64,000 nt of DNA from an uncultured Alphaproteobacteria bacterium (GTDB lineage Bacteria > Pseudomonadota > Alphaproteobacteria > Rhizobiales > Xanthobacteraceae): positions 76,926 to 140,925 of the forward strand of contig CAVXGN010000043.1 of NCBI GenBank assembly GCA_963761245.1. Direction: 5' to 3'. The notes under the pieces were generated by a model. It was not told where the DNA came from, searched no databases, and worked only from the letters and a program-made list of their open reading frames with translations. The translations under genes and the position numbers were made by a program. Shown here piece after piece: positions 1 through 64,000 of the stretch; positions within the stretch are counted from its first letter, which is position 1, and every line of letters begins with the position of its first letter.

Positions 1-425
1 TTGGCGACCGCGATGCGGCCATCTCCGGCGAGCTTGACGATATCGAAGCCCTTGCCGATCGCCACATGATCGAGCTTGGAAGCCTTGGGCGCGATCAGCA
101 CGAGCTGGTTGCCGAGCAGGTTGACGCGGGTGTCGGGCGCGATCAGCTTTTTCTGGTCGAGAAAGTCCATCCACTTGATGTTGGCCGAGACATAGACGTC
201 GGCCGGCGCGCCTTGCGCGATCTGCTTGGCGAGCGCCGAGCTTGCGGCATAGCTGGCGGTGACCTTCACGCCGGTCGCCTTGGTGAAGGCGGTATCGACG
301 TCATTGAGCGCATTGCGCATCGAGGCGGCGGCAAAGACGGTGAGCGAATCCTGCGCGGCGGCGGGCTGCGGCGCGCTAGCAAAGACAAGCAACAGGCTGA
401 AAACGGCAATAAGCCTTGCAAACAT
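1..425 (-). CDS. modA: Molybdate ABC transporter periplasmic binding protein (runs off window start)
   Basis: Manual minus-strand translation from ATG at 425: signal peptide, then LTVFAAASMRNAL...SYAASSALAKQIAQGAPADVYVSAN...LLGNQLVLIAP, typical of ModA. Confidence 0.9.
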   Translation of the reverse strand, partial: MFARLIAVFSLLLVFASAPQPAAAQDSLTVFAAASMRNALNDVDTAFTKATGVKVTASYAASSALAKQIAQGAPADVYVSANIKWMDFLDQKKLIAPDTRVNLLGNQLVLIAPKASKLDHVAIGKGFDIVKLAGDGRIAVA

Positions 426-604
426 GGCGGTTCTCCGCGGGCGCCGTAAGGGCGCCGTGCTGGCGTCTCATCGATTTCGGGATCGACCGCGCCGGAACCG
501 CCGTTCCGTCATCGCGGCGCACGCACGGGGCGCCGCGGGTCTTGGATGTATCATCGGCGAAATTATTCGATCTGGCAAGACCGCCGATTAAACGTGACGC
601 ACCT

Positions 605-2267
605 TCAATAGCGCGGGTCGTACACCTGCGATTTGACGTACGCCAGAATGTTCTTCGGCGCTCGCCCGCTCGCCAAGCCGCGTTGATAGGCGACCTTGGC
701 GACCGCCGCTCCGATATGCGCCGATACTTCGCGGATGCGGGGCAGCGCCGGGTAGAGGCTGCCTTGCTTCAGATCGGCGTCGGTTACCAATTTTGCCAGC
801 GTACGCGCCGCCGCCATGAACATTTCGTTGGTGACCAGCCGTGCGCCGCTTGCGATGGCGCCGAGCCCGACGCCGGGGAAAATATAGGAGTTGTTGCCCT
901 GGCGCGGCACGAAGGTCTTGCCGTCGAGCGTCACCGGATCGTAAGGGACTGCCGCAGGCAAACAGCGCGCGGCCGTTGGTGTGGCGATAGGCCTCCTCAG
1001 CCGAGCATTCCGCCTTCGATGTCGGATTGGAGAGCGCGAACACGATCGGCTGTTCGTTGATCTCAGCCATCGTGCGCAGCACGTCCTGCGTAAAGGTGCC
1101 GCCGACCGCGGCGACGCCGATGAGGGCCGTCGGCTTCAACGCTTGGATCGCGCTCAGGAAGTCGCTGATCTGCGCGTGCTCATGCGCATAGGGCAGCTTA
1201 TGTTCGGTCAAGCCTTCGCGACTCTTCACCACCAGGCCGTGGGAATCGACCAGCCAGTTGCGGCGGCGCGCTTCCGCCTCGGTGAGCCCCTCCGCCATCA
1301 TAGCGGAGACCACCAGGTCGGCAATGCCGGTTGCCGCTTCGCCGGCACCGAGGAAGAGGATGGTTTGCTCGGATAGCTTGCCGCCGGTTATGCGCAACGC
1401 CGAGAACAAGCCGGCCAGCGCCACCGCCGCCGTGCCCTGGATGTCGTCGTTGAACACGCAATAGCGGTCGCGATACTTGTGCAGCAGCCGGAACGCCGAG
1501 TGATTGGCGAAATCCTCGAACTGGATCAGCACGCCGGGAAACGCCTTGCGCGCGGCGGTGATGAACTCGTCGACCAGATTGTCGTAGGCGGCGCCGGCCA
1601 AGCGCTTGCGGCGCAGACCGACATAATACGGATCCTTCAGGAGCTCTTCATTGTTGGTGCCGACGTCGAGCATCACCGGCAGGCACAAGTTCGGATGCAC
1701 GCCGGAGCAGGCGGAATAAAGCGACAGCTTGCCGACCGGAATGCCCATGCCGTTGGCGCCGAGATCGCCGAGCCCCAGAATGCGCTCGCCGTCGGTGACG
1801 ACAATCAGCTTGGCTGGGTAGGGCCAATTGGCCAGTATCTCGGGAATACGGCCGCGATCTTTGGCGCTGATGAAGAGCCCGCGCGGCCGCTGGAAAATGT
1901 AGCCGAACCGTTGGCAGGCGAGCCCCACGGTCGGCGTGTAGATCAGCGGCTGAATCTCATCGATATTGTCGACGACAAGCCGGAAAAACAGCGTCTCGTT
2001 GCGGTCGTGCAGCGCGTTGAGCGCCACGTATCTTTCGAGGTCGTTGGGTAGGCGGCGCAGATTGGTCATTACGCGATTCCCTTGCGCCTGGATCGAAAGC
2101 TGGGTCGCGGGCAACAGCCCACGCAAGCCGAGGGCGTCGCGCTCCTTCTCGGTGAAGCCGGTTCCGTGATTGAGCATCGGATCGCGCAGCAATGCGATGC
2201 CACGCGACGGTTTAGCGGCGGTTGAACGGGCAGACGAACGGGCACGCGCCCGGCTACGCTTTTTCAT
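605..2267 (-). CDS. NAD-dependent malic enzyme (MaeA/SfcA-type); one apparent frameshift near 945
   Basis: IYTPTVGLAC, VTDGERILGLGDLG, QFEDF, FNDDIQGT, GAGEAATG and LSNPT motifs; C-terminal QGNNSYIFPG in ORF 605..961. Confidence 0.9.
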
Positions 2268-2450
2268 CAGATGTTCCCCAGCAAAATCGATCAGTGAATT
2301 GCGCGGCACTGTCCACAATTCCGCCCGGCGCGTATTGACTGAGATCAAAGCGACGGGCGCATGTCTGGACTGCGCGAATGTATCATCTTTGCATTGTCCG
2401 CGGGATCGTCCGATTCGCGATTTTTGGCGGCATCAGATATCAAATGATGC

Positions 2451-4081
2451 ATGTCACAGCCAACGCCGATGGAAGGCGAATTCGACTACATCGTGGTGGG
2501 CGCGGGCTCGGCAGGTTGCGTGCTCGCCAACCGGCTGTCGGCCGATGCATCGAAACGCGTGCTGCTGTTGGAAGCCGGCGGCCGCGACAACTGGATCTGG
2601 TTCCACATTCCCGTCGGCTATCTGTTTGCGATCGGCAATCCGCGCGCCGACTGGATGCTGAAGACAGAACCGGAACAGGGCCTCAACGGCCGCAGCCTCA
2701 ATTATCCGCGCGGCAAGGTGATCGGCGGCTCCTCCGCCATCAACGGCATGATCTACATGCGCGGTCAGGCCACCGACTACGACCAATGGCGGCAACTCGG
2801 ATCTGCCCGGCTGGTCGTGGGACGACGTGCGACCCTATTTTCGCAAGCACCTCGATCATTTTCTGCGCAGCGAGGAGCATGGTAGCGGCGGCGAATGGCG
2901 GGTCGAATATCCGCGGCTGTCGTGGGAAATCCTCGACGCCTTCCGCGCGGCGGCGATCCAATACGGCATTCCGGCGGTCAATGATTTCAATACCGGCGAC
3001 AACGAAGGCATCTGCTATTTCCACGTCAATCAGAAGTTTGGGCGGCGCTGGTCGGCGGCGCGCGGTTTTCTCAAGCCGGTCTTGCATCGGCAGAATCTTC
3101 GGCTCGAAACAAACTGCCTGGTCGAGGGCCTCACCTTCGACGGCAAGCGCGCCAGTGGCGTGCGCTGGCGGCAAAACGGCGCATCGCGCAGCGCGCGCTG
3201 CCGCGGCGAAGTGATCCTCGCCGCCGGCTCCATCGGCTCGCCGCATCTGTTGTTGTTGTCGGGCATCGGCCCGGCGGCGCAGCTCTCGCAGTTCGGCATC
3301 CCGGTGCTGCTCGACAAGCCCGGCGTCGGCGCCAACCTGCACGACCATCTGCAACTGCGCATGATCTACAAAGTGTCCGGCGTGAAGACGTTGAACATGC
3401 AATATGCGTCGATGATCGGCCGCCTCGGCATGGGGCTCGACTATGTTTTCCGCCGGCGCGGGCCGATGACCATGGCGCCCTCGCAGCTCGGCGCCTTCAC
3501 GCGCTCCGACCCGACGATGGACCGCGCCAATATCCAGTATCACGTGCAGCCGCTTTCGCTCGACAAGTTCGGCGAGCCGTTGCACCCGTTCCCGGCGTTT
3601 ACGGCAAGCGTCGCCAATATCCGGCCGACCAGCCGCGGCGCGCTCACCCTCAAATCCGCCGATCCCGCGCAGCCGCCGGCGATTGCGCCGAATTATCTGT
3701 CGACGCCGGAAGACCGCCGCGTCGCCGCCGAACTCGATCCGCGTCACGCGCAGGATCGTGGCGCAGCCGGCGCTGCGGAAATATGCGCCGGTCGAATTCC
3801 TGCCGGGCGCCTCGGCGCGCGACGATGACGAGGCCGCGCTGGAGCAGGCCGCCGGCGATATCGGCACCACGATTTTCCATCCCGTCGGCACCGCCCGCAT
3901 GGGCCGCGACGACGATGCGCGCGCGGTGGTCGATGCGCGTCTGCGCGTGATCGGCATTGAGGCGTTGCGCGTCGTGGACGCCTCCGTGATGCCGTCGATC
4001 ACCTCCGGCAATACCAACTCGCCGACCATGATGATCGCCGAGAAGGGCGCTGCGATGATCCGCGAGGATGGACGACGCTGA
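2451..4081 (+). CDS. GMC-family (choline dehydrogenase-like) oxidoreductase; apparent frameshifts near 2800 and 3730
   Basis: [44 protein letters not shown] and [25 protein letters not shown] across three ORFs. Confidence 0.9.
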
Positions 4082-4109
4082 TCAAACTGGGTCAATCAGG
4101 GGGCATCTC

Positions 4110-4679
4110 ATGAACATCGCAGCGCGGGTCAAAGGCATCCTGCTCGAGCCGAAGAATGAATGGCCGGCCATTGAACGTGAACCGGGCAACATTCGCTACC
4201 TGTTCACCCGCTATGTGGCGATCATGGCCGCGATTGCGCCAGTGTGCTGGTTCATCAGGGTCACGACGATCGGTTATGGGCCGGTCCGGGAAAGCTTCGT
4301 CATCGGGCTGATCAATGCCGTCACCAGCTACGTCCTGGCCCTGATCAGCGTCGTGGTCTTTGCCTATATCATCAATTTTCTGGCGGGGTTCTTCGGCGGC
4401 ACCAAGAGCATCGCAAATGCGATGAAGGTCGCGTCTTATGCGTTGACGGCGATTTGGGTCGCCGGCGTCTTCGGCCTCATTCCCTACTTGTCCTTCCTTG
4501 CGATGCTGGCGGGCTTCTACAGCCTGTATCTGCTGCACACGGGGCTTGCCGCACTGATGAAGCCGACGCCGGAAAGGGCAGTGATCTACACGTTTGTCGT
4601 CGTCGGCTGTGTGATGGCGATCGAGGCGCTCATGTTCGCGCCTGGCTTGCTGTGGCTGTCCGGGACACCGGCGCTGTAA
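4110..4679 (+). CDS. Yip1-domain membrane protein, copy a
   Basis: RVKGILLEPKNEWPAI start, several TM segments, YSLYLLHTGLAALMK; paralog of 4944..5513. Confidence 0.8.
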   Translation: MNIAARVKGILLEPKNEWPAIEREPGNIRYLFTRYVAIMAAIAPVCWFIRVTTIGYGPVRESFVIGLINAVTSYVLALISVVVFAYIINFLAGFFGGTKSIANAMKVASYALTAIWVAGVFGLIPYLSFLAMLAGFYSLYLLHTGLAALMKPTPERAVIYTFVVVGCVMAIEALMFAPGLLWLSGTPAL

Positions 4680-4685
4680 CCGCGG

Positions 4686-4730
4686 CTACGGCAGCGCTTT
4701 CAAATACCGGATCGGCCGGCCGGGTGCGAC
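4686..4730 (-). repeat. Extra copy of the last 15 codons (incl. stop) of the PDH-E1-like gene
   Basis: Translates VAPGRPIRYLKALP* versus IAPGRPIRHLKALP* at 5532-5576. Confidence 0.85.
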
Positions 4731-4735
4731 CATCG

Positions 4736-4813
4736 TCCGGCAACACCAACTCGCCGACCATGATGATCGCCGAGAAGGGCGCTGCGATGATCCGCGAGGA
4801 TCAGGCCCGTTGA
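4736..4813 (+). repeat. Extra copy of the GMC oxidoreductase 3' end
   Basis: [25 protein letters not shown] versus ...REDGRR* at 4004-4081; one silent change, then identical up to the last three codons. Confidence 0.95.
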
Positions 4814-4943
4814 TCCGACTCAGGCAGCGTGAGACATTTCCACGGCAAGGGGAGTTCGTCGTCTGGCCAGCGAGTTGACGGCGTCTCAAGGATTCCAACC
4901 GCGGTAACGGCTCTTTTGAGCGCTTGCCGCGATGGAGGGGAGC

Positions 4944-5513
4944 ATGAACCTCGTCGAGCGCGCCAAGGCGATCATTCTCAGTCCCGGCACCGAATGGCCG
5001 GTTATCGCCAACGAGCCGAACGACGCGCGCGATCTGTTCGTGAACTATGTGGCGATCCTTGCCGCCATCCCGGCGGTTTGCGGTTTTATCGGCACCGCGC
5101 TGGTCGGCATCTCGATGACGGGCGTCGACACTTTCCGGGTCGGCATCGGCGCCGCGCTGGTGTCGGCGATCGTCGGCTACGTCCTGGCCTTTGTCGGCGT
5201 CTTTGTGCTGGCGCTGATCGTCGACGCGCTGGCGCCGAGCTTCGGCGGCAGCAAGGGCATGGACAACGCGCTCAAGCTCGTGGCCTATTCCGCCACGCCG
5301 TCGTGGTTATGCGGCGTTTTCTCGCTGATTCCCGCGCTCGGCTTCCTCGCCATCCTCGGCCTCTATTCGCTCTATCTGTTCTATGTCGGGCTGCCGGTGT
5401 TGATGAAGTCGCCGAAAGAGAAGACGCTGCTCTATGCCGTCGCCGTTTTGGTGGTCGGCATTGTCATCAGCCTGATCATCGGCTTCATCCAGGTAAGCTT
5501 AATCGGGCTTTAG
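4944..5513 (+). CDS. Yip1-domain membrane protein, copy b
   Basis: MNLVERAKAIILSPGTEWPVI...YSLYLFYVGLPVLMKSP; GGAGG RBS upstream. Confidence 0.85.
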   Translation: MNLVERAKAIILSPGTEWPVIANEPNDARDLFVNYVAILAAIPAVCGFIGTALVGISMTGVDTFRVGIGAALVSAIVGYVLAFVGVFVLALIVDALAPSFGGSKGMDNALKLVAYSATPSWLCGVFSLIPALGFLAILGLYSLYLFYVGLPVLMKSPKEKTLLYAVAVLVVGIVISLIIGFIQVSLIGL

Positions 5514-5531
5514 ACACGCGTTGCCGGTTGT

Positions 5532-7983
5532 TTAAGGCAGCGCCTTCAAATGCCGGATCGGCCGGCCGGGCGCGATCGCCTGCGCCGCGGCGACAATGGC
5601 GTTGGCGTCGATGCCGTAGTGCCGATAGAGCTCGGCAAGCGATCCGGTCTGACCGAAATGCTCGACGCCGAGCGGGCGCGTGCGATGGCCGGCGACCGCG
5701 CCGAGCCAGCCCAGCGTCGCCGGATGCCCGTCGAGCACGCTGACGATGCCGCAATGGGCCGGCACGTCGGCAAGCAGCCGCTCGATGTGCGAGCGCGCAT
5801 GCACCAGCCCGCGCTCGCGCGCGCGCTGCGCGGCGGTCCAGCCGGCATTGAGCCGGTCGGCCGACGTGACCGCGAGCAAGCCGACGTCGCGCCGGTCCTC
5901 CGCCATCAGGCCGACGGCTTCGATCGCTTCCGGCGCGATGGCGCCGGTATAGGCCACGACCACTTGCGCGTTCGGCCCCGGCTTGCGCTGCCAATAGGCG
6001 CCGTCAACGATTTGCTGGCGCAGTTCGCCTGTCATCGGGCGCTCGATCTGCTCGATCGGCCGCGTCGATAGCCTGAGATAAACCGAGCCGCCGGTCTCGT
6101 CGCGCAGCCAGGTTCGCTCGGGAGCGCGGTCAGCAAAAGTGGGTACCGGTTTTGCGTCCGACCGCGCGACAAACGAAGAATCTTCCGCCGCGTCGCCATC
6201 CTTTTGGATATAGGCGAAGGCCCAGCCGAGAATGACGGCAAGCTCGTCGACATAGGCCGGCTCGAACGCCGCGAGCCCATCTTGCGCCAGCCCAATCAGC
6301 GGCTCGGCGATCGATTGGTGCGCGCCGCCTTCGCCGGCCAGCGTGATGCCGGACGGCGTCGCCGCCAGGATGAAGCGGGCGTCCTGGTAGCAGGCGTAAT
6401 TGAGCGCATCGAGCCCGCGCGCGATGAAGGGATCGTAGAGCGTTCCGATCGGCAGCAGCCGCTCGCCGTTGATGGTGTGCGAGAGGCCGAGCGCCGACAG
6501 CAGGATGAACAGGTTCATCTCGGCGATGCCGAGCTCGATGTGCTGGCCCTTGGGCGAGAACTCCCAATTGAACGTCGAGGGGATGCGTTCGCTCTTGAAG
6601 GTGTCGGCCATGGCCTCGCGCGCGAACAGCCCGCGCCGGTTGACCCACGGCCCGAGATTGGTGGAGACGGTGACGTCGGGCGACGTCGTGACGATGTGGC
6701 GCGTAAAGTCGTTGTCGGCGCGACCAAGCTCGTTGAGGATGGCGCCGAAGCCGGTCTGCGTCGAGGTCACGGCTTGGAAGCTTGCCGGCAATTCGGCCGG
6801 CACCTCGAGCGCCGGCGCCTTCAGCCGCCGTTCGCCGGCCGCGGCAAACGGCACCTGATCGAGAAACGACCGCAAGCGATCGGCGGGCAGCGTGAGCCCC
6901 TCGAACTTGTCCCATTCATGACCGGGACGCACGCTCATCGCCTGGCGGAAGGTCTCCATCTGTGCCGGCGTCATCAGGCCGGCATGGTTGTCCTTGTGGC
7001 CGGCGAAAGGCAGGCCAAAGCCCTTGACGGTATAGGCGATGAAGCAGGTCGGCTTATCATTGTCGGCGGCATGGAACGCTTCGAGCAGTGACGGCAAATC
7101 GTGCCCGCCGAGATTGTTCATCAAAGCGGCGAGTTCGTCGTCGGAGCGTTTATCAATCAGGCGCGAAACGTCGCCCTGATCGCCGATCTCGTCATTGAGC
7201 CGCTTGCGCCAGGCGGCGCCGCCGGCGAACACCAGCGCCGAATAGAGCTGGTTCGGACAATTGTCGATCCATTGCCGCAGCCTGTCGCCGCCCGGCTCCT
7301 TGAACGCAGCCTGTTGCAGCGAGCCGTATTTCAGGATCACCACGTCCCAGCCGAAATTCCTGAATAGCTGCTCGTAGCGCTGCCACAAGCCCTTCGCGCA
7401 CCACTGCGTCGAGGCTCTGCCGGTTATAGTCGACGATCCACCAGCAATTGCGCAGGCCCTGCTTCCAGCCTTCCAGGATCGCCTCGAAGATATTGCCTTC
7501 GTCGAGCTCGGCGTCGCCGACCAGCGCCACCATGCGGCCCTCAGGCCGCTCAAGCCCCCAGCCGTGAGCGCGCACATAATCTTGCGTCAGCGAGGAGAAC
7601 AAAGTCTGCGCGACGCCCAAGCCGACCGATCCGGTCGAGAAGTCGACGTCGTCTGCATCCTTGGTGCGCGAGGGGTAACTCTGCGCGCCCTTGTAGCCGC
7701 GGAAGGCCTCCATCCGCTCGCGCGTCTGCTTGCCGAGCAGATATTGGATGGCGTGGAAAATCGGCGAGGCATGCGGCTTCACCGCCACGCGATCCTGCGG
7801 CCGCAGCACCGCGAAATAGAGCGCGGTCATGATGGTGGAGAGCGAAGCGCTCGAGGCCTGATGGCCGCCGACCTTCAGCCCGTCATCGTTCTCGCGCAGG
7901 TGGTTGGCGTTGTGGATCATCCAGCTCGCCAGCCAGAGCACCTTCCTTTCCAGCTCGCGCAGGACGGTGATGTCGTCGCTCAT
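5532..7983 (-). CDS. Pyruvate dehydrogenase E1 (AceE-like)/transketolase-family TPP enzyme; apparent frameshift near 7390
   Basis: KVGGHQASSAS, FSTGSVGLG, GDAELDEG, NRQSLD, ELGIAEMN, GEGGAHQS, LGVEHFGQTG. Confidence 0.85.
6124..6180. repeat. RIME-like palindromic element inside the PDH-E1-like CDS, read in frame
   Basis: GCGCGGTC..GCAAAA-GTGGGTACCGG-TTTTGC..GACCGCGC inverted repeat; shares core AAAACCGGTACC..CTTTT with the intergenic element at 26233-26303. Confidence 0.75.
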
Positions 7984-8119
7984 GCAATCATCCTAGCGCG
8001 ATCAAGCGCGCGCCGGAACATCGGCGGCAGGCCTATTGATAGGCTGTTGTCGAGCGAAGCGCCAATTCGCGAAATAGATGCACCGATGACCGGCGTTGAT
8101 CGGAGCGGTGCCGGTTGCG

Positions 8120-9108
8120 CTATTTCGAGCCGGTGACTTCGGCTTGGGATTTGGCCGGCGCTTCAAGAACGGCCTTGCAGGCCTTCGGCAGGTCCTTGAG
8201 CATCACCTGTTTGCCTGGCGGCCCTTTGTGCGGCTCGATCTTCGGATGCAGCACGCGGTCGGAGAACCAAAAGGCGAGTTCCTTGGCGCCGCAGCCGTCG
8301 CCGCTCGGCACCGGATCCTGATGGCGGCATTGCGGCGAACCCGAGGGGCACTTCAGCCGCACATGGATGTGGTCGTCGTGCCCGTACCAGGGCCGCACCT
8401 TCGACATCCAGGCGTAATGATGCTTGCCTTCGAGCGCGGCACAGTTCCTTCTTGATCGCCGCATTGATGAAAATGCGCTCGACCTCGGGCTGCTCGGCCG
8501 CGGTGCGGACGAAAGCGGGATAGGCCGACGTCCAGGTTTTCGGATCGACGTGCTTGCGGTCGGGCGCGACCAGGAAGAGCGGCGGCATGTCGTTGCGCTG
8601 CTGGTCGGTCAATCGGTGATCGGGCATCGGCGTCAGCCAGATGTCGACGTCGAGCCCGACCTGATGGCTGGTATGGCCGTAGGGCAGCGGGCCGCCGCGT
8701 GGTTGCGCCATGTCGCCGACCAGAATGCCGGGCCAGCCGGTTGCCTTGGCGGCAAGCGGCGCGAAACCGCTCGAGGAATTTCACCAGTTCCGGATGGCCC
8801 CAATTGCGGTTGCGCTTGACGCGCATCACCTGCCACGTCGGCCCGTCGACCGGCAGCTCGACGCCGCCGGCGAGACAGCCGCGCGGGTAGTAGCCGATCG
8901 CCTTCGACTTGCCGACGCTCGGCAGCTTCTTTGCCGCGAACAGCTTCTTTGCCGGGTCGGTTTTCTCGTTCAGGACTCGCTTGCCGTCGACGATGACCGG
9001 CCGGCTCTCCGGCAGCGGCACCGAACTGCGCGCGTGGACGCGAGCGGCAAAAGCGCCGGCGACCAGCGACAGTGACAGGGCGGAGACGAGCACGATTCTT
9101 TCGATCAT
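8120..9108 (-). CDS. mepA: Penicillin-insensitive murein endopeptidase; apparent frameshifts near 8765 and 8440
   Basis: IGYYPRGCLAGG, RNRNWGHP, QPRGGP..GHTSHQVGLDVDIW, RPWYGHDDHIHVRLKCP. Confidence 0.85.
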
Positions 9109-9319
9109 GATGATAGTGGTGTAGCGATTCTGGCTCGGCCTGTCAGATCAAAATATCGCCGATGGTTGAAGCCCTGCGGCCCCGAACCAGGCGAGCCGGC
9201 CCTCGAGGACGGCGAAAACCTAAGCTGGACCAAGGACTTTTATGGTTAGCCAAAGCTTTACAACCGGGTCGCCGGCACGCCATGCTCACGTACTGCGTGG
9301 ATTGTGGCGAGTGAGTTCC

Positions 9320-9925
9320 ATGCGTTGGATCGGCGTCGTCGCCCTGGTCGCATTGGTTTGGCTGCCACAGCCGGCGCAGGCGTGGCGCCAGCACGGCCGC
9401 TGGCACCAATGGAGCGACGGCGCGCGCGAACGCTATGTCGCCCCTTACGCGCTGGAGCGCGGGCGCGCCACTTCGGCGGCGCCCGGGCGCGGACTGGTGA
9501 ATACTCTCATCGACGAATCCATGCACGAGCCGGTCCTGCGCTACGCGCCGCCGCCGCAAAGGACCCCGCGCCCGCGCGTCAACAAGCCGCACCGCCATCA
9601 CGACGTTCGCCGGGCAGCGCCAAAACGCCGCAGCACTAAAGGTGAGCATGAGGGCGAGCCGCAACACGAATTCGTTCGCCGTGAGACCGCGCCCCCGCCG
9701 CAAGTGACGGCGCCAAAAACGCCGGAAATCGAAGCGGAAAAACCGAAAACGCAGCAGCAGAGCGAGCCGGCTGCGCCGCCGCGCGAAGCGGCCGCGTCAA
9801 AGCCGCCCGAGACTGAAGCGCAAGAGCCGCCGACGCGATTGCATGGCGAGGCGGCCGAGATGCAGCGACAGCGCGAAGAATGGCTGAACGGCATTACGCA
9901 AGAACACGGATTCGAACGCTGGTAA
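9320..9925 (+). CDS. Hypothetical exported Pro/Glu-rich protein
   Basis: Signal-peptide-like MRWIGVVALVALVWLPQPAQA followed by low-complexity sequence. Confidence 0.55.
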   Translation: MRWIGVVALVALVWLPQPAQAWRQHGRWHQWSDGARERYVAPYALERGRATSAAPGRGLVNTLIDESMHEPVLRYAPPPQRTPRPRVNKPHRHHDVRRAAPKRRSTKGEHEGEPQHEFVRRETAPPPQVTAPKTPEIEAEKPKTQQQSEPAAPPREAAASKPPETEAQEPPTRLHGEAAEMQRQREEWLNGITQEHGFERW

Positions 9926-9999
9926 CCACGCCTTTGCAAATTTATTGTAATGTAATGAAATCGTGCGAGCTTGCCGGCGTGTCGAAAGGGAAATCAGCA

Positions 10000-10632
10000 A
10001 TGCCACGCCTCGTCACCGCTATTGCCGCCATCGCATTCTTGACGTGCGGGCTTGCGCGCGCCGAAGCGTCAATCGTCATCACCGTCGACAAGTCGGCGCA
10101 GCGCCTGTCGGTCATGGTCAACGGCACCGAGCGCTATGAGTGGCCGGTGTCCACCGCGCGGCGCGGTTATCTCACCCCCAACGGCACCTATCGCCCGCAG
10201 CGGCTCGAGCGCAAATGGTTCTCGCGCAAATACGACTGGTCGCCGATGCCCTATTCGATCTTCTTCCACGATGGCTACGCCATCCACGGCTCTTACGAGA
10301 TCTCGCATCTCGGCGCGCCGGCATCGCACGGCTGCATCCGGCTGCACCCCGAGCACGCCGCCATTCTGTTTGCGCTGGTGAAGAAGGACGTGGGCGACAC
10401 GCGCATCGTGGTCACCGGCGAGCGGCCGGCCGGCCGCGTGATCGCCGAGCGCAACGCGCACACGACGGAAGGAAGCGCCCGCGCGCGGCCCGCGCAGCCG
10501 GCCTACCAAAACGGCTTCAACCAGCCACGCGGCTTCTACCCGTCGCCGAGCTATCAACCGAATTATCAAGGGTCGCCGGCCGATGCCGCCGCCAATGATG
10601 CGCTCGCGCGCAAGCATTGGGAAAATCGATAG
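10000..10632 (+). CDS. L,D-transpeptidase (YkuD family)
   Basis: Signal peptide; WPVSTA, PMPYSIFF, AIHGS...ASHGCIRL catalytic motif. Confidence 0.9.
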   Translation: MPRLVTAIAAIAFLTCGLARAEASIVITVDKSAQRLSVMVNGTERYEWPVSTARRGYLTPNGTYRPQRLERKWFSRKYDWSPMPYSIFFHDGYAIHGSYEISHLGAPASHGCIRLHPEHAAILFALVKKDVGDTRIVVTGERPAGRVIAERNAHTTEGSARARPAQPAYQNGFNQPRGFYPSPSYQPNYQGSPADAAANDALARKHWENR

Positions 10633-10644
10633 CGCGTCAGCCTA

Positions 10645-11040
10645 GAGCCCGCGCGCATTTCGGCGTGCGCGCCGGCTGCGCGAAGACAAACACCATCGCC
10701 CCTATTCTTTGCGGCGCGGGGTACGCCGGTGTCCCTTTTTCCGTTTCCCCAAAACGGGGAATGGAGCGCCGGGAGGGCGCCAGGGGCTGGCGAAGCCCCC
10801 TTTGGCGGGTTTGGCGCAACCCGCCGCGCGCCTTGGCGAGGCGCGCGCCCGCTTGGCAAAGCGGGCTGCGCCCCCCTGGCGCTCCATCCGCAATCAAGCT
10901 GGCGCGCGTCTCGCGCAAGCTTGACTGCGCGGTGCGCATTGTCGGCGCACCGCGCCTTGCTCTTCATCGCGCGCCACTCGAGATGACGCGCGAGGCCGAG
11001 CCAGGCGGGATGACTATAAAGGCGGTTTGGCGAGCGGGGA
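10645..11040. other. Long multi-hairpin intergenic element (structured ncRNA or MITE-like repeat)
   Basis: Closing stem 10761-10780/10868-10887 encloses four hairpins with TGGC-containing loops; further hairpins on both sides. Confidence 0.6.
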
Positions 11041-11179
11041 TAAGTTTTTGTTTGAAGGTCTGCCGCCTGTGTCGCGGCGCACACAAGGCGTGAGCGCTTG
11101 CCATCCACTTGTCGAAGGCGGCTTGAGCGTCGATGCTGGTCGGGCAAACGCGTGTCGCGCCGCAGCCCGGGAGCCTCAG

Positions 11180-11692
11180 ATGATCGCCATCCGCGCCGCC
11201 AAGATTGCTCTGGTCGCGGCCATCGCCTTGTTCGCCACTCTCGCCGCCTTCGGCAACCTGACCGACTACGGAACCAACTTCGCCTTCGTCCAGCACGTGC
11301 TGTCGATGGATACGATATTTCCGGATTCGAAAATCGGCTATCGCGCGATCACCTCACCGGCGCTGCATCACCTGGCCTATGCGGCCATCATCGCGGCGGA
11401 AGTCGCGACCGCCGTGTTGTGCTGGATCGGTGCGGCCATGCTGCTGCGCCGGCTGCGTGCCGATGCCGAGACCTTCCACCGGGGCAAGACCTACGCGGTG
11501 TTCGGCCTCGTGCTCGGCTTTCTGCTGTGGCAGGTCGGTTTCATGTCGATTGGCGGCGAATGGTTCGGCATGTGGCAATCGCAGCAATGGAACGGCGTGC
11601 CCAGCGCGTTTCGCTTCGTAATGGTAATCCTGGCCGTGCTGATCTTGGTGGTCATGCGCGACGGCGAGCTTGAGCCGGGTGACAAGGACTAG
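11180..11692 (+). CDS. DUF2165-family small integral membrane protein
   Basis: FGNLTDYGTNFAFVQHVLSMDTIF; GFMSIGGEWFGMWQSQQWNG. Confidence 0.85.
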   Translation: MIAIRAAKIALVAAIALFATLAAFGNLTDYGTNFAFVQHVLSMDTIFPDSKIGYRAITSPALHHLAYAAIIAAEVATAVLCWIGAAMLLRRLRADAETFHRGKTYAVFGLVLGFLLWQVGFMSIGGEWFGMWQSQQWNGVPSAFRFVMVILAVLILVVMRDGELEPGDKD

Positions 11693-11713
11693 CGGGACGC
11701 TCCTCGCGTTCGC

Positions 11714-12514
11714 TCACCCGCGCTTGACGTTGGCGATGCCGCCCAGCCGTCCGATCAGCGCATTGGCGCCGATGGCGATGACGAACAAGATGATGAGCAG
11801 GGCGTACATTTCTGGCATCCGGAAGAAATCGTAGGCCTGGATCACCAGGAAGCCCATGCCGCGGTTCGACAGCTTGGTCTCGGCCAAGAGCGTGCCGATG
11901 AGCGCGACCCCGAGCCCGAGGCGGATGCCGTTGACGATCGGGTAGCGCATGGCGGGCAGATAGATCTTGGTCACCATCTGCCAGGTGTTGGCGCGGAAGC
12001 TCTTACCCACGCGGATCAACACGGCGTCGATTTCGCGCATGCCGCCGGCGGCATTGAGCGCGATCGGAAAGAAGCACGAAATGGCGCCCATGGCTGTCTT
12101 CGACCCGGGGCCGATGCCGAACCACAGGATCATCAGCGGGAAGAAGATGATCTTGGGGCAGGGTCCGAGATAATAGAGATAGACTTCGTATGCCTTCGAC
12201 AGCATCGGGCTGCCGCCGAGCAGCAGCCCGACGATGAGGCCGCTGACGCCCCCGAACAGCATGGCCAGCGCGATTTCGTAAGAGGTCGTGTAGAGGTGGA
12301 AATAGAATGTCGGGTTCGCCAGCGTTTCGACCAAGGCCCCGCCGATGGCCAGCAGCGACGGCACCACGTCGCGGTACAGCAACCCCGATTCCGCGATGGC
12401 CTGCCAGAGCGCCAGAATGCCGACGATCAGCGCGATGCGCAGCAGCGTCACCGGCCGCAGCAACGGCTTGGCCGAGGCGTCCGCGCGGGCGTTGACGGCT
12501 ACGGCCTTAGCCAT
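11714..12514 (-). CDS. NitT/TauT-family ABC transporter permease
   Basis: PKIIFFPLMILWFGIG; LIGTLLAE..GMGFLV. Confidence 0.85.
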   Translation of the reverse strand: MAKAVAVNARADASAKPLLRPVTLLRIALIVGILALWQAIAESGLLYRDVVPSLLAIGGALVETLANPTFYFHLYTTSYEIALAMLFGGVSGLIVGLLLGGSPMLSKAYEVYLYYLGPCPKIIFFPLMILWFGIGPGSKTAMGAISCFFPIALNAAGGMREIDAVLIRVGKSFRANTWQMVTKIYLPAMRYPIVNGIRLGLGVALIGTLLAETKLSNRGMGFLVIQAYDFFRMPEMYALLIILFVIAIGANALIGRLGGIANVKRG

Positions 12515-13266
12515 CGCTCCAGCCTCTCGATCACAATGAACACCAGCACGCTGATTAGGACGACGAACAGGATGGCGGCATAGGTTCCCGGCACGTCGTA
12601 GCGGTCGGCCATCTCGTTGATGAGTTGCCCGAGCCCACCGAAATTCACCAGGAACTCAACACCGACGATGTTGAGCATCGTGAAGATCAGGCCAATGCGC
12701 AGGCCCACGAAGATGGTCGGCAGCGCCGCCGGAAACAGGATCTTCCAGAACTGCTGGGACGAGGTCAGGTTGAAGCTGCGCCCGACGTTGATGAGCACGG
12801 CGCGCGTGGCGGAAAGCCCTTCCAATGTCTTCAAGATGACCGGCGGCAGGCCGGCGACGAACCCCATCGCAATGATGGTCGCGCTGTTGCGGCCGAAGAT
12901 CACCAAGAACAGGGGATAGAGCAGGACGGTCGGCGCCGAGGCCATCGCGGCGACCCAAGTTTCCGTCGCCTGCCGCAGCAGGTCGAAACGGTAGAGCAGG
13001 GTGCCGAGCGCGATGCCGACGATGGCGACCATGACGCCCGCCGCCAAAGCCTCGCCTCCCGTGAACAGGAAGCGCGGGAGCGCGCCTTCTTCGAGGACGA
13101 TACGCGGCAGGGCGGCGAGCACGTCGGTCGGCAGCGGCACGACGAAGCGGTTGAGCAGGCCGGCGAAAATCACCCCTTGCAGCACGACGAAAAAGCCGAC
13201 CAGTGTTCCGAGACCGAGGACGGCTGGAAACGCCGCCGATCGGGCGATTGCCGAAGAAGCTTTCAT
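12499..13266 (-). CDS. NitT/TauT-family ABC transporter permease
   Basis: Hydrophobic BPD_transp_1-like; [30 protein letters not shown]. Confidence 0.85.
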
Positions 13267-14135
13267 CGGTGATCGCCCTGCAGCAGATGCGCCTCGTCGT
13301 CGCGCATCCCTTTGGTCGCTTCGTCGCGCAGGTCGCTCCAGATGCGCGCCACGTAGTGGCCGAACGCGTCGCTGGACACGATCGCGGAGCTGCGCGGCCG
13401 CGGCAGCTTGATCTCGACGACGCGCTTCAGCGTGCCCGGCCGGTAGGTCATCACCAGGATGCGGTCGGACAACTGCACCGCTTCGGTGATGTTGTGGGTG
13501 ATCAGCAGCGTCGTCTGCTTCAGGTCCTGCTGAATCTGCAGCACCTTGTCCCCGAGGAGCAGCCGCGTCTGCTCGTCGAGGGAGGCGAATGGCTCGTCCA
13601 TCAGCATGATTTCAGGCTGGGCGGCGAGCGTACGCGCCATCGACACGCGCTGGCGCATGCCCCCGGAAAGCTCGGACGGGTAGCGCTTCTCGAAACCGTC
13701 GAGCCCCACCAGCTTGACGAAGCGCCGCGCCCGGTCCTGGCGCTCCGATTTCGGCACCCTGGCGATCTCCAGCGGAAACGCCACGTTGTCGATCACGGTG
13801 CGCCAGGGAAACGTCGACTCGTCCTGGAAGATCATGCCGATCGATGGGTGCGGGCCGCTGACGATCTCGCCGTCGACCGTGACGCTGCCTTCGTCGGCTT
13901 CGAGCAGGCCACCGATCACGTTGAACAACGTGGTCTTGCCGCAGCCCGAGGGCCCGATCACGCTGACGAACTCCCCCGGCGCCACGGTGAGCGACATGCC
14001 GTCGACCGCGGTGATGACGCCCTCCGACGTCTGGAACCGCTTGACCAGGTTGTCGACGACAAGAATGGCGTCCGCCGTAGACGGTTGTCGCGTGCCGCTA
14101 TGTGCTGCTGAAGCCGTTGCGGCCGTCGCGTCCAC
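13263..14135 (-). CDS. NitT/TauT-family ABC transporter ATP-binding protein
   Basis: [28 protein letters not shown]; GTG start with AAGGAGG RBS. Confidence 0.9.
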
Positions 14136-14255
14136 GTCGCTCCTCCTTTGCGCCAAGGCGGCCGGACGCGGCAACAATGTCAGAGCCGCAGCCCGCCCGA
14201 TAAACACGGTTCCCCGCCGCACGCCAGCGGCGGGGACCGCGCAGATTAAGACGGT

Positions 14256-15215
14256 TTACGAGCCTGGCTTGAAGACGATGTCGATCATGCCTTCGGCGTC
14301 CTTCACCGTCTTCTTCTCGGTGATGCGCTTATACTTCAGCGCCTCGTCGAGGGTCTTCTGCAGGTCCTCGATCTTGGTGAGCTGCAGTGCCGACTTCGGG
14401 TAGAAGTCCTCGACCGTCTGCTTGGCGACCGCCGGCGAAATCTTGGCGATCTCGCCGTACATCTTGTAGACCTCCGGGTCGCCGGAATAGGCCCAGTCGA
14501 TCGCCTGCGAGACCACCTTCATGAACTTGGTGATCGCCTCGCGCTTGGTCTTCAGCGCATTGGCGTTGGCGACATCGACGCGGATGGTCTGGCCCTGCAT
14601 GCCCTTGATGTCGCCGGCCTTCACAATGATGCGCGTCTTACCCTCGCTGGCTTCCTTGAGGCCGAACGGCGCCACCGACCAGCCGGCGTCGATCTGGCCG
14701 GACATGACCTGGGTGTGCGTGGCCGGAGGGCCGCCGGTCGAGACCGGTTTGGCCTTGACGTTGTTCTCGGCCAGCAGATTGAGCAGCATCAGGTTGGTCG
14801 AGGAGCCGGGCCGCGAGAAGGCCACGGTCTTGCCGGCGAGGTCCTTGACCGTCTTGATCGGGCTGTCCGCCTTCACGTACCAGTAGACCTCATGCACGCC
14901 GGTCATTTCGGCGCCGATGATGCGCACCGGTGCGCCCTTGAAGTAGGCGCCGACGACGCCCAGCGTGCCGTTCGACATGGCGATGTCGGCTGAGCCGGAG
15001 ATCGCCGCCTGCAGCGTCTCCGATCCGCCATGGGTCCAGAAGACCTCGATCTCGAGCCCTTCCTTCTTGAACCAGCCTTTCTTCTGGGCGAATTCGACGA
15101 ACTCGCTGTCCCAGAATCCTTTTTGCGGAATGGCGATTTTCAGCTTTTCGGCGAAGGCCGTGGTCGTCAGCGCGGCCAGCAAAAGTGCCGCAAGCGCAGT
15201 GATGCGTGCACGCAT
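14256..15215 (-). CDS. NitT/TauT-family ABC transporter substrate-binding protein
   Basis: Signal peptide; GWFKKEGLEIE, DSPIKTVKDLAGKTVAFSRPGSST. Confidence 0.85.
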   Translation of the reverse strand: MRARITALAALLLAALTTTAFAEKLKIAIPQKGFWDSEFVEFAQKKGWFKKEGLEIEVFWTHGGSETLQAAISGSADIAMSNGTLGVVGAYFKGAPVRIIGAEMTGVHEVYWYVKADSPIKTVKDLAGKTVAFSRPGSSTNLMLLNLLAENNVKAKPVSTGGPPATHTQVMSGQIDAGWSVAPFGLKEASEGKTRIIVKAGDIKGMQGQTIRVDVANANALKTKREAITKFMKVVSQAIDWAYSGDPEVYKMYGEIAKISPAVAKQTVEDFYPKSALQLTKIEDLQKTLDEALKYKRITEKKTVKDAEGMIDIVFKPGS

Positions 15216-15398
15216 GGTATTCCTCCCAATTGGCCGGTTTTTTAGTGGCTTATTCCGAGTAGCTTGCCGCGAAACGGGAGGACTGACAAGGATGGGCTGA
15301 GCTGGTGGCATTTGCACCACCACGGATCGATCGCCGATCCGGCAATGCTCAAGCGTTATCGGGATTTGGTGCCGGGCGGGCAGCCGCCTGATCGCGCC

Positions 15399-17204
15399 TC
15401 ACACATCCACCTTCAACGCCGCGATAAACGCCTCCTGCGGAATGTCGACCTTGCCGAATTGCCGCATCTTCTTTTTGCCTTCCTTCTGCTTGTCGAGCAG
15501 CTTGCGCTTGCGCGTGGCGTCGCCGCCGTAGCACTTGGCGGTGACGTCCTTGCGGAAGGCGCGCACGGTCTCGCGCGCGATGATCTTGCCGCCGATCGCC
15601 GCCTGGATCGGCACCTGGAACATGTGCGGCGGGATCAGCTCCTTCAGCTTCTCCGCCATGGCGCGGCCGCGTGACTCCGCGCGCGTGCGATGCACCAGCA
15701 TGGCGAGCGCGTCGACCGGATCGCCGTTGACCAGCATCTGCAATTTGACGAGGTCGGCCGGCTTGTAGTCGGTCAGGTGATAGTCGAACGAGGCATAGCC
15801 GCGCGACACCGATTTGAGCCGATCGTAGAAGTCGAACACCACCTCGTTGAGCGGCAGATCGTATTTCACCATGGCGCGGCTGCCGACATAAGTGAGCTCT
15901 TTCTGCGCGCCGCGCCGGTCCTGGCAGAGCTTGAGCACGCTGCCCAGATATTCGTCGGGCGTCAGGATGGTCGCCTCGATCCACGGCTCCTCCATCTCGG
16001 CGATCTGCGTCGGCTCCGGCATGTCGACCGGATTGTGGATCTCGAGCGTGCCGCCGTCGCGCAGCTTGATCTTGTAGATGACCGACGGCGCGGTCGCGAT
16101 CAGGTCGAGATTGAACTCGCGCGACAGCCGCTCCTGGATGATCTCCAGGTGCAACAGGCCGAGAAAGCCGCAGCGGAAGCCGAAGCCGAGCGCGGCGCTC
16201 GTCTCCATCTCATAGGTGAAGCTGGCGTCGTTGAGGCGCAGCCGCCCCATGGCCGCGCGCAGGTCTTCGAAATCGGCGGCATCGACCGGGAACAGGCCGC
16301 AGAACACCACCGGAATGGCGGGGCGGAAACCGGGCAGCGGCTCGTCCACCGGATTGCGCTCGTCGGTGATGGTGTCGCCGACGCGCGTGTCGGCGACTTC
16401 CTTGATCGAGGCGGTGAGCATGCCGATCTCGCCGGGGCCGAGCTCGTCGAGCGGCGTGAGCTTGGGCGTGAACACGCCGACGCGGTCGACCTCGTAAGAT
16501 GCGTCGATGCCGATCATGCGGATGCGCTGGCCTTTCTTCAGCACGCCGTCGACCACGCGCACCAGCACCACCACGCCGAGATAGAGGTCGTACCAACTAT
16601 CGACCAGCAGCGCCTTGAGCGTCGCGTCGCGGTCGCCTTTCGGCGGCGGCAGCCTGGTGACGATCGCCTCCAGCACCTCCGGCACGTTCAAGCCGGTCTT
16701 GGCGGAAATCTCGATGGCGTTACTGGCATCGATGCCGATCACGTCCTCGATCTGCTGGCGCACCTTGGCGGGCTCGGCCGCCGGCAGATCGACTTTGTTG
16801 AGCACCGGCACGATCTCGTGATTGTTGTCGATCGCCTGGTAGACGTTCGCCAGCGTCTGCGCCTCGACGCCCTGGCTGGCGTCGACCACAAGAAGCGAGC
16901 CCTCGCAGGCGGCGAGCGAGCGGTTGACCTCGTAGGCGAAGTCGACATGGCCGGGGGTGTCGATCAGGTTGAGGATGTAGTCCTTGCCGTCGCGCGCCTT
17001 GTAGTTGAGCCGCACGGTCTGCGCCTTGATGGTGATGCCGCGCTCGCGCTCGATCTCCATGGAATCGAGCACCTGCTCCTTCATCTCGCGGTCGGCCAGC
17101 CCGCCGGTGAGCTGGATCAGCCGGTCGGCGAGCGTCGACTTGCCGTGGTCGATATGCGCGACGATGGAGAAATTGCGGATATTCTGGATCGGGACCGACG
17201 TCAT
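15399..17204 (-). CDS. lepA: Elongation factor 4
   Basis: [50 protein letters not shown]. Confidence 0.98.
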
Positions 17205-17399
17205 GGCGCGGCAGATAACACCGGGTATCGGGCGCTTCAAGCGCGCTCGGACGCGGGCTGGCGCCCCATACCGCTTATTCCCGGGCAAGCGGCAATCCAG
17301 ACGAAGCTTGCTGACCCGAGCCCGGTGCTTTTAGGTGTCCCCGCAACCGCGGGGTTGCGCGGAGCCAATACGAGCTGCCGATGCGCCTGATCTGCACCA

Positions 17400-18926
17400 T
17401 TGCACGCCGCCGAGCGGTCGGCCGGCCGCCTGCGCGACGCGCTCGTCGATCCGGCGCGGTGCGAGCGCAACGTCGTGCTGGCGCTCATCGTCTATACGCT
17501 GCTGTGGACGCTCTACGGCACCATCGCCAAGGCGAGCCAGGGCCTGCATACCGACATGGTCGAGATCTCGCCTGGTCGCGCGATCTGGCCTGGGGCTACA
17601 AGCATCCGCCGATGACCGCGGCTTTGGTCTGGCTCTGGTTCTACGTTTTTCCCGTGGCCGAGTGGTCGTACTATCTGCTCGCGATGCTGATGCCGGGGCT
17701 GACGCTTTGGATCGTGTGGCGCGGTTCGGCCGACTATCTCGACGTCGAAAAGCGCATCGCCGGCGTTGCGCTGCTCACTTTCGTTCCGTTCTTCAATTTC
17801 CACGCGCTCAAGTTCAACGCGAATACGATATTGCTGCCGCTGTGGGCGGTGACCGCGTTCTGGTTCTTGCGCTCCTATACGCGCCGCAGCGCGCTCTATG
17901 CATTGCTTGCCGGCGTCGCCGCGGCCGGCTGCCATGCTGGGCAAATACTGGTCGGTGTTTCTGATTGCCGGCTTGGTTGTCGCCGCGCTGATCGACAGAC
18001 GCCGCGCCGCCTATTTCCGCTCGGCGGCGCCCTGGATCACGGCGATCTCCGGCGCGCTCTTGCTCGCGCCCCATATCGTCTGGCTGTTCGGGAACGACTT
18101 CGAGCCGTTCCGCTACGCCGCGGCGGCGCATGGCGACAATTCCTTCGGCCGCGCCGCCGTCAGCGTCATCGGCTACCTGGCCGGATCGTTCGGCTACGTC
18201 GCGGTCCCCGTGATCATCGTCTTGGCCCTGGCGCGGCCGCGCGCGGCAACCCTTGCCGACATGGCCTGGCCGGCGGATGGCAATCGCCGGCTGGCGGCGG
18301 CCGCGTTCTGGGCGCCGCTTTTGTTGCCGGCCGTCGCCGCGCCGGCCAGCGGCATTGCGATTACGTCGCTGTGGTCGATGTCGTGCTGGGCGCTGCTGCC
18401 GCTGCTGCTGCTGTCGCCGCCGGCGATAAGAATCGCGCGCATCGATACCGGCCGCATTTTGGTCGGCGCCCTCGTTTTGCCGCTGGTCATGCTGATTGCG
18501 GCGCCGGGCATCGCCATTGTGGCGCAGCGCCAGGGCCCGCTGCCGGCCTCCGCGCAGGCGCGCCTGCTGGCCATTCAGATCGAGGGCGCCTGGCACGCGA
18601 TAACGCCACAACCGCTACGCTTTGTCGGCGGGCCTGCCGACCTCGCCTTTGCCGTCGCCGCCTATGCGGCGGACCGGCCGCGCGCGCTGCCCGATCTGCC
18701 GCAGCCGAGCCGGGCCGAGCTCGCGCAGCACGGTTTGGTGTGGGTCTGTTTCGCCGAGGATGCCGGCTGCCGGCGCGACGCTGTCGCAGGCGCGGCACGA
18801 ATCGGGCCGAGCCGCGGCATCGAGACGACGATCACGCGCGATTTTCTCGGCTTTGCCGGTCGCCCGCAGCGCTATGCGATAGTGATCGTGCCGCCGCGCC
18901 AGCCGGTGCGGGCGGCGGCTCGCTGA
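17400..18926 (+). CDS. ArnT/GT39-like membrane glycosyltransferase; start uncertain, apparent frameshifts near 17570 and 17930
   Basis: DLAWGYKHPPM, FHALKFNANT, MLGKYWS, LLLAPHIVWL. Confidence 0.75.
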
Positions 18927-18943
18927 ACCTTTTTCACCGCATT

Positions 18944-18975
18944 CCCAAACGAAACGGCCGGCGTGACGCCGGTCG
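18944..18975. repeat. Direct repeat of a terminator-like hairpin (partner at 19905-19937)
   Basis: AAACGAAACGGCCGGCGTGACGC identical at 18947-18969 and 19909-19931. Confidence 0.8.
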
Positions 18976-19001
18976 CCGACACGTTCAATACTTTGGCCCG
19001 G

Positions 19002-19799
19002 TTAGCCCCGGCGCTGACGGCTCTCGCCGGACGTCGTCTGCTGCGCCTGATCCGCCCAAGCGAGGTGCTTGTAGTCGAAGCCGCTTTCGATGGTTGGCTT
19101 GACGATGGCGAAGAACGGCGAAACGTCGAAATCGCGCGGCGTGAACAACGAATGATGGCGGATGTGCAGGATTTCGCGGCGGCTTTCGTCATCGACGCGC
19201 TCCACCCGCGGCAGAATTGGATAGCGCACCGATTGGAATGCTTCCGCGATTAAGGTCGAGCAGATCGCGCGCGTCGGTTCTCCCGATCCGAGTGCGAGCA
19301 TGCGCCGGCGCCAGCGCGTCGGCACCGGCGGCTGCGGCAGAAAATAGCGCATGAGATCGACGATGTTCTTCAGATCGTAGGCATGGCCGATGTGCTCGAC
19401 CGCGAAGCGGATCACCGCGGCGCGGTCTTCCGGTGTCAGTCCGACCGGCCGGCAGATGCGCGTATTGTAGCTTGCGTATTTGGACATCGGCGAGGCGATG
19501 ACGCCCTGTCCGAGTTCGACCTCAACCAGCACCAGCGGCTCGCCGTCGCTCTCGCCGAGCTTGGCGGAGAGGCCGACATAGAGTGCGGCATGCGACCAGG
19601 TCGACTGGGTCAGAAAGCGGATCGTCGAGGAAATTTTTGTCGCGCTGCCTTCGATCAGCAGAACGTCGCAGGGCCGCAGGGTCATGGCGGTCAGTTCGGG
19701 CCGCGCAGCGGCGTAGGGCTCATAACCGCTGGTTGGCTTGGTGATTTGGCGCGCGATCAAATCGCCGAGCCAGTCGAGCGGTGTCCGGCGGTGTTTCAT
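19002..19799 (-). CDS. YiiX/YebB-like permuted papain-like (NlpC/P60) protein
   Basis: LRPCDVLL..TQSTWSHAALY, GHAYD, ICSTLIAEAF, LFTPRDFD. Confidence 0.8.
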   Translation of the reverse strand: MKHRRTPLDWLGDLIARQITKPTSGYEPYAAARPELTAMTLRPCDVLLIEGSATKISSTIRFLTQSTWSHAALYVGLSAKLGESDGEPLVLVEVELGQGVIASPMSKYASYNTRICRPVGLTPEDRAAVIRFAVEHIGHAYDLKNIVDLMRYFLPQPPVPTRWRRRMLALGSGEPTRAICSTLIAEAFQSVRYPILPRVERVDDESRREILHIRHHSLFTPRDFDVSPFFAIVKPTIESGFDYKHLAWADQAQQTTSGESRQRRG

Positions 19800-19965
19800 G
19801 CCGCAAGGCTAGCGCGCGCGGCGCCGAATCTGAACCCATATGCGCGTGAAGTGATAAGGAGAAGCGCGTTGCATGCCTGAGCCGGGTAGCCACGTCTTCC
19901 TTGGCCCAAAACGAAACGGCCGGCGTGACGCGGGCCGATCAATTTGCGCTCTTGGGCAGCAGCGC

Positions 19966-20076
19966 TTAGGAGCGGTCGTGGTCGGCCTTGTAGCGGCCTT
20001 CCTGCGGCACGCCGATGTAAGTGGCCTGCTTGTCCGATAGCTTGGACGGCTTCACCCCGATCTTATCGAGATGCAG
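19966..20076 (-). repeat. Extra copy of the ahcY 3' end (37 codons incl. stop), followed by a terminator-like hairpin
   Basis: [36 protein letters not shown] versus [36 protein letters not shown]; offset 1238 bp. Confidence 0.95.
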
Positions 20077-20197
20077 CGTGACACCTCTGCTTCACGGCAG
20101 GAGTTGCAGCGCGGCACGATCCAACTTAAGGTTGGATTATCAAACGCCAGCCCGGCGCGCGGCCGCGAGCGAGGTTCTAAATGGATAGGGGGGAACC

Positions 20198-21061
20198 ATG
20201 GCCAACACACATGATGTCGACGGCCCAGGAGTCTTGGGAGACAGCCCGGTGGCGGATCCGGTGCCGTTTCGTGTAATTTGTGTCCTTGGTTTTCTGTTTT
20301 TTCTTGCCGCGCTTTTCATCTTTTACACGCTCGTCGCCACTTGGCCGGTGCCAGCGAGCAAGGGCGGCGGTTATGAGCCGGCCAATTGGCTTGGCCGCCA
20401 CCTCACTACGTTTTCGCCCGATGGCCGGCTTTTCATCATGGTCGCCGCGGCTGGTGCGCTCGGCAGCCTGATTCACACACTGACCTCCTTCGTTGACTAT
20501 GTCGGCAACCGCCGGCTGGCATTGAGCTGGGTTTGGTGGCTGTTGCTGCGCACGCCGATCGGCATAGCGCTGGCGCTAATGCTCTATCTGGTCCTGCGCG
20601 GCGGGCTCTTCTCGCTGCCGAGCAACGGGGCTGGGGCCGGCGTGAATAATGGTCTCAACCCGTACGGCTTCGCGGCGGTTGCCGCGATGGCCGGCATGTT
20701 TTCAAAGCAGGCGACCGACAAGCTGCGGGAGTTATTCGATACTCTTTTTCACACGACGCAGCCGGTTGATCGTGCTGATCCGTTGGCTCATGTGGGCCCG
20801 ACCATCTCCGCCGTGGAGCCAGCGAAGCTTACGGTCAACGATCAGACCAAAGTGCTGACGATCACCGGAAGCGGTTTCAAACCCAACTGCAAGGCGACCG
20901 TCAACGGTAGCCCGCGCAACCTTGAACGCGTGAGTGCCACGCAGATCAAACTCACCTTGGTGCCGGACGACGTGAAGGCGGCGGGCGACCTGCAAATCGT
21001 TGTCCAGAACCCGGAGCCTAAGGCAGCAAGCTCGAAGCCATTTTCAGTGAAAGTAGGGTGA
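20198..21061 (+). CDS. Membrane protein with a C-terminal IPT/TIG (Ig-like) domain
   Basis: TM helices with AGALGSLIH..YVGNR and AGMFSKQATDKLRELF; C-terminal PTISAVEP..LTITGSGF..IVVQNP; more A/T-rich codon usage than neighbours. Confidence 0.75.
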   Translation: MANTHDVDGPGVLGDSPVADPVPFRVICVLGFLFFLAALFIFYTLVATWPVPASKGGGYEPANWLGRHLTTFSPDGRLFIMVAAAGALGSLIHTLTSFVDYVGNRRLALSWVWWLLLRTPIGIALALMLYLVLRGGLFSLPSNGAGAGVNNGLNPYGFAAVAAMAGMFSKQATDKLRELFDTLFHTTQPVDRADPLAHVGPTISAVEPAKLTVNDQTKVLTITGSGFKPNCKATVNGSPRNLERVSATQIKLTLVPDDVKAAGDLQIVVQNPEPKAASSKPFSVKVG

Positions 21062-21088
21062 TCCCTGCACGGTAAGTGTGTGGGGCAT

Positions 21089-21140
21089 GCAATGGCGATA
21101 TTGATCCGCTGTGTAGAGGTCTTCCTGCGGCACGCCGTTG
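21089..21140 (-). repeat. Decayed third copy of the ahcY 3' end
   Basis: NGVPQEDLYTADQYRHC aligns without gaps to [16 protein letters not shown] at offset 115 bp; 17-bp exact core CTTCCTGCGGCACGCCG. Confidence 0.75.
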
Positions 21141-21149
21141 CCCGCTGCG

Positions 21150-21184
21150 AAAAAAATGGCCGGGTGTTAGCCCGGCCATTTTTT
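21150..21184. terminator. Bidirectional rho-independent terminator after ahcY
   Basis: AAAAAATGGCCGGG-TGTTAG-CCCGGCCATTTTTT. Confidence 0.85.
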
Positions 21185-21203
21185 ATTTGCGATGCGCCGC
21201 CGC

Positions 21204-22625
21204 TCAGTAGCGGTAATGATCCGCCTTGAACGGGCCTTCCTGCGGCACGCCGATGTAAGTGGCCTGCTTGTCCGATAGCTTGGACAGCTTCACGCCGATC
21301 TTGTCGAGATGCAGGCGCGCGACCTTCTCGTCGAGATGCTTGGGCAGGGTGTAGACCTTGTTCTCGTACTTGCCGGGATTGGTCCAGATCTCGATCTGCG
21401 CCAGCGTCTGATTGGTGAAGGACGACGACATCACGAAGCTCGGATGGCCCATGGCGTTGCCGAGGTTCACCAGCCGGCCTTCCGACAGCAGGATGATGCG
21501 GTGGCCGTCGGGGAAGCCGATCTCGTCGACCTGCGGCTTGATGTTGTTCCACTTCAGGTTCTTCAGCGCGTGCACCTGGATCTCGCTGTCGAAGTGGCCG
21601 ATGTTGCAGACCACGGCGCGGTCCTTCATCTTGCGCATGTGCTCGATGGTGATCACGTCGACATTGCCGGTGCAGGTGACGAAGATGTCGGCGCGCGGCG
21701 CCGCGTCTTCCATGGTGGTGACCTCATAGCCTTCCATCGCCGCCTGCAGCGCGCAGATCGGATCGACCTCCGACACCAGCACGCGGCAGCCGGCCTGGCG
21801 CAAGCTTGCGGCCGAGCCCTTGCCGACGTCGCCGAAGCCCGCGACCATCGCCACCTTGCCCGACATCATCACGTCGGTGCCGCGGCGGATGCCGTCGACC
21901 AGCGATTCACGGCAGCCGTAGAGGTTGTCGAATTTCGATTTGGTCACGCTGTCGTTGACGTTGATGGCCGGGAACATCAGGCGGCCTTCCTTGGCCATCT
22001 GATAGAGCCGGTGCACGCCGGTGGTGGTCTCCTCGGTGACGCCTTTGATCGCCTTGGCCGTCTTGGTGTACCAGCCCGGCTGTTCCTTCAGCCGCTTTTG
22101 GATGGCGGCGAACAGCACTTCCTCTTCCTCGTTGCCGGGATGCTTGAGCACGTCGGCATTGCTCTCCGCCTGCATGCCGAGATGCAGCAGCAGCGTGGCG
22201 TCGCCGCCATCGTCGAGGATCATGTTGGGGGTGCCGCCGTCGGACCAGTCGAAGATGCGGTGCGAGTAGTCCCAGTAGTCGACCAGGCTCTCGCCCTTGA
22301 CCGCGAATACCGGCACGCCGGCGGCCGCGATCGCCGCGGCGGCGTGGTCCTGCGTCGAATAGATGTTGCAGGAGGCCCAGCGCACATCGGCGCCGAGCGC
22401 GGTCAGCGTCTCGATCAGCACGGCGGTCTGGATGGTCATGTGCAGCGAGCCGGCGACGCGGGCGCCGCGCAGCGGCTGCTGCGGCCCGTATTCCTCGCGC
22501 GTGGCCATCAGGCCGGGCATTTCGGTTTCGGCGAGGCTGATCTCGTTGCGGCCCCAGGGCGCGAGCGAGATGTCCTTGACGACGTAGTCGGCGGCTTTGG
22601 CCTTCGGCTTGGCGGAAGCGGTCAT
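21204..22625 (-). CDS. ahcY: S-adenosylhomocysteine hydrolase
   Basis: [46 protein letters not shown]. Confidence 0.98.
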
Positions 22626-22701
22626 GACGATCCTATGCAACTGACGGGAATGGATGGCTCGGCCGTGCCTATAACAGGCCGCCGCCGGGCCCGCAACGCA
22701 T

Positions 22702-22721
22702 ATATAAAGATTTCTTTATGT
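22702..22721. promoter_or_regulatory. Probable SahR operator upstream of ahcY
   Basis: Palindrome ATATAAAG-ATTT-CTTTATGT about 80 bp upstream of ahcY; resembles the ATAAAG-N4-CTTTAT alphaproteobacterial SahR motif as I recall it. Confidence 0.7.
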
Positions 22722-22874
22722 CGACCGTGTGCGCTTCAATGCCGCTCGCCCGCTGCGAAACGGGCGCCGCAGGCCCGGGACTCAGCGAACTGAGTTCGGA
22801 ACGGCCGCGGATTAGCGGTGCACATTCGCTCCGCTACGTGCTGCGCGAATAACCGGGGCAGGGATTGAGCCCGC

Positions 22875-23195
22875 CTAATCCTCTTCCCCGAACCGGCTCG
22901 CCACCAGCGCGCACAGCGCATCGACCGCCTCGACGGCTTCCTTGCCGGTGGCTTTGATGGTGATGCTGATGCCGGGTCCCGCCGCCAGCATCATCAACCC
23001 CATGATCGAGGTCCCGCCGATGCTCTCGCTGCCGCGGATCACGGTGACCTCGGCATCGAACTGTTCGGCGCACTGCACGAATTTGGCCGAGGCGCGCGCG
23101 TGCAGGCCTTTCTTGTTGACGATCTCGACATCGCGCGCCACCGGCGCCGATGGGTCCTGGTTGGGATTGCCGTCCGCTGCCGCGGGAGCGCTCAT
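22875..23195 (-). CDS. ptsH: HPr/NPr phosphocarrier
   Basis: NKKGLHARASAKFV; SIMGLMMLAA. Confidence 0.92.
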   Translation of the reverse strand: MSAPAAADGNPNQDPSAPVARDVEIVNKKGLHARASAKFVQCAEQFDAEVTVIRGSESIGGTSIMGLMMLAAGPGISITIKATGKEAVEAVDALCALVASRFGEED

Positions 23196-23593
23196 TTACC
23201 GTTGAGCACGCGGCTGGCGATGGTGCAGTACTTGCGGCCCGCTTCCTGCGCGGCGGCAACGGCCTGTTCGAGCGGACAGGTCTCGCGCACCTTGGCGAGC
23301 TTGATCAGCATCGGCAAATTGATACCGGCCAGCACCTCGACCTTGGGCTGGCTCATCACCGAAATGGCGAGGTTGGAGGGCGTGCCGCCGAACATGTCGG
23401 TGAGGATGGCGACGCCGTCGCCCGAGTCCACGCGCTTGACGGCATCGAGAATGTGCTTGCGGCACTGGTCGACGTCGTCGTCGGGGCCGATGGTCACCGC
23501 CTCGATCTGGCGCTGGGGCCCCACCACATGTTCCAACGCCGAGCGAAACTCGACGGCGAGTCGCCCATGGGTCACAAGTACGAGGCCGATCAT
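23192..23593 (-). CDS. PTS EIIA, mannose-type
   Basis: MIGLVLVTHG; LTDMFGGTPSN; GINLPML. Confidence 0.92.
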   Translation of the reverse strand: MIGLVLVTHGRLAVEFRSALEHVVGPQRQIEAVTIGPDDDVDQCRKHILDAVKRVDSGDGVAILTDMFGGTPSNLAISVMSQPKVEVLAGINLPMLIKLAKVRETCPLEQAVAAAQEAGRKYCTIASRVLNGK

Positions 23594-23830
23594 CCCGAAC
23601 TCCTCGCGGGCGCTACGCTGCGCCGCACGAAAGGGCGCACATTCAGTCCCATTCGAAGCCCCATTGCAAGGGGCTTCCCTGCTATATAGGCGCTCTGCTG
23701 CACTGCGGAAAGTAGGGGCCAAAGGAAGCCTCGAAGGGTCCGTTTTCGGCGTCGGCGATCCTAGGCACGTTATGGTTAATTTTCTTCAACCTGTGGCGGG
23801 CGGCGCAGGTAGCGCAACGGCCGGCCGAGG

Positions 23831-24277
23831 TCAAATGGGCGCGGGGAGGGTCTTTAGGAAGGCCAGGACCAGCGGCAGGGGCGCCAGGTCGGCTGCGACC
23901 GCTAGTCGCGGCAGATCGACTCCTTCGACCGTGGCCCGCTGGGCCGCCGCGGCGGGGTGACGTTCGGCGTCCGCCGCCGCCAGATCGACCACTAGCCCAA
24001 CGGTCGCCACCGGCTCGAACGCCAATCTCCGAATTCCGAGGCCGCGGATTTCGATCAGCCCGGCAAGCGTAGCCGCCGGCCGCACCAGTAAGCGGCCGGC
24101 ACAAGCTTCCACATGCACACGGTCATCGCCGACGAGGCGCGCGAAGGGCAGGGCGCCTTGCGCCGCGGCGTCGATGAGATCGAAGGCCAAGCGCGACTTG
24201 CCGCTGCCGGCCGGGCCGCGGATCAGCGCGGCCTTGGCGCCGACGAGGACGGCGGAAGCGTGGATGGTCCCGTTCAT
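23831..24277 (-). CDS. hprK: HPr kinase/phosphorylase (short alphaproteobacterial form)
   Basis: IHASAV..GPAGSGKS, LVGDDRV, GLIEIRGLGI. Confidence 0.88.
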   Translation of the reverse strand: MNGTIHASAVLVGAKAALIRGPAGSGKSRLAFDLIDAAAQGALPFARLVGDDRVHVEACAGRLLVRPAATLAGLIEIRGLGIRRLAFEPVATVGLVVDLAAADAERHPAAAAQRATVEGVDLPRLAVAADLAPLPLVLAFLKTLPAPI

Positions 24278-24301
24278 CTGGAAATCCGCGACCGCACAAC
24301 T

Positions 24302-24375
24302 CCGCTCATTCCCGCGTAAGCGGGAATCCAGTGCGGTGACTCATTCTGGGTCCCCGCTTTCGCGGGGACGAGCGG
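24302..24375. repeat. REP doublet (TCATTCCCGC..GCGGGAATCCAG family)
   Basis: Two inverted hairpin units; same family at 58643, 59906 and 60988. Confidence 0.85.
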
Positions 24376-24395
24376 ACTATTGTTCGACAGGGAAA

Positions 24396-26195
24396 TCACG
24401 TCGCCGGCAGGCGCACCACAAAGCGCGCGCCGAGCACCTTCGGCTCCTCGCCGGCGATGGCGACGCCGGTGCGGTTTTCCGCCCACATGCGACCGCCATG
24501 CGCTTCCACGATCTGCTTGGAGATCGACAGTCCCAGCCCGGAGTTTTGTCCGAAGCTTTGATTGGGCCGGTCGGTGTAGAAGCGCTCGAAGATTTTCTCC
24601 AGCGCATCGGGACGAACGCCGGGGCCGTCATCGTCGACGATGACCTCGACTTCGCCCTTCAGCCGCCGGCAGGTCACGCGCACTTTGCCGTTCGGCGGCG
24701 AGAACGAGCGCGCATTGTCGATCAGGTTGCTCACCACTTGGCCGACCCGTGAGTCGTGGCCGGGAATCTGGAAGCTCGCCGGCGGCCCGCCTTCGAAGGT
24801 AAGCGAAACCGTCGCCGCATCCGGCCACACTTCGTTGGCGGCGGTCACCAGCGATTCAAGCTGATTGGCAAGGTCGACGGTGCCGACTTCCTGACGCTGC
24901 AATTCGGCATCGAGCCGGCTGGCGTCGGAAATATCCGAGATCAGCCGGTCGAGCCGCTTGACGTCGTGCTCGATCACGTCGAGCAGACGGCGCCGGCTGT
25001 CCTCGGATTTCGCCAACGGCAGCGTCTCCACCGCCGAGCGCAGCGAGGTGAGCGGATTGCGCAATTCGTGCGCCACGTCGGCGGCGAAGCTTTCGATCGC
25101 TTCGATGCGGGTGTAGAGCGCATTGGTCATCTCACGCAACGTGCCGGACAAATGCCCGATCTCGTCGCGGCGGCGGGTGAAGTCGGGGATTTCCACGCGC
25201 GTGCGGATGCGCCGGCGCACGCGCTCGGCGCCGTCGGCGAGCCGGCGCACCGGCCCGGCGATGGTGCCGGCAAGCAGGATCGACAACACCACCATCACGC
25301 CGGCGGCGACCAGGAACACCTTGACGATGGCAAGCCGTTCGGCCTCCACCATCTGGTCGATGTCGGCGCCTTGCGTCGACAGCATCAGCGCGCCGCGCAC
25401 GGCGCGGAAGCGCTGTACCGGCACGGCGACCGAGACGATCACTTCGCCACGGTCGTTGACCCGCACCCTGCTGGCATGCAGCCCTTCGAGCGCTTGTGCG
25501 ACTTCCGGATAGCCCTTGCCGTTTTCGGGCCCGAGCTCCTTGTAGAGCGGCAGGTCGCCGCGTCCGAGCCAGCGGCGTATTGCGATGAAGGCGCGCTCCA
25601 TCAGCCCGGGCTTCTCCGCGTTCGGCGGCGGCAGATCGAAGCGCAGCACGTCGCCGCGGCCGTACAGATTGCGGCTGTCGAGAATGAGGACGCCGTCGCG
25701 GTCATAGATGCGCGCGCGCGTCTTGGTCGGCGAAACGAGCCGGCGCAGCACCGGCGCAACCCGCTCCGGATTGATGGGAAACTCGATGTTCGACTGCGCT
25801 TCTTCGGGCGGGCCGTAGCTCTGCCCGGCCTGCAATTCGAGCAGCCGCTCGGGATCGATGGTGACGGCGTCGCTTTCGACGGTCGCCGAGGCGGCAATGG
25901 CGCCGGCGATGATCTCGCTCTGCACCAGCAGGCTTTGCACGCGCGCGTCGATCAGGCCGGCGCGGAACTGAGACAGATAGAGCACGCCGGTGACCAGCGC
26001 GACCAGGCCGGCGAGATTGAGGAGGACGATGCGCCGGGTAAGGCTGGAAATGCTTTGTGAGACGAAAAACTGCCAGACCGCGCGGATGCGCCCGCGGACG
26101 GCGGCGAAGCGGCTCGGCGCGACGCGCGGCGTCTCCTCGCCGGGCTTTTCGGCGTCGGCAGTCGGCGCGATGATTTCCACGGTTCGATCGAGCAC
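24396..26195 (-). CDS. chvG: Sensor histidine kinase ChvG/ExoS
   Basis: SLTRRIVLLNL, EFPINPERVAP, DVAHELRNPLTS, FGQNSGLGLSIS; next to chvI and hprK. Confidence 0.93.
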   Translation of the reverse strand: MLDRTVEIIAPTADAEKPGEETPRVAPSRFAAVRGRIRAVWQFFVSQSISSLTRRIVLLNLAGLVALVTGVLYLSQFRAGLIDARVQSLLVQSEIIAGAIAASATVESDAVTIDPERLLELQAGQSYGPPEEAQSNIEFPINPERVAPVLRRLVSPTKTRARIYDRDGVLILDSRNLYGRGDVLRFDLPPPNAEKPGLMERAFIAIRRWLGRGDLPLYKELGPENGKGYPEVAQALEGLHASRVRVNDRGEVIVSVAVPVQRFRAVRGALMLSTQGADIDQMVEAERLAIVKVFLVAAGVMVVLSILLAGTIAGPVRRLADGAERVRRRIRTRVEIPDFTRRRDEIGHLSGTLREMTNALYTRIEAIESFAADVAHELRNPLTSLRSAVETLPLAKSEDSRRRLLDVIEHDVKRLDRLISDISDASRLDAELQRQEVGTVDLANQLESLVTAANEVWPDAATVSLTFEGGPPASFQIPGHDSRVGQVVSNLIDNARSFSPPNGKVRVTCRRLKGEVEVIVDDDGPGVRPDALEKIFERFYTDRPNQSFGQNSGLGLSISKQIVEAHGGRMWAENRTGVAIAGEEPKVLGARFVVRLPAT

Positions 26196-26232
26196 GTAAA
26201 CCAGCCGGGTTGATCGTGGGCCGTTTTATTGG

Positions 26233-26303
26233 CGCATGATCTTATCCGAAAACCGGTACCTCATCCCCGTTCTAGCCGGGGACAGGCTTTTCGGGATCAT
26301 GCG
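26233..26303. repeat. RIME-like palindrome with a nested hairpin insertion
   Basis: CGCATGATC..CCGAAAACCGGTACC-[26-bp hairpin]-CTTTTCGGGATCATGCG. Confidence 0.75.
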
Positions 26304-26378
26304 GGGTCCGCCCCCGTGATTTTACCGCAAGCCGGGACGCTGTGTCAGGCCGCCTTTGGCCGCAACGCTAAGGCTGCG

Positions 26379-27077
26379 TCACGATTCCTTGAAGCGGTAG
26401 CCGACGCCGTAGAGCGTCTCGATCATCTCGAAATCGTCGTCGACCACCTTGAACTTCTTGCGCAGCCGCTTGATGTGGCTGTCGATGGTGCGGTCGTCGA
26501 CGTAAACCTGGTCGTCATAAGCGGCGTCCATCAGCGCGTTGCGGCTTTTGACCACGCCCGGACGGGTGGCGAGCGCCTGCAGGATGAGGAATTCGGTGAC
26601 GGTGAGCGTCACCGGTTCGCCCTTCCAGGTGCAGGTATGGCGCTCCGGATCCATGCGCAATTGCCCGCGCTCCAGCGCCTTGGCGTCGGTTTCCTTGGGC
26701 GGCGTCCCGTCCTTGGGGGAGGCGCGGCGCAGCACCGCCTTGACGCGCTCGACCAGCAGCCGCTGCGAAAACGGTTTGCGGATGAAGTCGTCGGCCCCCA
26801 TCTTGAGGCCGAACAATTCGTCGATCTCCTCGTCCTTGGAGGTCAGGAAGATCACCGGTATGTCGGTCTTCTGCCGCAGCCGGCGCAGCGTCTCCATGCC
26901 GTCCATGCGCGGCATCTTGATGTCGAGGATGGCGAGATCGGGCGGCGACGTCTTGAAACCGTCGAGCGCGGAGGCGCCGTCGGTGTAAGTCATAATGCGA
27001 TAGCCTTCGGATTCGAGCGCAATCGAAACCGAGGTTAGGATATTGCGGTCGTCGTCGACGAGAGCGATTGTCGGCAT
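26379..27077 (-). CDS. chvI: Response regulator ChvI
   Basis: [38 protein letters not shown]. Confidence 0.96.
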
Positions 27078-27229
27078 GAGCCCCTCTTCCGTGACGGTCC
27101 CGCGTCGTTTGAGCCCATAAACGGGGGCTGAAATGTGACCTCTTTGCAACAACTATGTGATTCGGTTGCGATTTCAAGGTCATTTGGCGGAAGATCGTCG
27201 TCGAACAGCGTTAACGCCGGAAGCCAGCC

Positions 27230-28036
27230 ATGACGCCTGACAAAGCCACTGCCAAACCGCTCTTGCCGGGCACGATGCCAGGCCGCACGCCGGAGAACGC
27301 CTCGCCGCCGGCCGACTTCAAGCCGCTCGAGGTGGCGAAGTCGCTGCTGCGCGCGACCCGCGCCGGCACGCTGGCGACGCTCGACCGCAACAGCGGCTAC
27401 CCGTTCGCCTCGCTGGTCAATGTCGCGACCGACGTCGATGGCTCGCCGCTGATCCTGGTGTCGCGGCTCGCCACCCACACAGCCAATCTGGAGGTCGACG
27501 GCCGCGCTTCGCTGCTGCTGGCCGAAACCGGCAAAGGCGACGCGCTGGCGCATCCACGGCTCACGGTGCTCGGCACCTTTGCGCCGGTCGATCGCGAGGG
27601 CGAAGACGATGCGCGCATCCGCCGGCGCTTCCTCGCGCGCCATCCCAAGTCCGAGCTCTATGCCGGCTTCGGCGATTTCGGCTTCTGGCGCATGGGCGTC
27701 GTGTCGGCGCATCTCAACGGCGGCTTCGCGCGCGCCGCCGACCTTGCCGCAGCCGACGTGCTGACCGATGTGTCGGACGCCGGCGCGTTGATCGAAGCGG
27801 AAGAGGGTGCCATCGCGCACATGAATGCCGACCATGCCGAGGCCTGCCGGCTCTACGCCACCAAGCTCGTCGGCGCTTCCGACGGCAACTGGGCTTGCGT
27901 CGGCATCGATCCGGACGGCATCGAATTGCAGCAGAACCAGACCGCGCTGCGGCTGTTCTTCCCGCAGCGTGTCACCGGGCCGGGGCCGCTGCGCACCATG
28001 CTGAAGCAGCTCGCCGACGCGGCGCGGGCGAAATAG
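27230..28036 (+). CDS. HugZ/pyridoxamine 5'-phosphate oxidase-like protein with DUF2470
   Basis: GYPFASLV, LATHTANL, YAGFGDF, AIAHMNADH. Confidence 0.85.
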   Translation: MTPDKATAKPLLPGTMPGRTPENASPPADFKPLEVAKSLLRATRAGTLATLDRNSGYPFASLVNVATDVDGSPLILVSRLATHTANLEVDGRASLLLAETGKGDALAHPRLTVLGTFAPVDREGEDDARIRRRFLARHPKSELYAGFGDFGFWRMGVVSAHLNGGFARAADLAAADVLTDVSDAGALIEAEEGAIAHMNADHAEACRLYATKLVGASDGNWACVGIDPDGIELQQNQTALRLFFPQRVTGPGPLRTMLKQLADAARAK

Positions 28037-28154
28037 ACGTTGGACGAACTAAGCCTGCTTGGCGGCGATCTGCGGCAGCGCCAGCCGCGACGGCGGCGTC
28101 CTGCGGCCTCGCGCCTGTATGCCGCAAAGGCGCGAGCGAATAGGGGTTACGCCG

Positions 28155-28850
28155 TTATTCCGCCGCCTCATTGAACGAGTCGAGCGACAATGGGTCGTGC
28201 AAAATTAAGCGCCGGGACGCCAATACGGAAATACTCGACGTCTCTTTGAGTCGCGTTAGCGTGCGCGAAACCGTTTCTATGGTGAGGCCGAGATAATCCG
28301 CAATGTCGCGACGGGACATAGGCAGATCCACCTCGCCTCCGTTTTTTCTGCGTTCTCTCATATCGAGCAGAAAGTCGACGATACGTTCATACGCTCCATT
28401 GCGCAGACGCCGGTTATGGTTCCGGGTTCGTTGCAATTCCATGGAAGTGATATGCAGGAGAAGCTTTAAGGCGGCGATGTCGCGAGCGGCTCGAGATAAC
28501 AGGGCTGTTCTCTTGACCAGACGAACACGACACGGTGTGACGGCTTCGGCCCAGACGCTGTGGACCTCGTGCGCCTCCGGCCCAAGGTAATCGTCCGCAT
28601 AATAGAATGCATGGATGCGGCGACGGCCGTCAGCGAAATAGCTGCATGTGCGGATACATCCTGACTCTACCTTGTAAAGGTATTTTGCCGGTTCGCCTTT
28701 TTTGAAGATCTTCTCGTTGGCTGAAAAAGATACCGCGGCGGCCGTCGAGCCAAATAACCCGTCACCCGGCTGCGAGGTCGCGGCGGCTGGCTTGCCCGAA
28801 CCGTTAGGAGATGTCGATTTTGGAGGTCGTTTTATGACGTTTGGTTTCAT
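28155..28850 (-). CDS. FixK-like Crp/Fnr transcriptional regulator (start uncertain)
   Basis: GEPAKYLYKVESG..DGRRRI; LPMSRRDIADYLGLTIETVSR HTH. Confidence 0.8.
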   Translation of the reverse strand: MKPNVIKRPPKSTSPNGSGKPAAATSQPGDGLFGSTAAAVSFSANEKIFKKGEPAKYLYKVESGCIRTCSYFADGRRRIHAFYYADDYLGPEAHEVHSVWAEAVTPCRVRLVKRTALLSRAARDIAALKLLLHITSMELQRTRNHNRRLRNGAYERIVDFLLDMRERRKNGGEVDLPMSRRDIADYLGLTIETVSRTLTRLKETSSISVLASRRLILHDPLSLDSFNEAAE

Positions 28851-29292
28851 GACGCTTGTGTTTCCGTGCAGCCCGAATGCCGGCATCACGGCCACCCCGC
28901 CGAGTGTCCGAAACGAGTCATCAACGGATCTCCCGCGGCATCTCCCATGGATCGCAAAATGCAAAAAAAACCCGGCTTTGTCTGCCGGGGCTCTGAACTC
29001 TCGGGTGCCGCGAGCGGGAGGAGCTTGTGGGCATCCAAGTACGCGCCAGAGATAATTCCTACCTGGAGGCGGATTGGGTATCCGCCTCGACATATTTCGG
29101 AGCGAATAGACAAGCGCGCTGGCATCGGTTCCTGCCAAACACTCTTACAGGCGCCGGCGCGTTAAGCCGGTTCCTCAATGGTTAAAGTATGCACTCGTCT
29201 ATAAATGCAGTCTGTGCAGAATTGACCACAGCGGCGGATGCAGTGTGTTCAAAATTGAACACTGCAGAAGCGCGCCGAATTTCCCTTGCGGT

Positions 29293-29949
29293 CTAGTCGC
29301 GCAGAACAACACTCAGCAATGAGTTGTTGACCTTGAGGGTGCCATTGTAATCGATGAAACCCAATTTCCTGAATTTGTTCATGAAGAAACTGACACGTGG
29401 CCGGGTCGTGCCGACGATGTCTGCGAGCGTGTCTTGGCTGATCTTTGCCGGGATCGGTTGCGACGCGCCCTCTTTGCCGAAGTTCGCCAAGATGAGAAGC
29501 GTCCGCGCCAGACGCTTTTCGCTTGAGTTGAACAACTGATCGACCAAATCTTCTTCGACGCGGCTGTTGCGGGTCAAGAGATGGGCCATGAACATCTCGG
29601 CAAACACCGGCTCGCGATGGAGGACGCGAACCATCTCGGCTTTTTTTACCCGCATGACTTCGCTGTCGGTCATGGTTCTGGCCGTTGCCAAGCGCATCGG
29701 CTGCCCGATCAAGCATCCCTCCCCAAAGAACTCACCAGCCCCAAGGATCGCGACAACCGCCTGCTTTCCTTGCTGGGATGCGACGGCAAGCTTGACCTTG
29801 CCGCTCAGGATGTAAAAGACCGCGTCCGCGGGATCGCCTTGCGCGAAGACGAGCTTGTCCTTCCGATAGTTCGCCAGGGTCCGGCCACCATCCACGGTGG
29901 CCAGAAACAAGTTGGGGTCAAATTTCCGCTTTTTTGCTTTTCTTGCCAA
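29293..29949 (-). CDS. Crp/Fnr-family transcriptional regulator (start uncertain)
   Basis: FAQGDPADAVFYI, GEFFGEGCL, LFNSSEKRLAR, ISQDTLADIVGTTRPRVS. Confidence 0.88.
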   Translation of the reverse strand: MARKAKKRKFDPNLFLATVDGGRTLANYRKDKLVFAQGDPADAVFYILSGKVKLAVASQQGKQAVVAILGAGEFFGEGCLIGQPMRLATARTMTDSEVMRVKKAEMVRVLHREPVFAEMFMAHLLTRNSRVEEDLVDQLFNSSEKRLARTLLILANFGKEGASQPIPAKISQDTLADIVGTTRPRVSFFMNKFRKLGFIDYNGTLKVNNSLLSVVLRD

Positions 29950-30104
29950 AGCACGTCCCGTCCTGTCCGCTGCGCCCGCCACAAATATTATTCCAGCTTC
30001 GCGCAACGTGCCAAGCTTGCATTTATGCCGGCACTTTTCCGTGGGAATGTTAAGCGAGCATGCACAGCCGGTAAAATCCTGTTTTCGAGCCTGCTAACGA
30101 GCTC

Positions 30105-30489
30105 TGCCCGTGCGCTCGTGCTTTGCCACCGCCAGAGCTGCGGCTTTGGCTTCCGGGTGGCGCAAGCGCGCCCCGAACTGTTCAAGGCGCTGGTCGCGAT
30201 TGAGCCGGCCGTGGCCGGCGACCCCGACCGAGCCGGCAAGCTCAAGGACGTGGCGACGCTCATCGTCTACGGCGACTTCATCGACGGCGATGCGCGCTGG
30301 CCGACCATGCGCCAGTTCGGCCTCGACTATGCCGCGGCCATGCGTGCAGCCGGCGGTTCGGTCGACGTGGTTAACCTGCCCGACATCGGCATCTCGGGGA
30401 ATTCGCATATGCTGATGATGGCCAAGAACAACGGCGCGATCGCCGATTTCATCCAGCAATGGCTGGTCGATAAAGGCCTGGTCGGTTGA
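30105..30489 (+). pseudogene. 3' remnant of an alpha/beta hydrolase
   Basis: C-terminal half only (RPELFKALVAIEP, GISGNSHMLM); the nucleophile-elbow region reads CHRQSCGFG; no plausible start; abuts the A/T-richer Crp island. Confidence 0.65.
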
Positions 30490-30724
30490 ATTCCCCGCCC
30501 GGCTGATTGCTCAAACATCACGCACCGCCGCTGCTTACCATTTTGACGCAATGCAACGCCGCATTCCGCGGCTGCATGCCATTTCATCTTGGCAATCAAA
30601 CAGTTCCTGACTATGGTCGCGCGCCTTGGAACGAGGGGCTATACTAAGGTTTATGGTGGAATGGCCCCCGAGGGTCTTTGAGGGGTGAGGCGAGAAACGG
30701 CCCGCCCGTTTGGGAGGACTTCGC

Positions 30725-32344
30725 GTGCAAGAAACGGGTGTGCGGAACGGCGCTTATGGCGCCGACAAATTCGGTTTCAAAGAGCTCGCCGCGATCCACT
30801 GGAATCAATTCGAACCAACGCTCTATGAGCATGCGATCGCGGCCGGCGAAGCCTCGCTGGTGGTCGGCGGCGCGCTCTGCGCGGAGACCGGCCATCACAC
30901 CGGCCGCTCGCCCAAGGACAAGCATACCGTCGTCGACGAACTCACCGAGAATTCGGTCTGGTGGGACGGCAATCGCAAGATGTCGAAGGAGAACTTCGAC
31001 AATCTGCTGGCCGATTTTCTCGCGCACGCCAAGGGCAAGAAGCTATTCGCGCAGGATCTCTACGGCGGCGCCGACCCGAAATACCGCATCAAGACCCGCG
31101 TCTTCACCGAATATGCCTGGCATTCGCTGTTCATCCGGCAATTGCTGATCCGGCCCGAGCGCGCCGACCTCGCCAAATTCGTTCCCGAACTCACCATCGT
31201 CGATCTGCCGTCGTTCCGCCCGGACGCCAAGCGTCACGGCGGGCGCGAGGGCTCCGACACCATGGTGGCGATCGACTTCACCCGTAAGATCGTGCTGATC
31301 TGCGGCTCGTCCTACGCCGGCGAGATGAAGAAGTCGGTGTTCACCACGCTCAACTTCTATCTGCCGGCGAAGAACGTCATGCCGATGCACTGCTCGGCCA
31401 ATGTCGGCCCGAACGGCGATTCCGCGCTGTTCTTCGGCCTCTCCGGCACCGGCAAGACCACGCTGTCCGCCGACCCGAGCCGCACGCTGCTCGGCGACGA
31501 CGAGCACGGCTGGGGCCCGGACGGCATCTTCAACTTCGAAGGCGGCTGCTACGCCAAGTGCATCAAGCTCAGCCAGGAAGCCGAGCCGATGATCTGGGAC
31601 GCCACCAACCGCTTCGGCGCCGTGCTGGAAAACGTGGTGTTCGATCCGGAGACGCGCATTCCCGATTACGACGACGGCTCCAAGACCGAGAATACGCGCT
31701 CGGCCTATCCGCTCGACTTCATTCCGAACGCCTCGCGCACCGGCTGCGCCGGGCATCCGAAGAACATCATCTTCCTGACCGCCGACGCTTTCGGCGTGAT
31801 GCCGCCGATCGCCAAGCTCTCGGCCACGCAGGCGATGTATCACTTCCTCTCCGGCTACACCGCCAAGGTCGCCGGCACCGAGAAGGGATTGGTCGGCGTG
31901 CAGCCGGACTTCTCCACCTGCTTCGGCGCGCCGTTCCTGCCGCGCCACCCTTCCGTCTATGCCGACCTGCTGCGCGACTACATCAACAAGCACAAGGTCG
32001 ACTGCTGGCTGGTCAATTCCGGCTGGACCGGCGGCATATACGGCGTCGGCCGCCGCATGCCGATCAAGGCGACGCGCACGCTGCTCACCGCCGCGCTCGA
32101 CGGCTCGCTCAAGGACGCCGATTTCCGCACCGATCCTTATTTCGGCTTCTCGGTGCCGACCTCGGTTTCCGGCGTCGAGCCGCATCTGCTCAATCCGTTC
32201 AAGACCTGGAAGGACAAGGCCGAGTTCGACAAGACCGCGCGCGAGCTGGTCGGCATGTTCCAGAAGAACTTCGCCAAATACGAAAGCCACGTCACGCCCG
32301 ACATCAAGGCGGCGGCGCCGGAAGTGCGCATCGCGGCGGAGTAG
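30725..32344 (+). CDS. pckA: Phosphoenolpyruvate carboxykinase (ATP)
   Basis: [41 protein letters not shown]; GTG start with GGAGGA RBS. Confidence 0.98.
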
Positions 32345-32363
32345 ATTTGCGGTCGGAGAATTG

Positions 32364-32393
32364 AAAAAGGCGGCCCTTGCGGCCGCCTTTTTG
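32364..32393. terminator. Rho-independent terminator after pckA (second copy at ~34110-34137)
   Basis: AAAAAGGCGGCC-CTTGC-GGCCGCCTTTTT. Confidence 0.9.
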
Positions 32394-32423
32394 TTTTTGC
32401 CTTACGCGGCCGGCTAGAAGCAG

Positions 32424-33653
32424 TCAGTACTTATTTCCGCTGGGCTGAGTGAAGACGTCGTCGCCGAGGCTCTTGAGCCCCTCTTGTCCGGCGTAGCCCA
32501 GATGTTCCAGATCGAAGAAATCTTCGATGCTTCTCAGCAGTGAATAGTGATTGTATGGCACCTCCGACATCGTGCCCTCTCTGATGTAGCGCGACACCAG
32601 GACCGCCCCGACGCGGCCGCCGCCCGGCCCGGCGACGCCCGGACCCTTGTCAATGTTGTCAAAGACCGTGTGTTCCTCGGGATTTATGTTCAGCCCAATT
32701 TGTTCGTCGCAGCAGGAGCTGACGTCGCCGCTTACAAGCTTATTCTTGAGGAGGTAGATATCGGCTTCGTCAAAGGTGACGATCAACAGGCCGTCACGCT
32801 TAAAGGCGGGAGAGGTCAAAATTTTCGGCACGTATTTCTGCGAGAACCTGTCGGCCGAGAGGAGGCCGCCCGGCTGACCGTCGACGCATGGCTCGTCGTG
32901 GCCATCGTGTCAGAGATTGGGAGTGATGAAGGCGTAGTTCGGCGTCGTAACGACGTTTTGCAGGTCCGTCGCCAAGGCCGAGAGATTGACCACATGGGCG
33001 GAACAATTGGCGGCGTCGTCGATGATCTTATGGAAATACATGAATGGGTTGTGACGGGTGGCATATTGATCGCCCTTGGCCGCGCTTTGCGCCTTGTCTT
33101 TCTCGCCGATCTCTGGATGGGCGCAGGCCGTACCACCGTCGCGGCTTGGATCATTACCCATGTCTTCCATGTATCCCTTCCAGGTCAGTCCTTCGGCTTC
33201 CAGCTGATTGACGATGGTAGGCACATTTTTGGGATAGACGCAGCCTTTTCCGCGGGCTTGGCCGTGTTCGCCAATTTCGCCGCGGCCTTGCCGATCCTTG
33301 GGCAGAAAATCTGCAAACTTCTTGTCGTCGTTGTGGCAGTCAGCTTGCGTGACGGGGTTGGGTGCCTGGCCGCTGATCAGTGCGATATAGTTGTCCAGGC
33401 TATTATGTCCGATCCCATAATAGTTCTTGAGCAAAGCCCCATTGCGAGCGAGCGCATTCAAATAAAGCGCGGGCGATTTTGTACCGAAGGTAATGTCGTA
33501 TCCTTCGTTCTCAAATAAGATGATGAACACATGCTTGGGCTTCGGTAGGGCTTCGGCGGCGGCCGTTGTCGGGACACACGCCAGGAAAGACGGCACGCTC
33601 AGGAGCGCAAACAGTGCTGTGACTAAACCGCTAAGTCTCCGCCCGTTTTTCAT
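32424..33653 (-). CDS. Exported phosphoesterase-family (acid phosphatase/phospholipase C-like) protein; apparent frameshifts near 32910 and 32830
   Basis: HVFIILFENE, HNSLDNYIALISG, WKGYME, YATRHNPF, FITPNL, IVTFDE, YNHYSLLRSIED. Confidence 0.85.
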
Positions 33654-33914
33654 GATCCCCCCCAACGCTGTTCGCCAGCAACGTGGCGCAAAAAACTATT
33701 TGACGGGACACACGTTCGAGCCGAACGCCTGATTCAGAAACAGTGCCAGGCGCAAGCCGGCGCCTGTCCGACAAAAGCGCAGGCGAGCCCGGCCGATAAC
33801 ACGAACGTTTTCACGGCACGATCCTCCCACATGGAGTAGTGTGCCAATCATATATGACAACTGCAAGATGTAGACGCGCTATGCGGCGGAATGACGCCGG
33901 TATTTGTCGTTTGT

Positions 33915-34137
33915 CGGCGTCGAGCCGCATCTCTTGAACCCGTTCAAGACCTGGAAGGACAAGGCCGAGTTCGACAAGACCGCGCGCGAACTGGTCGGCA
34001 TGTTCCAGAAAAAACTTCGCCAAGTACGAAGGCCACGTCACGCCCGACATCAAGGCGGCGGCGCCGGAAGTGCGCATCGCGGCGGAGTAGATTTGCGGTC
34101 GGAGAATTGAAAAAGGCGGCCCTTGCGGCCGCCTTTT
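33915..34137 (+). repeat. Extra copy of the pckA 3' end plus terminator
   Basis: Matches 32170-32391; [16 protein letters not shown]...EVRIAAE* and the same terminator. Confidence 0.97.
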
Positions 34138-34192
34138 ATATTTTGCCTAACTGTTTGCGCGCCGGTTGCCATTCGCTCTCAGCGCGGGACAA

Positions 34193-34400
34193 TCATTGAT
34201 TGTTCGACCTGGAGGAATTGAGATTGATGGCATTGTTCGTGGATGGGTTTGTCCCGCCCGACGTCCCGTCACGGTAAATATTCGATCTGGAGGTGTTGAG
34301 ATTTTTTGTCTTTTTCGTGGATGGGCTCGTTCCGCCCGAAGTCGTGTCGCGGTAGATGTTCGATCGGGAGGTGTTGAGATTGACGGCATTGGCGCTTGGT
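34193..34400 (-). other. Tandem 78-bp (26-aa) repeat peptide remnant with three NLN[T/S]SRSN cores
   Basis: Repeat units start at 34203, 34281 and 34359; minus-strand translation AVNLNTSRSNIYR..KNLNTSRSNIYR..AINLNSSRSNNQ*; no clean start codon. Confidence 0.6.
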
Positions 34401-34490
34401 TGTCGTGGCGCACAATTGCATATCAGGACAGTGCCCCTGTCGTACTTTCTCTGATATTTGTTCGCCGGGCGCACGAGGCGGGTTGTCACA

Positions 34491-35490
34491 ATGCGTAAAT
34501 TGAAGATCGGGCAGAACGGCGACGAAATCTCCGCGGCCGGGCTCGGCTGCATGGGCATGTCGGGCGGCTACGGTCCGGCCGACGACGCCGAAAGCATCGC
34601 CACCATTCACGCCGCGCTCGACGCCGGTGTGACCTTCCTCGACACCGGCGACTTCTACGGCATCGGCCACAACGAGATGCTGCTGGGCGAGGCGCTCAAA
34701 GGCGGCAAGCGTCAGCGCGCCTTCCTGTCGGTGAAATTCGGCGCCATGCGTTCACCCGACGGCGCCTATACCGGCTACGACCTGCGTCCGGCGGCGGTGA
34801 AGAATTTCCTGTCCTACACGTTGCGCCGGCTGCAGACCGATTACGTCGATCTTTATCAGCCCGCGCGCTACGACCACATGGTGCCGTTGGAAGATACGCT
34901 CGGCGCCATCGCCGACCTGGTGAAGGCGGGCTACGTGCGCCATATCGGCCAGTCGGAGGTCAATGCCAGGACCTTGCGCCGCGCTGCCGCGCTGCACAGC
35001 ATTGATGCGCTGCAGATCGAATATTCGCTGCTGAGCCGCGGCGTCGAAAGCGCCATCCTGCCGGCGCTGCGCGAATTGAAAATTCCGTTGGTCGCCTATG
35101 GCGTGCTCTCGCGCGGGCTGATCAGCGACGCAACGCTCAACGACGGTGCCGGCTCGGGCGAAATCCGCTCGCGCATGCCGCGCTTTTCCGCGCAGAATTT
35201 TCCGCGCAACCGGGCGCTGATCGAAGCGCTTGCCAAGATCGCCAAGGCGCGCGGCGTGAGCGTGGCGCAGCTTGCCTTTGCTTGGCTCGCCTCGCGTGGG
35301 CACGACATCGTGCCGCTGATCGGCGCGCGCCGGCGCGATCAACTGGCCGAGGCGCTGGCCGGTCTCAGCTCTCAAGCTGACCGAAGACGAACTGGCCGCC
35401 ATCGAGCAGGCGGCGCCGAAGGATGCCGCGGCCGGAGCCCGCTACGGTCCGGCGGCGATGAAGCATCTCGACAGCGAGCTATCGGCTTGA
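34491..35490 (+). CDS. Aldo/keto reductase; apparent frameshift near 35370
   Basis: GLGCMGMS, LDTGDFYG..HNE, LQIEYSL, AYGVLSRG. Confidence 0.9.
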
Positions 35491-35500
35491 GCCGCGGGCG

Positions 35501-36710
35501 CTAGCGCCCGCGCAGGCGCTCGATCAGCTCCACCGTCGGATAGGAATCCGCCGGCAGCCCGGTCTTAATCTGCGCCAATCGTATCGCGGCACGGGTGCCG
35601 GCGCCGACCTTGCCGTCGACGTCGCCGGCCTTGTAGCCGTGCTTATTCAACAGCGTCTGCAACTCCATCACCTGCGGCGTGGTCAGCGCCACCACAGTCT
35701 TGGCGCCCGCGTGATCGTAGGCCGGTGCGCCGGCCAGCCGCGTCGCGAAATAGGCGACGGTGGTGGAATAGACATAGGCCGAATTCCAGCCGAGGAAGGC
35801 CTGGAAATTGCGATAGGCGAGGAAGGCCGGTCCGTGCCGTCCCATCGGCAGGATCATCGAGGCTTGCATCTCATCGGCCGGCAGCTTGCCATGCGCGGCG
35901 CGCACGCCCCAGGCCACCCACTGCGAGCGCGGGTGTTGGATGGTCAGGTCGGCCTCCTGCCACGGCAGGTTGGCGCGGCACGCGCACTTCCTGCAGCCAC
36001 GGTTCGCCGCGATGCCAGCCCAGGTTGACCAGGAAGTTGGCGCCGGAGGCCATGGTGTCGGGAATGCTGTGGATCAGGTCGCGGCGGCCGTTGCCGTCGA
36101 AGTCGACCGCGTTCTTGTAGTAATCGCCGGCGGTGAACTGCAGGCCGCCGAATTCGCCCGCCCAGTCGCCGATCATCTCGCTCGCGCGCAGGTCGCCGCG
36201 CTGGATAATGCGCAAGGCGGCGAGCAATTGCGCGCGGAAGAAATCCGGGCGCCGGCAGTCATAGGCCAGCGTAGTGAGCGCGGTCAGGATTTTGTAGTTG
36301 CCGAAATTGGCGCCGAAGTCGCTCTCCAGTCCCCAGAAGGCGGTGAGCACCGGCGCCGGCACGCCGTATTTCTTTTCCACTTCGGCGAACAGCGCGTGGT
36401 ACTTCTTGATCCTGGCGAGACCGTTGGGGATGCGGCCGCCGCCCACCATGCGGTCGGCGAATTTCATGAAAGTTTGCTGGAACACGGCTTGGCCGTGGTC
36501 GCGGCGGATGATGACTGGATCGAAGGTCATGGCGGGGGAAGCTTCGGCGATGACCCGTTGCGAGATGCCTTGCGCGAGGGCCTCCTTCTTGAAGGCAGCC
36601 AGCCAGCTTTCGAAGCTGCCGGTATTGTGGCAACGGGCGGCGGCAAGCGCCTGCCCCGCCAGCATGCAGCCGAGCATGACCGCGGCGAATTTCAGTGCCA
36701 ATTTTCCCAT
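35501..36710 (-). CDS. MltB-like lytic murein transglycosylase with a PG-binding domain; apparent frameshift near 35975
   Basis: AFWGLESDFG, LAYDCRRPDFF, AVDFDGNGRRDL, DGKVGAGTRAAI. Confidence 0.88.
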
Positions 36711-36891
36711 CGTCAGGTCCGCCTGTTCGCGATGAATCGAGCGCCGAATCTGCCCAAGGGCGGGCCCCGGTCAAGGACGATTATGCCGCAAGGCTGCAAC
36801 CAATTCTTGCGCAAATCGCGATTTTCATCGCAGCTTCGCGGCCGCCTGATCAATTCCCCCGCCGCAAGCCGCAGTCGAGACAGTAAGTCGC

Positions 36892-37989
36892 ATGCAAGTC
36901 CTGGTGATCGGAGCCGGTGTGGTCGGGCTTGCGGTTGCCCGCGCCGCCGCGCGCAAAGGCCACGAGGTGGTGATCGCGGAGGCGCAATCCGCGATCGGAA
37001 CCGGGATTTCCTCGCGCAACAGCGAGGTGATCCACGGCGGCATGTACTACCCGACCGGCTCGGTGCGGGCGCGCCACTGCGTGCGCGGCCGGCGCATGCT
37101 CTATGAATTGTGCGCCAGCCACGGCGTGCCGCATCGGAAAATCGGCAAGCTGATCGTGGCCTGCAACGGCCCCGAGCTTGAGAAGATCCAGACGCTGGTT
37201 ACCCAAGGCCGCAACAACGGCGTCGAGGGGCTCGAACTGATCGGTGGCAATGCCGCGCGCGCGCTCGAGCCGGAGCTGTCGTGCATCGGCGCGCTCCATT
37301 CGCCGGAAACCGGCATCCTCGACGCCCACGCTTTCATGCTGGCGCTGCGCGGCGATCTGGAAGACGCCGGCGGCGCCATCGCCTTCAACACGCCGGTGAT
37401 CGGCGCCGCACGCAAAAGCGGGCGGTGGGCGGTGCGCTTCGGCGGTAAGGATGGCGGCGAGTTCGCGTTTGATGCCGTCGTCAATTGCGCCGGCTTGGGC
37501 GCGCAAAGCGTGGCGCGCGTCGATCGAGGATTATCCGGGAGCGCGCGTGCCGCGCCGGGTCTTGGCCAAGGGCAATTATTTCACTTATCTCGGGCGGCCG
37601 GCTGTTCAAGCGGCTGATCTATCCGATCCCGGTGGTCGCCGGTCTCGGCGTGCATGTCACGCTCGATCTTGGCGGGCCGCATGCGTTTCGGGCCGGACGT
37701 CGAATGGATCGAGCACGAGCACTACGAGGTCGATCCCAAGCGCGCCGACATCTTCTACGAACGCATCCGCACCTATTGGCCCGGGCTGCCGGACGCAACG
37801 CTTTCGCCCGACTATTCCGGCATCCGTCCCAAGCTGACCGGCCCGGGCGAGCCGGCGGCGGATTTCATGGTCGATGCCCCGCCGCAGCACGGATTGCCCG
37901 GGCTGGTGCAGATGTTCGGGATTGAATCGCCGGGATTGACGAGCTCGCTGTCGCTGGCGGAAGAGGTTGCCGGCTATCTGTCGAGCTGA
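36892..37989 (+). CDS. L-2-hydroxyglutarate oxidase-like FAD oxidoreductase; apparent frameshifts at 37520-37680
   Basis: [52 protein letters not shown]. Confidence 0.88.
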
Positions 37990-38747
37990 GCGCGGCGTTC
38001 GTCGTGACGCGCATTGGCGGCGAGCGGCAACGTTGCGGGCGTCTCGCTGGACGCAGGCCCGCGCAATTGCGGCGGCGTGATTTTCAGCTCCGACAGTTTG
38101 TCGCGATAGCTCTTGGACAGACGGCGGTCGGATTGCACCGGCGTGAAATCGGCGACGTTGCCGTTCTTGCCGGCGACGGCGACAAAGCCGTGTTTGGTCG
38201 CCACCACGTCGCCCGGCCGCAAGGTCGGATCGGTGTTGACGTCGATATGCGCCAGGCCGAACGGGTCGTGGCCGTTGCAGGTGCAGCCGGCGACCACGCG
38301 CTTGCGATAAAGGAAGGCGGTGTCGAGATTGGAATAGCGGCTGCCGTCGGACGCCACCGCGTGGGCGATGCCGCCGCCGGAATAAAGCTTGGTCTGGCTG
38401 CCCGGACAGAAGGCGTGGCACATGTCCGCGGCGCTGATGTTGCCGTGAGCGTGCACCGGAAAGTGATAACCGTCGCAGGTGCGCACGCATTGCGCCGAGT
38501 AGGGCGCGGCCCCGGCGCGACGTATCGGCGCAACGCGCGTCATGGCGCGCTCGGGCGCGGACGGCTCGGCGTAAGGTTGCACATTGTCGGGAAGCGGGGA
38601 CGGCCTTTCCATCGGGCGCATCAGGCCGCCGAACAATTGCTCGAAAATGCCGGCAGAAGCGGGCGTTGCGAGGCCAAACGTCAACGCACCGGCCGTGACA
38701 ATCGCGGCCATCGCGCGCAGCGCAAATCTGGTGTCCCCGCTAGCCAT
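37974..38747 (-). CDS. DUF2865-like exported protein
   Basis: [36 protein letters not shown]. Confidence 0.8.
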
Positions 38748-38888
38748 GCCGATACCCGCCGATCCCTGGCGCCCATTGCCGTTCCTCTGAATGCGTTGAG
38801 ATAACGCATCGGCAGCCGGAAGGTTGCACCGGCCCGTTGGTCGCGGTGAGGGGGCATTTGGTTCAGTGCGGGAGTGGCAATCTTTTGC

Positions 38889-40227
38889 CTAAAAATACCG
38901 CCACCAGACATAGACTTGGCTGATCGCCACCGACACCACCATCATCGGTGCCGCATAAAGCGTGTAGGTGACGAAACGAAACGGCACGCCGTTGCGGTCG
39001 GCGATGCCGGCCACGGTCAGATTGGCCGAGGCGCCGATCAGCGTGCCGTTGCCGCCGAGGCAGGCGCCGAGCGACAGGCACCACCACAGCGGCAGGATAT
39101 GCGCCTCGCCGCCGAACGACGGCGCCATGCTCTTGATCAGCGGAATCATGGTGGCGACGAACGGGATGTTGTCGACGATCGCCGACAGGAACGCCGAGGA
39201 CCACAGGATGGCATAGCCGGCCGTCGCCAAGTTGCCGCCGGTCGCCGCCACCAGCTTGTTGGCGAGCAGCGTGAGCAAGCCGCCGACGTCGACGCCGTGC
39301 ACCACCACGAACAGGCCGATGAAGAAGAAGATGGTGATCCACTCCACGTCGCCGAAGGTCTGGTGGATATTGTGCGCGGCTTTTTCGGCGTGATGCGACC
39401 AGTTATCGAGCAGCATCAGCACGGCGGCGCCGGAGAGCGCGATGGTGGCCGGCTCCAGGTGCAGCGGCCGCGCCAGCACGAAGGTGATCATCACCAGCGT
39501 GAGAATAGCGAGCGCCTGCTTGAGCAGCCGCCAGTCCTCGATGGACTCGGCTCGGATTCATCGCCATCACGCGCGCCTCGGCATCGTGCGAGGCGCGCAG
39601 ATCCTTGCCCCACAAAATGTGGATGATCAGCGCCTGCACCGCCATGACGATCAGGATCACCGGCGTGAGGTTATAGACGAAGTCGTTGAAGGCGAGCCCG
39701 ACCTGCGAGCCGATCAGGATGTTGGGCGGATCGCCGATCAAAGTGGCGGTGCCGCCGATATTGGAGGCCAGTATTTCCGCGAACAGATAGGGGTAAGCCG
39801 GCACTTTCAACGTGCTGCAGATCGCCAGCGTCACCGGAACGATCAGCAGCACGGTGGTGACATTGTCGAGAAAGGCCGACAGCACCGCTGTGGTGATCTG
39901 CAGGATGAACAAGATGCCGGCGGGATGCGCCTTGGCCGCTTTCGCCGACCAGATGGCCAGAAACTGGAACATGCCGGAGCGGCGCGAGATCGACACCAGG
40001 ATCATCATGCCGGTGAGCAGGCCGATGGTGTTGAAGTCGACGCCGTGGATCGCCTCTTCCTGGTCGAGCACGCCGACCAGGATCATCACGCCGGCGCCGA
40101 CCAGCGCGACGATCGCGCGGTTGACCTTTTCCGACATGATGGTGGCGTAGGTGATGGCCAGGATGCAGGTGGACACCCACATCGGACTAAGGCCGAAATA
40201 GACGTGCGATGCCGCGTGCGCGGTCAT
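38889..40227 (-). CDS. ArsB/NhaD (IT superfamily) transporter, copy 2; apparent frameshift near 39550
   Basis: SAFLDNVTT, SNIGGTATLIGDPPN, VDNIPFV, LGGNGTLIGASAN. Confidence 0.88.
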
Positions 40228-40349
40228 GGCCGAGCTTCCCCCAAGTTACCTGGGCGCTCAGCCTTCGCCGGCCTTTCGCACCCCTTGCGCCCCTATTTTA
40301 GCGGGCAGGAGGCTCAGGCAACGGCGTTGGGGAGTCAAGATGTTGAACG

Positions 40350-40455
40350 GTCATTCGGGGACGGCGCGTTAGCGCCGAACCCGGAATCCAGATTTCCATT
40401 TGGTGCTTGTTTCTGGATTCCGGGTTCGCTCGCTTTGCTCGCACCCCGGAATGAC
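40350..40455. repeat. REP doublet (GTCATTC..GGAATGAC family)
   Basis: AACCCGGAATCCAG/CTGGATTCCGGGTT inner inverted repeat; GTCATTC/GAATGAC ends. Confidence 0.8.
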
Positions 40456-40459
40456 AGAA

Positions 40460-41798
40460 CTAGAAATACCGCCACCAGACATAGACATTGCAGATGGCGA
40501 TGGAGACAACCGTCATCGGCGCGGCGTAGAGCGTGTAGGTCAAGAAACGGAACGGCACACCGTTGCGCTCGGAAATGCCGGCGACCGTCAGATTGGCCGA
40601 GGCGCCGACCAGCGTGCCGTTGCCGCCCAGGCAGGCGCCGAGCGACAGGCACCACCACAGCGGCATCGATCTGCTCGGGCCCGCCGAGCGACGGCGCCAT
40701 GTTCTTGATCAGCGGAATCATGGTGGCGACGAACGGGATATTGTCGACGATGGCCGACAGAAACGCCGAGGCCCACAGCACCGCGTAGCCCGTCGCTGCC
40801 AGGTTGCCGCCGGTCGCTTTCACCAGCTCGTTGGCGAGCAGGTGCAGCAGCCCGCCGACTTCGACGCCGTGCACCACGATAAACAGGCCGAGGAAGAAGA
40901 AGATGGTGATCCATTCCACGTCGCCGAAGGTGGAGTGGATATTGTGCGAGGCCTTCTCGGAATGATGCGCCCAGTTGTCGAGCAGCATCAGAAAGCCGGC
41001 GCCCAACAGCGCGATGGTGGCCGGCTCGAGATGCAGCGGCCGCGCCAGCACGAAAATCACCATCACCGCGGTCAGCACCGCCAGAGACTGCTTGAGCAGC
41101 CGTGGGTCCTCGATCGAGTCGGCCGGATTCATCGCCATGACGGCGGCTTCCGCCTCCGGCGTTGCCTTGAGTGCGCGGCCCCACAGGAAATGGATCATGA
41201 CGGTCTGCACCGCCAGAATGACCAGGATGATCGGTGCCAGGTGATAGATGAACTGGTTGAAATCGAGTCCGACCTGCGAGCCGATGATGATGTTGGGCGG
41301 ATCGCCGATCAACGTGGCGGTGCCGCCGATATTGGAGGCCATGATCTCGGCGAACAAATACGGGTAGGCTGGAACCTTGAGCGTATTGGTGATGGCGAGC
41401 GTCACCGGCACGATCAGCAGCACGGTCGTGACGTTGTCGAGCAAGGCCGACAACACCGCGGTGGCGAGCTGCAACAACAGCATGATGCCGGCCGGATGTG
41501 CCTTGGCCGCCCGCGCCGACCAGATCGCGACATAGCCGAACATGCCGGAGCGGCGCGAGATCGAGACCAGGATCATCATGCCGGTGAGCAGGCCGAGCGT
41601 GTTCCAGTCGACGCCCTTGATCGCTTCTTCCTGCTCCAGCACGCCGACCACGATCATGACGCTGGCGCCGATCAACGCCACGATCGCGCGATTGACCTTC
41701 TCCGTCATGATGACGGCATAGGTGATCGCCAGGATGCAGGTGGACACCCACATCGCGTTGAGCCCAAAATAGACGTGAGATACCGCGTGCGCGGTCAT
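40460..41798 (-). CDS. ArsB/NhaD (IT superfamily) transporter, copy 1; apparent frameshift near 40668
   Basis: Same motifs as copy 2; both start MTAHA.SHVYFGL and end YVWWRYF*. Confidence 0.88.
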
Positions 41799-41921
41799 AC
41801 CCGGCTTGCCCCCAAGTGAGGGCGCACGCTTAAGCAACCGGCAGGCCCTGTCAACGTATTGCGTCCGCGGCGTAAATTCGCACCGCCCGGCAGCAAGGGC
41901 GAACAATCAAGGAGAGGGAAC

Positions 41922-42404
41922 GTGGCAAACCGCTTCATCAATCCGAGGACCATGGCCAAGCCGCCGGGTTACACCTATGTCGTGGAGACTTCCGGCCCCG
42001 GCCGCACCGCCTATATCGCCGGCCAGCTCGGGCTCGATCTCGACAACAAGCTTGTCGGCGGGCCGGGCGATTTCCGCGCTCAATGCGCCAAGGCATTCGA
42101 GAACTTGGGCTTTGCGCTCGCCGGCATCGGTGCGACCTTCGACGACGTGGTGAAGATCAACAGCTATTTCGTCGACATCGCGCATATCGGTATTTTCCGC
42201 GAGGTGCGCGACGCCTTCCTCAACACCAAGGCGCCGCCGGCTTCGACCGCGGTGGCGATCTCGGCGCTGGCGCGCCCGGGCGCGCTGTTCGAGATCGAGG
42301 CGGTCGCGGTGCTGCCGCCGAAGACGGCAGCCAAGCCCGCCGCGGTACGCGGCCGGCCCAAGCGAAAAGCCAAGGTCAAGGCGCGCCGACGAAAAAGAAG
42401 GTGA
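41922..42404 (+). CDS. RidA/YjgF family protein with a basic C-terminal tail
   Basis: YIAGQLG, FDDVVKIN, PPASTAV..LFEIEAVA; GTG start after GGAGAGG. Confidence 0.85.
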   Translation: MANRFINPRTMAKPPGYTYVVETSGPGRTAYIAGQLGLDLDNKLVGGPGDFRAQCAKAFENLGFALAGIGATFDDVVKINSYFVDIAHIGIFREVRDAFLNTKAPPASTAVAISALARPGALFEIEAVAVLPPKTAAKPAAVRGRPKRKAKVKARRRKRR

Positions 42405-43785
42405 TGACGCCGAGCACCGGCAGCATCACGGCGACCGACCAGAGCATGTAGCCGAAGAAGCTCGGCATCTTGACGCCGCGCTCGTTGGCGATGGCCGCCA
42501 CCATGAAATTGGGCGCGTTGCCGATGTACGTCAGCGCGCCCATGTAGACCGCGCCCATGGAAATGGCGGCGAGCGTGTCGCTGAGATGGCTCATCAATTC
42601 GGTGGCGTCGCCGCCGGCGAGCTGGAAGAACACCAGATAAGTCGGCGCATTGTCGAGGAAGGCGGACAGAATACCGGTAAGCCAGAAAAAGGCGACTTCA
42701 TGGTGCTCGCCGCTCGGCCGCGTCACCGCATCGAGCAGCCAGCCGAACGAGCCTTCGCGGCCGGCTTCCAGCATCGCCAGCACCGGAATGATGCAGACGA
42801 AGATGCCGGCGAACAGCTTGGCTACTTCGGCGATCGGCTCCCAGGTGAAATCATTGGCAACGCGATGCTCGTCGGGCGTCAGCCACAACGACAGCAACGC
42901 GATGACGATGAGCGCGCCGTCGCGCACCAGGTTCTGCAAGGCGACGTGCGTGCCGTAGATCGTCAGCTCGATGCCGGGTTTCCAGGCCGCCGACAGCAGG
43001 ATGGCGCCGATAATGGCGGCGATCAGCGGCAGGTTGGCGAGACCATGCAGCCGGATGGCGGCGACGCTCACCGTCGTTGGCGGCTCGTTCCGCGCCAGCC
43101 GCAGATCGAGCAGGATGAAAATACCCAAGACCAGCGCGCCCGCGACCAGCGTCTCGGCCCAGAGATGTTGGGCCGGCCAGAAGAAGTCGACGCCGCGCAG
43201 GAAGCCGACGAACAACGGCGGATCGCCGAGCGGCGATAGCGCGCCGCCGATATTGGCGACCAAGAAGATGAAGAACACCACGACATGGACATTGTGCGCG
43301 CGCGCGGCATTGGCGCGGATCAGCGGGCGCACCAGGATCATGGCGGCGCCGGTGGTGCCGACGATGCTGGCGATGGCCGTGCCGAAGGCCAGCACCAGCG
43401 CGTTGCTTGCCGGCCTGCCGCCGAGATTGCCGGTGATCAACAGCCCGCCGGCGACGGTGTAGAGCGCGAACAGCAAGATAATGAAGCTCATATATTCGGC
43501 GAACAGCGCGTGCACGAAGCCGGCGAGCGCGGCGGAGACGCCAAAGCGCGCACCAATGGCGATGAGCGCGATCAGCGCCCAGAGGGCGGCGATCTTGCCG
43601 TAATGCGCGTGCCAGAATTTCGGAAACAGCAGCGGCCCGCTGGCGATGCTCAACAGAATGCCGGCGAACGGCAGCGCCCAGGGCCAGCCCATCTGCGCGC
43701 CGTCGAGCGCAGGAGCTGCATGCGCCGCCTGCGGTGCGAGAGCGGAAACCGCCGCGAGCAGGGCAATGGCCCATCGTCTGTTCAT
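42376..43785 (-). CDS. Putative Na+/H+ antiporter
   Basis: GTTGAAMILVRP, ANIGGALSPLGDPPLF, SAFLDNAPTY, TYIGNAPNFMV. Confidence 0.85.
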   Translation of the reverse strand: MNRRWAIALLAAVSALAPQAAHAAPALDGAQMGWPWALPFAGILLSIASGPLLFPKFWHAHYGKIAALWALIALIAIGARFGVSAALAGFVHALFAEYMSFIILLFALYTVAGGLLITGNLGGRPASNALVLAFGTAIASIVGTTGAAMILVRPLIRANAARAHNVHVVVFFIFLVANIGGALSPLGDPPLFVGFLRGVDFFWPAQHLWAETLVAGALVLGIFILLDLRLARNEPPTTVSVAAIRLHGLANLPLIAAIIGAILLSAAWKPGIELTIYGTHVALQNLVRDGALIVIALLSLWLTPDEHRVANDFTWEPIAEVAKLFAGIFVCIIPVLAMLEAGREGSFGWLLDAVTRPSGEHHEVAFFWLTGILSAFLDNAPTYLVFFQLAGGDATELMSHLSDTLAAISMGAVYMGALTYIGNAPNFMVAAIANERGVKMPSFFGYMLWSVAVMLPVLGVITFFFVGAP

Positions 43786-43957
43786 CGATTCCTCACAGAA
43801 ACTTGAGAGACAAGCAATCGTCCGCCCCATGCATCGGCGGGCCCGGGGTGACGGCCTTACTCCAAGCACGTAGACTGCGCGATGAGCGGAAAGGCCGGAA
43901 TGACAACGGCAATAGTTTCAAATTCGCAGGAAGTCCAGTTTCGAGCGAGGGGTGCGA

Positions 43958-45373
43958 ATGCTGTTGTGCCGCATCTTGCTGGTCATCGGTGCCGCGTTTG
44001 CGCTTTCAGCTTGCGCGACCATTCACAATCTGCCGCTCAACCGGCCGAGCGCAAATCCCTTCGCCGGCACCCTTGTCCAGGCGGCCGCGGCGGCCGAACG
44101 CGAACAACCGCGCCGGGCCGGCAATGACAGCACCGTGGTCGGGCTCGCTTTTTCCGGCGGTGGCACGCGTGCCGCGGCATTCGCCTACGGCGTGCTGGAG
44201 CAATTGCGGCGCACGCCCGGCGCAACGCCTGGAGCCGGGCGGCAATCTGCTCGGTCGCGTCAATATCGTCTCCGGCGTGTCGGGAGGCTCGATCATCGCC
44301 GCATATTTCGGGCTGAAGGGCCCGGCCGCGTTGGGCGATTTCCGCCAGGAATTCCTCGATCAAGATCTGATGGCGGCGCTCGACACCAACATCACCCTGA
44401 GCAATGTCGGCCGCGCGCTCGGCGGCGGCGTCAACACCGACAATCGATTGCGCGATTGGCTCAACGCCCACCTCTACCACGACGCGACGTTTGGACGATT
44501 GATTGCGCGCCGCCCCATCGTGCTGATCAATGCCACCGACATTTACAGCCGCACGCCGTTTCATGTTCGTCCCGGCGACCTTCGCGGCCATGTGCAGCGA
44601 CCTCAGCCAATACCCGGTTGCCGGCGCGGTCGCCGCCTCGGCGGCGGTGCCCGGTGCTTTCGCGCCGGTCATCATCCAAGTCCTTTCCGAAGTCTTGCCG
44701 GACGCCGCTGCCCGAGTGGGTCGAGAGGGCGAGCGAACAGTCCGGGCGCGTCGCCGCTGCTGCATGCCTACGCCATGGCGCTCGAGCGCGCGCGCACCGG
44801 CAAGGTGAAATACGTCAAGCTGCTCGACGGCGGCCTGGTCGACAATTACGGGCTGAGCGGCATCACCATCGCGCGTGCGGCGGCCGGTACGCCCTACGGC
44901 CCGTTGCTGCCGGAGGAAGCCGTCAAGCTGCGGCGACTGCTTTTCCTGGTCGTGGATGCCGGGCGCGGCCCACAAGGCGATTGGGCGCAGACGCTGGAAG
45001 GGCCGACCGGCGAAGGATCTCATCGACGCGGTGATCGATACCATTGTCGATGCCAATACCCGATCGAGCTACGCCGCCTTTCGAGGCGACCATGCGCAAT
45101 TGGCGCGAGGCGATGATCCGCTGGCGCTGCGGCCTCAAGTCAGCGGAAGTGGCGCGCCTGCGCGGCCCCGGCGGGCGCTGGAATTGCCGCGACCTGAAAA
45201 TCATTATCGGCCGGGTTTCCTTCGAACAATTGGATGCGGCGCGCGCCAAGGCGCTGAACGAGGTGCCGACATCTTTCACGCTGCCGCCCGCGACGATCGA
45301 TGAAATCGTCCGCGCCGGCGGCGACGCGTTGAAGACCAATCCCGAATATCAGAAGTTCTTGCGGGAGATGTAG
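43958..45373 (+). CDS. Patatin-like phospholipase (lipoprotein); several apparent frameshifts
   Basis: LSAC lipobox; FSGGGTRAAA, GVSGG, LINATD, DGGLVDNYG. Confidence 0.82.
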
Positions 45374-45400
45374 CGGCAGGGACCGCGGCGGAGCAGGGGC

Positions 45401-45722
45401 ATGAACATCTATCACGCGTGGTGTGACCTGAAGCCGGGGGTGCGCGACACCGATTTCAGCGACGGCGTTGCCCAATACATGCAGCATCTGCGCGCGCAGG
45501 GCCTAATCGAGAGTTGGCGGCTGACCCGCCGTAAGCTGGGTTTCGCGCCGACAGGCTTCGGCGAATTCCACGTGACGATCGAGTTTCAGGATATGGCGCA
45601 ACTCGATCGCGCCTTCGGTCAGGTCGCCGAGCGTAGCGAGCCGACTGAGGGCTTCCACTTCGGCGTCAATTCGCTGGCGCAGAACGTGCGCTTCGCCCGC
45701 TACCGCGATTTCCCCGCCTGCA
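45401..45722 (+). CDS. Small conserved hypothetical protein (DUF6614-like); stop probably hidden by an indel
   Basis: MNIYHAWCDLKPG..WRLTRRKLG..ARYRDFP; beyond this the ORF is simply antisense to polA. Confidence 0.6.
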
Positions 45723-45748
45723 GCGCCGGCGGGAAAACGCGAGCGGGT

Positions 45749-48704
45749 TCAGTGCGCCTCGTCCCAATTGTCGGCGGCGCGGGCGTCGACCTGCAGCGGC
45801 ACATTCAGCGCCACCGCCGGGTGCGGCGCCTCCTGCATCACGCTCTTCACCACGGGGATCGTCGCCTCGACTTCCTCGACCGGCACTTCGAAGATCAGTT
45901 CGTCGTGCACCTGCAAGAGCATCTGCGCGCGCAGCTTGGCCTTCTCCAGCTCCGGCTCGATGCGGATCATGGCGCGGCGGATGATGTCGGCGGCCGAGCC
46001 TTGCAGGCGCGCATTGATGGCCGCGCGCTCGTTGAAGGCGCGGATCGAGGGTTTGAGTTCTTGATCTCCGGGTAGTGGCACTTGCGCCCGAACAGCGTGT
46101 CCACATAGCCGTGCTGCGCGGCAGAACTCGCGCGTCTCGTCCATGTAGTCGCGGATGCCGGGGAAGCGCTCGAAATATTTGCGGATATAGGCGCCGGCCT
46201 CGTTCTTATCGATGCCGAGTTGCGCCGCCAGCCCGAACGCCGAGATGCCGTAGATGATGCCGAAATTGATCGCCTTGGCGCGCCGGCGCACTTCGCTCGG
46301 CATGTCCTTCACCGGCACCCCGAACATTTCCGACGCCGTCATGGCGTGGATGTCGACGCCGTCCTGGAACGCCTTGCGCAGCGCCGGCACCTCGGCGACT
46401 TCCGACAGCAGCCGCAGTTCGATTTGTGAGTAGTCGGCCGACACCAGCTTCATGCCGGGCGAGGCGACGAAGGCCTTCCTGATCTTGCGGCCGTCCTCGG
46501 TGCGCACCGGGATGTTCTGCAAATTCGGCTCCGACGACGACAGCCGCCCGGTCGAGGTCGAGGCCAGCGCGTAAGCACGTATGCACGCGGTGCGTGGTCG
46601 GGTTCACGTAAGTCGGCAGCGCTTCCGTGTAGGTCGAGCGCAGCTTCGACACCTGCCGCCAGTCGAGGATCTTGCGCGGCAATTCGTGGCCTTGCTCGGC
46701 CAGGTCTTCCAGCGCGCGCGCGCCGGTCGACCATTGCCCGGTCTTGGTCTTGGTACCGCCCGGCAGATTCATCTTGCCGAATAGAATGTCGCCGATCTGC
46801 TTCGGTGAGCCCGGATTGAGCGGCTCGCCGGCCAGCGTCTTGATCTCGTCCTCCAGCCGGCCCTGTTCCTGCGCGAAATCGCCGGACAGCCGCGACAGCA
46901 CCTGGCGGTCGATGGTGATGCCGCGCCGCTCCATGCGCGCCAGCACCGTCGGCATCGCGCGCTCCAGCGTCTCGTAGACGGTGGTGACATGCTCGGCCGG
47001 CAGCCGCGGCTTCAGCGCGTCCCACAAGCGTAGCGTCACGTCGGCGTCCTCGGCGGCGTATTCGGTCGCCTTCTCGATGGTCACGCAATCGAAGCTCACT
47101 TGCGATTTGCCGGTGCCGGCGACGTGCTGGAAATGGATGGTGTCGTGGTCGAGCCAGCGCTTGGCGAGATCGTCCATGCCGTGGCCGCCCTTGCCGGCGT
47201 CGAGCACGTAGGAGATCAGCATGGTGTCGTCGTAGCCGCGGACTTCGATGCCGCGCTGGGCGAACACCAGCCAGTCGTATTTCATGTTCTGCGCGACCTT
47301 GAGCACGCTTGTCTTCGAGCAGTGGCTTGAGCGAGGCGAAGCGCCTCGGTCTTCCGGAATCTGGTCCGCGCACAGCTTGGCCTCCGGCGCGAACAGGTCG
47401 GAGCCGCCTTCGCCGCCGCCGTCGCGGTGGCCGAGCGGCACATAGCAGGCTTCGTTGGGCGCCACCGCCAGCGAGAAGCCGCACAGGCCCGCCTGCATGG
47501 CATCGAGGCTGGTGGTCTCGGTGTCGACCGCCACCACGCCCGTCTCGTGCGCGCGCGCGATCCATTGCTGCAGGCGCTCGAGCGTGCGCACGCATTCGTA
47601 TTTGCTGCGGTCAATCTTGGCGGCGCGCGCCTTCTCCGCCCGCGCGGCGGCGAGCGAGATGGGGGTGAGGGCGCCGGCCGTTTCTTTTTCCCTCCCCCTG
47701 AAAGGGGGAGGGTGGCCGCCGCTGGCGCGGCGCTCACCCTCCCCTTGCAGGGGAGGGATAGCGGGAATCGACACTAGCTTCGCATCGGCCTCGACCGGCT
47801 GAGGCGTCGATGCCGCTCTTCTCGGCAATGCGCCGTGTGATGGTCGAGAATTCCATCGCCTTGAGGAAAGCGATCAGGTGCTTGTAGTCGGGCTCGTGCA
47901 CCGCAAGCTCGATCGACCGCGACGTCGAGCGGCACGTTCTGGTCGAGCGTGACCAATCGTTTGGACAGGCGTGCGATCTCGGCATTGTCGATCAGCGACT
48001 GCCGGCGCTTGTCCTGCTTGATCTCGCTCGCGCGCTTGAGCAGCGTTTCGAGATCGCCATATTCGCCGATCAATTGCGCCGCGGTTTTGACGCCGATGCC
48101 GGGCACGCCCGGCACGTTGTCGGTGGAATCGCCGATCAGCGCCTGCACCTCGATCACCTTCTCGGGGCCGACGCCGAATTTCTCGATCACCTCATCGCGG
48201 CCGATGCGGCGGTCTTTCATGGTGTCGTACATGATGACGCCGTTGCCGACGAGCTGCATCAGGTCCTTGTCGGACGACACGATGGTGGTGGTCGCTTTGG
48301 CCTCGCAGGCAAGCCGCGCATAAGTGGCGATCAGGTCGTCGGCCTCGAAGCCTTGCCTGTTCTAGGCAAGGGATTTCGAAGGCGTGCACCGCCTCGCGGA
48401 TGAGCGGGAATTGCGGAATGAGATCGGCGGGCGCCTCCGGCCGGTGCGCCTTGTAGTCGGGATAGAAATCGCTGCGGAAGGTCTTTTCCGACTTGTCGAA
48501 CACCACGGCGAGATGGGTCGGCTTTTCATCCGGCTTCATCTCGGCCAGCAGCTTCCACAGCATGTTGCAGAAGCCGAGCACGGCATTGACCTGCAAGCCG
48601 TCCGACTTGCGGGTGAGCGGCGGCAGCGCGTGATAGGCGCGGAAAATGTAGGAGGAGCCGTCCACTAGAAAGAGGTGGTCACCTTTTTTGAGCGGGCGCG
48701 CGGC
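45749..48704 (-). CDS. polA: DNA polymerase I, downstream copy: intact C-terminus, lacks about 40 N-terminal aa, several apparent frameshifts
   Basis: VDGSSYIFRAYHA, DTETT, TGRLSSSEPNLQNIP, SADYSQIELR, KAINFGIIYG, LQVHDEL, NWDEAH*. Confidence 0.9.
47690..47757. repeat. CCCTCCCC..GGGGAGGG palindromic doublet inside polA (second copy at 50272-50338)
   Basis: Two hairpins of the same family as the intergenic element at 55605-55723. Confidence 0.85.
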
Positions 48705-51403
48705 AGAACTCGCGCGTCTCGTCCATGTAGTCGCGGATGCCGGGAAAGCGTTCGAAGTATTTGCGGATATAGGCGCCAGCCTCGTTCTTATCGATGCCGA
48801 GTTGCGCGGCGAGACCGAACGCCGAGATGCCGTAGATGATGCCGAAATTGATCGCCTTGGCGCGCCGGCGCACTTCGCTCGGCATGTCTTTCACCGGCAC
48901 CCCGAACATTTCCGACGCCGTCATGGCGTGGATGTCGACGCCATCCTGGAACGCCTTGCGCAGCGCCGGCACCTCGGCGACTTCCGACAGCAGGCGCAGT
49001 TCGATTTGTGAGTAGTCGGCCGACACCAGCTTCATGCCGGGCGAGGCGACGAAGGCCTTCCTGATCTTGCGGCCGTCCTCGGTGCGCACCGGGATATTCT
49101 GCAAATTCGGCTCCGACGACGACAGGCGCCCGGTCGAGGTCGAGGCCAGCGCGTAGCTCGTATGCACGCGGTGCGTGGTTGGGTTCACGTAAGTCGGCAG
49201 CGCTTCGGTGTAGGTCGAGCGCAGCTTCGACACCTGCCGCCAGTCGAGGATCTTGCGCGGCAATTCGTGGCCCTGCTCGGCCAGGTCTTCCAGCGCGCGC
49301 GCGCCGGTCGACCATTGCCCGGTCTTGGTCTTGGTACCGCCCGGCAGATTCATCTTGCCGAACAAAATGTCGCCGATCTGCTTCGGTGAGCCCGGATTGA
49401 GCGGCTCGCCGGCCAGCGTCTTGATCTCGTCCTCCAGCCGGCCCTGTTCCTGCGCGAAATCGCCGGACAGCCGCGACAGCACCTGGCGGTCGATGGTGAT
49501 GCCGCGCCGCTCCATGCGCGCCAGCACCGTCGGCATCGCGCGCTCCAGAGTCTCGTAGACGGTGGTGACATGCTCGGCCGGCAGCCGCGGCTTCAGCGCG
49601 TCCCACAAGCGTAGCGTCACGTCGGCGTCCTCGGCGGCGTATTCGGTCGCCTTCTCGATGGTCACGCAATCGAAGCTCACTTGCGATTTGCCGGTGCCGG
49701 CGACGTGCTGGAAATGGATGGTGTCGTGGTCGAGCCAGCGCTTGGCAAGATCGTCCATGCCGTGGCCGCCTTTGCCGGCGTCGAGCACGTAGGAGATCAG
49801 CATGGTGTCGTCGTAGCCGCGGACGTCGATGCCGCGCTGAGCGAACACCAGCCAGTCGTATTTCATGTTCTGTGCGACCTTGAGCACCGCCTTGTCTTCC
49901 AGCAATGGCTTGAGCAGGCGAAGCGCGTCCGCTTCCGGAATCTGGTCCGCGCAGAGCTTGGCCTCCGGCGCGAAAAGGTCGGAGCCGCCCGCCGACCCGC
50001 CGTCGCGGTGGCCGAGCGGCACATAGCAGGCTTCGTTAGGCGCCACCGCCAGCGAGAAGCCGCACAGGCCCGCCTGCATGGCATCGAGGCTGGTGGTCTC
50101 GGTGTCGACCGCCACCACGCCCGTCTCGTGCGCGCGCGCGATCCATTGCTGCAGCCGCTCGAGCGTGCGCACGCATTCGTATTTGCTGCGGTCGATCTTG
50201 GCGGCGCGCGCCTTCTCCGCCCGCGCGGCGGCGAGCGAGATGGGGGTGAGGGCGCCGGCCGTTTCTTTTTTCCCTCCCCCTGAAAGGGGGAGGGTGGCCG
50301 CCGCTGGCGCGGCGCCACCCTCCCCTTGCAGGGGAGGGATAGCGGGAATCGACACTAGCTTCGCATCGGCCTCGACCGGCTGAGGCGTCGATGCCGCTCT
50401 TCTCGGCAATGCGCCGTGTGATGGTCGAGAATTCCATCGCCTTGAGGAAAGCGATCAGGTGCTTGTAGTCGGGCTCGTGCACCGCAAGCTGATCGACCGC
50501 GACGTCGAGCGGGACGTTTTGGTCGAGCGTGACCAATCGTTTGGACAGGCGTGCGATCTCGGCATTGTCGATCAGCGACTGCCGGCGCTTGTCCTGCTTG
50601 ATTTCGCTCGCGCGCTTGAGCAGCGTTTCGAGATCGCCATATTCGCCGATCAATTGCGCCGCGGTTTTGACGCCGATGCCGGGCACGCCCGGCACGTTGT
50701 CGGTGGAATCGCCGATCAGCGCCTGCACCTCGATCACCTTCTCGGGGCCGACGCCGAATTTCTCGATCACCTCATCGCGGCCGATGCGGCGGTCTTTCAT
50801 GGTGTCGTACATGATGACGCCGTTGCCGACGAGCTGCATCAGGTCCTTGTCGGACGACACGATGGTGGTGGTCGCTTTGGCCTCGCAGGCAAGCCGCGCA
50901 TAGGTCGCGATCAGGTCGTCGGCCTCGTAGCCTTGCTGCTCCAGGCAGGGGATCTGGAAGGCGTGCACCGCCTCGCGGATCAGCGGGAATTGCGGAATGA
51001 GATCGGCGGGCGCCTCCGGCCGGTGCGCCTTGTAGTCGGGATAGAAATCGCTGCGGAAGGTCTTTTCCGATTTGTCGAACACCACCGCCAGATGGGTCGG
51101 CTTTTCATCCGGCTTCATCTCGGCCAGCAGCTTCCACAACATGTTGCAGAAGCCGAGCACGGCATTGACCTGCAAGCCGTCCGACTTGCGGGTGAGCGGC
51201 GGCAGCGCGTGATAGGCGCGGAAAATGTAGGAGGAGCCGTCCACCAAAAAGAGGTGGTCACCTTTTTTCAGCGGCCGCGCGGCCGGGTTCGCAGATGCGG
51301 CTGCGCTTTTGCTCGCAGGCTTGGCGGTCGGCTTGGCCGCGGCTTTCGGCGCGGCTTTGGCCGCAGGTTTGGCCTTGCTCTTGGATTTGGCGGTTGCTGG
51401 CAT
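48698..51403 (-). CDS. polA: DNA polymerase I, upstream copy: native start, truncated at ...DETREFCR and missing about 120 C-terminal aa
   Basis: ORFs 50036..51403 and 48679..50409; ends out of frame at the duplication junction. Confidence 0.85.
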
Positions 51404-51569
51404 GGCGGCAATGTGGGCCGTCGGCTGCGCTTAATCAATCGTGTCGCAAAACTAGGCCACAGGAAATGCGTGAGGGTCTGATACTCGCCACTTCGGACGG
51501 CCTCTGCTATGGAAACGCCGCCGGCCTCGGCGGCTGGAAGCGGTCAATTCATGACGAAAGATATTCCGA

Positions 51570-52886
51570 ATGCGCGTTGCCATGATCGGCACCGGCTATG
51601 TCGGGCTCGTTTCCGGGGCCTGTTTTGCCGATTTCGGCCACGAAGTGACCTGCGTCGACAAGGACACCGGCAAAGTCGCCGCGCTCACGCGCGGCGAGAT
51701 GCCGATCTATGAGCCGGGGCTCGACGATCTGGTCGCCGCCAATGCGAAAGCCGGGCGGCTTGAAATTCACCGAGGCGATCTTGCCGCCGCGGTCAAAGCC
51801 GCCGATGCGGTGTTCATCGCGGTCGGCACGCCGTCGCGGCGCGGCGACGGCCACGCCGATCTGTCGTTCGTTTACGACGCCGCGCGCGAAATCGCCGCCG
51901 CGCTCGACGGCTTCACCGTGATCATCACCAAGTCCACCGTGCCGGTCGGCACCGGCGACGAAGTCGAGCGCATCATCCGCGAGACGCGGCGCCGAGGCCG
52001 ATTGCGCGGTGGTGTCGAACCCTGAGTTCCTGCGCGAGGGCGCCGCCATCCGTGACTTCAAGCATCCCGACCGCATCGTGGTCGGCTCCGAGGACGCCCG
52101 CGCGCGCGAGCGTGATGACCGAGCTTTACCGCCCGCTCTACCTCAACCGCGCGCCGATTTTGTTCACCGACCGGCGCACCGCCGAGCTCATCAAATACGC
52201 GGCCAACGCTTTCCTCGCCACCAAGATCACCTTCATCAACGAGATCGCCGATCTGGCCGAAAAAGTCGGCGCCGACGTGCAGGAGGTTGCGCGCGGCATC
52301 GGGCTCGACAACCGCATCGGTTCGAAATTTTTGCATGCCGGGCCGGGCTTCGGCGGCTCCTGCTTTCCCGAAGGATACCGTCGCGCTGCTCAAGACCGGG
52401 CAGGACAATGGCGCGCCGCTGCGCATCATCGAGGCGGTCACCGCCGTCAACGACCAGCGCAAGCGCGCGATGGCGCGCAAGGTCGCCTCCGCGCTCGGCG
52501 GCGAGTTGCGCGGCAAGACCATTGCCGTGCTCGGCCTCACCTTTAAGCCGAACACCGATGACATGCGCGAGGCGCCGTCGATCCCGCTGATCACCGCGCT
52601 GCAGGATATGGGCGCCAAGGTGCGCGCCTACGATCCGATCGGCATGGAGCAGGCGAGGGCGGTGGTCGCCCATGTCGCCTTCTGCGCCGACGCCTATGAT
52701 TGTGCCAAGGGCGCTTCCGCGCTGGTCATCGTCACCGAATGGGAAGAATTCCGCGCGCTCGACTTCGAACGGCTGAAGCAGGCGATGGCGGAGCCGGTGC
52801 TGGTCGACCTGCGCAATGTCTACCGGCCGGCCGAGGTGACGCGGTACGGGTTCACGTATGAGAGCGTCGGACGGGCGCGGAAATGA
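51570..52886 (+). CDS. ugd: UDP-glucose 6-dehydrogenase; several apparent frameshifts
   Basis: [53 protein letters not shown]. Confidence 0.93.
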
Positions 52887-52919
52887 GTTTGAGCGCGCCG
52901 GCCTCTTAGCAGTTATCGT

Positions 52920-53050
52920 CTCCCCTTGTGGGAAAGCGGGGCGAGCAGCGTAAGCGCCGAGCATCGCGGTGATGGGCTTTGTAACGTCGGTTCCTGCTCA
53001 CCCGGCCACTCGCTGGGCTCGCGTCCACGCGCTCAATGAGGGTGAGAGGC
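52920..53050. repeat. Degenerate CTCCCC-type REP doublet
   Basis: CTCCCCTTGTGGGA...CTCACCCGG...GGGTGAGAGG remnants of the family seen at 55605. Confidence 0.45.
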
Positions 53051-53065
53051 CGAAAGAGGACGTCA

Positions 53066-55596
53066 ATGCGACATCTTCCGACACCCCTCCCCATCGACGC
53101 CGCGCTGCCGGATTTGACCGCGGCGCTGGCGAAGAACAACGCCGCCGTGTTGGTGGCGCCGCCGGGCGCCGGCAAGACCACGCGCGTGCCGCTGGTGCTG
53201 CTCGATGAGGCGTGGGCGGCGAACAAGAAAGTCCTCGTGCTGGAGCCGCGGCGGCTCGCCGCCCGCGCCGCCGCCGCGCGCATGGCCGCAACGCTTGGCG
53301 AGCAGGTCGGCGACACCGTGGGCTTGCGCGTGCGCTTCGGCTCCAAGATTTCCAGGCGCACACGCATCGAGGTCATCACCGAAGGCGTGTTTACGCGGCT
53401 GGTGCTGGACGATCCTTCGCTCGACGGCGTCGCCGCCGTGCTGTTCGACGAATTTCATGAGCGGTCTTTGGATGCCGATCTCGGCTTGGCGCTGGCGCGC
53501 GACGTGCAGCAGGGCCTGCGCGAGGATTTGAAACTGCTCGTCATGTCGGCGACGCTCGACGGTGCTCGTGTCGCCGCTTTGCTTGGCGACGCGCCGGTGA
53601 TCGAAAGCCAAGGACGAAGCTTTCCGGTCGAAACACGCTATCTCGGCCGCGATGCCCGCGCGCCTATCGAGCGGCAAGTCGGCGACGCCGTGCAGCGCGC
53701 GCTGCGCGCCGAACAAGGCTCGCTGCTGGTGTTCCTGCCGGGCGCCGGCGAAATCCGCCGCACCGAAACGCTGCTCAAGGAGCGCATCGAGGATAAAAAC
53801 GCCGACATCGTCGCGCTCTATGGCGCGCTCGATGCCCGCGAGCAGGACCGCGCCATTTCCCCGGCGCCGCCGGGCCGGCGCAAGATCGTGCTGGCCACGT
53901 CCATTGCTGAGACCTCGCTCACCATCGAGGGCGTGCGCGTGGTCATCGACAGCGGTCTGTCGCGCGTGCCGCGCTACGAGCCCGACGTCGGTCTGACGCG
54001 GCTGGAGACGGTGCGCGTTTCGCGCGCCGCCGCCGATCAGCGCCGCGGCCGCGCCGGCCGCACCGAGTCCGGCGTCTGCTATCGGCTGTGGGACGAGCCG
54101 CAGACCGGCTCGCTGGAGCCTTACACGCGGCCGGAAATTCTCTCGGCCGACCTGTCGTCCTTCGTGCTCGATCTGGCGCAATGGGGCACGAACGATCCCG
54201 CAACGCTTTGCTTCCTCGATTCCCCGCCGCCGGCCGCGCTCAGCGAGGCGCGCGCCCTGCTCACCGAGCTCGGCGCCATCGACGCGCAGGGCCGTATCAG
54301 CGACGAGGGCCGCCGCTTGCGCGCGCTGCCGCTGCCGCCACGGCTGGCGCGCATGGTGGTCGATGCGGCGGCGGAAGGTTCCGGTCAGCTCGCCGCGGAA
54401 ATCGCCGCCGTGCTCACCGAGCGCGGCCTCGGCGGCGACGATGCCGATCTGCGCCATCGCCTCGATCAGTTCCGCCGCGACCGCTCGCGCCGTGCGGAGG
54501 ATGCGCGGGCGATGGTGAAGCGCTGGAGCGAAACGGCCGGCGGGAAAAAGCATGGCGGCGATCATTCGCCTGGCTCATTGCTCGCGCTGGCCTATCCCGA
54601 TCGCGTCGCCAAGAGCCGCGGCGGCGGGACCGGCGCCTTCCTGTTGGCCAATGGCCGCGGCGGCAATGTCGATCCCGCGTCATCGCTGGCGCGCGAGCCA
54701 TTCCTGGCGGTAGCCGAACTGAGCGGTGCGGCGGCGTCTGGCCGCATCGTGCTGGCGGCGCCGATTGCGCTCGCCGAAATCGAGACGCGCTTCGCCGATA
54801 AGATCGAGGAGCGTGACACGGTCATCTTCGACGCCACCTCCGCCTCGCTGCGCGCGCGCCGCACCCGCCGGCTCGGCGCGCTGGTGCTGGCCGAGCAGAT
54901 CAAACCGGTCGCGCCCGATGGCGACAGCGCGCGGATGCTGGCCGAAGGCATCGCCGCGCTCGGCATTGGCAAGCTGCCGTGGAGCAAGGCGCAACGGCAA
55001 TTGCGCGACCGCGTCGGGTTCCTGCGCCGCACCGATCTCGGGTTTACCCGAGATCGGAAAATTACGATGCCCAAGTCGGCTGTAGCCGACTTGGGTGGGG
55101 GCGAGGCGTGGCCGGATTTGTCGGACGAGGCGCTGGCGCGCAGCGCAGCCGACTGGCTGGCGCCTTTCCTCAGCGGGAAAACGGCGCTCAGTCAGATCGG
55201 CGCCGACGATCTTGCTGGCGCGCTCGATGCGCTGGTCCCGTGGAACCTGCGCAAGCGCCTCGACGCCGAGGCGCCGACGCATTTCACCGCGCCGACCGGC
55301 TCAGCAGGTGCCGATCGATTACGACGCCGAGCAGGGGCCGACGGTGTCGATCCGGGTGCAGGAACTGTTCGGGCTGGCGCGACATCCGACCATCGCCGGC
55401 GGCCGCGTGCCGCTCACGATCGAGCTGCTCTCGCCCGCGCACCGGCCGGTGCAGGTCACGCGCGATCTGCCCGGCTTCTGGCGCGGCAGCTATGCCGATG
55501 TGAAGACCGAGATGCGCGGCCGCTATCCCAAGCATCCCTGGCCGGACGATCCGCTGTCGGCGCCGGCGACGCGGCGCGCCAAGCGCGCGCAGGTGA
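53066..55596 (+). CDS. hrpB: ATP-dependent helicase HrpB; apparent frameshifts near 55303 and 55583
   Basis: APPGAGKTT, LEPRRLAAR, DEFHER, MSAT, ATSIAETS, QRRGRAGR, RVQELFG, GRYPKHPWPDDP. Confidence 0.93.
55032..55095. repeat. Twin-hairpin palindromic element inside hrpB, read in frame
   Basis: CCGATCTCGGG-TTTA-CCCGAGATCGG and CCCAAGTCGGCT-GT-AGCCGACTTGGG. Confidence 0.85.
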
Positions 55597-55604
55597 CGGT
55601 CAAT

Positions 55605-55723
55605 CCCTCCCCTGAAAGGGGAGGGTGGCTGCGAGCATCAGCGAGCAGCCGGGTGGGGTCATATTAAACGAGCCCCCACCCGGCTCGCTTCGCTCGCCAC
55701 CCTCCCCCGCAAGCGGGGGAGGG
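55605..55723. repeat. CCCTCCCC-type REP doublet
   Basis: CCCTCCCC-TGAAA-GGGGAGGGTGGC...GCCACCCTCCCCC-GCAAGC-GGGGGAGGG. Confidence 0.85.
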
Positions 55724-55864
55724 AAAAAGCAGGCCGAGAAGTAACAGTTCAAATTCTCGCAGTCGATTTAACCGCCTGCTCACCACGCGTGAAGTCCGTC
55801 GCGCGCGTTAAGCCCGGCTTGTCAGCACGCATGCCATCGTCGCGCCTAGCCATCAGGTTTTGCC

Positions 55865-56392
55865 ATGCGTTCCATCCTCATCTTCGCCGCGGTCGTGCTG
55901 GTGGGAGGCGCCTTTGCCGCCCGCTTCGCCGATTACGAAGTGTCCAAACACACGCCGCCGCAAACTTCGGCGGTCGCGACCGTGGTGCCACCGTCGCCGC
56001 CGCCGCAGGTCGACACCTCCGGCCGCAGCCTGACGCTCGACGCCGACCGCCAGGGCCACTTCCGCACCGAGGCGCGCATCGACGGCCGCCGCATCGACTT
56101 CATCGTCGACACCGGCGCCTCGCTGGTCGCTTTGCGCCGATCCGACGCCGGCATGATCGGCATCCATCCGATGCCGAGCGACTACACGGCCGTCGTCACC
56201 ACCGCCAACGGCAAGATCAAGGCCGCGCGCACCAAGCTCGACCGCGTCGAGCTCGGCGAGATTACCGTCTATGACGTGCCGGCACTGGTGCTGCCCGACG
56301 AGGCGCTGGAGGTGAACCTGCTCGGCGTCACCTTCCTGTCGAAGCTCAGGCGCTACGAATACGCCAACGGCCGCATGGTGCTGGAGCAATAA
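55865..56392 (+). CDS. Clan AA retropepsin-like aspartic protease (TIGR02281-like)
   Basis: QGHFRT, FIVDTGAS, TANG, NLLGVTFL. Confidence 0.88.
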   Translation: MRSILIFAAVVLVGGAFAARFADYEVSKHTPPQTSAVATVVPPSPPPQVDTSGRSLTLDADRQGHFRTEARIDGRRIDFIVDTGASLVALRRSDAGMIGIHPMPSDYTAVVTTANGKIKAARTKLDRVELGEITVYDVPALVLPDEALEVNLLGVTFLSKLRRYEYANGRMVLEQ

Positions 56393-56519
56393 CAGCCGCC
56401 ATTCCGCGAGCTTTTCGGTCATTCCGGGGCGCCGTCTCGGAATGACGATGGACCGCTTGCGCCCTTTCGGCGTTGGAGTATGCAGTCCCACCAATCGCCA
56501 CTCCCGTTTTGAGGATCTG

Positions 56520-58022
56520 ATGTTTCCGACGCCGAAGCCTTCGCTCACGCCCAATACCTATGCCTATGAGTCCTCGCCGCTGGTGAAGCCGACCGGCTTC
56601 CGCGAATACGACGCGCGCTGGCTGCTGGAGAAGGAGATCAACCTGATGGGCGTGCAGGCGCTCGGCATGGGGCTCGGCACGCTGATCCGCGAAATGGGCG
56701 TCAAGCCGGAGATCGTCACCGGGCACGACTTCCGCAGCTATTCCGCCTCGGTCAAACTGGCGCTGGTCACCGGCCTGATGGCCGCCGGCTGCAAGGTGCA
56801 CGACATCGGGCTCGCCATCACGCCGATGGCCTATTTCGCGCAGTTCGCCCTCGATGTGCCTTGCGTTGCCATGGTCACCGCCTCGCACAACGACAATGGC
56901 TGGACCGGCGTGAAGATGGGCGCCAACCGGCCGCTTACCTTCGGCCCCGACGAGATGACGCGGCTGAAGGAGATCGTGCTGAACGCCCAGTTCAAGCTGC
57001 CCGGCGGCGGCGCTTACGTCTTCGTGGAGAATTTCCCCGACCGCTACATCGCCGATGTGACCAACCGTCCCAAGATCAAACGCAAGCTGAAGGTGGTGGC
57101 GGCCTGCGGCAACGGCACCGCCGGCGCCTTCGCGCCGCGCGTCCTGGAGGCGATCGGCTGCGAGGTGGTGCCGCTCGACTGCGATCTCGACCACACCTTC
57201 CCGCACTACAATCCCAACACCGAAGACATGAAGATGCTGCATGCCATGCGCGACGCGGTGCTGGAGCATAAGGCCGATGTGGCCTTGGGCTTCGACGGCG
57301 ACGGCGACCGCTGCGGCGTGGTCGACAACGAAGGCGAGGAAATCTTCGCCGACAAGGTCGGCGTCATGCTGGCGCGCTGGATGTCGGAGAGCGCACAAGG
57401 GCGCCACCTTCGTGGTCGACGTCAAATCGACCGGCCTGTTCCTCACCGATCCGGTGCTGAAAGCCAACGGCGTCAAGGCCGACTACTGGAAGACCGGCCA
57501 TTCCTACATCAAGCGCCGCGTCAACGAATTGAACGCGCTCGCCGGCTTCGAGAAGTCCGGCCACTTCTTCTTCAACAAGCCCTATGGCCGCGGCTATGAC
57601 GACGGCATGATCTTCGGGCTCGCGGTCTGCGACATGCTCGACCGCAATCCGGACAAGAGCATGGCCGACCTGCGCACGCGCGCTGCCGAAAACCTGGGGC
57701 TCGCCCACCATGTCGCCGCATTGCGACGACGAGAAGAAATACGCGCGTGGTCGACGCGGTGGTGAAGCATTTCCAGGACGCCCAGACGAAGGGCGCGAAG
57801 GTCGCCGGCGAGCCGATCCGCGATCTGGTCACGGTCAACGGTGTGCGCGTCACCGTCGAGGACGGCACCTGGGGCCTGGTGCGCGCGTCATCGAACAAGC
57901 CCGAGCTGGTGGTCGTGGTGGAAAGCCCGGTGTCGGAGCAGCGCATGCGCGACATGTTCAAGGCGGTCGACGGCGTGCTGCGCACGCATCCGGAAGTCGG
58001 CGAGTATAATCAGACGATCTAG
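56520..58022 (+). CDS. Phosphomannomutase/phosphoglucomutase; apparent frameshifts near 57390, 57680 and 57745
   Basis: FREYDAR, VTASHN, FDGDGDR, KTGHS, EKSGH, LVRASSN. Confidence 0.93.
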
Positions 58023-58027
58023 CGCTT

Positions 58028-58132
58028 GCTGTCATCGCTCGCGAAATCGGGCGATCCAGTAGATGCAGAGTTTGTTGTTACCCAATAATGTCGGTGATTA
58101 CTGGATGCCCCGCTGGCGTGGGGCATGACAGC
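58028..58132. repeat. REP doublet (GTCAT..ATGAC ends)
   Basis: GCTGTCAT..ATCCAGTA...TACTGGAT..ATGACAGC inverted arrangement. Confidence 0.7.
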
Positions 58133-58138
58133 TTGAGG

Positions 58139-58606
58139 CTAAAACCCCCAAAACCGCCCGGTGCCGCCGATGACGACCACGATCAGCCCGAGCGGCATAT
58201 TGATCATGATGATCTGGCGGATGCGCTCGATCTGCGCGCCCGCCGCCGGCCAGTCCTGCGCGTCGACGGCGCGCTTGAACTTCAGCCACGGTCCGTGGAA
58301 CAGCCACAGGTAAAGCGCGATCATCACCCAGCCGATCGCCTGCATCAGGTTGATGTAGGACGGCGCGCCGGCAAAGCCGCCGAAGGTGGTCAGCAGCATC
58401 CAATAGCCGCTGGCGAGCAGCAGCAGGATCGAGACCCAGACCCACGGAAAGAATTTGGCGAAGAATCGCCGCCACAGCGCCAGCCGCTGCGGCGGCTCCA
58501 GCGCGCCGACGGCCGGACGCAGGCACATATAGGCCGCGAACATGCCGCCGACCCAGACCACGGCGCCGAGGATGTGGAGCGTGAGGGCGAGGGTGGTGTG
58601 CAACAT
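58139..58606 (-). CDS. CopD-like/DUF4149 membrane protein
   Basis: LHILGAVVWVGGMF..LRPA; four TM helices. Confidence 0.8.
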   Translation of the reverse strand: MLHTTLALTLHILGAVVWVGGMFAAYMCLRPAVGALEPPQRLALWRRFFAKFFPWVWVSILLLLASGYWMLLTTFGGFAGAPSYINLMQAIGWVMIALYLWLFHGPWLKFKRAVDAQDWPAAGAQIERIRQIIMINMPLGLIVVVIGGTGRFWGF

Positions 58607-58642
58607 GGGCGCACGTTAGCACATGGCGTCGGCTCACCACCA

Positions 58643-58725
58643 CGCTCGTCCCCGCGCAAGCGGGGACCCAGGGCGACACGCACGGGTCGTAAGAACTGGA
58701 TTCCCGCTTGCGCGGGAATGAACGG
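58643..58725. repeat. REP doublet
   Basis: CGCTCGTCCCCGCGCAAGCGGGGACCCAG...CTGGATTCCCGCTTGCGCGGGAATGAACGG. Confidence 0.85.
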
Positions 58726-58764
58726 AGATTGGTGCAAGGCGCGTGTCTGTAGTATTCCGGCGAC

Positions 58765-59893
58765 ATGCGCATTGTCATCATCGGTGCCGGGCCGGCCGGG
58801 CTTTATCTCGGATATCTGCTGAAGCGCCGGCGTGCCGACGCTGAGATAACGGTCGTCGAGCAGAACCCGCCCAATGCCACCTTCGGCTTCGGCGTGGTGT
58901 TCTCCGACCGCGCGCTCGAATTCCTGCACGAGGACGATCCCGACACCTTTACGGCGATCACGCCGCAGATGGAATCCTGGGACGACATGACGCTGGTGCA
59001 CCGCAACGAGCGCGTCACGATCGACGGTATCGGCTTTGCCGCCATCGGACGCCTGAAGCTATTGCAGTTGCTGCAAGAGCGCGTGCGTTCGGTCGGCGTC
59101 GAGCCGCAGTTCGGCCGCGCCGTCAGCCGCGCTCGACGAATTCGCCGACGCCGACCTGATCGTCGGCGCCGACGGCGTCAATTCGCTGGTGCGCAACACC
59201 TTGGCCGATGCGTTCGGCGCCAGCGTCATCCATCTCGCCAATCGATTCGCCTGGTTCGGCACCAGCCAGAGCTTCGCCACTTTGACGCAGACCTTCCGCC
59301 ATACGCCGATCGGCGATTTCAACGCGCATCACTACCGCTACGCGCCCAGGCGCAGCACCTTCATCGTCGAGATCGATGAGGCGACTTTCGCGCGCGCCGG
59401 CTTCGAAAGGATGATGGACGCGGAAGCGCGCACGCTATGTGAAAAGGTGTTTGCTTCGACGCTCGACGGCCACCCGCTGATTTCCAACAATTCGATCTGG
59501 CGGCGCTTTCCGGTGGTGCGCAATGCGCGCTGGCATCACGGCAAACATGTGCTGATCGGCGACGCGTTGCATACCGCGCATTTCTCCATCGGTTCCGGCA
59601 CGCGGCTCGCGATGGAGGACGCCATCGCGCTCGAGCGCGCTTTGGCCGAGCATGGCGACGACGTCGCCGCCGCATTGCCGGCCTTCGAGGCGGCGCGCCG
59701 GCCGATTGTCGAGAAGCTTGTCACCGGCGCCACCATGAGCGCGGCCTGGTACGAGCGTTTCGCCGAGCACATGCAGTTGCCGCCGCTCGACTTCGCCATG
59801 AGCTACATCATGCGCTCCGGCCGCATCGACCTCGACCGGCTGGCCAAATTGTCGCCGCGCTTTGTCGCGCGCTACCGGCAAGAGCACGGGTAG
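58765..59893 (+). CDS. FAD-dependent monooxygenase; apparent frameshift near 59128
   Basis: IIGAGPAG, TFGFGVVFSD, GADGVNS, GDALHTAHFSIGSGTRLAMED. Confidence 0.88.
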
Positions 59894-59905
59894 GGCGCCC
59901 TACAC

Positions 59906-60054
59906 CCGCTCGTCCCCGTACTCGGGTCCAGCCTTCGGCTGGCCCGAGCACAGGCTCCCGCGGGGACCCAGGGGCGGAATAATGCCGACTTGCGATTTAG
60001 CACTGGATTCCCGCTGGAGCCCGCCCCCGCGCAGGCGGGGGCGGGAATGAGCGG
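59906..60054. repeat. REP doublet with extra hairpins nested in both arms
   Basis: Same termini as the 24302/58643 family, but the loops are expanded by internal stem-loops. Confidence 0.75.
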
Positions 60055-60065
60055 ACCAATGACGC

Positions 60066-60110
60066 TTGACAGTCGTTTTGGTCTCCTGTAATTAACCTGA
60101 TAAGTTAATT
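60066..60110 (+). promoter_or_regulatory. Sigma70-type promoter and probable ArsR operator
   Basis: TTGACA at 60066; AATTAAC-N7-GTTAATT palindrome at 60090-60110, just upstream of the arsR-family gene. Confidence 0.65.
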
Positions 60111-60130
60111 AACTAAACGGTGAAATACAA

Positions 60131-60490
60131 ATGTCGTCCGACCGCCTCAGCGCCACCTTCTCGGCTCTCGCCGACCCGACCCGGCGCGCCATCCTGGCGC
60201 GGCTGGCGCTCGGCGAAACCACGGTCAGCGAGCTCGCCAAGCCGTTCAAGATGAGCGGGCCCGCCGTCACCAAGCATCTGAAGGTGCTGGAGCACGCCGG
60301 CCTGATCGCGCGCGGCCGCGAGGCGCAGTGGCGTCCCTGCCGGCTCGAGCCGCAGGCACTCAAGCCGGTCGATGACTGGCTGGAGGAGTACCGCCGGCTC
60401 TGGGAACAGCGGCTCGACCGGCTCGAGGATTATCTGAAAACGCTGCAAGCAAAGCCGAAGAAGGAGCGTAAACGTGTCCGAAAAAAATGA
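60131..60490 (+). CDS. ArsR/SmtB-family regulator
   Basis: FSALADPTRRAIL..KHLKVLEHAGLI. Confidence 0.9.
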   Translation: MSSDRLSATFSALADPTRRAILARLALGETTVSELAKPFKMSGPAVTKHLKVLEHAGLIARGREAQWRPCRLEPQALKPVDDWLEEYRRLWEQRLDRLEDYLKTLQAKPKKERKRVRKK

Positions 60491-60962
60491 TCTCGATCTC
60501 GAAACCGATCCGCGCTCGATCATCGGGTCGCGCGTGTTCGATGCGCCGCGCGCATTGGTATTCTCCGCCTTCACCGATCCGCAGCACTTGGCGCAATGGT
60601 GGGGTCCGAACGGCTTCACCACGACGACGCATGCGTTCGACTTCCGGCCCGGCGGCGTCTGGCGCTTCGTCATGCATGGGCCGGACGGCCGCGATTACCA
60701 GAACCGCGTCACCTATGACGAGATCGTGCCGCCCGAGCGGTTGGTCTACCACCACGGCGGTGGTGACGACGTCGAGCCGGTGCAGTTCAGCCAGACTTTG
60801 ACCTTCGAGGATCTCGGCAACGGCAAGACGCGCCTCACCTGGCACGGCACGTTCCCGTCGGCCGATGAGCGCGCACGCGTGATCAAGGAATACGGCGCCG
60901 ACAAGGGCCTGGTGCAGACCATGGCGCGGCTCGCCGACTACGTCGTGGCGATGGCGCGCTAG
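60474..60962 (+). CDS. SRPBCC/AHSA1-domain protein
   Basis: RVFDAPRALVF..WWGPNGF..DFRPGG. Confidence 0.88.
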   Translation: MSEKNDLDLETDPRSIIGSRVFDAPRALVFSAFTDPQHLAQWWGPNGFTTTTHAFDFRPGGVWRFVMHGPDGRDYQNRVTYDEIVPPERLVYHHGGGDDVEPVQFSQTLTFEDLGNGKTRLTWHGTFPSADERARVIKEYGADKGLVQTMARLADYVVAMAR

Positions 60963-60987
60963 TCATGTCCGGCTTGCGGCATGCACT

Positions 60988-61079
60988 CCGTTCATTCCCG
61001 CGTAAGCGGGAATCCAGAGCCACGATCGCAGAGTCGGCGAACAGTAGTTCTGGGTCCCCGCTTGCGCGGGGACGAACGG
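60988..61079. repeat. REP doublet
   Basis: CCGTTCATTCCCGCGTAAGCGGGAATCCAG...CTGGGTCCCCGCTTGCGCGGGGACGAACGG. Confidence 0.85.
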
Positions 61080-61102
61080 ATAAGCTGGTTCTCAGACGAC
61101 AC

Positions 61103-61549
61103 TCACGACAGCGCCCGCAGTGCCGTGCGCAAGGCATCGGCGCTGGCGCCCGCAACGTCCTTCTCGGCCGCGGCGTGTTCGCGCTTCCAGATCGGAAACG
61201 CCTTGGCCAGCAGAGTGCGGCCGGCCGGCGTGATGGCGAGACGCCGGCTGCGTTTGTCTTGCCTGTCGACCGCGACCTTCACCAGCTTGCGGCGCGCCAG
61301 CACTTTGAGCGCGGCAGTCAGCGTGGTGCGGTCCATGGCGAGCAAATTGGCGACGCTGCCCAGCGTCGGCGGTTCCGGCCGGTTGAGCGACATCAGCAGC
61401 GAGAACTGCCCGTTGGTGAGGTCGAGCGGCCGCAGCGCCTCGTCGAAGCGCCGCGCCAACGCGCGCGCGGCCCGCTGGGCGTGCAGGCACAGGCAACAAT
61501 CGCGCACCACCGGGGTCATCTCGAACGGCAACAAATCGGCGTTTGACAT
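61103..61549 (-). CDS. MarR-family regulator
   Basis: CLCLHAQRAAR, LTNGQFSLL, MDRTTLT, DKRSRRLAITPAG. Confidence 0.88.
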   Translation of the reverse strand: MSNADLLPFEMTPVVRDCCLCLHAQRAARALARRFDEALRPLDLTNGQFSLLMSLNRPEPPTLGSVANLLAMDRTTLTAALKVLARRKLVKVAVDRQDKRSRRLAITPAGRTLLAKAFPIWKREHAAAEKDVAGASADALRTALRALS

Positions 61550-61557
61550 GCGCCATT

Positions 61558-61575
61558 TACGTTGATATCAACGTA
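61558..61575. promoter_or_regulatory. Probable MarR operator
   Basis: Perfect 18-bp palindrome TACGTTGATATCAACGTA between the divergent marR and VOC genes. Confidence 0.75.
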
Positions 61576-61609
61576 TTTGTCAATGACCGAGTTCCAAGGA
61601 GCAACAGTT

Positions 61610-62017
61610 ATGCAAGTCCAGCCTTATTTGTTCTTCGACGGCCGCTGCGAGGAGGCCCTCGACTTCTACAAGAAAACGCTCGGCGCCACAGTCGAGATGA
61701 TGATGCGCTTCAAGGACAGCCCGGAGAAGAACCCAATGTGCACGCCCGATAACGTGGAGAAGGTGATGCACTGCTCCTTCAAGATCGGCGATACCGCGAT
61801 CATGGGTTCCGATGGCCGCAACACCGGCCAGCCGAAATTCGACGGCTTCGCGCTCTCGCTCGACGCCAAGAGCGACGACGACGCCAAGAAAATGTTTGGC
61901 GCGCTGTCGGACGGCGGCGAGGTCGCCATGCCTCTGGGCCCGACCTTTTTCGCCACCAGCTTCGGCATGCTGCGCGATCGCTTCGGCGTCCACTGGATGG
62001 TGATCAAGGCAAAATGA
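61610..62017 (+). CDS. PhnB-like VOC protein
   Basis: PYLFFDGRCEEA, KVMH, FGMLRDRFGVHWM. Confidence 0.88.
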   Translation: MQVQPYLFFDGRCEEALDFYKKTLGATVEMMMRFKDSPEKNPMCTPDNVEKVMHCSFKIGDTAIMGSDGRNTGQPKFDGFALSLDAKSDDDAKKMFGALSDGGEVAMPLGPTFFATSFGMLRDRFGVHWMVIKAK

Positions 62018-62054
62018 AGCGAAGCGCTGTCCAACAACAAGGTGGAGGAATGCT

Positions 62055-62562
62055 ATGGCCGACCAGGCGTCGAAAGAATTCGTCATCTCCCGCGTATTCG
62101 ACGCGCCGCGCGATCCTGTTCTGGCAATGCTTCACCGATCCGGAGCGCATGAAGCACTGGTGGGGCCCCAAGGGCTTCACCGTCATCGCCTCGAAAATGG
62201 ATCTGCGCGTCGGCGGCACCTATCACTACGGCATGACGGCGCCGAACGGCGCCCCGATGTGGGGCCTGTTCACCTATCGCGAGATCGTGCCGCAAGAGAA
62301 GCTGGTCTTCGTCAACTCGTTCTCCGACGAGAAGGGCGGCGTCACGCGCCATCCCGGCAGCGCGACCTGGCCGTTGTACATGCTCTCGACCTTCACTTTC
62401 GAGGATGCGCCCGGCGGCAAGACCAAGTTCACCGTGCGCTGGCAGACGCTCGACGCCACGCCTGAAGAGCAAGAGACCTTCGACACCATGCACGCCAGCA
62501 TGACGCAAGGCTGGTCCGGCACCATGGAGCAGCTCGAGGCCTATCTGAAGACAGCGAAATAA
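62055..62562 (+). CDS. SRPBCC/AHSA1-domain protein; apparent frameshift near 62115
   Basis: ISRVFDAPR..HWWGPKGF..DLRVGG..MTQGWSG. Confidence 0.82.
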
Positions 62563-62604
62563 ACGTGTCGCGCCTGAGTTCGACTGCGGTTGAGAGGAAA
62601 AGCA

Positions 62605-63108
62605 ATGCCGATCGCCAAGCACAAGATCACGCCTTGCCTTTGGTTCGACACCCAAGCCGAAGAGGCGGCCAATTTCTATTGCTCGATCTTCAAGAATTCC
62701 AAGATCGGCAAGATCAGCCGCTTCCCGGAAGCGGGTCAGGAAGTTCACAAGAAGCCGGCCGGCTCGGTGATGGTGGTGCCGTTCGAACTGGACGGGCAGC
62801 CGTTCACCGCGCTGAACGGCGGGCCGGACTTCAGTTTCACCGAGGCGGTGTCGTTCCAGGTGATGTGCGAAACGCAGGACGAGATCGACTATTTCTGGAG
62901 CAGGCTGACCGAAGGCGGACAGGAAGGCCCCTGCGGCTGGCTGAAGGACAAGTTCGGCCTGTCGTGGCAAGTGGTGCCGGCGGCGATCCCGACCATGATG
63001 ACCGACCCGGACGCCAGGAAGTCCGCGCGCGTGATGAACGCCTTCATGACAATGAAAAAGCTCGACGTCGCGGCGCTCGAACGCGCCTATGCGGGCGAGG
63101 CGGCATGA
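62605..63108 (+). CDS. VOC/3-demethylubiquinone-9 3-methyltransferase-like protein
   Basis: KITPCLWFD, ALNGGP, CGWLKDKFGLSWQVVP. Confidence 0.88.
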   Translation: MPIAKHKITPCLWFDTQAEEAANFYCSIFKNSKIGKISRFPEAGQEVHKKPAGSVMVVPFELDGQPFTALNGGPDFSFTEAVSFQVMCETQDEIDYFWSRLTEGGQEGPCGWLKDKFGLSWQVVPAAIPTMMTDPDARKSARVMNAFMTMKKLDVAALERAYAGEAA

Positions 63109-63576
63109 GCGCGCGCACGCCCTACGGCGAGGCAACCGTCACGCTGACGCGCGTCCTCGACGCACCGCGCGCGCTGGTCTGGCGCGCCTGGACCGATCCG
63201 AAACACATGGGACAATGGTTCGGCCCGCGCGGCTTCACGGCGGACTGCGAGCTGGACCTGCGCGTCGGCGGCGCCTTCCGCATCGTGATGCACGGCTGCG
63301 ACGGCAACGACTATCCGATGAAGGGCGTGTTCCGCGAGATCGTGCCGCCGCGAGCGGCTGGTGTTCACCAACATCGCCGTCGACAAGGACGATCATCACC
63401 TGCTGGAAGGCGAAACCACGGTCATCCTGGAAGAAGAGGGCGGCAAAACCAAGCTCACATTGCACACCTACGCCAAGGGCCTCGTCCCCATCGCGCCGCA
63501 GATGCTGGCCGGCATGGAAGCGGGCTGGAGCCAGAGCCTGGAGAAGCTGGCGGAGCTTGTCGTGCGGGCCGCATAA
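63105..63576 (+). CDS. SRPBCC/AHSA1-domain protein; apparent frameshift near 63350
   Basis: TRVLDAPRALVWRAWTDP..WFGP..GMEAGWSQSL. Confidence 0.82.
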
Positions 63577-63618
63577 GCGCCGGCTGAATCACTGAATTTC
63601 CGCAAAGGGAGAAATTTC

Positions 63619-63978
63619 ATGGCTTACGTCGATGGATTTGTTGTCCCCGTGCCGAAGAAGAGCCTCAAGGCCTATCGCAGCATGGCGAAGAAGGCCGGCA
63701 AGGTCTGGCGCGATCACGGCGCGCTGGCATTCCGCGAGTCCGTCGCCGACGACGTCAAAGTAGGAAAACGAACGTCGTTTCCGCGCAGCGTGAAACTCAA
63801 GTCCAACGAGACGGTGATGTTCTCCTACATCGTCTACAAGTCGCGCGCGCAGCGCGACCGCGTTGTTGCCAAGGTGATGAAGGACAAGCGCCTCGCCAAG
63901 ATGATGAACCCAAAGGCCATGCCGTTCGATGCCAAGCGGCTGATCTACGGCGGATTCAAGGTCCTGGTCGATCTCTGA
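63619..63978 (+). CDS. DUF1428 (YbaA-like) protein
   Basis: MAYVDGFVVPVP..TSFPRSV..MPFDAKRLIYGGF. Confidence 0.88.
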   Translation: MAYVDGFVVPVPKKSLKAYRSMAKKAGKVWRDHGALAFRESVADDVKVGKRTSFPRSVKLKSNETVMFSYIVYKSRAQRDRVVAKVMKDKRLAKMMNPKAMPFDAKRLIYGGFKVLVDL

Positions 63979-64000
63979 CGCGGCGATAGCGCGTCCGGAA

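Follow-up and report, generated by a model that had tools for sequence, protein, structure and literature searches.

The window analysed here, a stretch of 64,000 nucleotides (64 kb) from the soil Pseudolabrys genome G000, raises the question of how core genes come to be accompanied by direct repeats of their own coding sequence. The original prediction had attributed such repeats at GMC, ahcY, pckA and polA to a dedicated system that captures gene ends plus cargo without an integrase. Self-BLAST recovered the repeats at all four genes in the G000 assembly with E-values from 1e-8 to 0, and they are far above chance expectation. We propose, with a probability of roughly 0.55, that DNA from related Pseudolabrys lineages was added at these loci by duplicative homologous integration and left the repeats as its footprints, an outcome already known from E. 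coli experiments and not a new dedicated system.

Gene ends repeated around accessory genes

Analysis of the GMC/Yip1, ahcY and pckA loci revealed, as predicted, a gene 3' end, including the stop or terminator, that recurs 0.7-1.7 kb further downstream with an accessory gene in between. The GMC/Yip1 locus contains the following features.

2378..4081, + strand: GMC oxidoreductase, broken into three frames in the assembly (Pfam GMC_oxred_N and GMC_oxred_C on two frames)
4004-4069, + strand: GMC 3'-end repeat copy 1, the last 66 bp (self-BLAST)
4110..4679, + strand: Yip1-A, the added cassette gene
4687..4801: novel joint, made of a 43-bp E1-like 3'-end fragment (4687-4729), ~6 bp of filler and GMC copy 2 (4736-4801)
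4944..5513, + strand: Yip1-B, flanked by GMC and E1, its ancestral position
5532..7577, - strand: transketolase / PDH-E1-like gene, convergent on the Yip1 genes

The two GMC ends (4004-4069 and 4736-4801) are 98.5% identical at an offset of 732, and the 43-bp fragment has its source in the 3' end of the E1-like gene (4687-4729 versus 5533-5575, 91%). A single Yip1 gene lies between GMC and E1 in G118, a metagenome-assembled genome (MAG) ~93% identical to G000 and collinear with it over the whole window, and in 63 other genomes of the genus. Yip1-A is absent from G118: the alignment of that genome reaches over both GMC copies, overlapping by 66 bp, and G118 has nothing corresponding to positions 4070-4735. 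A search of 5.8 billion proteins gave no relative of Yip1-A above 64% identity and no donor-type genome for it, and exact-protein look-ups returned no record for Yip1-A, Yip1-B or HPr.

The ahcY locus shows a more elaborate, stacked arrangement.

21204..22640, - strand: ahcY (S-adenosylhomocysteine hydrolase), intact
21090..21140, - strand: ahcY 3'-end remnant 1, strongly decayed, 78%
20198..21061, + strand: IPT/TIG-domain cargo gene, encoded on the other strand from ahcY
19963..20076, - strand: ahcY 3'-end remnant 2, 37 codons and the stop, with 89.5% identity to the live end
18944..19937, - strand: terminator-repeat bracket containing a peptidase C92 gene (19002-19799)

Remnant 2 matches the live end over 21201-21314 at an offset of 1238, and the decayed third copy of the end lies at an offset of 115. 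Differences in remnant 2 fall at six third, four second and one first codon positions; because this includes non-synonymous changes with no codon-position bias, the remnant looks decayed. The predicted 962-bp terminator repeat is also present, as a ~30-bp hairpin sequence at ~18947-18975 and 19909-19937 with the peptidase C92 gene between, and this bracket recurs in G118. G118 in fact carries an identical ahcY array, including the 116-bp repeat and remnant 2, and because the whole array recurs in this independent assembly it is genuine and old. The distance from the ahcY end to the next conserved gene is 109-147 bp in G013 and G005 versus 2.3 kb in G000. For the IPT/TIG gene no donor-type genome was found among 200 genomes, the sole other carrier being G118 (93% amino acid identity, same place).

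The pckA locus is laid out as follows.

30710..32402, + strand: pckA with terminator, intact
32170-32402, + strand: pckA repeat copy 1, the last 178 coding bp plus terminator, read as the imported allele
32424..33914, - strand: phosphoesterase (PF04185) cargo, including ~260 bp of its own upstream region
33915..34148, + strand: displaced pckA 3' end plus terminator
34458..35504, + strand: aldo-keto reductase, the ancestral downstream neighbour of pckA

Here the end and terminator are repeated with 94.9% identity at an offset of 1745 (32170-32402 versus 33915-34148), and six of the eight differences between the copies fall at codon position 3, in line with the predicted synonymous-site bias. 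The phosphoesterase gene has one in-frame stop near 32885 and a G+C content of ~0.58. In G118 the aldo-keto reductase starts 81 bp after pckA.

Pfam searches of the bracketed open reading frames (Yip1, the IPT/TIG protein, peptidase C92 and the phosphoesterase) found no integrase or transposase within the window brackets, as the original prediction had stated. A fifth repeat in the window, the CitMHS pair (38889-40246 and 40460-41817, 83%), was ruled out as a further capture because G005 also has both paralogs; it is an old paralog pair.

Donor-like arrangements and a proposed route of integration

Because G118 has the order GMC-Yip1B-E1, pckA-81 bp-aldo-keto reductase and a single polA, the extra units are insertions in the G000 lineage; G118 has the ahcY array but neither the Yip1-A unit nor the pckA remnant and phosphoesterase, and its polA is not duplicated. 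The two pckA ends show which one is native. The displaced copy has five synonymous states in common with G118 at which the in-gene copy 1 differs, together with private changes including a 1-bp insertion, so that the displaced remnant carries the native allele and the in-gene copy is read as the imported one. The two copies are also identical over 106 bp, including a terminator unlike that of G118, which requires a conspecific donor or later gene conversion; this identity counts against the additive-capture explanation.

The phosphoesterase is rare in the genus, being present in four of 200 other genomes (G176, G099, G108 and G162). In all four, each of which has a single pckA end, it lies ~0.1-2.7 kb from the 3' end of pckA, and the pckA-phosphoesterase block of G176 and G099 is collinear with window positions 32100-33572. 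The predicted relatives with cargo beside the gene and no duplication thus exist at this locus. A local duplication of the pckA end was found in G000 only, among 187 genomes with a match.

Independent replication comes from G079, a one-contig Pseudolabrys genome with the same bracket layout, including at its own polA 3' end, where 213 bp are repeated at 97.7% identity 917 bp downstream around a 167-aa open reading frame. In G178 and G183, each with a single polA end, the closest two homologues of this frame (78% and 73%) are situated downstream of polA at a distance of 1-2 kb, and among 123 genomes the local polA-end duplication occurs in G079 only. Anchor and cargo are therefore found side by side without duplication both for pckA and the phosphoesterase and for polA and the 167-aa frame. 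Within G000 itself, at least seven more cases were found, at lysK, purH, a CBS protein, an OmpR-type regulator, MR_MLE, an Fe-S protein and an AMP-ligase, with inserts of G+C content 0.52-0.63, all below the genome mean of 0.635. G118, G005 and G013 lack the insertions at purH and CBS, and the pckA-SLT and ahcY-downstream intervals are variable across the genus. Transposase-like frames in two other G000 inserts count against additive capture, as does the local excess of events, with four or five in the 64-kb window versus ~1 per 350-500 kb elsewhere in G000.

From the anatomy of the loci, their absence from the nearest relative, the donor-like arrangements and the native copy at pckA, all of which are observed, we infer the following recombination pathway. 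A donor fragment comprising the end of a conserved gene and the donor's neighbouring accessory gene would pair with the resident gene through the common gene end, while its other end would be joined illegitimately. The fragment could have been closed into a circle by end-joining and then have entered through a single RecA crossover (Campbell type); alternatively, homology-facilitated illegitimate recombination (HFIR) could have placed the illegitimate joint upstream of the anchor's end. In either case the live gene would keep a complete 3' end, now imported, with the cargo next to it and the resident 3' end displaced downstream as a dead remnant. The duplication of a homology arm around added DNA, as Campbell integration or HFIR leaves it, is seen. 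Repeated events of this kind may have built the ahcY array, and the Yip1-A unit may reflect a like event in which the far end of the donor fragment had only 43 bp of mismatched homology. The cargo-bearing repeats thus behave, as predicted, like homology-anchored additive insertions rather than integrase-borne islands.

A gene transfer agent was considered as the vehicle of DNA entry; the RcGTA markers TIGR02218 and PF13550 were not found in the 87%-complete MAG and ComEC is present in G000, and neither result decides.

The repeat of a target 3' end that restores the gene is also the classic signature of an island, and the brackets could instead be attL and attR of miniature or decayed site-specific elements (CIME-like) served by tyrosine recombinases acting in trans or since lost. 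The stacked ahcY remnants resemble tandem accretion at an att site, in G079 a 2.9-kb islet is bracketed by a 77-bp repeat of a tRNA gene, and G000 contains 13 PF00589 matches. None of these matches is in the window or beside the other islets, however, and no recombinase lies inside or beside any bracket. At least ten protein genes are used once each, repeated use of one insertion site was not seen across the genus for the pckA or polA ends, and the left edges of the repeats have no obvious common motif. In G176, G108 and G162, moreover, no repeat flanks the phosphoesterase, which has the look of an ordinary pckA neighbour. Together these points make the att reading distinctly improbable. In G099 the sole self-match of the phosphoesterase region, a 74-bp repeat, was set aside as an att site, being palindromic and REP-like by eye.

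The polA tandem and the quality of the assembly

In contrast to the cargo-bearing loci, polA shows no capture of a 3' end: the duplicated part is the first 2.58 kb (the 5' 86% of the gene), in tandem and without cargo.

45749..48704, - strand: polA copy A plus unique 3' tail, without the first ~40 codons and start codon; four frameshifts
48698..51403, - strand: polA copy B, with native start and a Lys/Ala/Pro-rich N-terminus; one frameshift

The repeat (46116-48704 versus 48698-51283) is 97.5% identical over 2594 bp at an offset of 2582. Copy B is cut at position 264 of 381 of the polymerase domain and enters copy A out of frame at a 7-bp joint, GCGCGGC, a microhomology found at all three unit boundaries. 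Of the two junctions predicted to fall on 7-9-bp microhomologies, this one was recovered; the second was unconfirmed, the Yip1 joint having ~6 unassigned bases. The copies, 2.4% apart and each ~7.5% from G118, differ like conspecific alleles. These alleles are taken to be natural because codon position 3 accounts for 87% of their differences (47 of 54 substitutions), again as predicted, and the joint is on a 7-bp microhomology. The tandem could represent a cargo-free version of the same process, with a conspecific allele joined at the microhomology. That the alleles in the G000-specific events are about as diverged as co-occurring conspecific strains (polA 2.4%, GMC end 1.5%) counts against capture, and the loss of every intact polA, none being left in G000 as assembled, is hard to accept for a dominant genotype.

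The assembly of G000 is error-prone. The MAG is 87% complete with 3% contamination; rpoC is broken by one frameshift and one TAG; frameshifts or stops also affect polA, GMC, SLT, DAO and CitMHS; and coding-like reading frames cover 0.75 of G000 versus 0.92 of G079. The G000-specific structures, above all the polA tandem, could therefore be artefacts in which two co-occurring conspecific strains were joined by a chimeric read or a wrong graph path, so that two alleles, or insertion-bearing and insertion-free haplotypes, were set one after the other. The excess of frameshifts in copy A, the full-length one, would be expected had it been polished with few reads, and the G000-specific structures are absent from G118 and all other relatives examined. 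Nevertheless, the joints are novel adjacencies not contained in an assembly-graph bubble, and the placement of the polA joint on a microhomology argues for a polymerase or recombination event and against an artefact of alignment. Stacking of strain haplotypes should yield many tandems genome-wide, so the presence of only one large tandem of near-identical alleles in 4.9 Mb disfavours a systematic assembler artefact. Like architecture is confirmed in G118 (ahcY) and in one-contig G079, and the phosphoesterase insert is lower in G+C and collinear with the pckA neighbourhood of other species. On balance we regard either form of artefact as unlikely and the three G000-specific junctions as probably real.

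Two specific artefacts were also considered. A De Bruijn bubble or scaffolding of contig ends overlapping by k-1 was rejected for polA, being at odds with mismatches that lie within 8 bp and 47 bp of the ends of the unit and with random indels unlike those of short-read assembly, and MDA-type chimeras are unlikely given copies that are different alleles and no sizeable inverted repeats by self-BLAST. Public sequence data bear on the joints as follows. The best run in the read-run search matched at most 0.23 of words, and Logan contigs from four runs were short and came from relatives or low-coverage populations; one short soil-run contig crosses the phosphoesterase/pckA-remnant joint by only 18 nt, short of the 31-nt rule. 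Exact patterns for that joint and the polA joint had zero matches in JGI metagenome contigs, a result that says nothing either way, since that collection may not contain this species at all. The literature held nothing specific on natural examples or on duplication artefacts in long-read MAGs, and structures like the polA tandem in error-prone long-read MAGs should, as a practical warning, not be taken at face value.

For polA and the Yip1 unit, microhomology-mediated tandem duplication in situ, with one copy later overwritten by two-sided recombination with another strain's DNA, would fit the microhomology at every polA boundary and the clean tandem [GMC end - Yip1 - E1 end]. Spontaneous tandem duplications are, as is generally known, frequent in bacteria. 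We give this explanation very little credence: it needs two rare events at one place while an unstable duplication persists, it leaves single-flank repeats with foreign cargo at pckA, ahcY, purH and CBS unaccounted for, and Yip1-A is only 45% identical to Yip1-B at the protein level, yet 65 of 66 bp of the flanking GMC ends are the same.

Relation to known routes of gene gain

Taken as additive homologous integration, the loci resemble Campbell insertion-duplication and HFIR in having one homologous anchor, one illegitimate joint and the anchor directly duplicated around added DNA, with arm duplications of ~0.1-1 kb and no site-specific recombinase. In E. coli, linear incoming DNA recircularised and then integrated through a single recA-dependent crossover, with 109-950 bp of arm duplicated in 56 of 60 clones (PMC3240628). 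Those were laboratory events with engineered substrates, whereas the Pseudolabrys case consists of natural footprints alone, and its donors are relatives in which the cargo neighbours the anchor gene. HFIR is known in Acinetobacter and Streptococcus pneumoniae.

The brackets are similar to genomic islands and CIMEs, which use tRNA or protein-gene 3' ends and tyrosine recombinases, in that a 3'-end direct repeat surrounds the insert, the incoming copy makes the gene whole again and remnants are stacked. They differ in that an integrase and a repeatedly used core site are lacking and that the cargo in donor-like genomes is not flanked by repeats. Unlike those of an integron, the Pseudolabrys repeats are gene ends and not attC-like hairpins, and the window has no tyrosine recombinase. 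Since nothing points to a dedicated system or integron-like function and the events are sporadic, "system" and "integron-like" overstate the case: what stands of the original interpretation is additive, homology-anchored insertion, whereas the dedicated system, the integron-like outcome and 3'-end capture at polA are unsupported or overstated.

Orphan rhs/cdiA C-terminal modules are displaced downstream of the main gene. There too, recombination in a conserved gene part displaces the old 3' end and its companion gene downstream and arrays build, although those are toxin-immunity loci under diversifying selection, whereas the Pseudolabrys anchors are housekeeping genes with unrelated cargo.

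Oliveira, Touchon and Rocha reportedly described integration hotspots between conserved core genes in 2017, and the minimal mobile elements (MMEs) of Neisseria turn over by flanking homologous recombination between core genes. As at those sites, accessory cassettes in Pseudolabrys lie between conserved genes and move without integrases through core-gene homology. Classical two-crossover replacement leaves no duplicated gene end, however, whereas the Pseudolabrys loci retain the previous gene end, together with the previous allele in the case of Yip1. It is possible, and we suggest it only tentatively, that Pseudolabrys, and perhaps many recombining soil bacteria, regularly gain genes by one-ended homologous capture, with gene ends as anchors, remnants staying behind and arrays building without a recombinase; were it regular, the remnants could be used genome-wide as dated, polarised records of single transfer events. 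For the most part, integrase-free gene gain at hotspots is put down to two-sided homologous replacement, a process that wipes out the evidence of itself. A one-sided event retains the displaced gene end, and therefore its direction, boundaries, imported allele and rough age can be read. If reads confirm the junctions, such remnants would offer a simple genomic signature for the natural rate of illegitimate-plus-homologous gene addition, a mode of integration so far known mainly from engineered substrates.

Gene-end repeats and the genes between them

Self-alignment of the window recovered each repeat of the original prediction, which had described core loci carrying tandem copies of their own coding sequence.

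Repeats in the window (window positions, nucleotide identity)
4004-4069 and 4736-4801: GMC oxidoreductase end, 98.5%
4687-4729 and 5533-5575: end of the convergent E1-like gene, 91%
21201-21314 and 19963-20076: ahcY end, 89.5%
21090-21140: decayed further copy of the ahcY end
32170-32402 and 33915-34148: pckA end with terminator, 94.9%
46116-48704 and 48698-51283: polA, 97.5% over 2594 bp

In addition, a ~30-bp terminator repeat with copies 962 bp apart flanks both sides of the peptidase C92 gene. The bracketed genes, identified by Pfam, encode Yip1, an IPT/TIG protein, peptidase C92 and a PF04185 phosphoesterase, and the four or five events inside 64 kb represent a local excess. The description had to be corrected for polA, whose duplicated unit is the first 2.58 kb of the gene, without cargo, and not its 3′ end. 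A fifth repeat, the tandem CitMHS transporter genes (38889-41906; 83% identity), was set apart from capture as an old paralog pair; both copies also occur in G005 and one each in G013 and G002 (comparison genomes), and the downstream copy is frameshifted in the source assembly. A 78-bp tandem repeat (two and a bit copies, ~80% identical) lies at 34203-34381, between the pckA remnant and an aldo-keto reductase gene.

Assembly quality and the polA tandem

The source genome (G000; the window is G000:C43:76926-140925) is assigned to Pseudolabrys by the names that related proteins carry. It is a 4.9-Mb MAG of 56 contigs, 86.9% complete with 3.1% contamination, and its broken rpoC (G000:C28:103514-107816), interrupted by a single frameshift near 105200 and by an in-frame TAG at 105849, is direct evidence of an error-prone consensus. 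Further broken genes encode the GMC oxidoreductase, a lytic transglycosylase, a DAO oxidoreductase, one CitMHS copy and a PMT_2 glycosyltransferase, and the phosphoesterase gene has one in-frame stop. The mean length of coding-like ORFs is 271 aa and their share of the genome 0.75, compared to 315 aa and 0.92 in the one-contig Pseudolabrys genome G079. Base-level consensus is unreliable, and frame breaks in G000 should not be taken as biology. No public run contained more than 0.23 of the words sampled from the window, and only short Logan contigs matched. One of these, a 678-nt contig from a soil run, spans 33255-33932 with 4 differences, but reaches only 18 nt past the phosphoesterase/pckA-remnant joint, under the 31-nt rule, and is a hint only. 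The comparative evidence for the structures is stronger than the read evidence.

In the upstream polA copy (B), the native start and a Lys/Ala/Pro-rich N-terminus are retained. This copy breaks off within the polymerase domain (position 264 of 381) and meets the downstream copy (A) out of frame at the 7-mer GCGCGGC, which is found at all three unit boundaries; copy A, with the unique 3′ tail, lacks the first ~40 codons. The PolA start (51283-51403, minus strand) encodes a ~40-residue Lys/Ala/Pro-rich, histone-H1-like extension before the 5′-3′ exonuclease domain. The copies are 2.4% apart, each is ~7.5% from the closest relative (G118), and 47 of their 54 substitutions fall at third codon positions, which marks them as two natural conspecific alleles rather than sequencing noise. 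Indels between them are mostly single bases outside homopolymers. Compared to a relative's PolA, copy A has 4 frameshifts and copy B has 1, and G000 as assembled has no intact polA. The tandem provides no functional full-length gene, and its copy distance is exactly that expected of co-occurring strains; the odds are roughly even that it is a minority variant or mis-join and not the dominant genotype. It is also the only large tandem of near-identical alleles in all 4.9 Mb, which speaks against an assembler systematically stacking strain haplotypes.

Age and polarity of the additions

G118, an independent MAG ~93% identical to G000 and collinear along the entire window, holds the whole ahcY array (peptidase C92, remnant, TIG gene with 93% aa identity, remnant, ahcY), with its 116-bp ahcY repeat at 87.9%. 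The array is therefore genuine and older than the split of the two lineages. At the other loci, the G118 layouts of GMC-Yip1-B-E1, pckA-81 bp-aldo-keto reductase and one polA indicate that the G000 lineage gained the Yip1-A unit (4070-4735), the phosphoesterase together with its pckA remnant (1745 bp) and the polA tandem.

Each of the 63 other genomes of the genus that have Yip1 carries just one copy. Yip1-A, the added copy, is 45% identical to Yip1-B, the copy in the ancestral place, and no relative above 64% was found among 5.8 billion proteins. Another species (G103) has a 50-bp, 82% identical E1-like 3′-end fragment (L045:2080-2129 and 2665-2713) directly after Yip1, ~530 bp ahead of the true gene end, so that a gene-end remnant at this locus is known in a second lineage.

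The phosphoesterase is rare (4/200 other genomes), and in all four carriers it lies about 0.1-2.7 kb from the 3′ end of a single-ended pckA, the donor-type arrangement without duplication that had been suggested as a check. G176 and G099 are collinear with 32100-33572 at 70-74% identity. At five synonymous sites the distal pckA copy has the native state, by comparison with G118, and the in-gene copy differs. This identifies the distal copy as the resident end, displaced, and the in-gene end as imported; further changes, among them a 1-bp insertion, are private to the distal copy. A 106-bp stretch without differences between the two copies takes in a terminator unlike that of G118, which requires either that the donor was conspecific or that gene conversion followed.

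Similar layouts elsewhere and a possible mechanism

An 800-kb sample of G079 revealed a gene-end repeat architecture like that of G000. A second copy of its polA 3′ end (213 bp, 97.7%) lies 917 bp downstream, enclosing an opposite-strand 167-aa ORF whose two closest homologues (78% and 73%) are found 1-2 kb downstream of single-ended polA in G178 and G183. A carbonic anhydrase end recurs 303 bp downstream, and a 77-bp tRNA-gene repeat (98.7%) surrounds a 2.9-kb islet (G079:C1:3477031-3480030) containing only a molybdopterin dehydrogenase gene, with no integrase ORF seen. Seven or more additional cases occur in G000 (lysK, purH, CBS protein, OmpR-type regulator, MR_MLE enzyme, Fe-S protein and AMP-ligase), with the G+C of all inserts under the genome mean (0.52-0.63 vs 0.635); the purH and CBS insertions are missing from G118, G005 and G013. 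The largest cargo-bearing example of this layout is at G000:C18:46485-51205, where a ~585-bp segment (96-99%), the 3′ two-thirds of a short-chain dehydrogenase gene, recurs 4.3 kb downstream, enclosing a DctM/NMT1 transporter pair.

Other repeats included a dispersed ~105-bp element (L056:4880-4990 and L059:257-372, on G000 contigs C17 and C21), present in dozens of copies (78-91% identity) in G005, G013 and G118, suggestive of a MITE- or REP-like family in this genus. Tandem arrays occur at G000:C19:140179-141350 (87-bp unit, about 13 copies, 98-99%) and, over several kb, at G000:C32:8783-12306 (~110-220-bp units, 70-94%).

As originally predicted, Pfam analysis of ORFs inside the window brackets revealed no recombinase, integrase or transposase, and no islet in G000 has any of the genome's 13 PF00589 matches beside it; transposase-like ORFs are present in two other G000 inserts. 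One genome among 187 has a locally duplicated pckA end and one among 123 a locally duplicated polA end; the sites are not reused. No obvious motif is common to the inner repeat edges. This pattern fits homology-anchored additive integration, in which one fragment end would recombine within a conserved gene end and the other would be joined illegitimately. A circle with a single crossover, or homology-facilitated illegitimate recombination (HFIR) with its joint lying upstream of where the anchor ends, would yield the same product, making these two routes indistinguishable here. As to the competence or GTA genes that uptake might involve, ComEC is present and a search of this incomplete MAG gave no hit to two RcGTA markers.

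Experiments in E. coli have established this outcome: linear DNA entering the cell was recircularised and then inserted by a recA-dependent single crossover; 56 of 60 clones carried arm duplications of 109-950 bp and 4 were true HFIR events (PMC3240628). Nothing suggests the dedicated or integron-like system of the original prediction. Its interpretation is partly supported: integrase-free, homology-anchored additive capture is the best reading of the cargo-bearing loci, as a natural and sporadic footprint of an already known recombination outcome.
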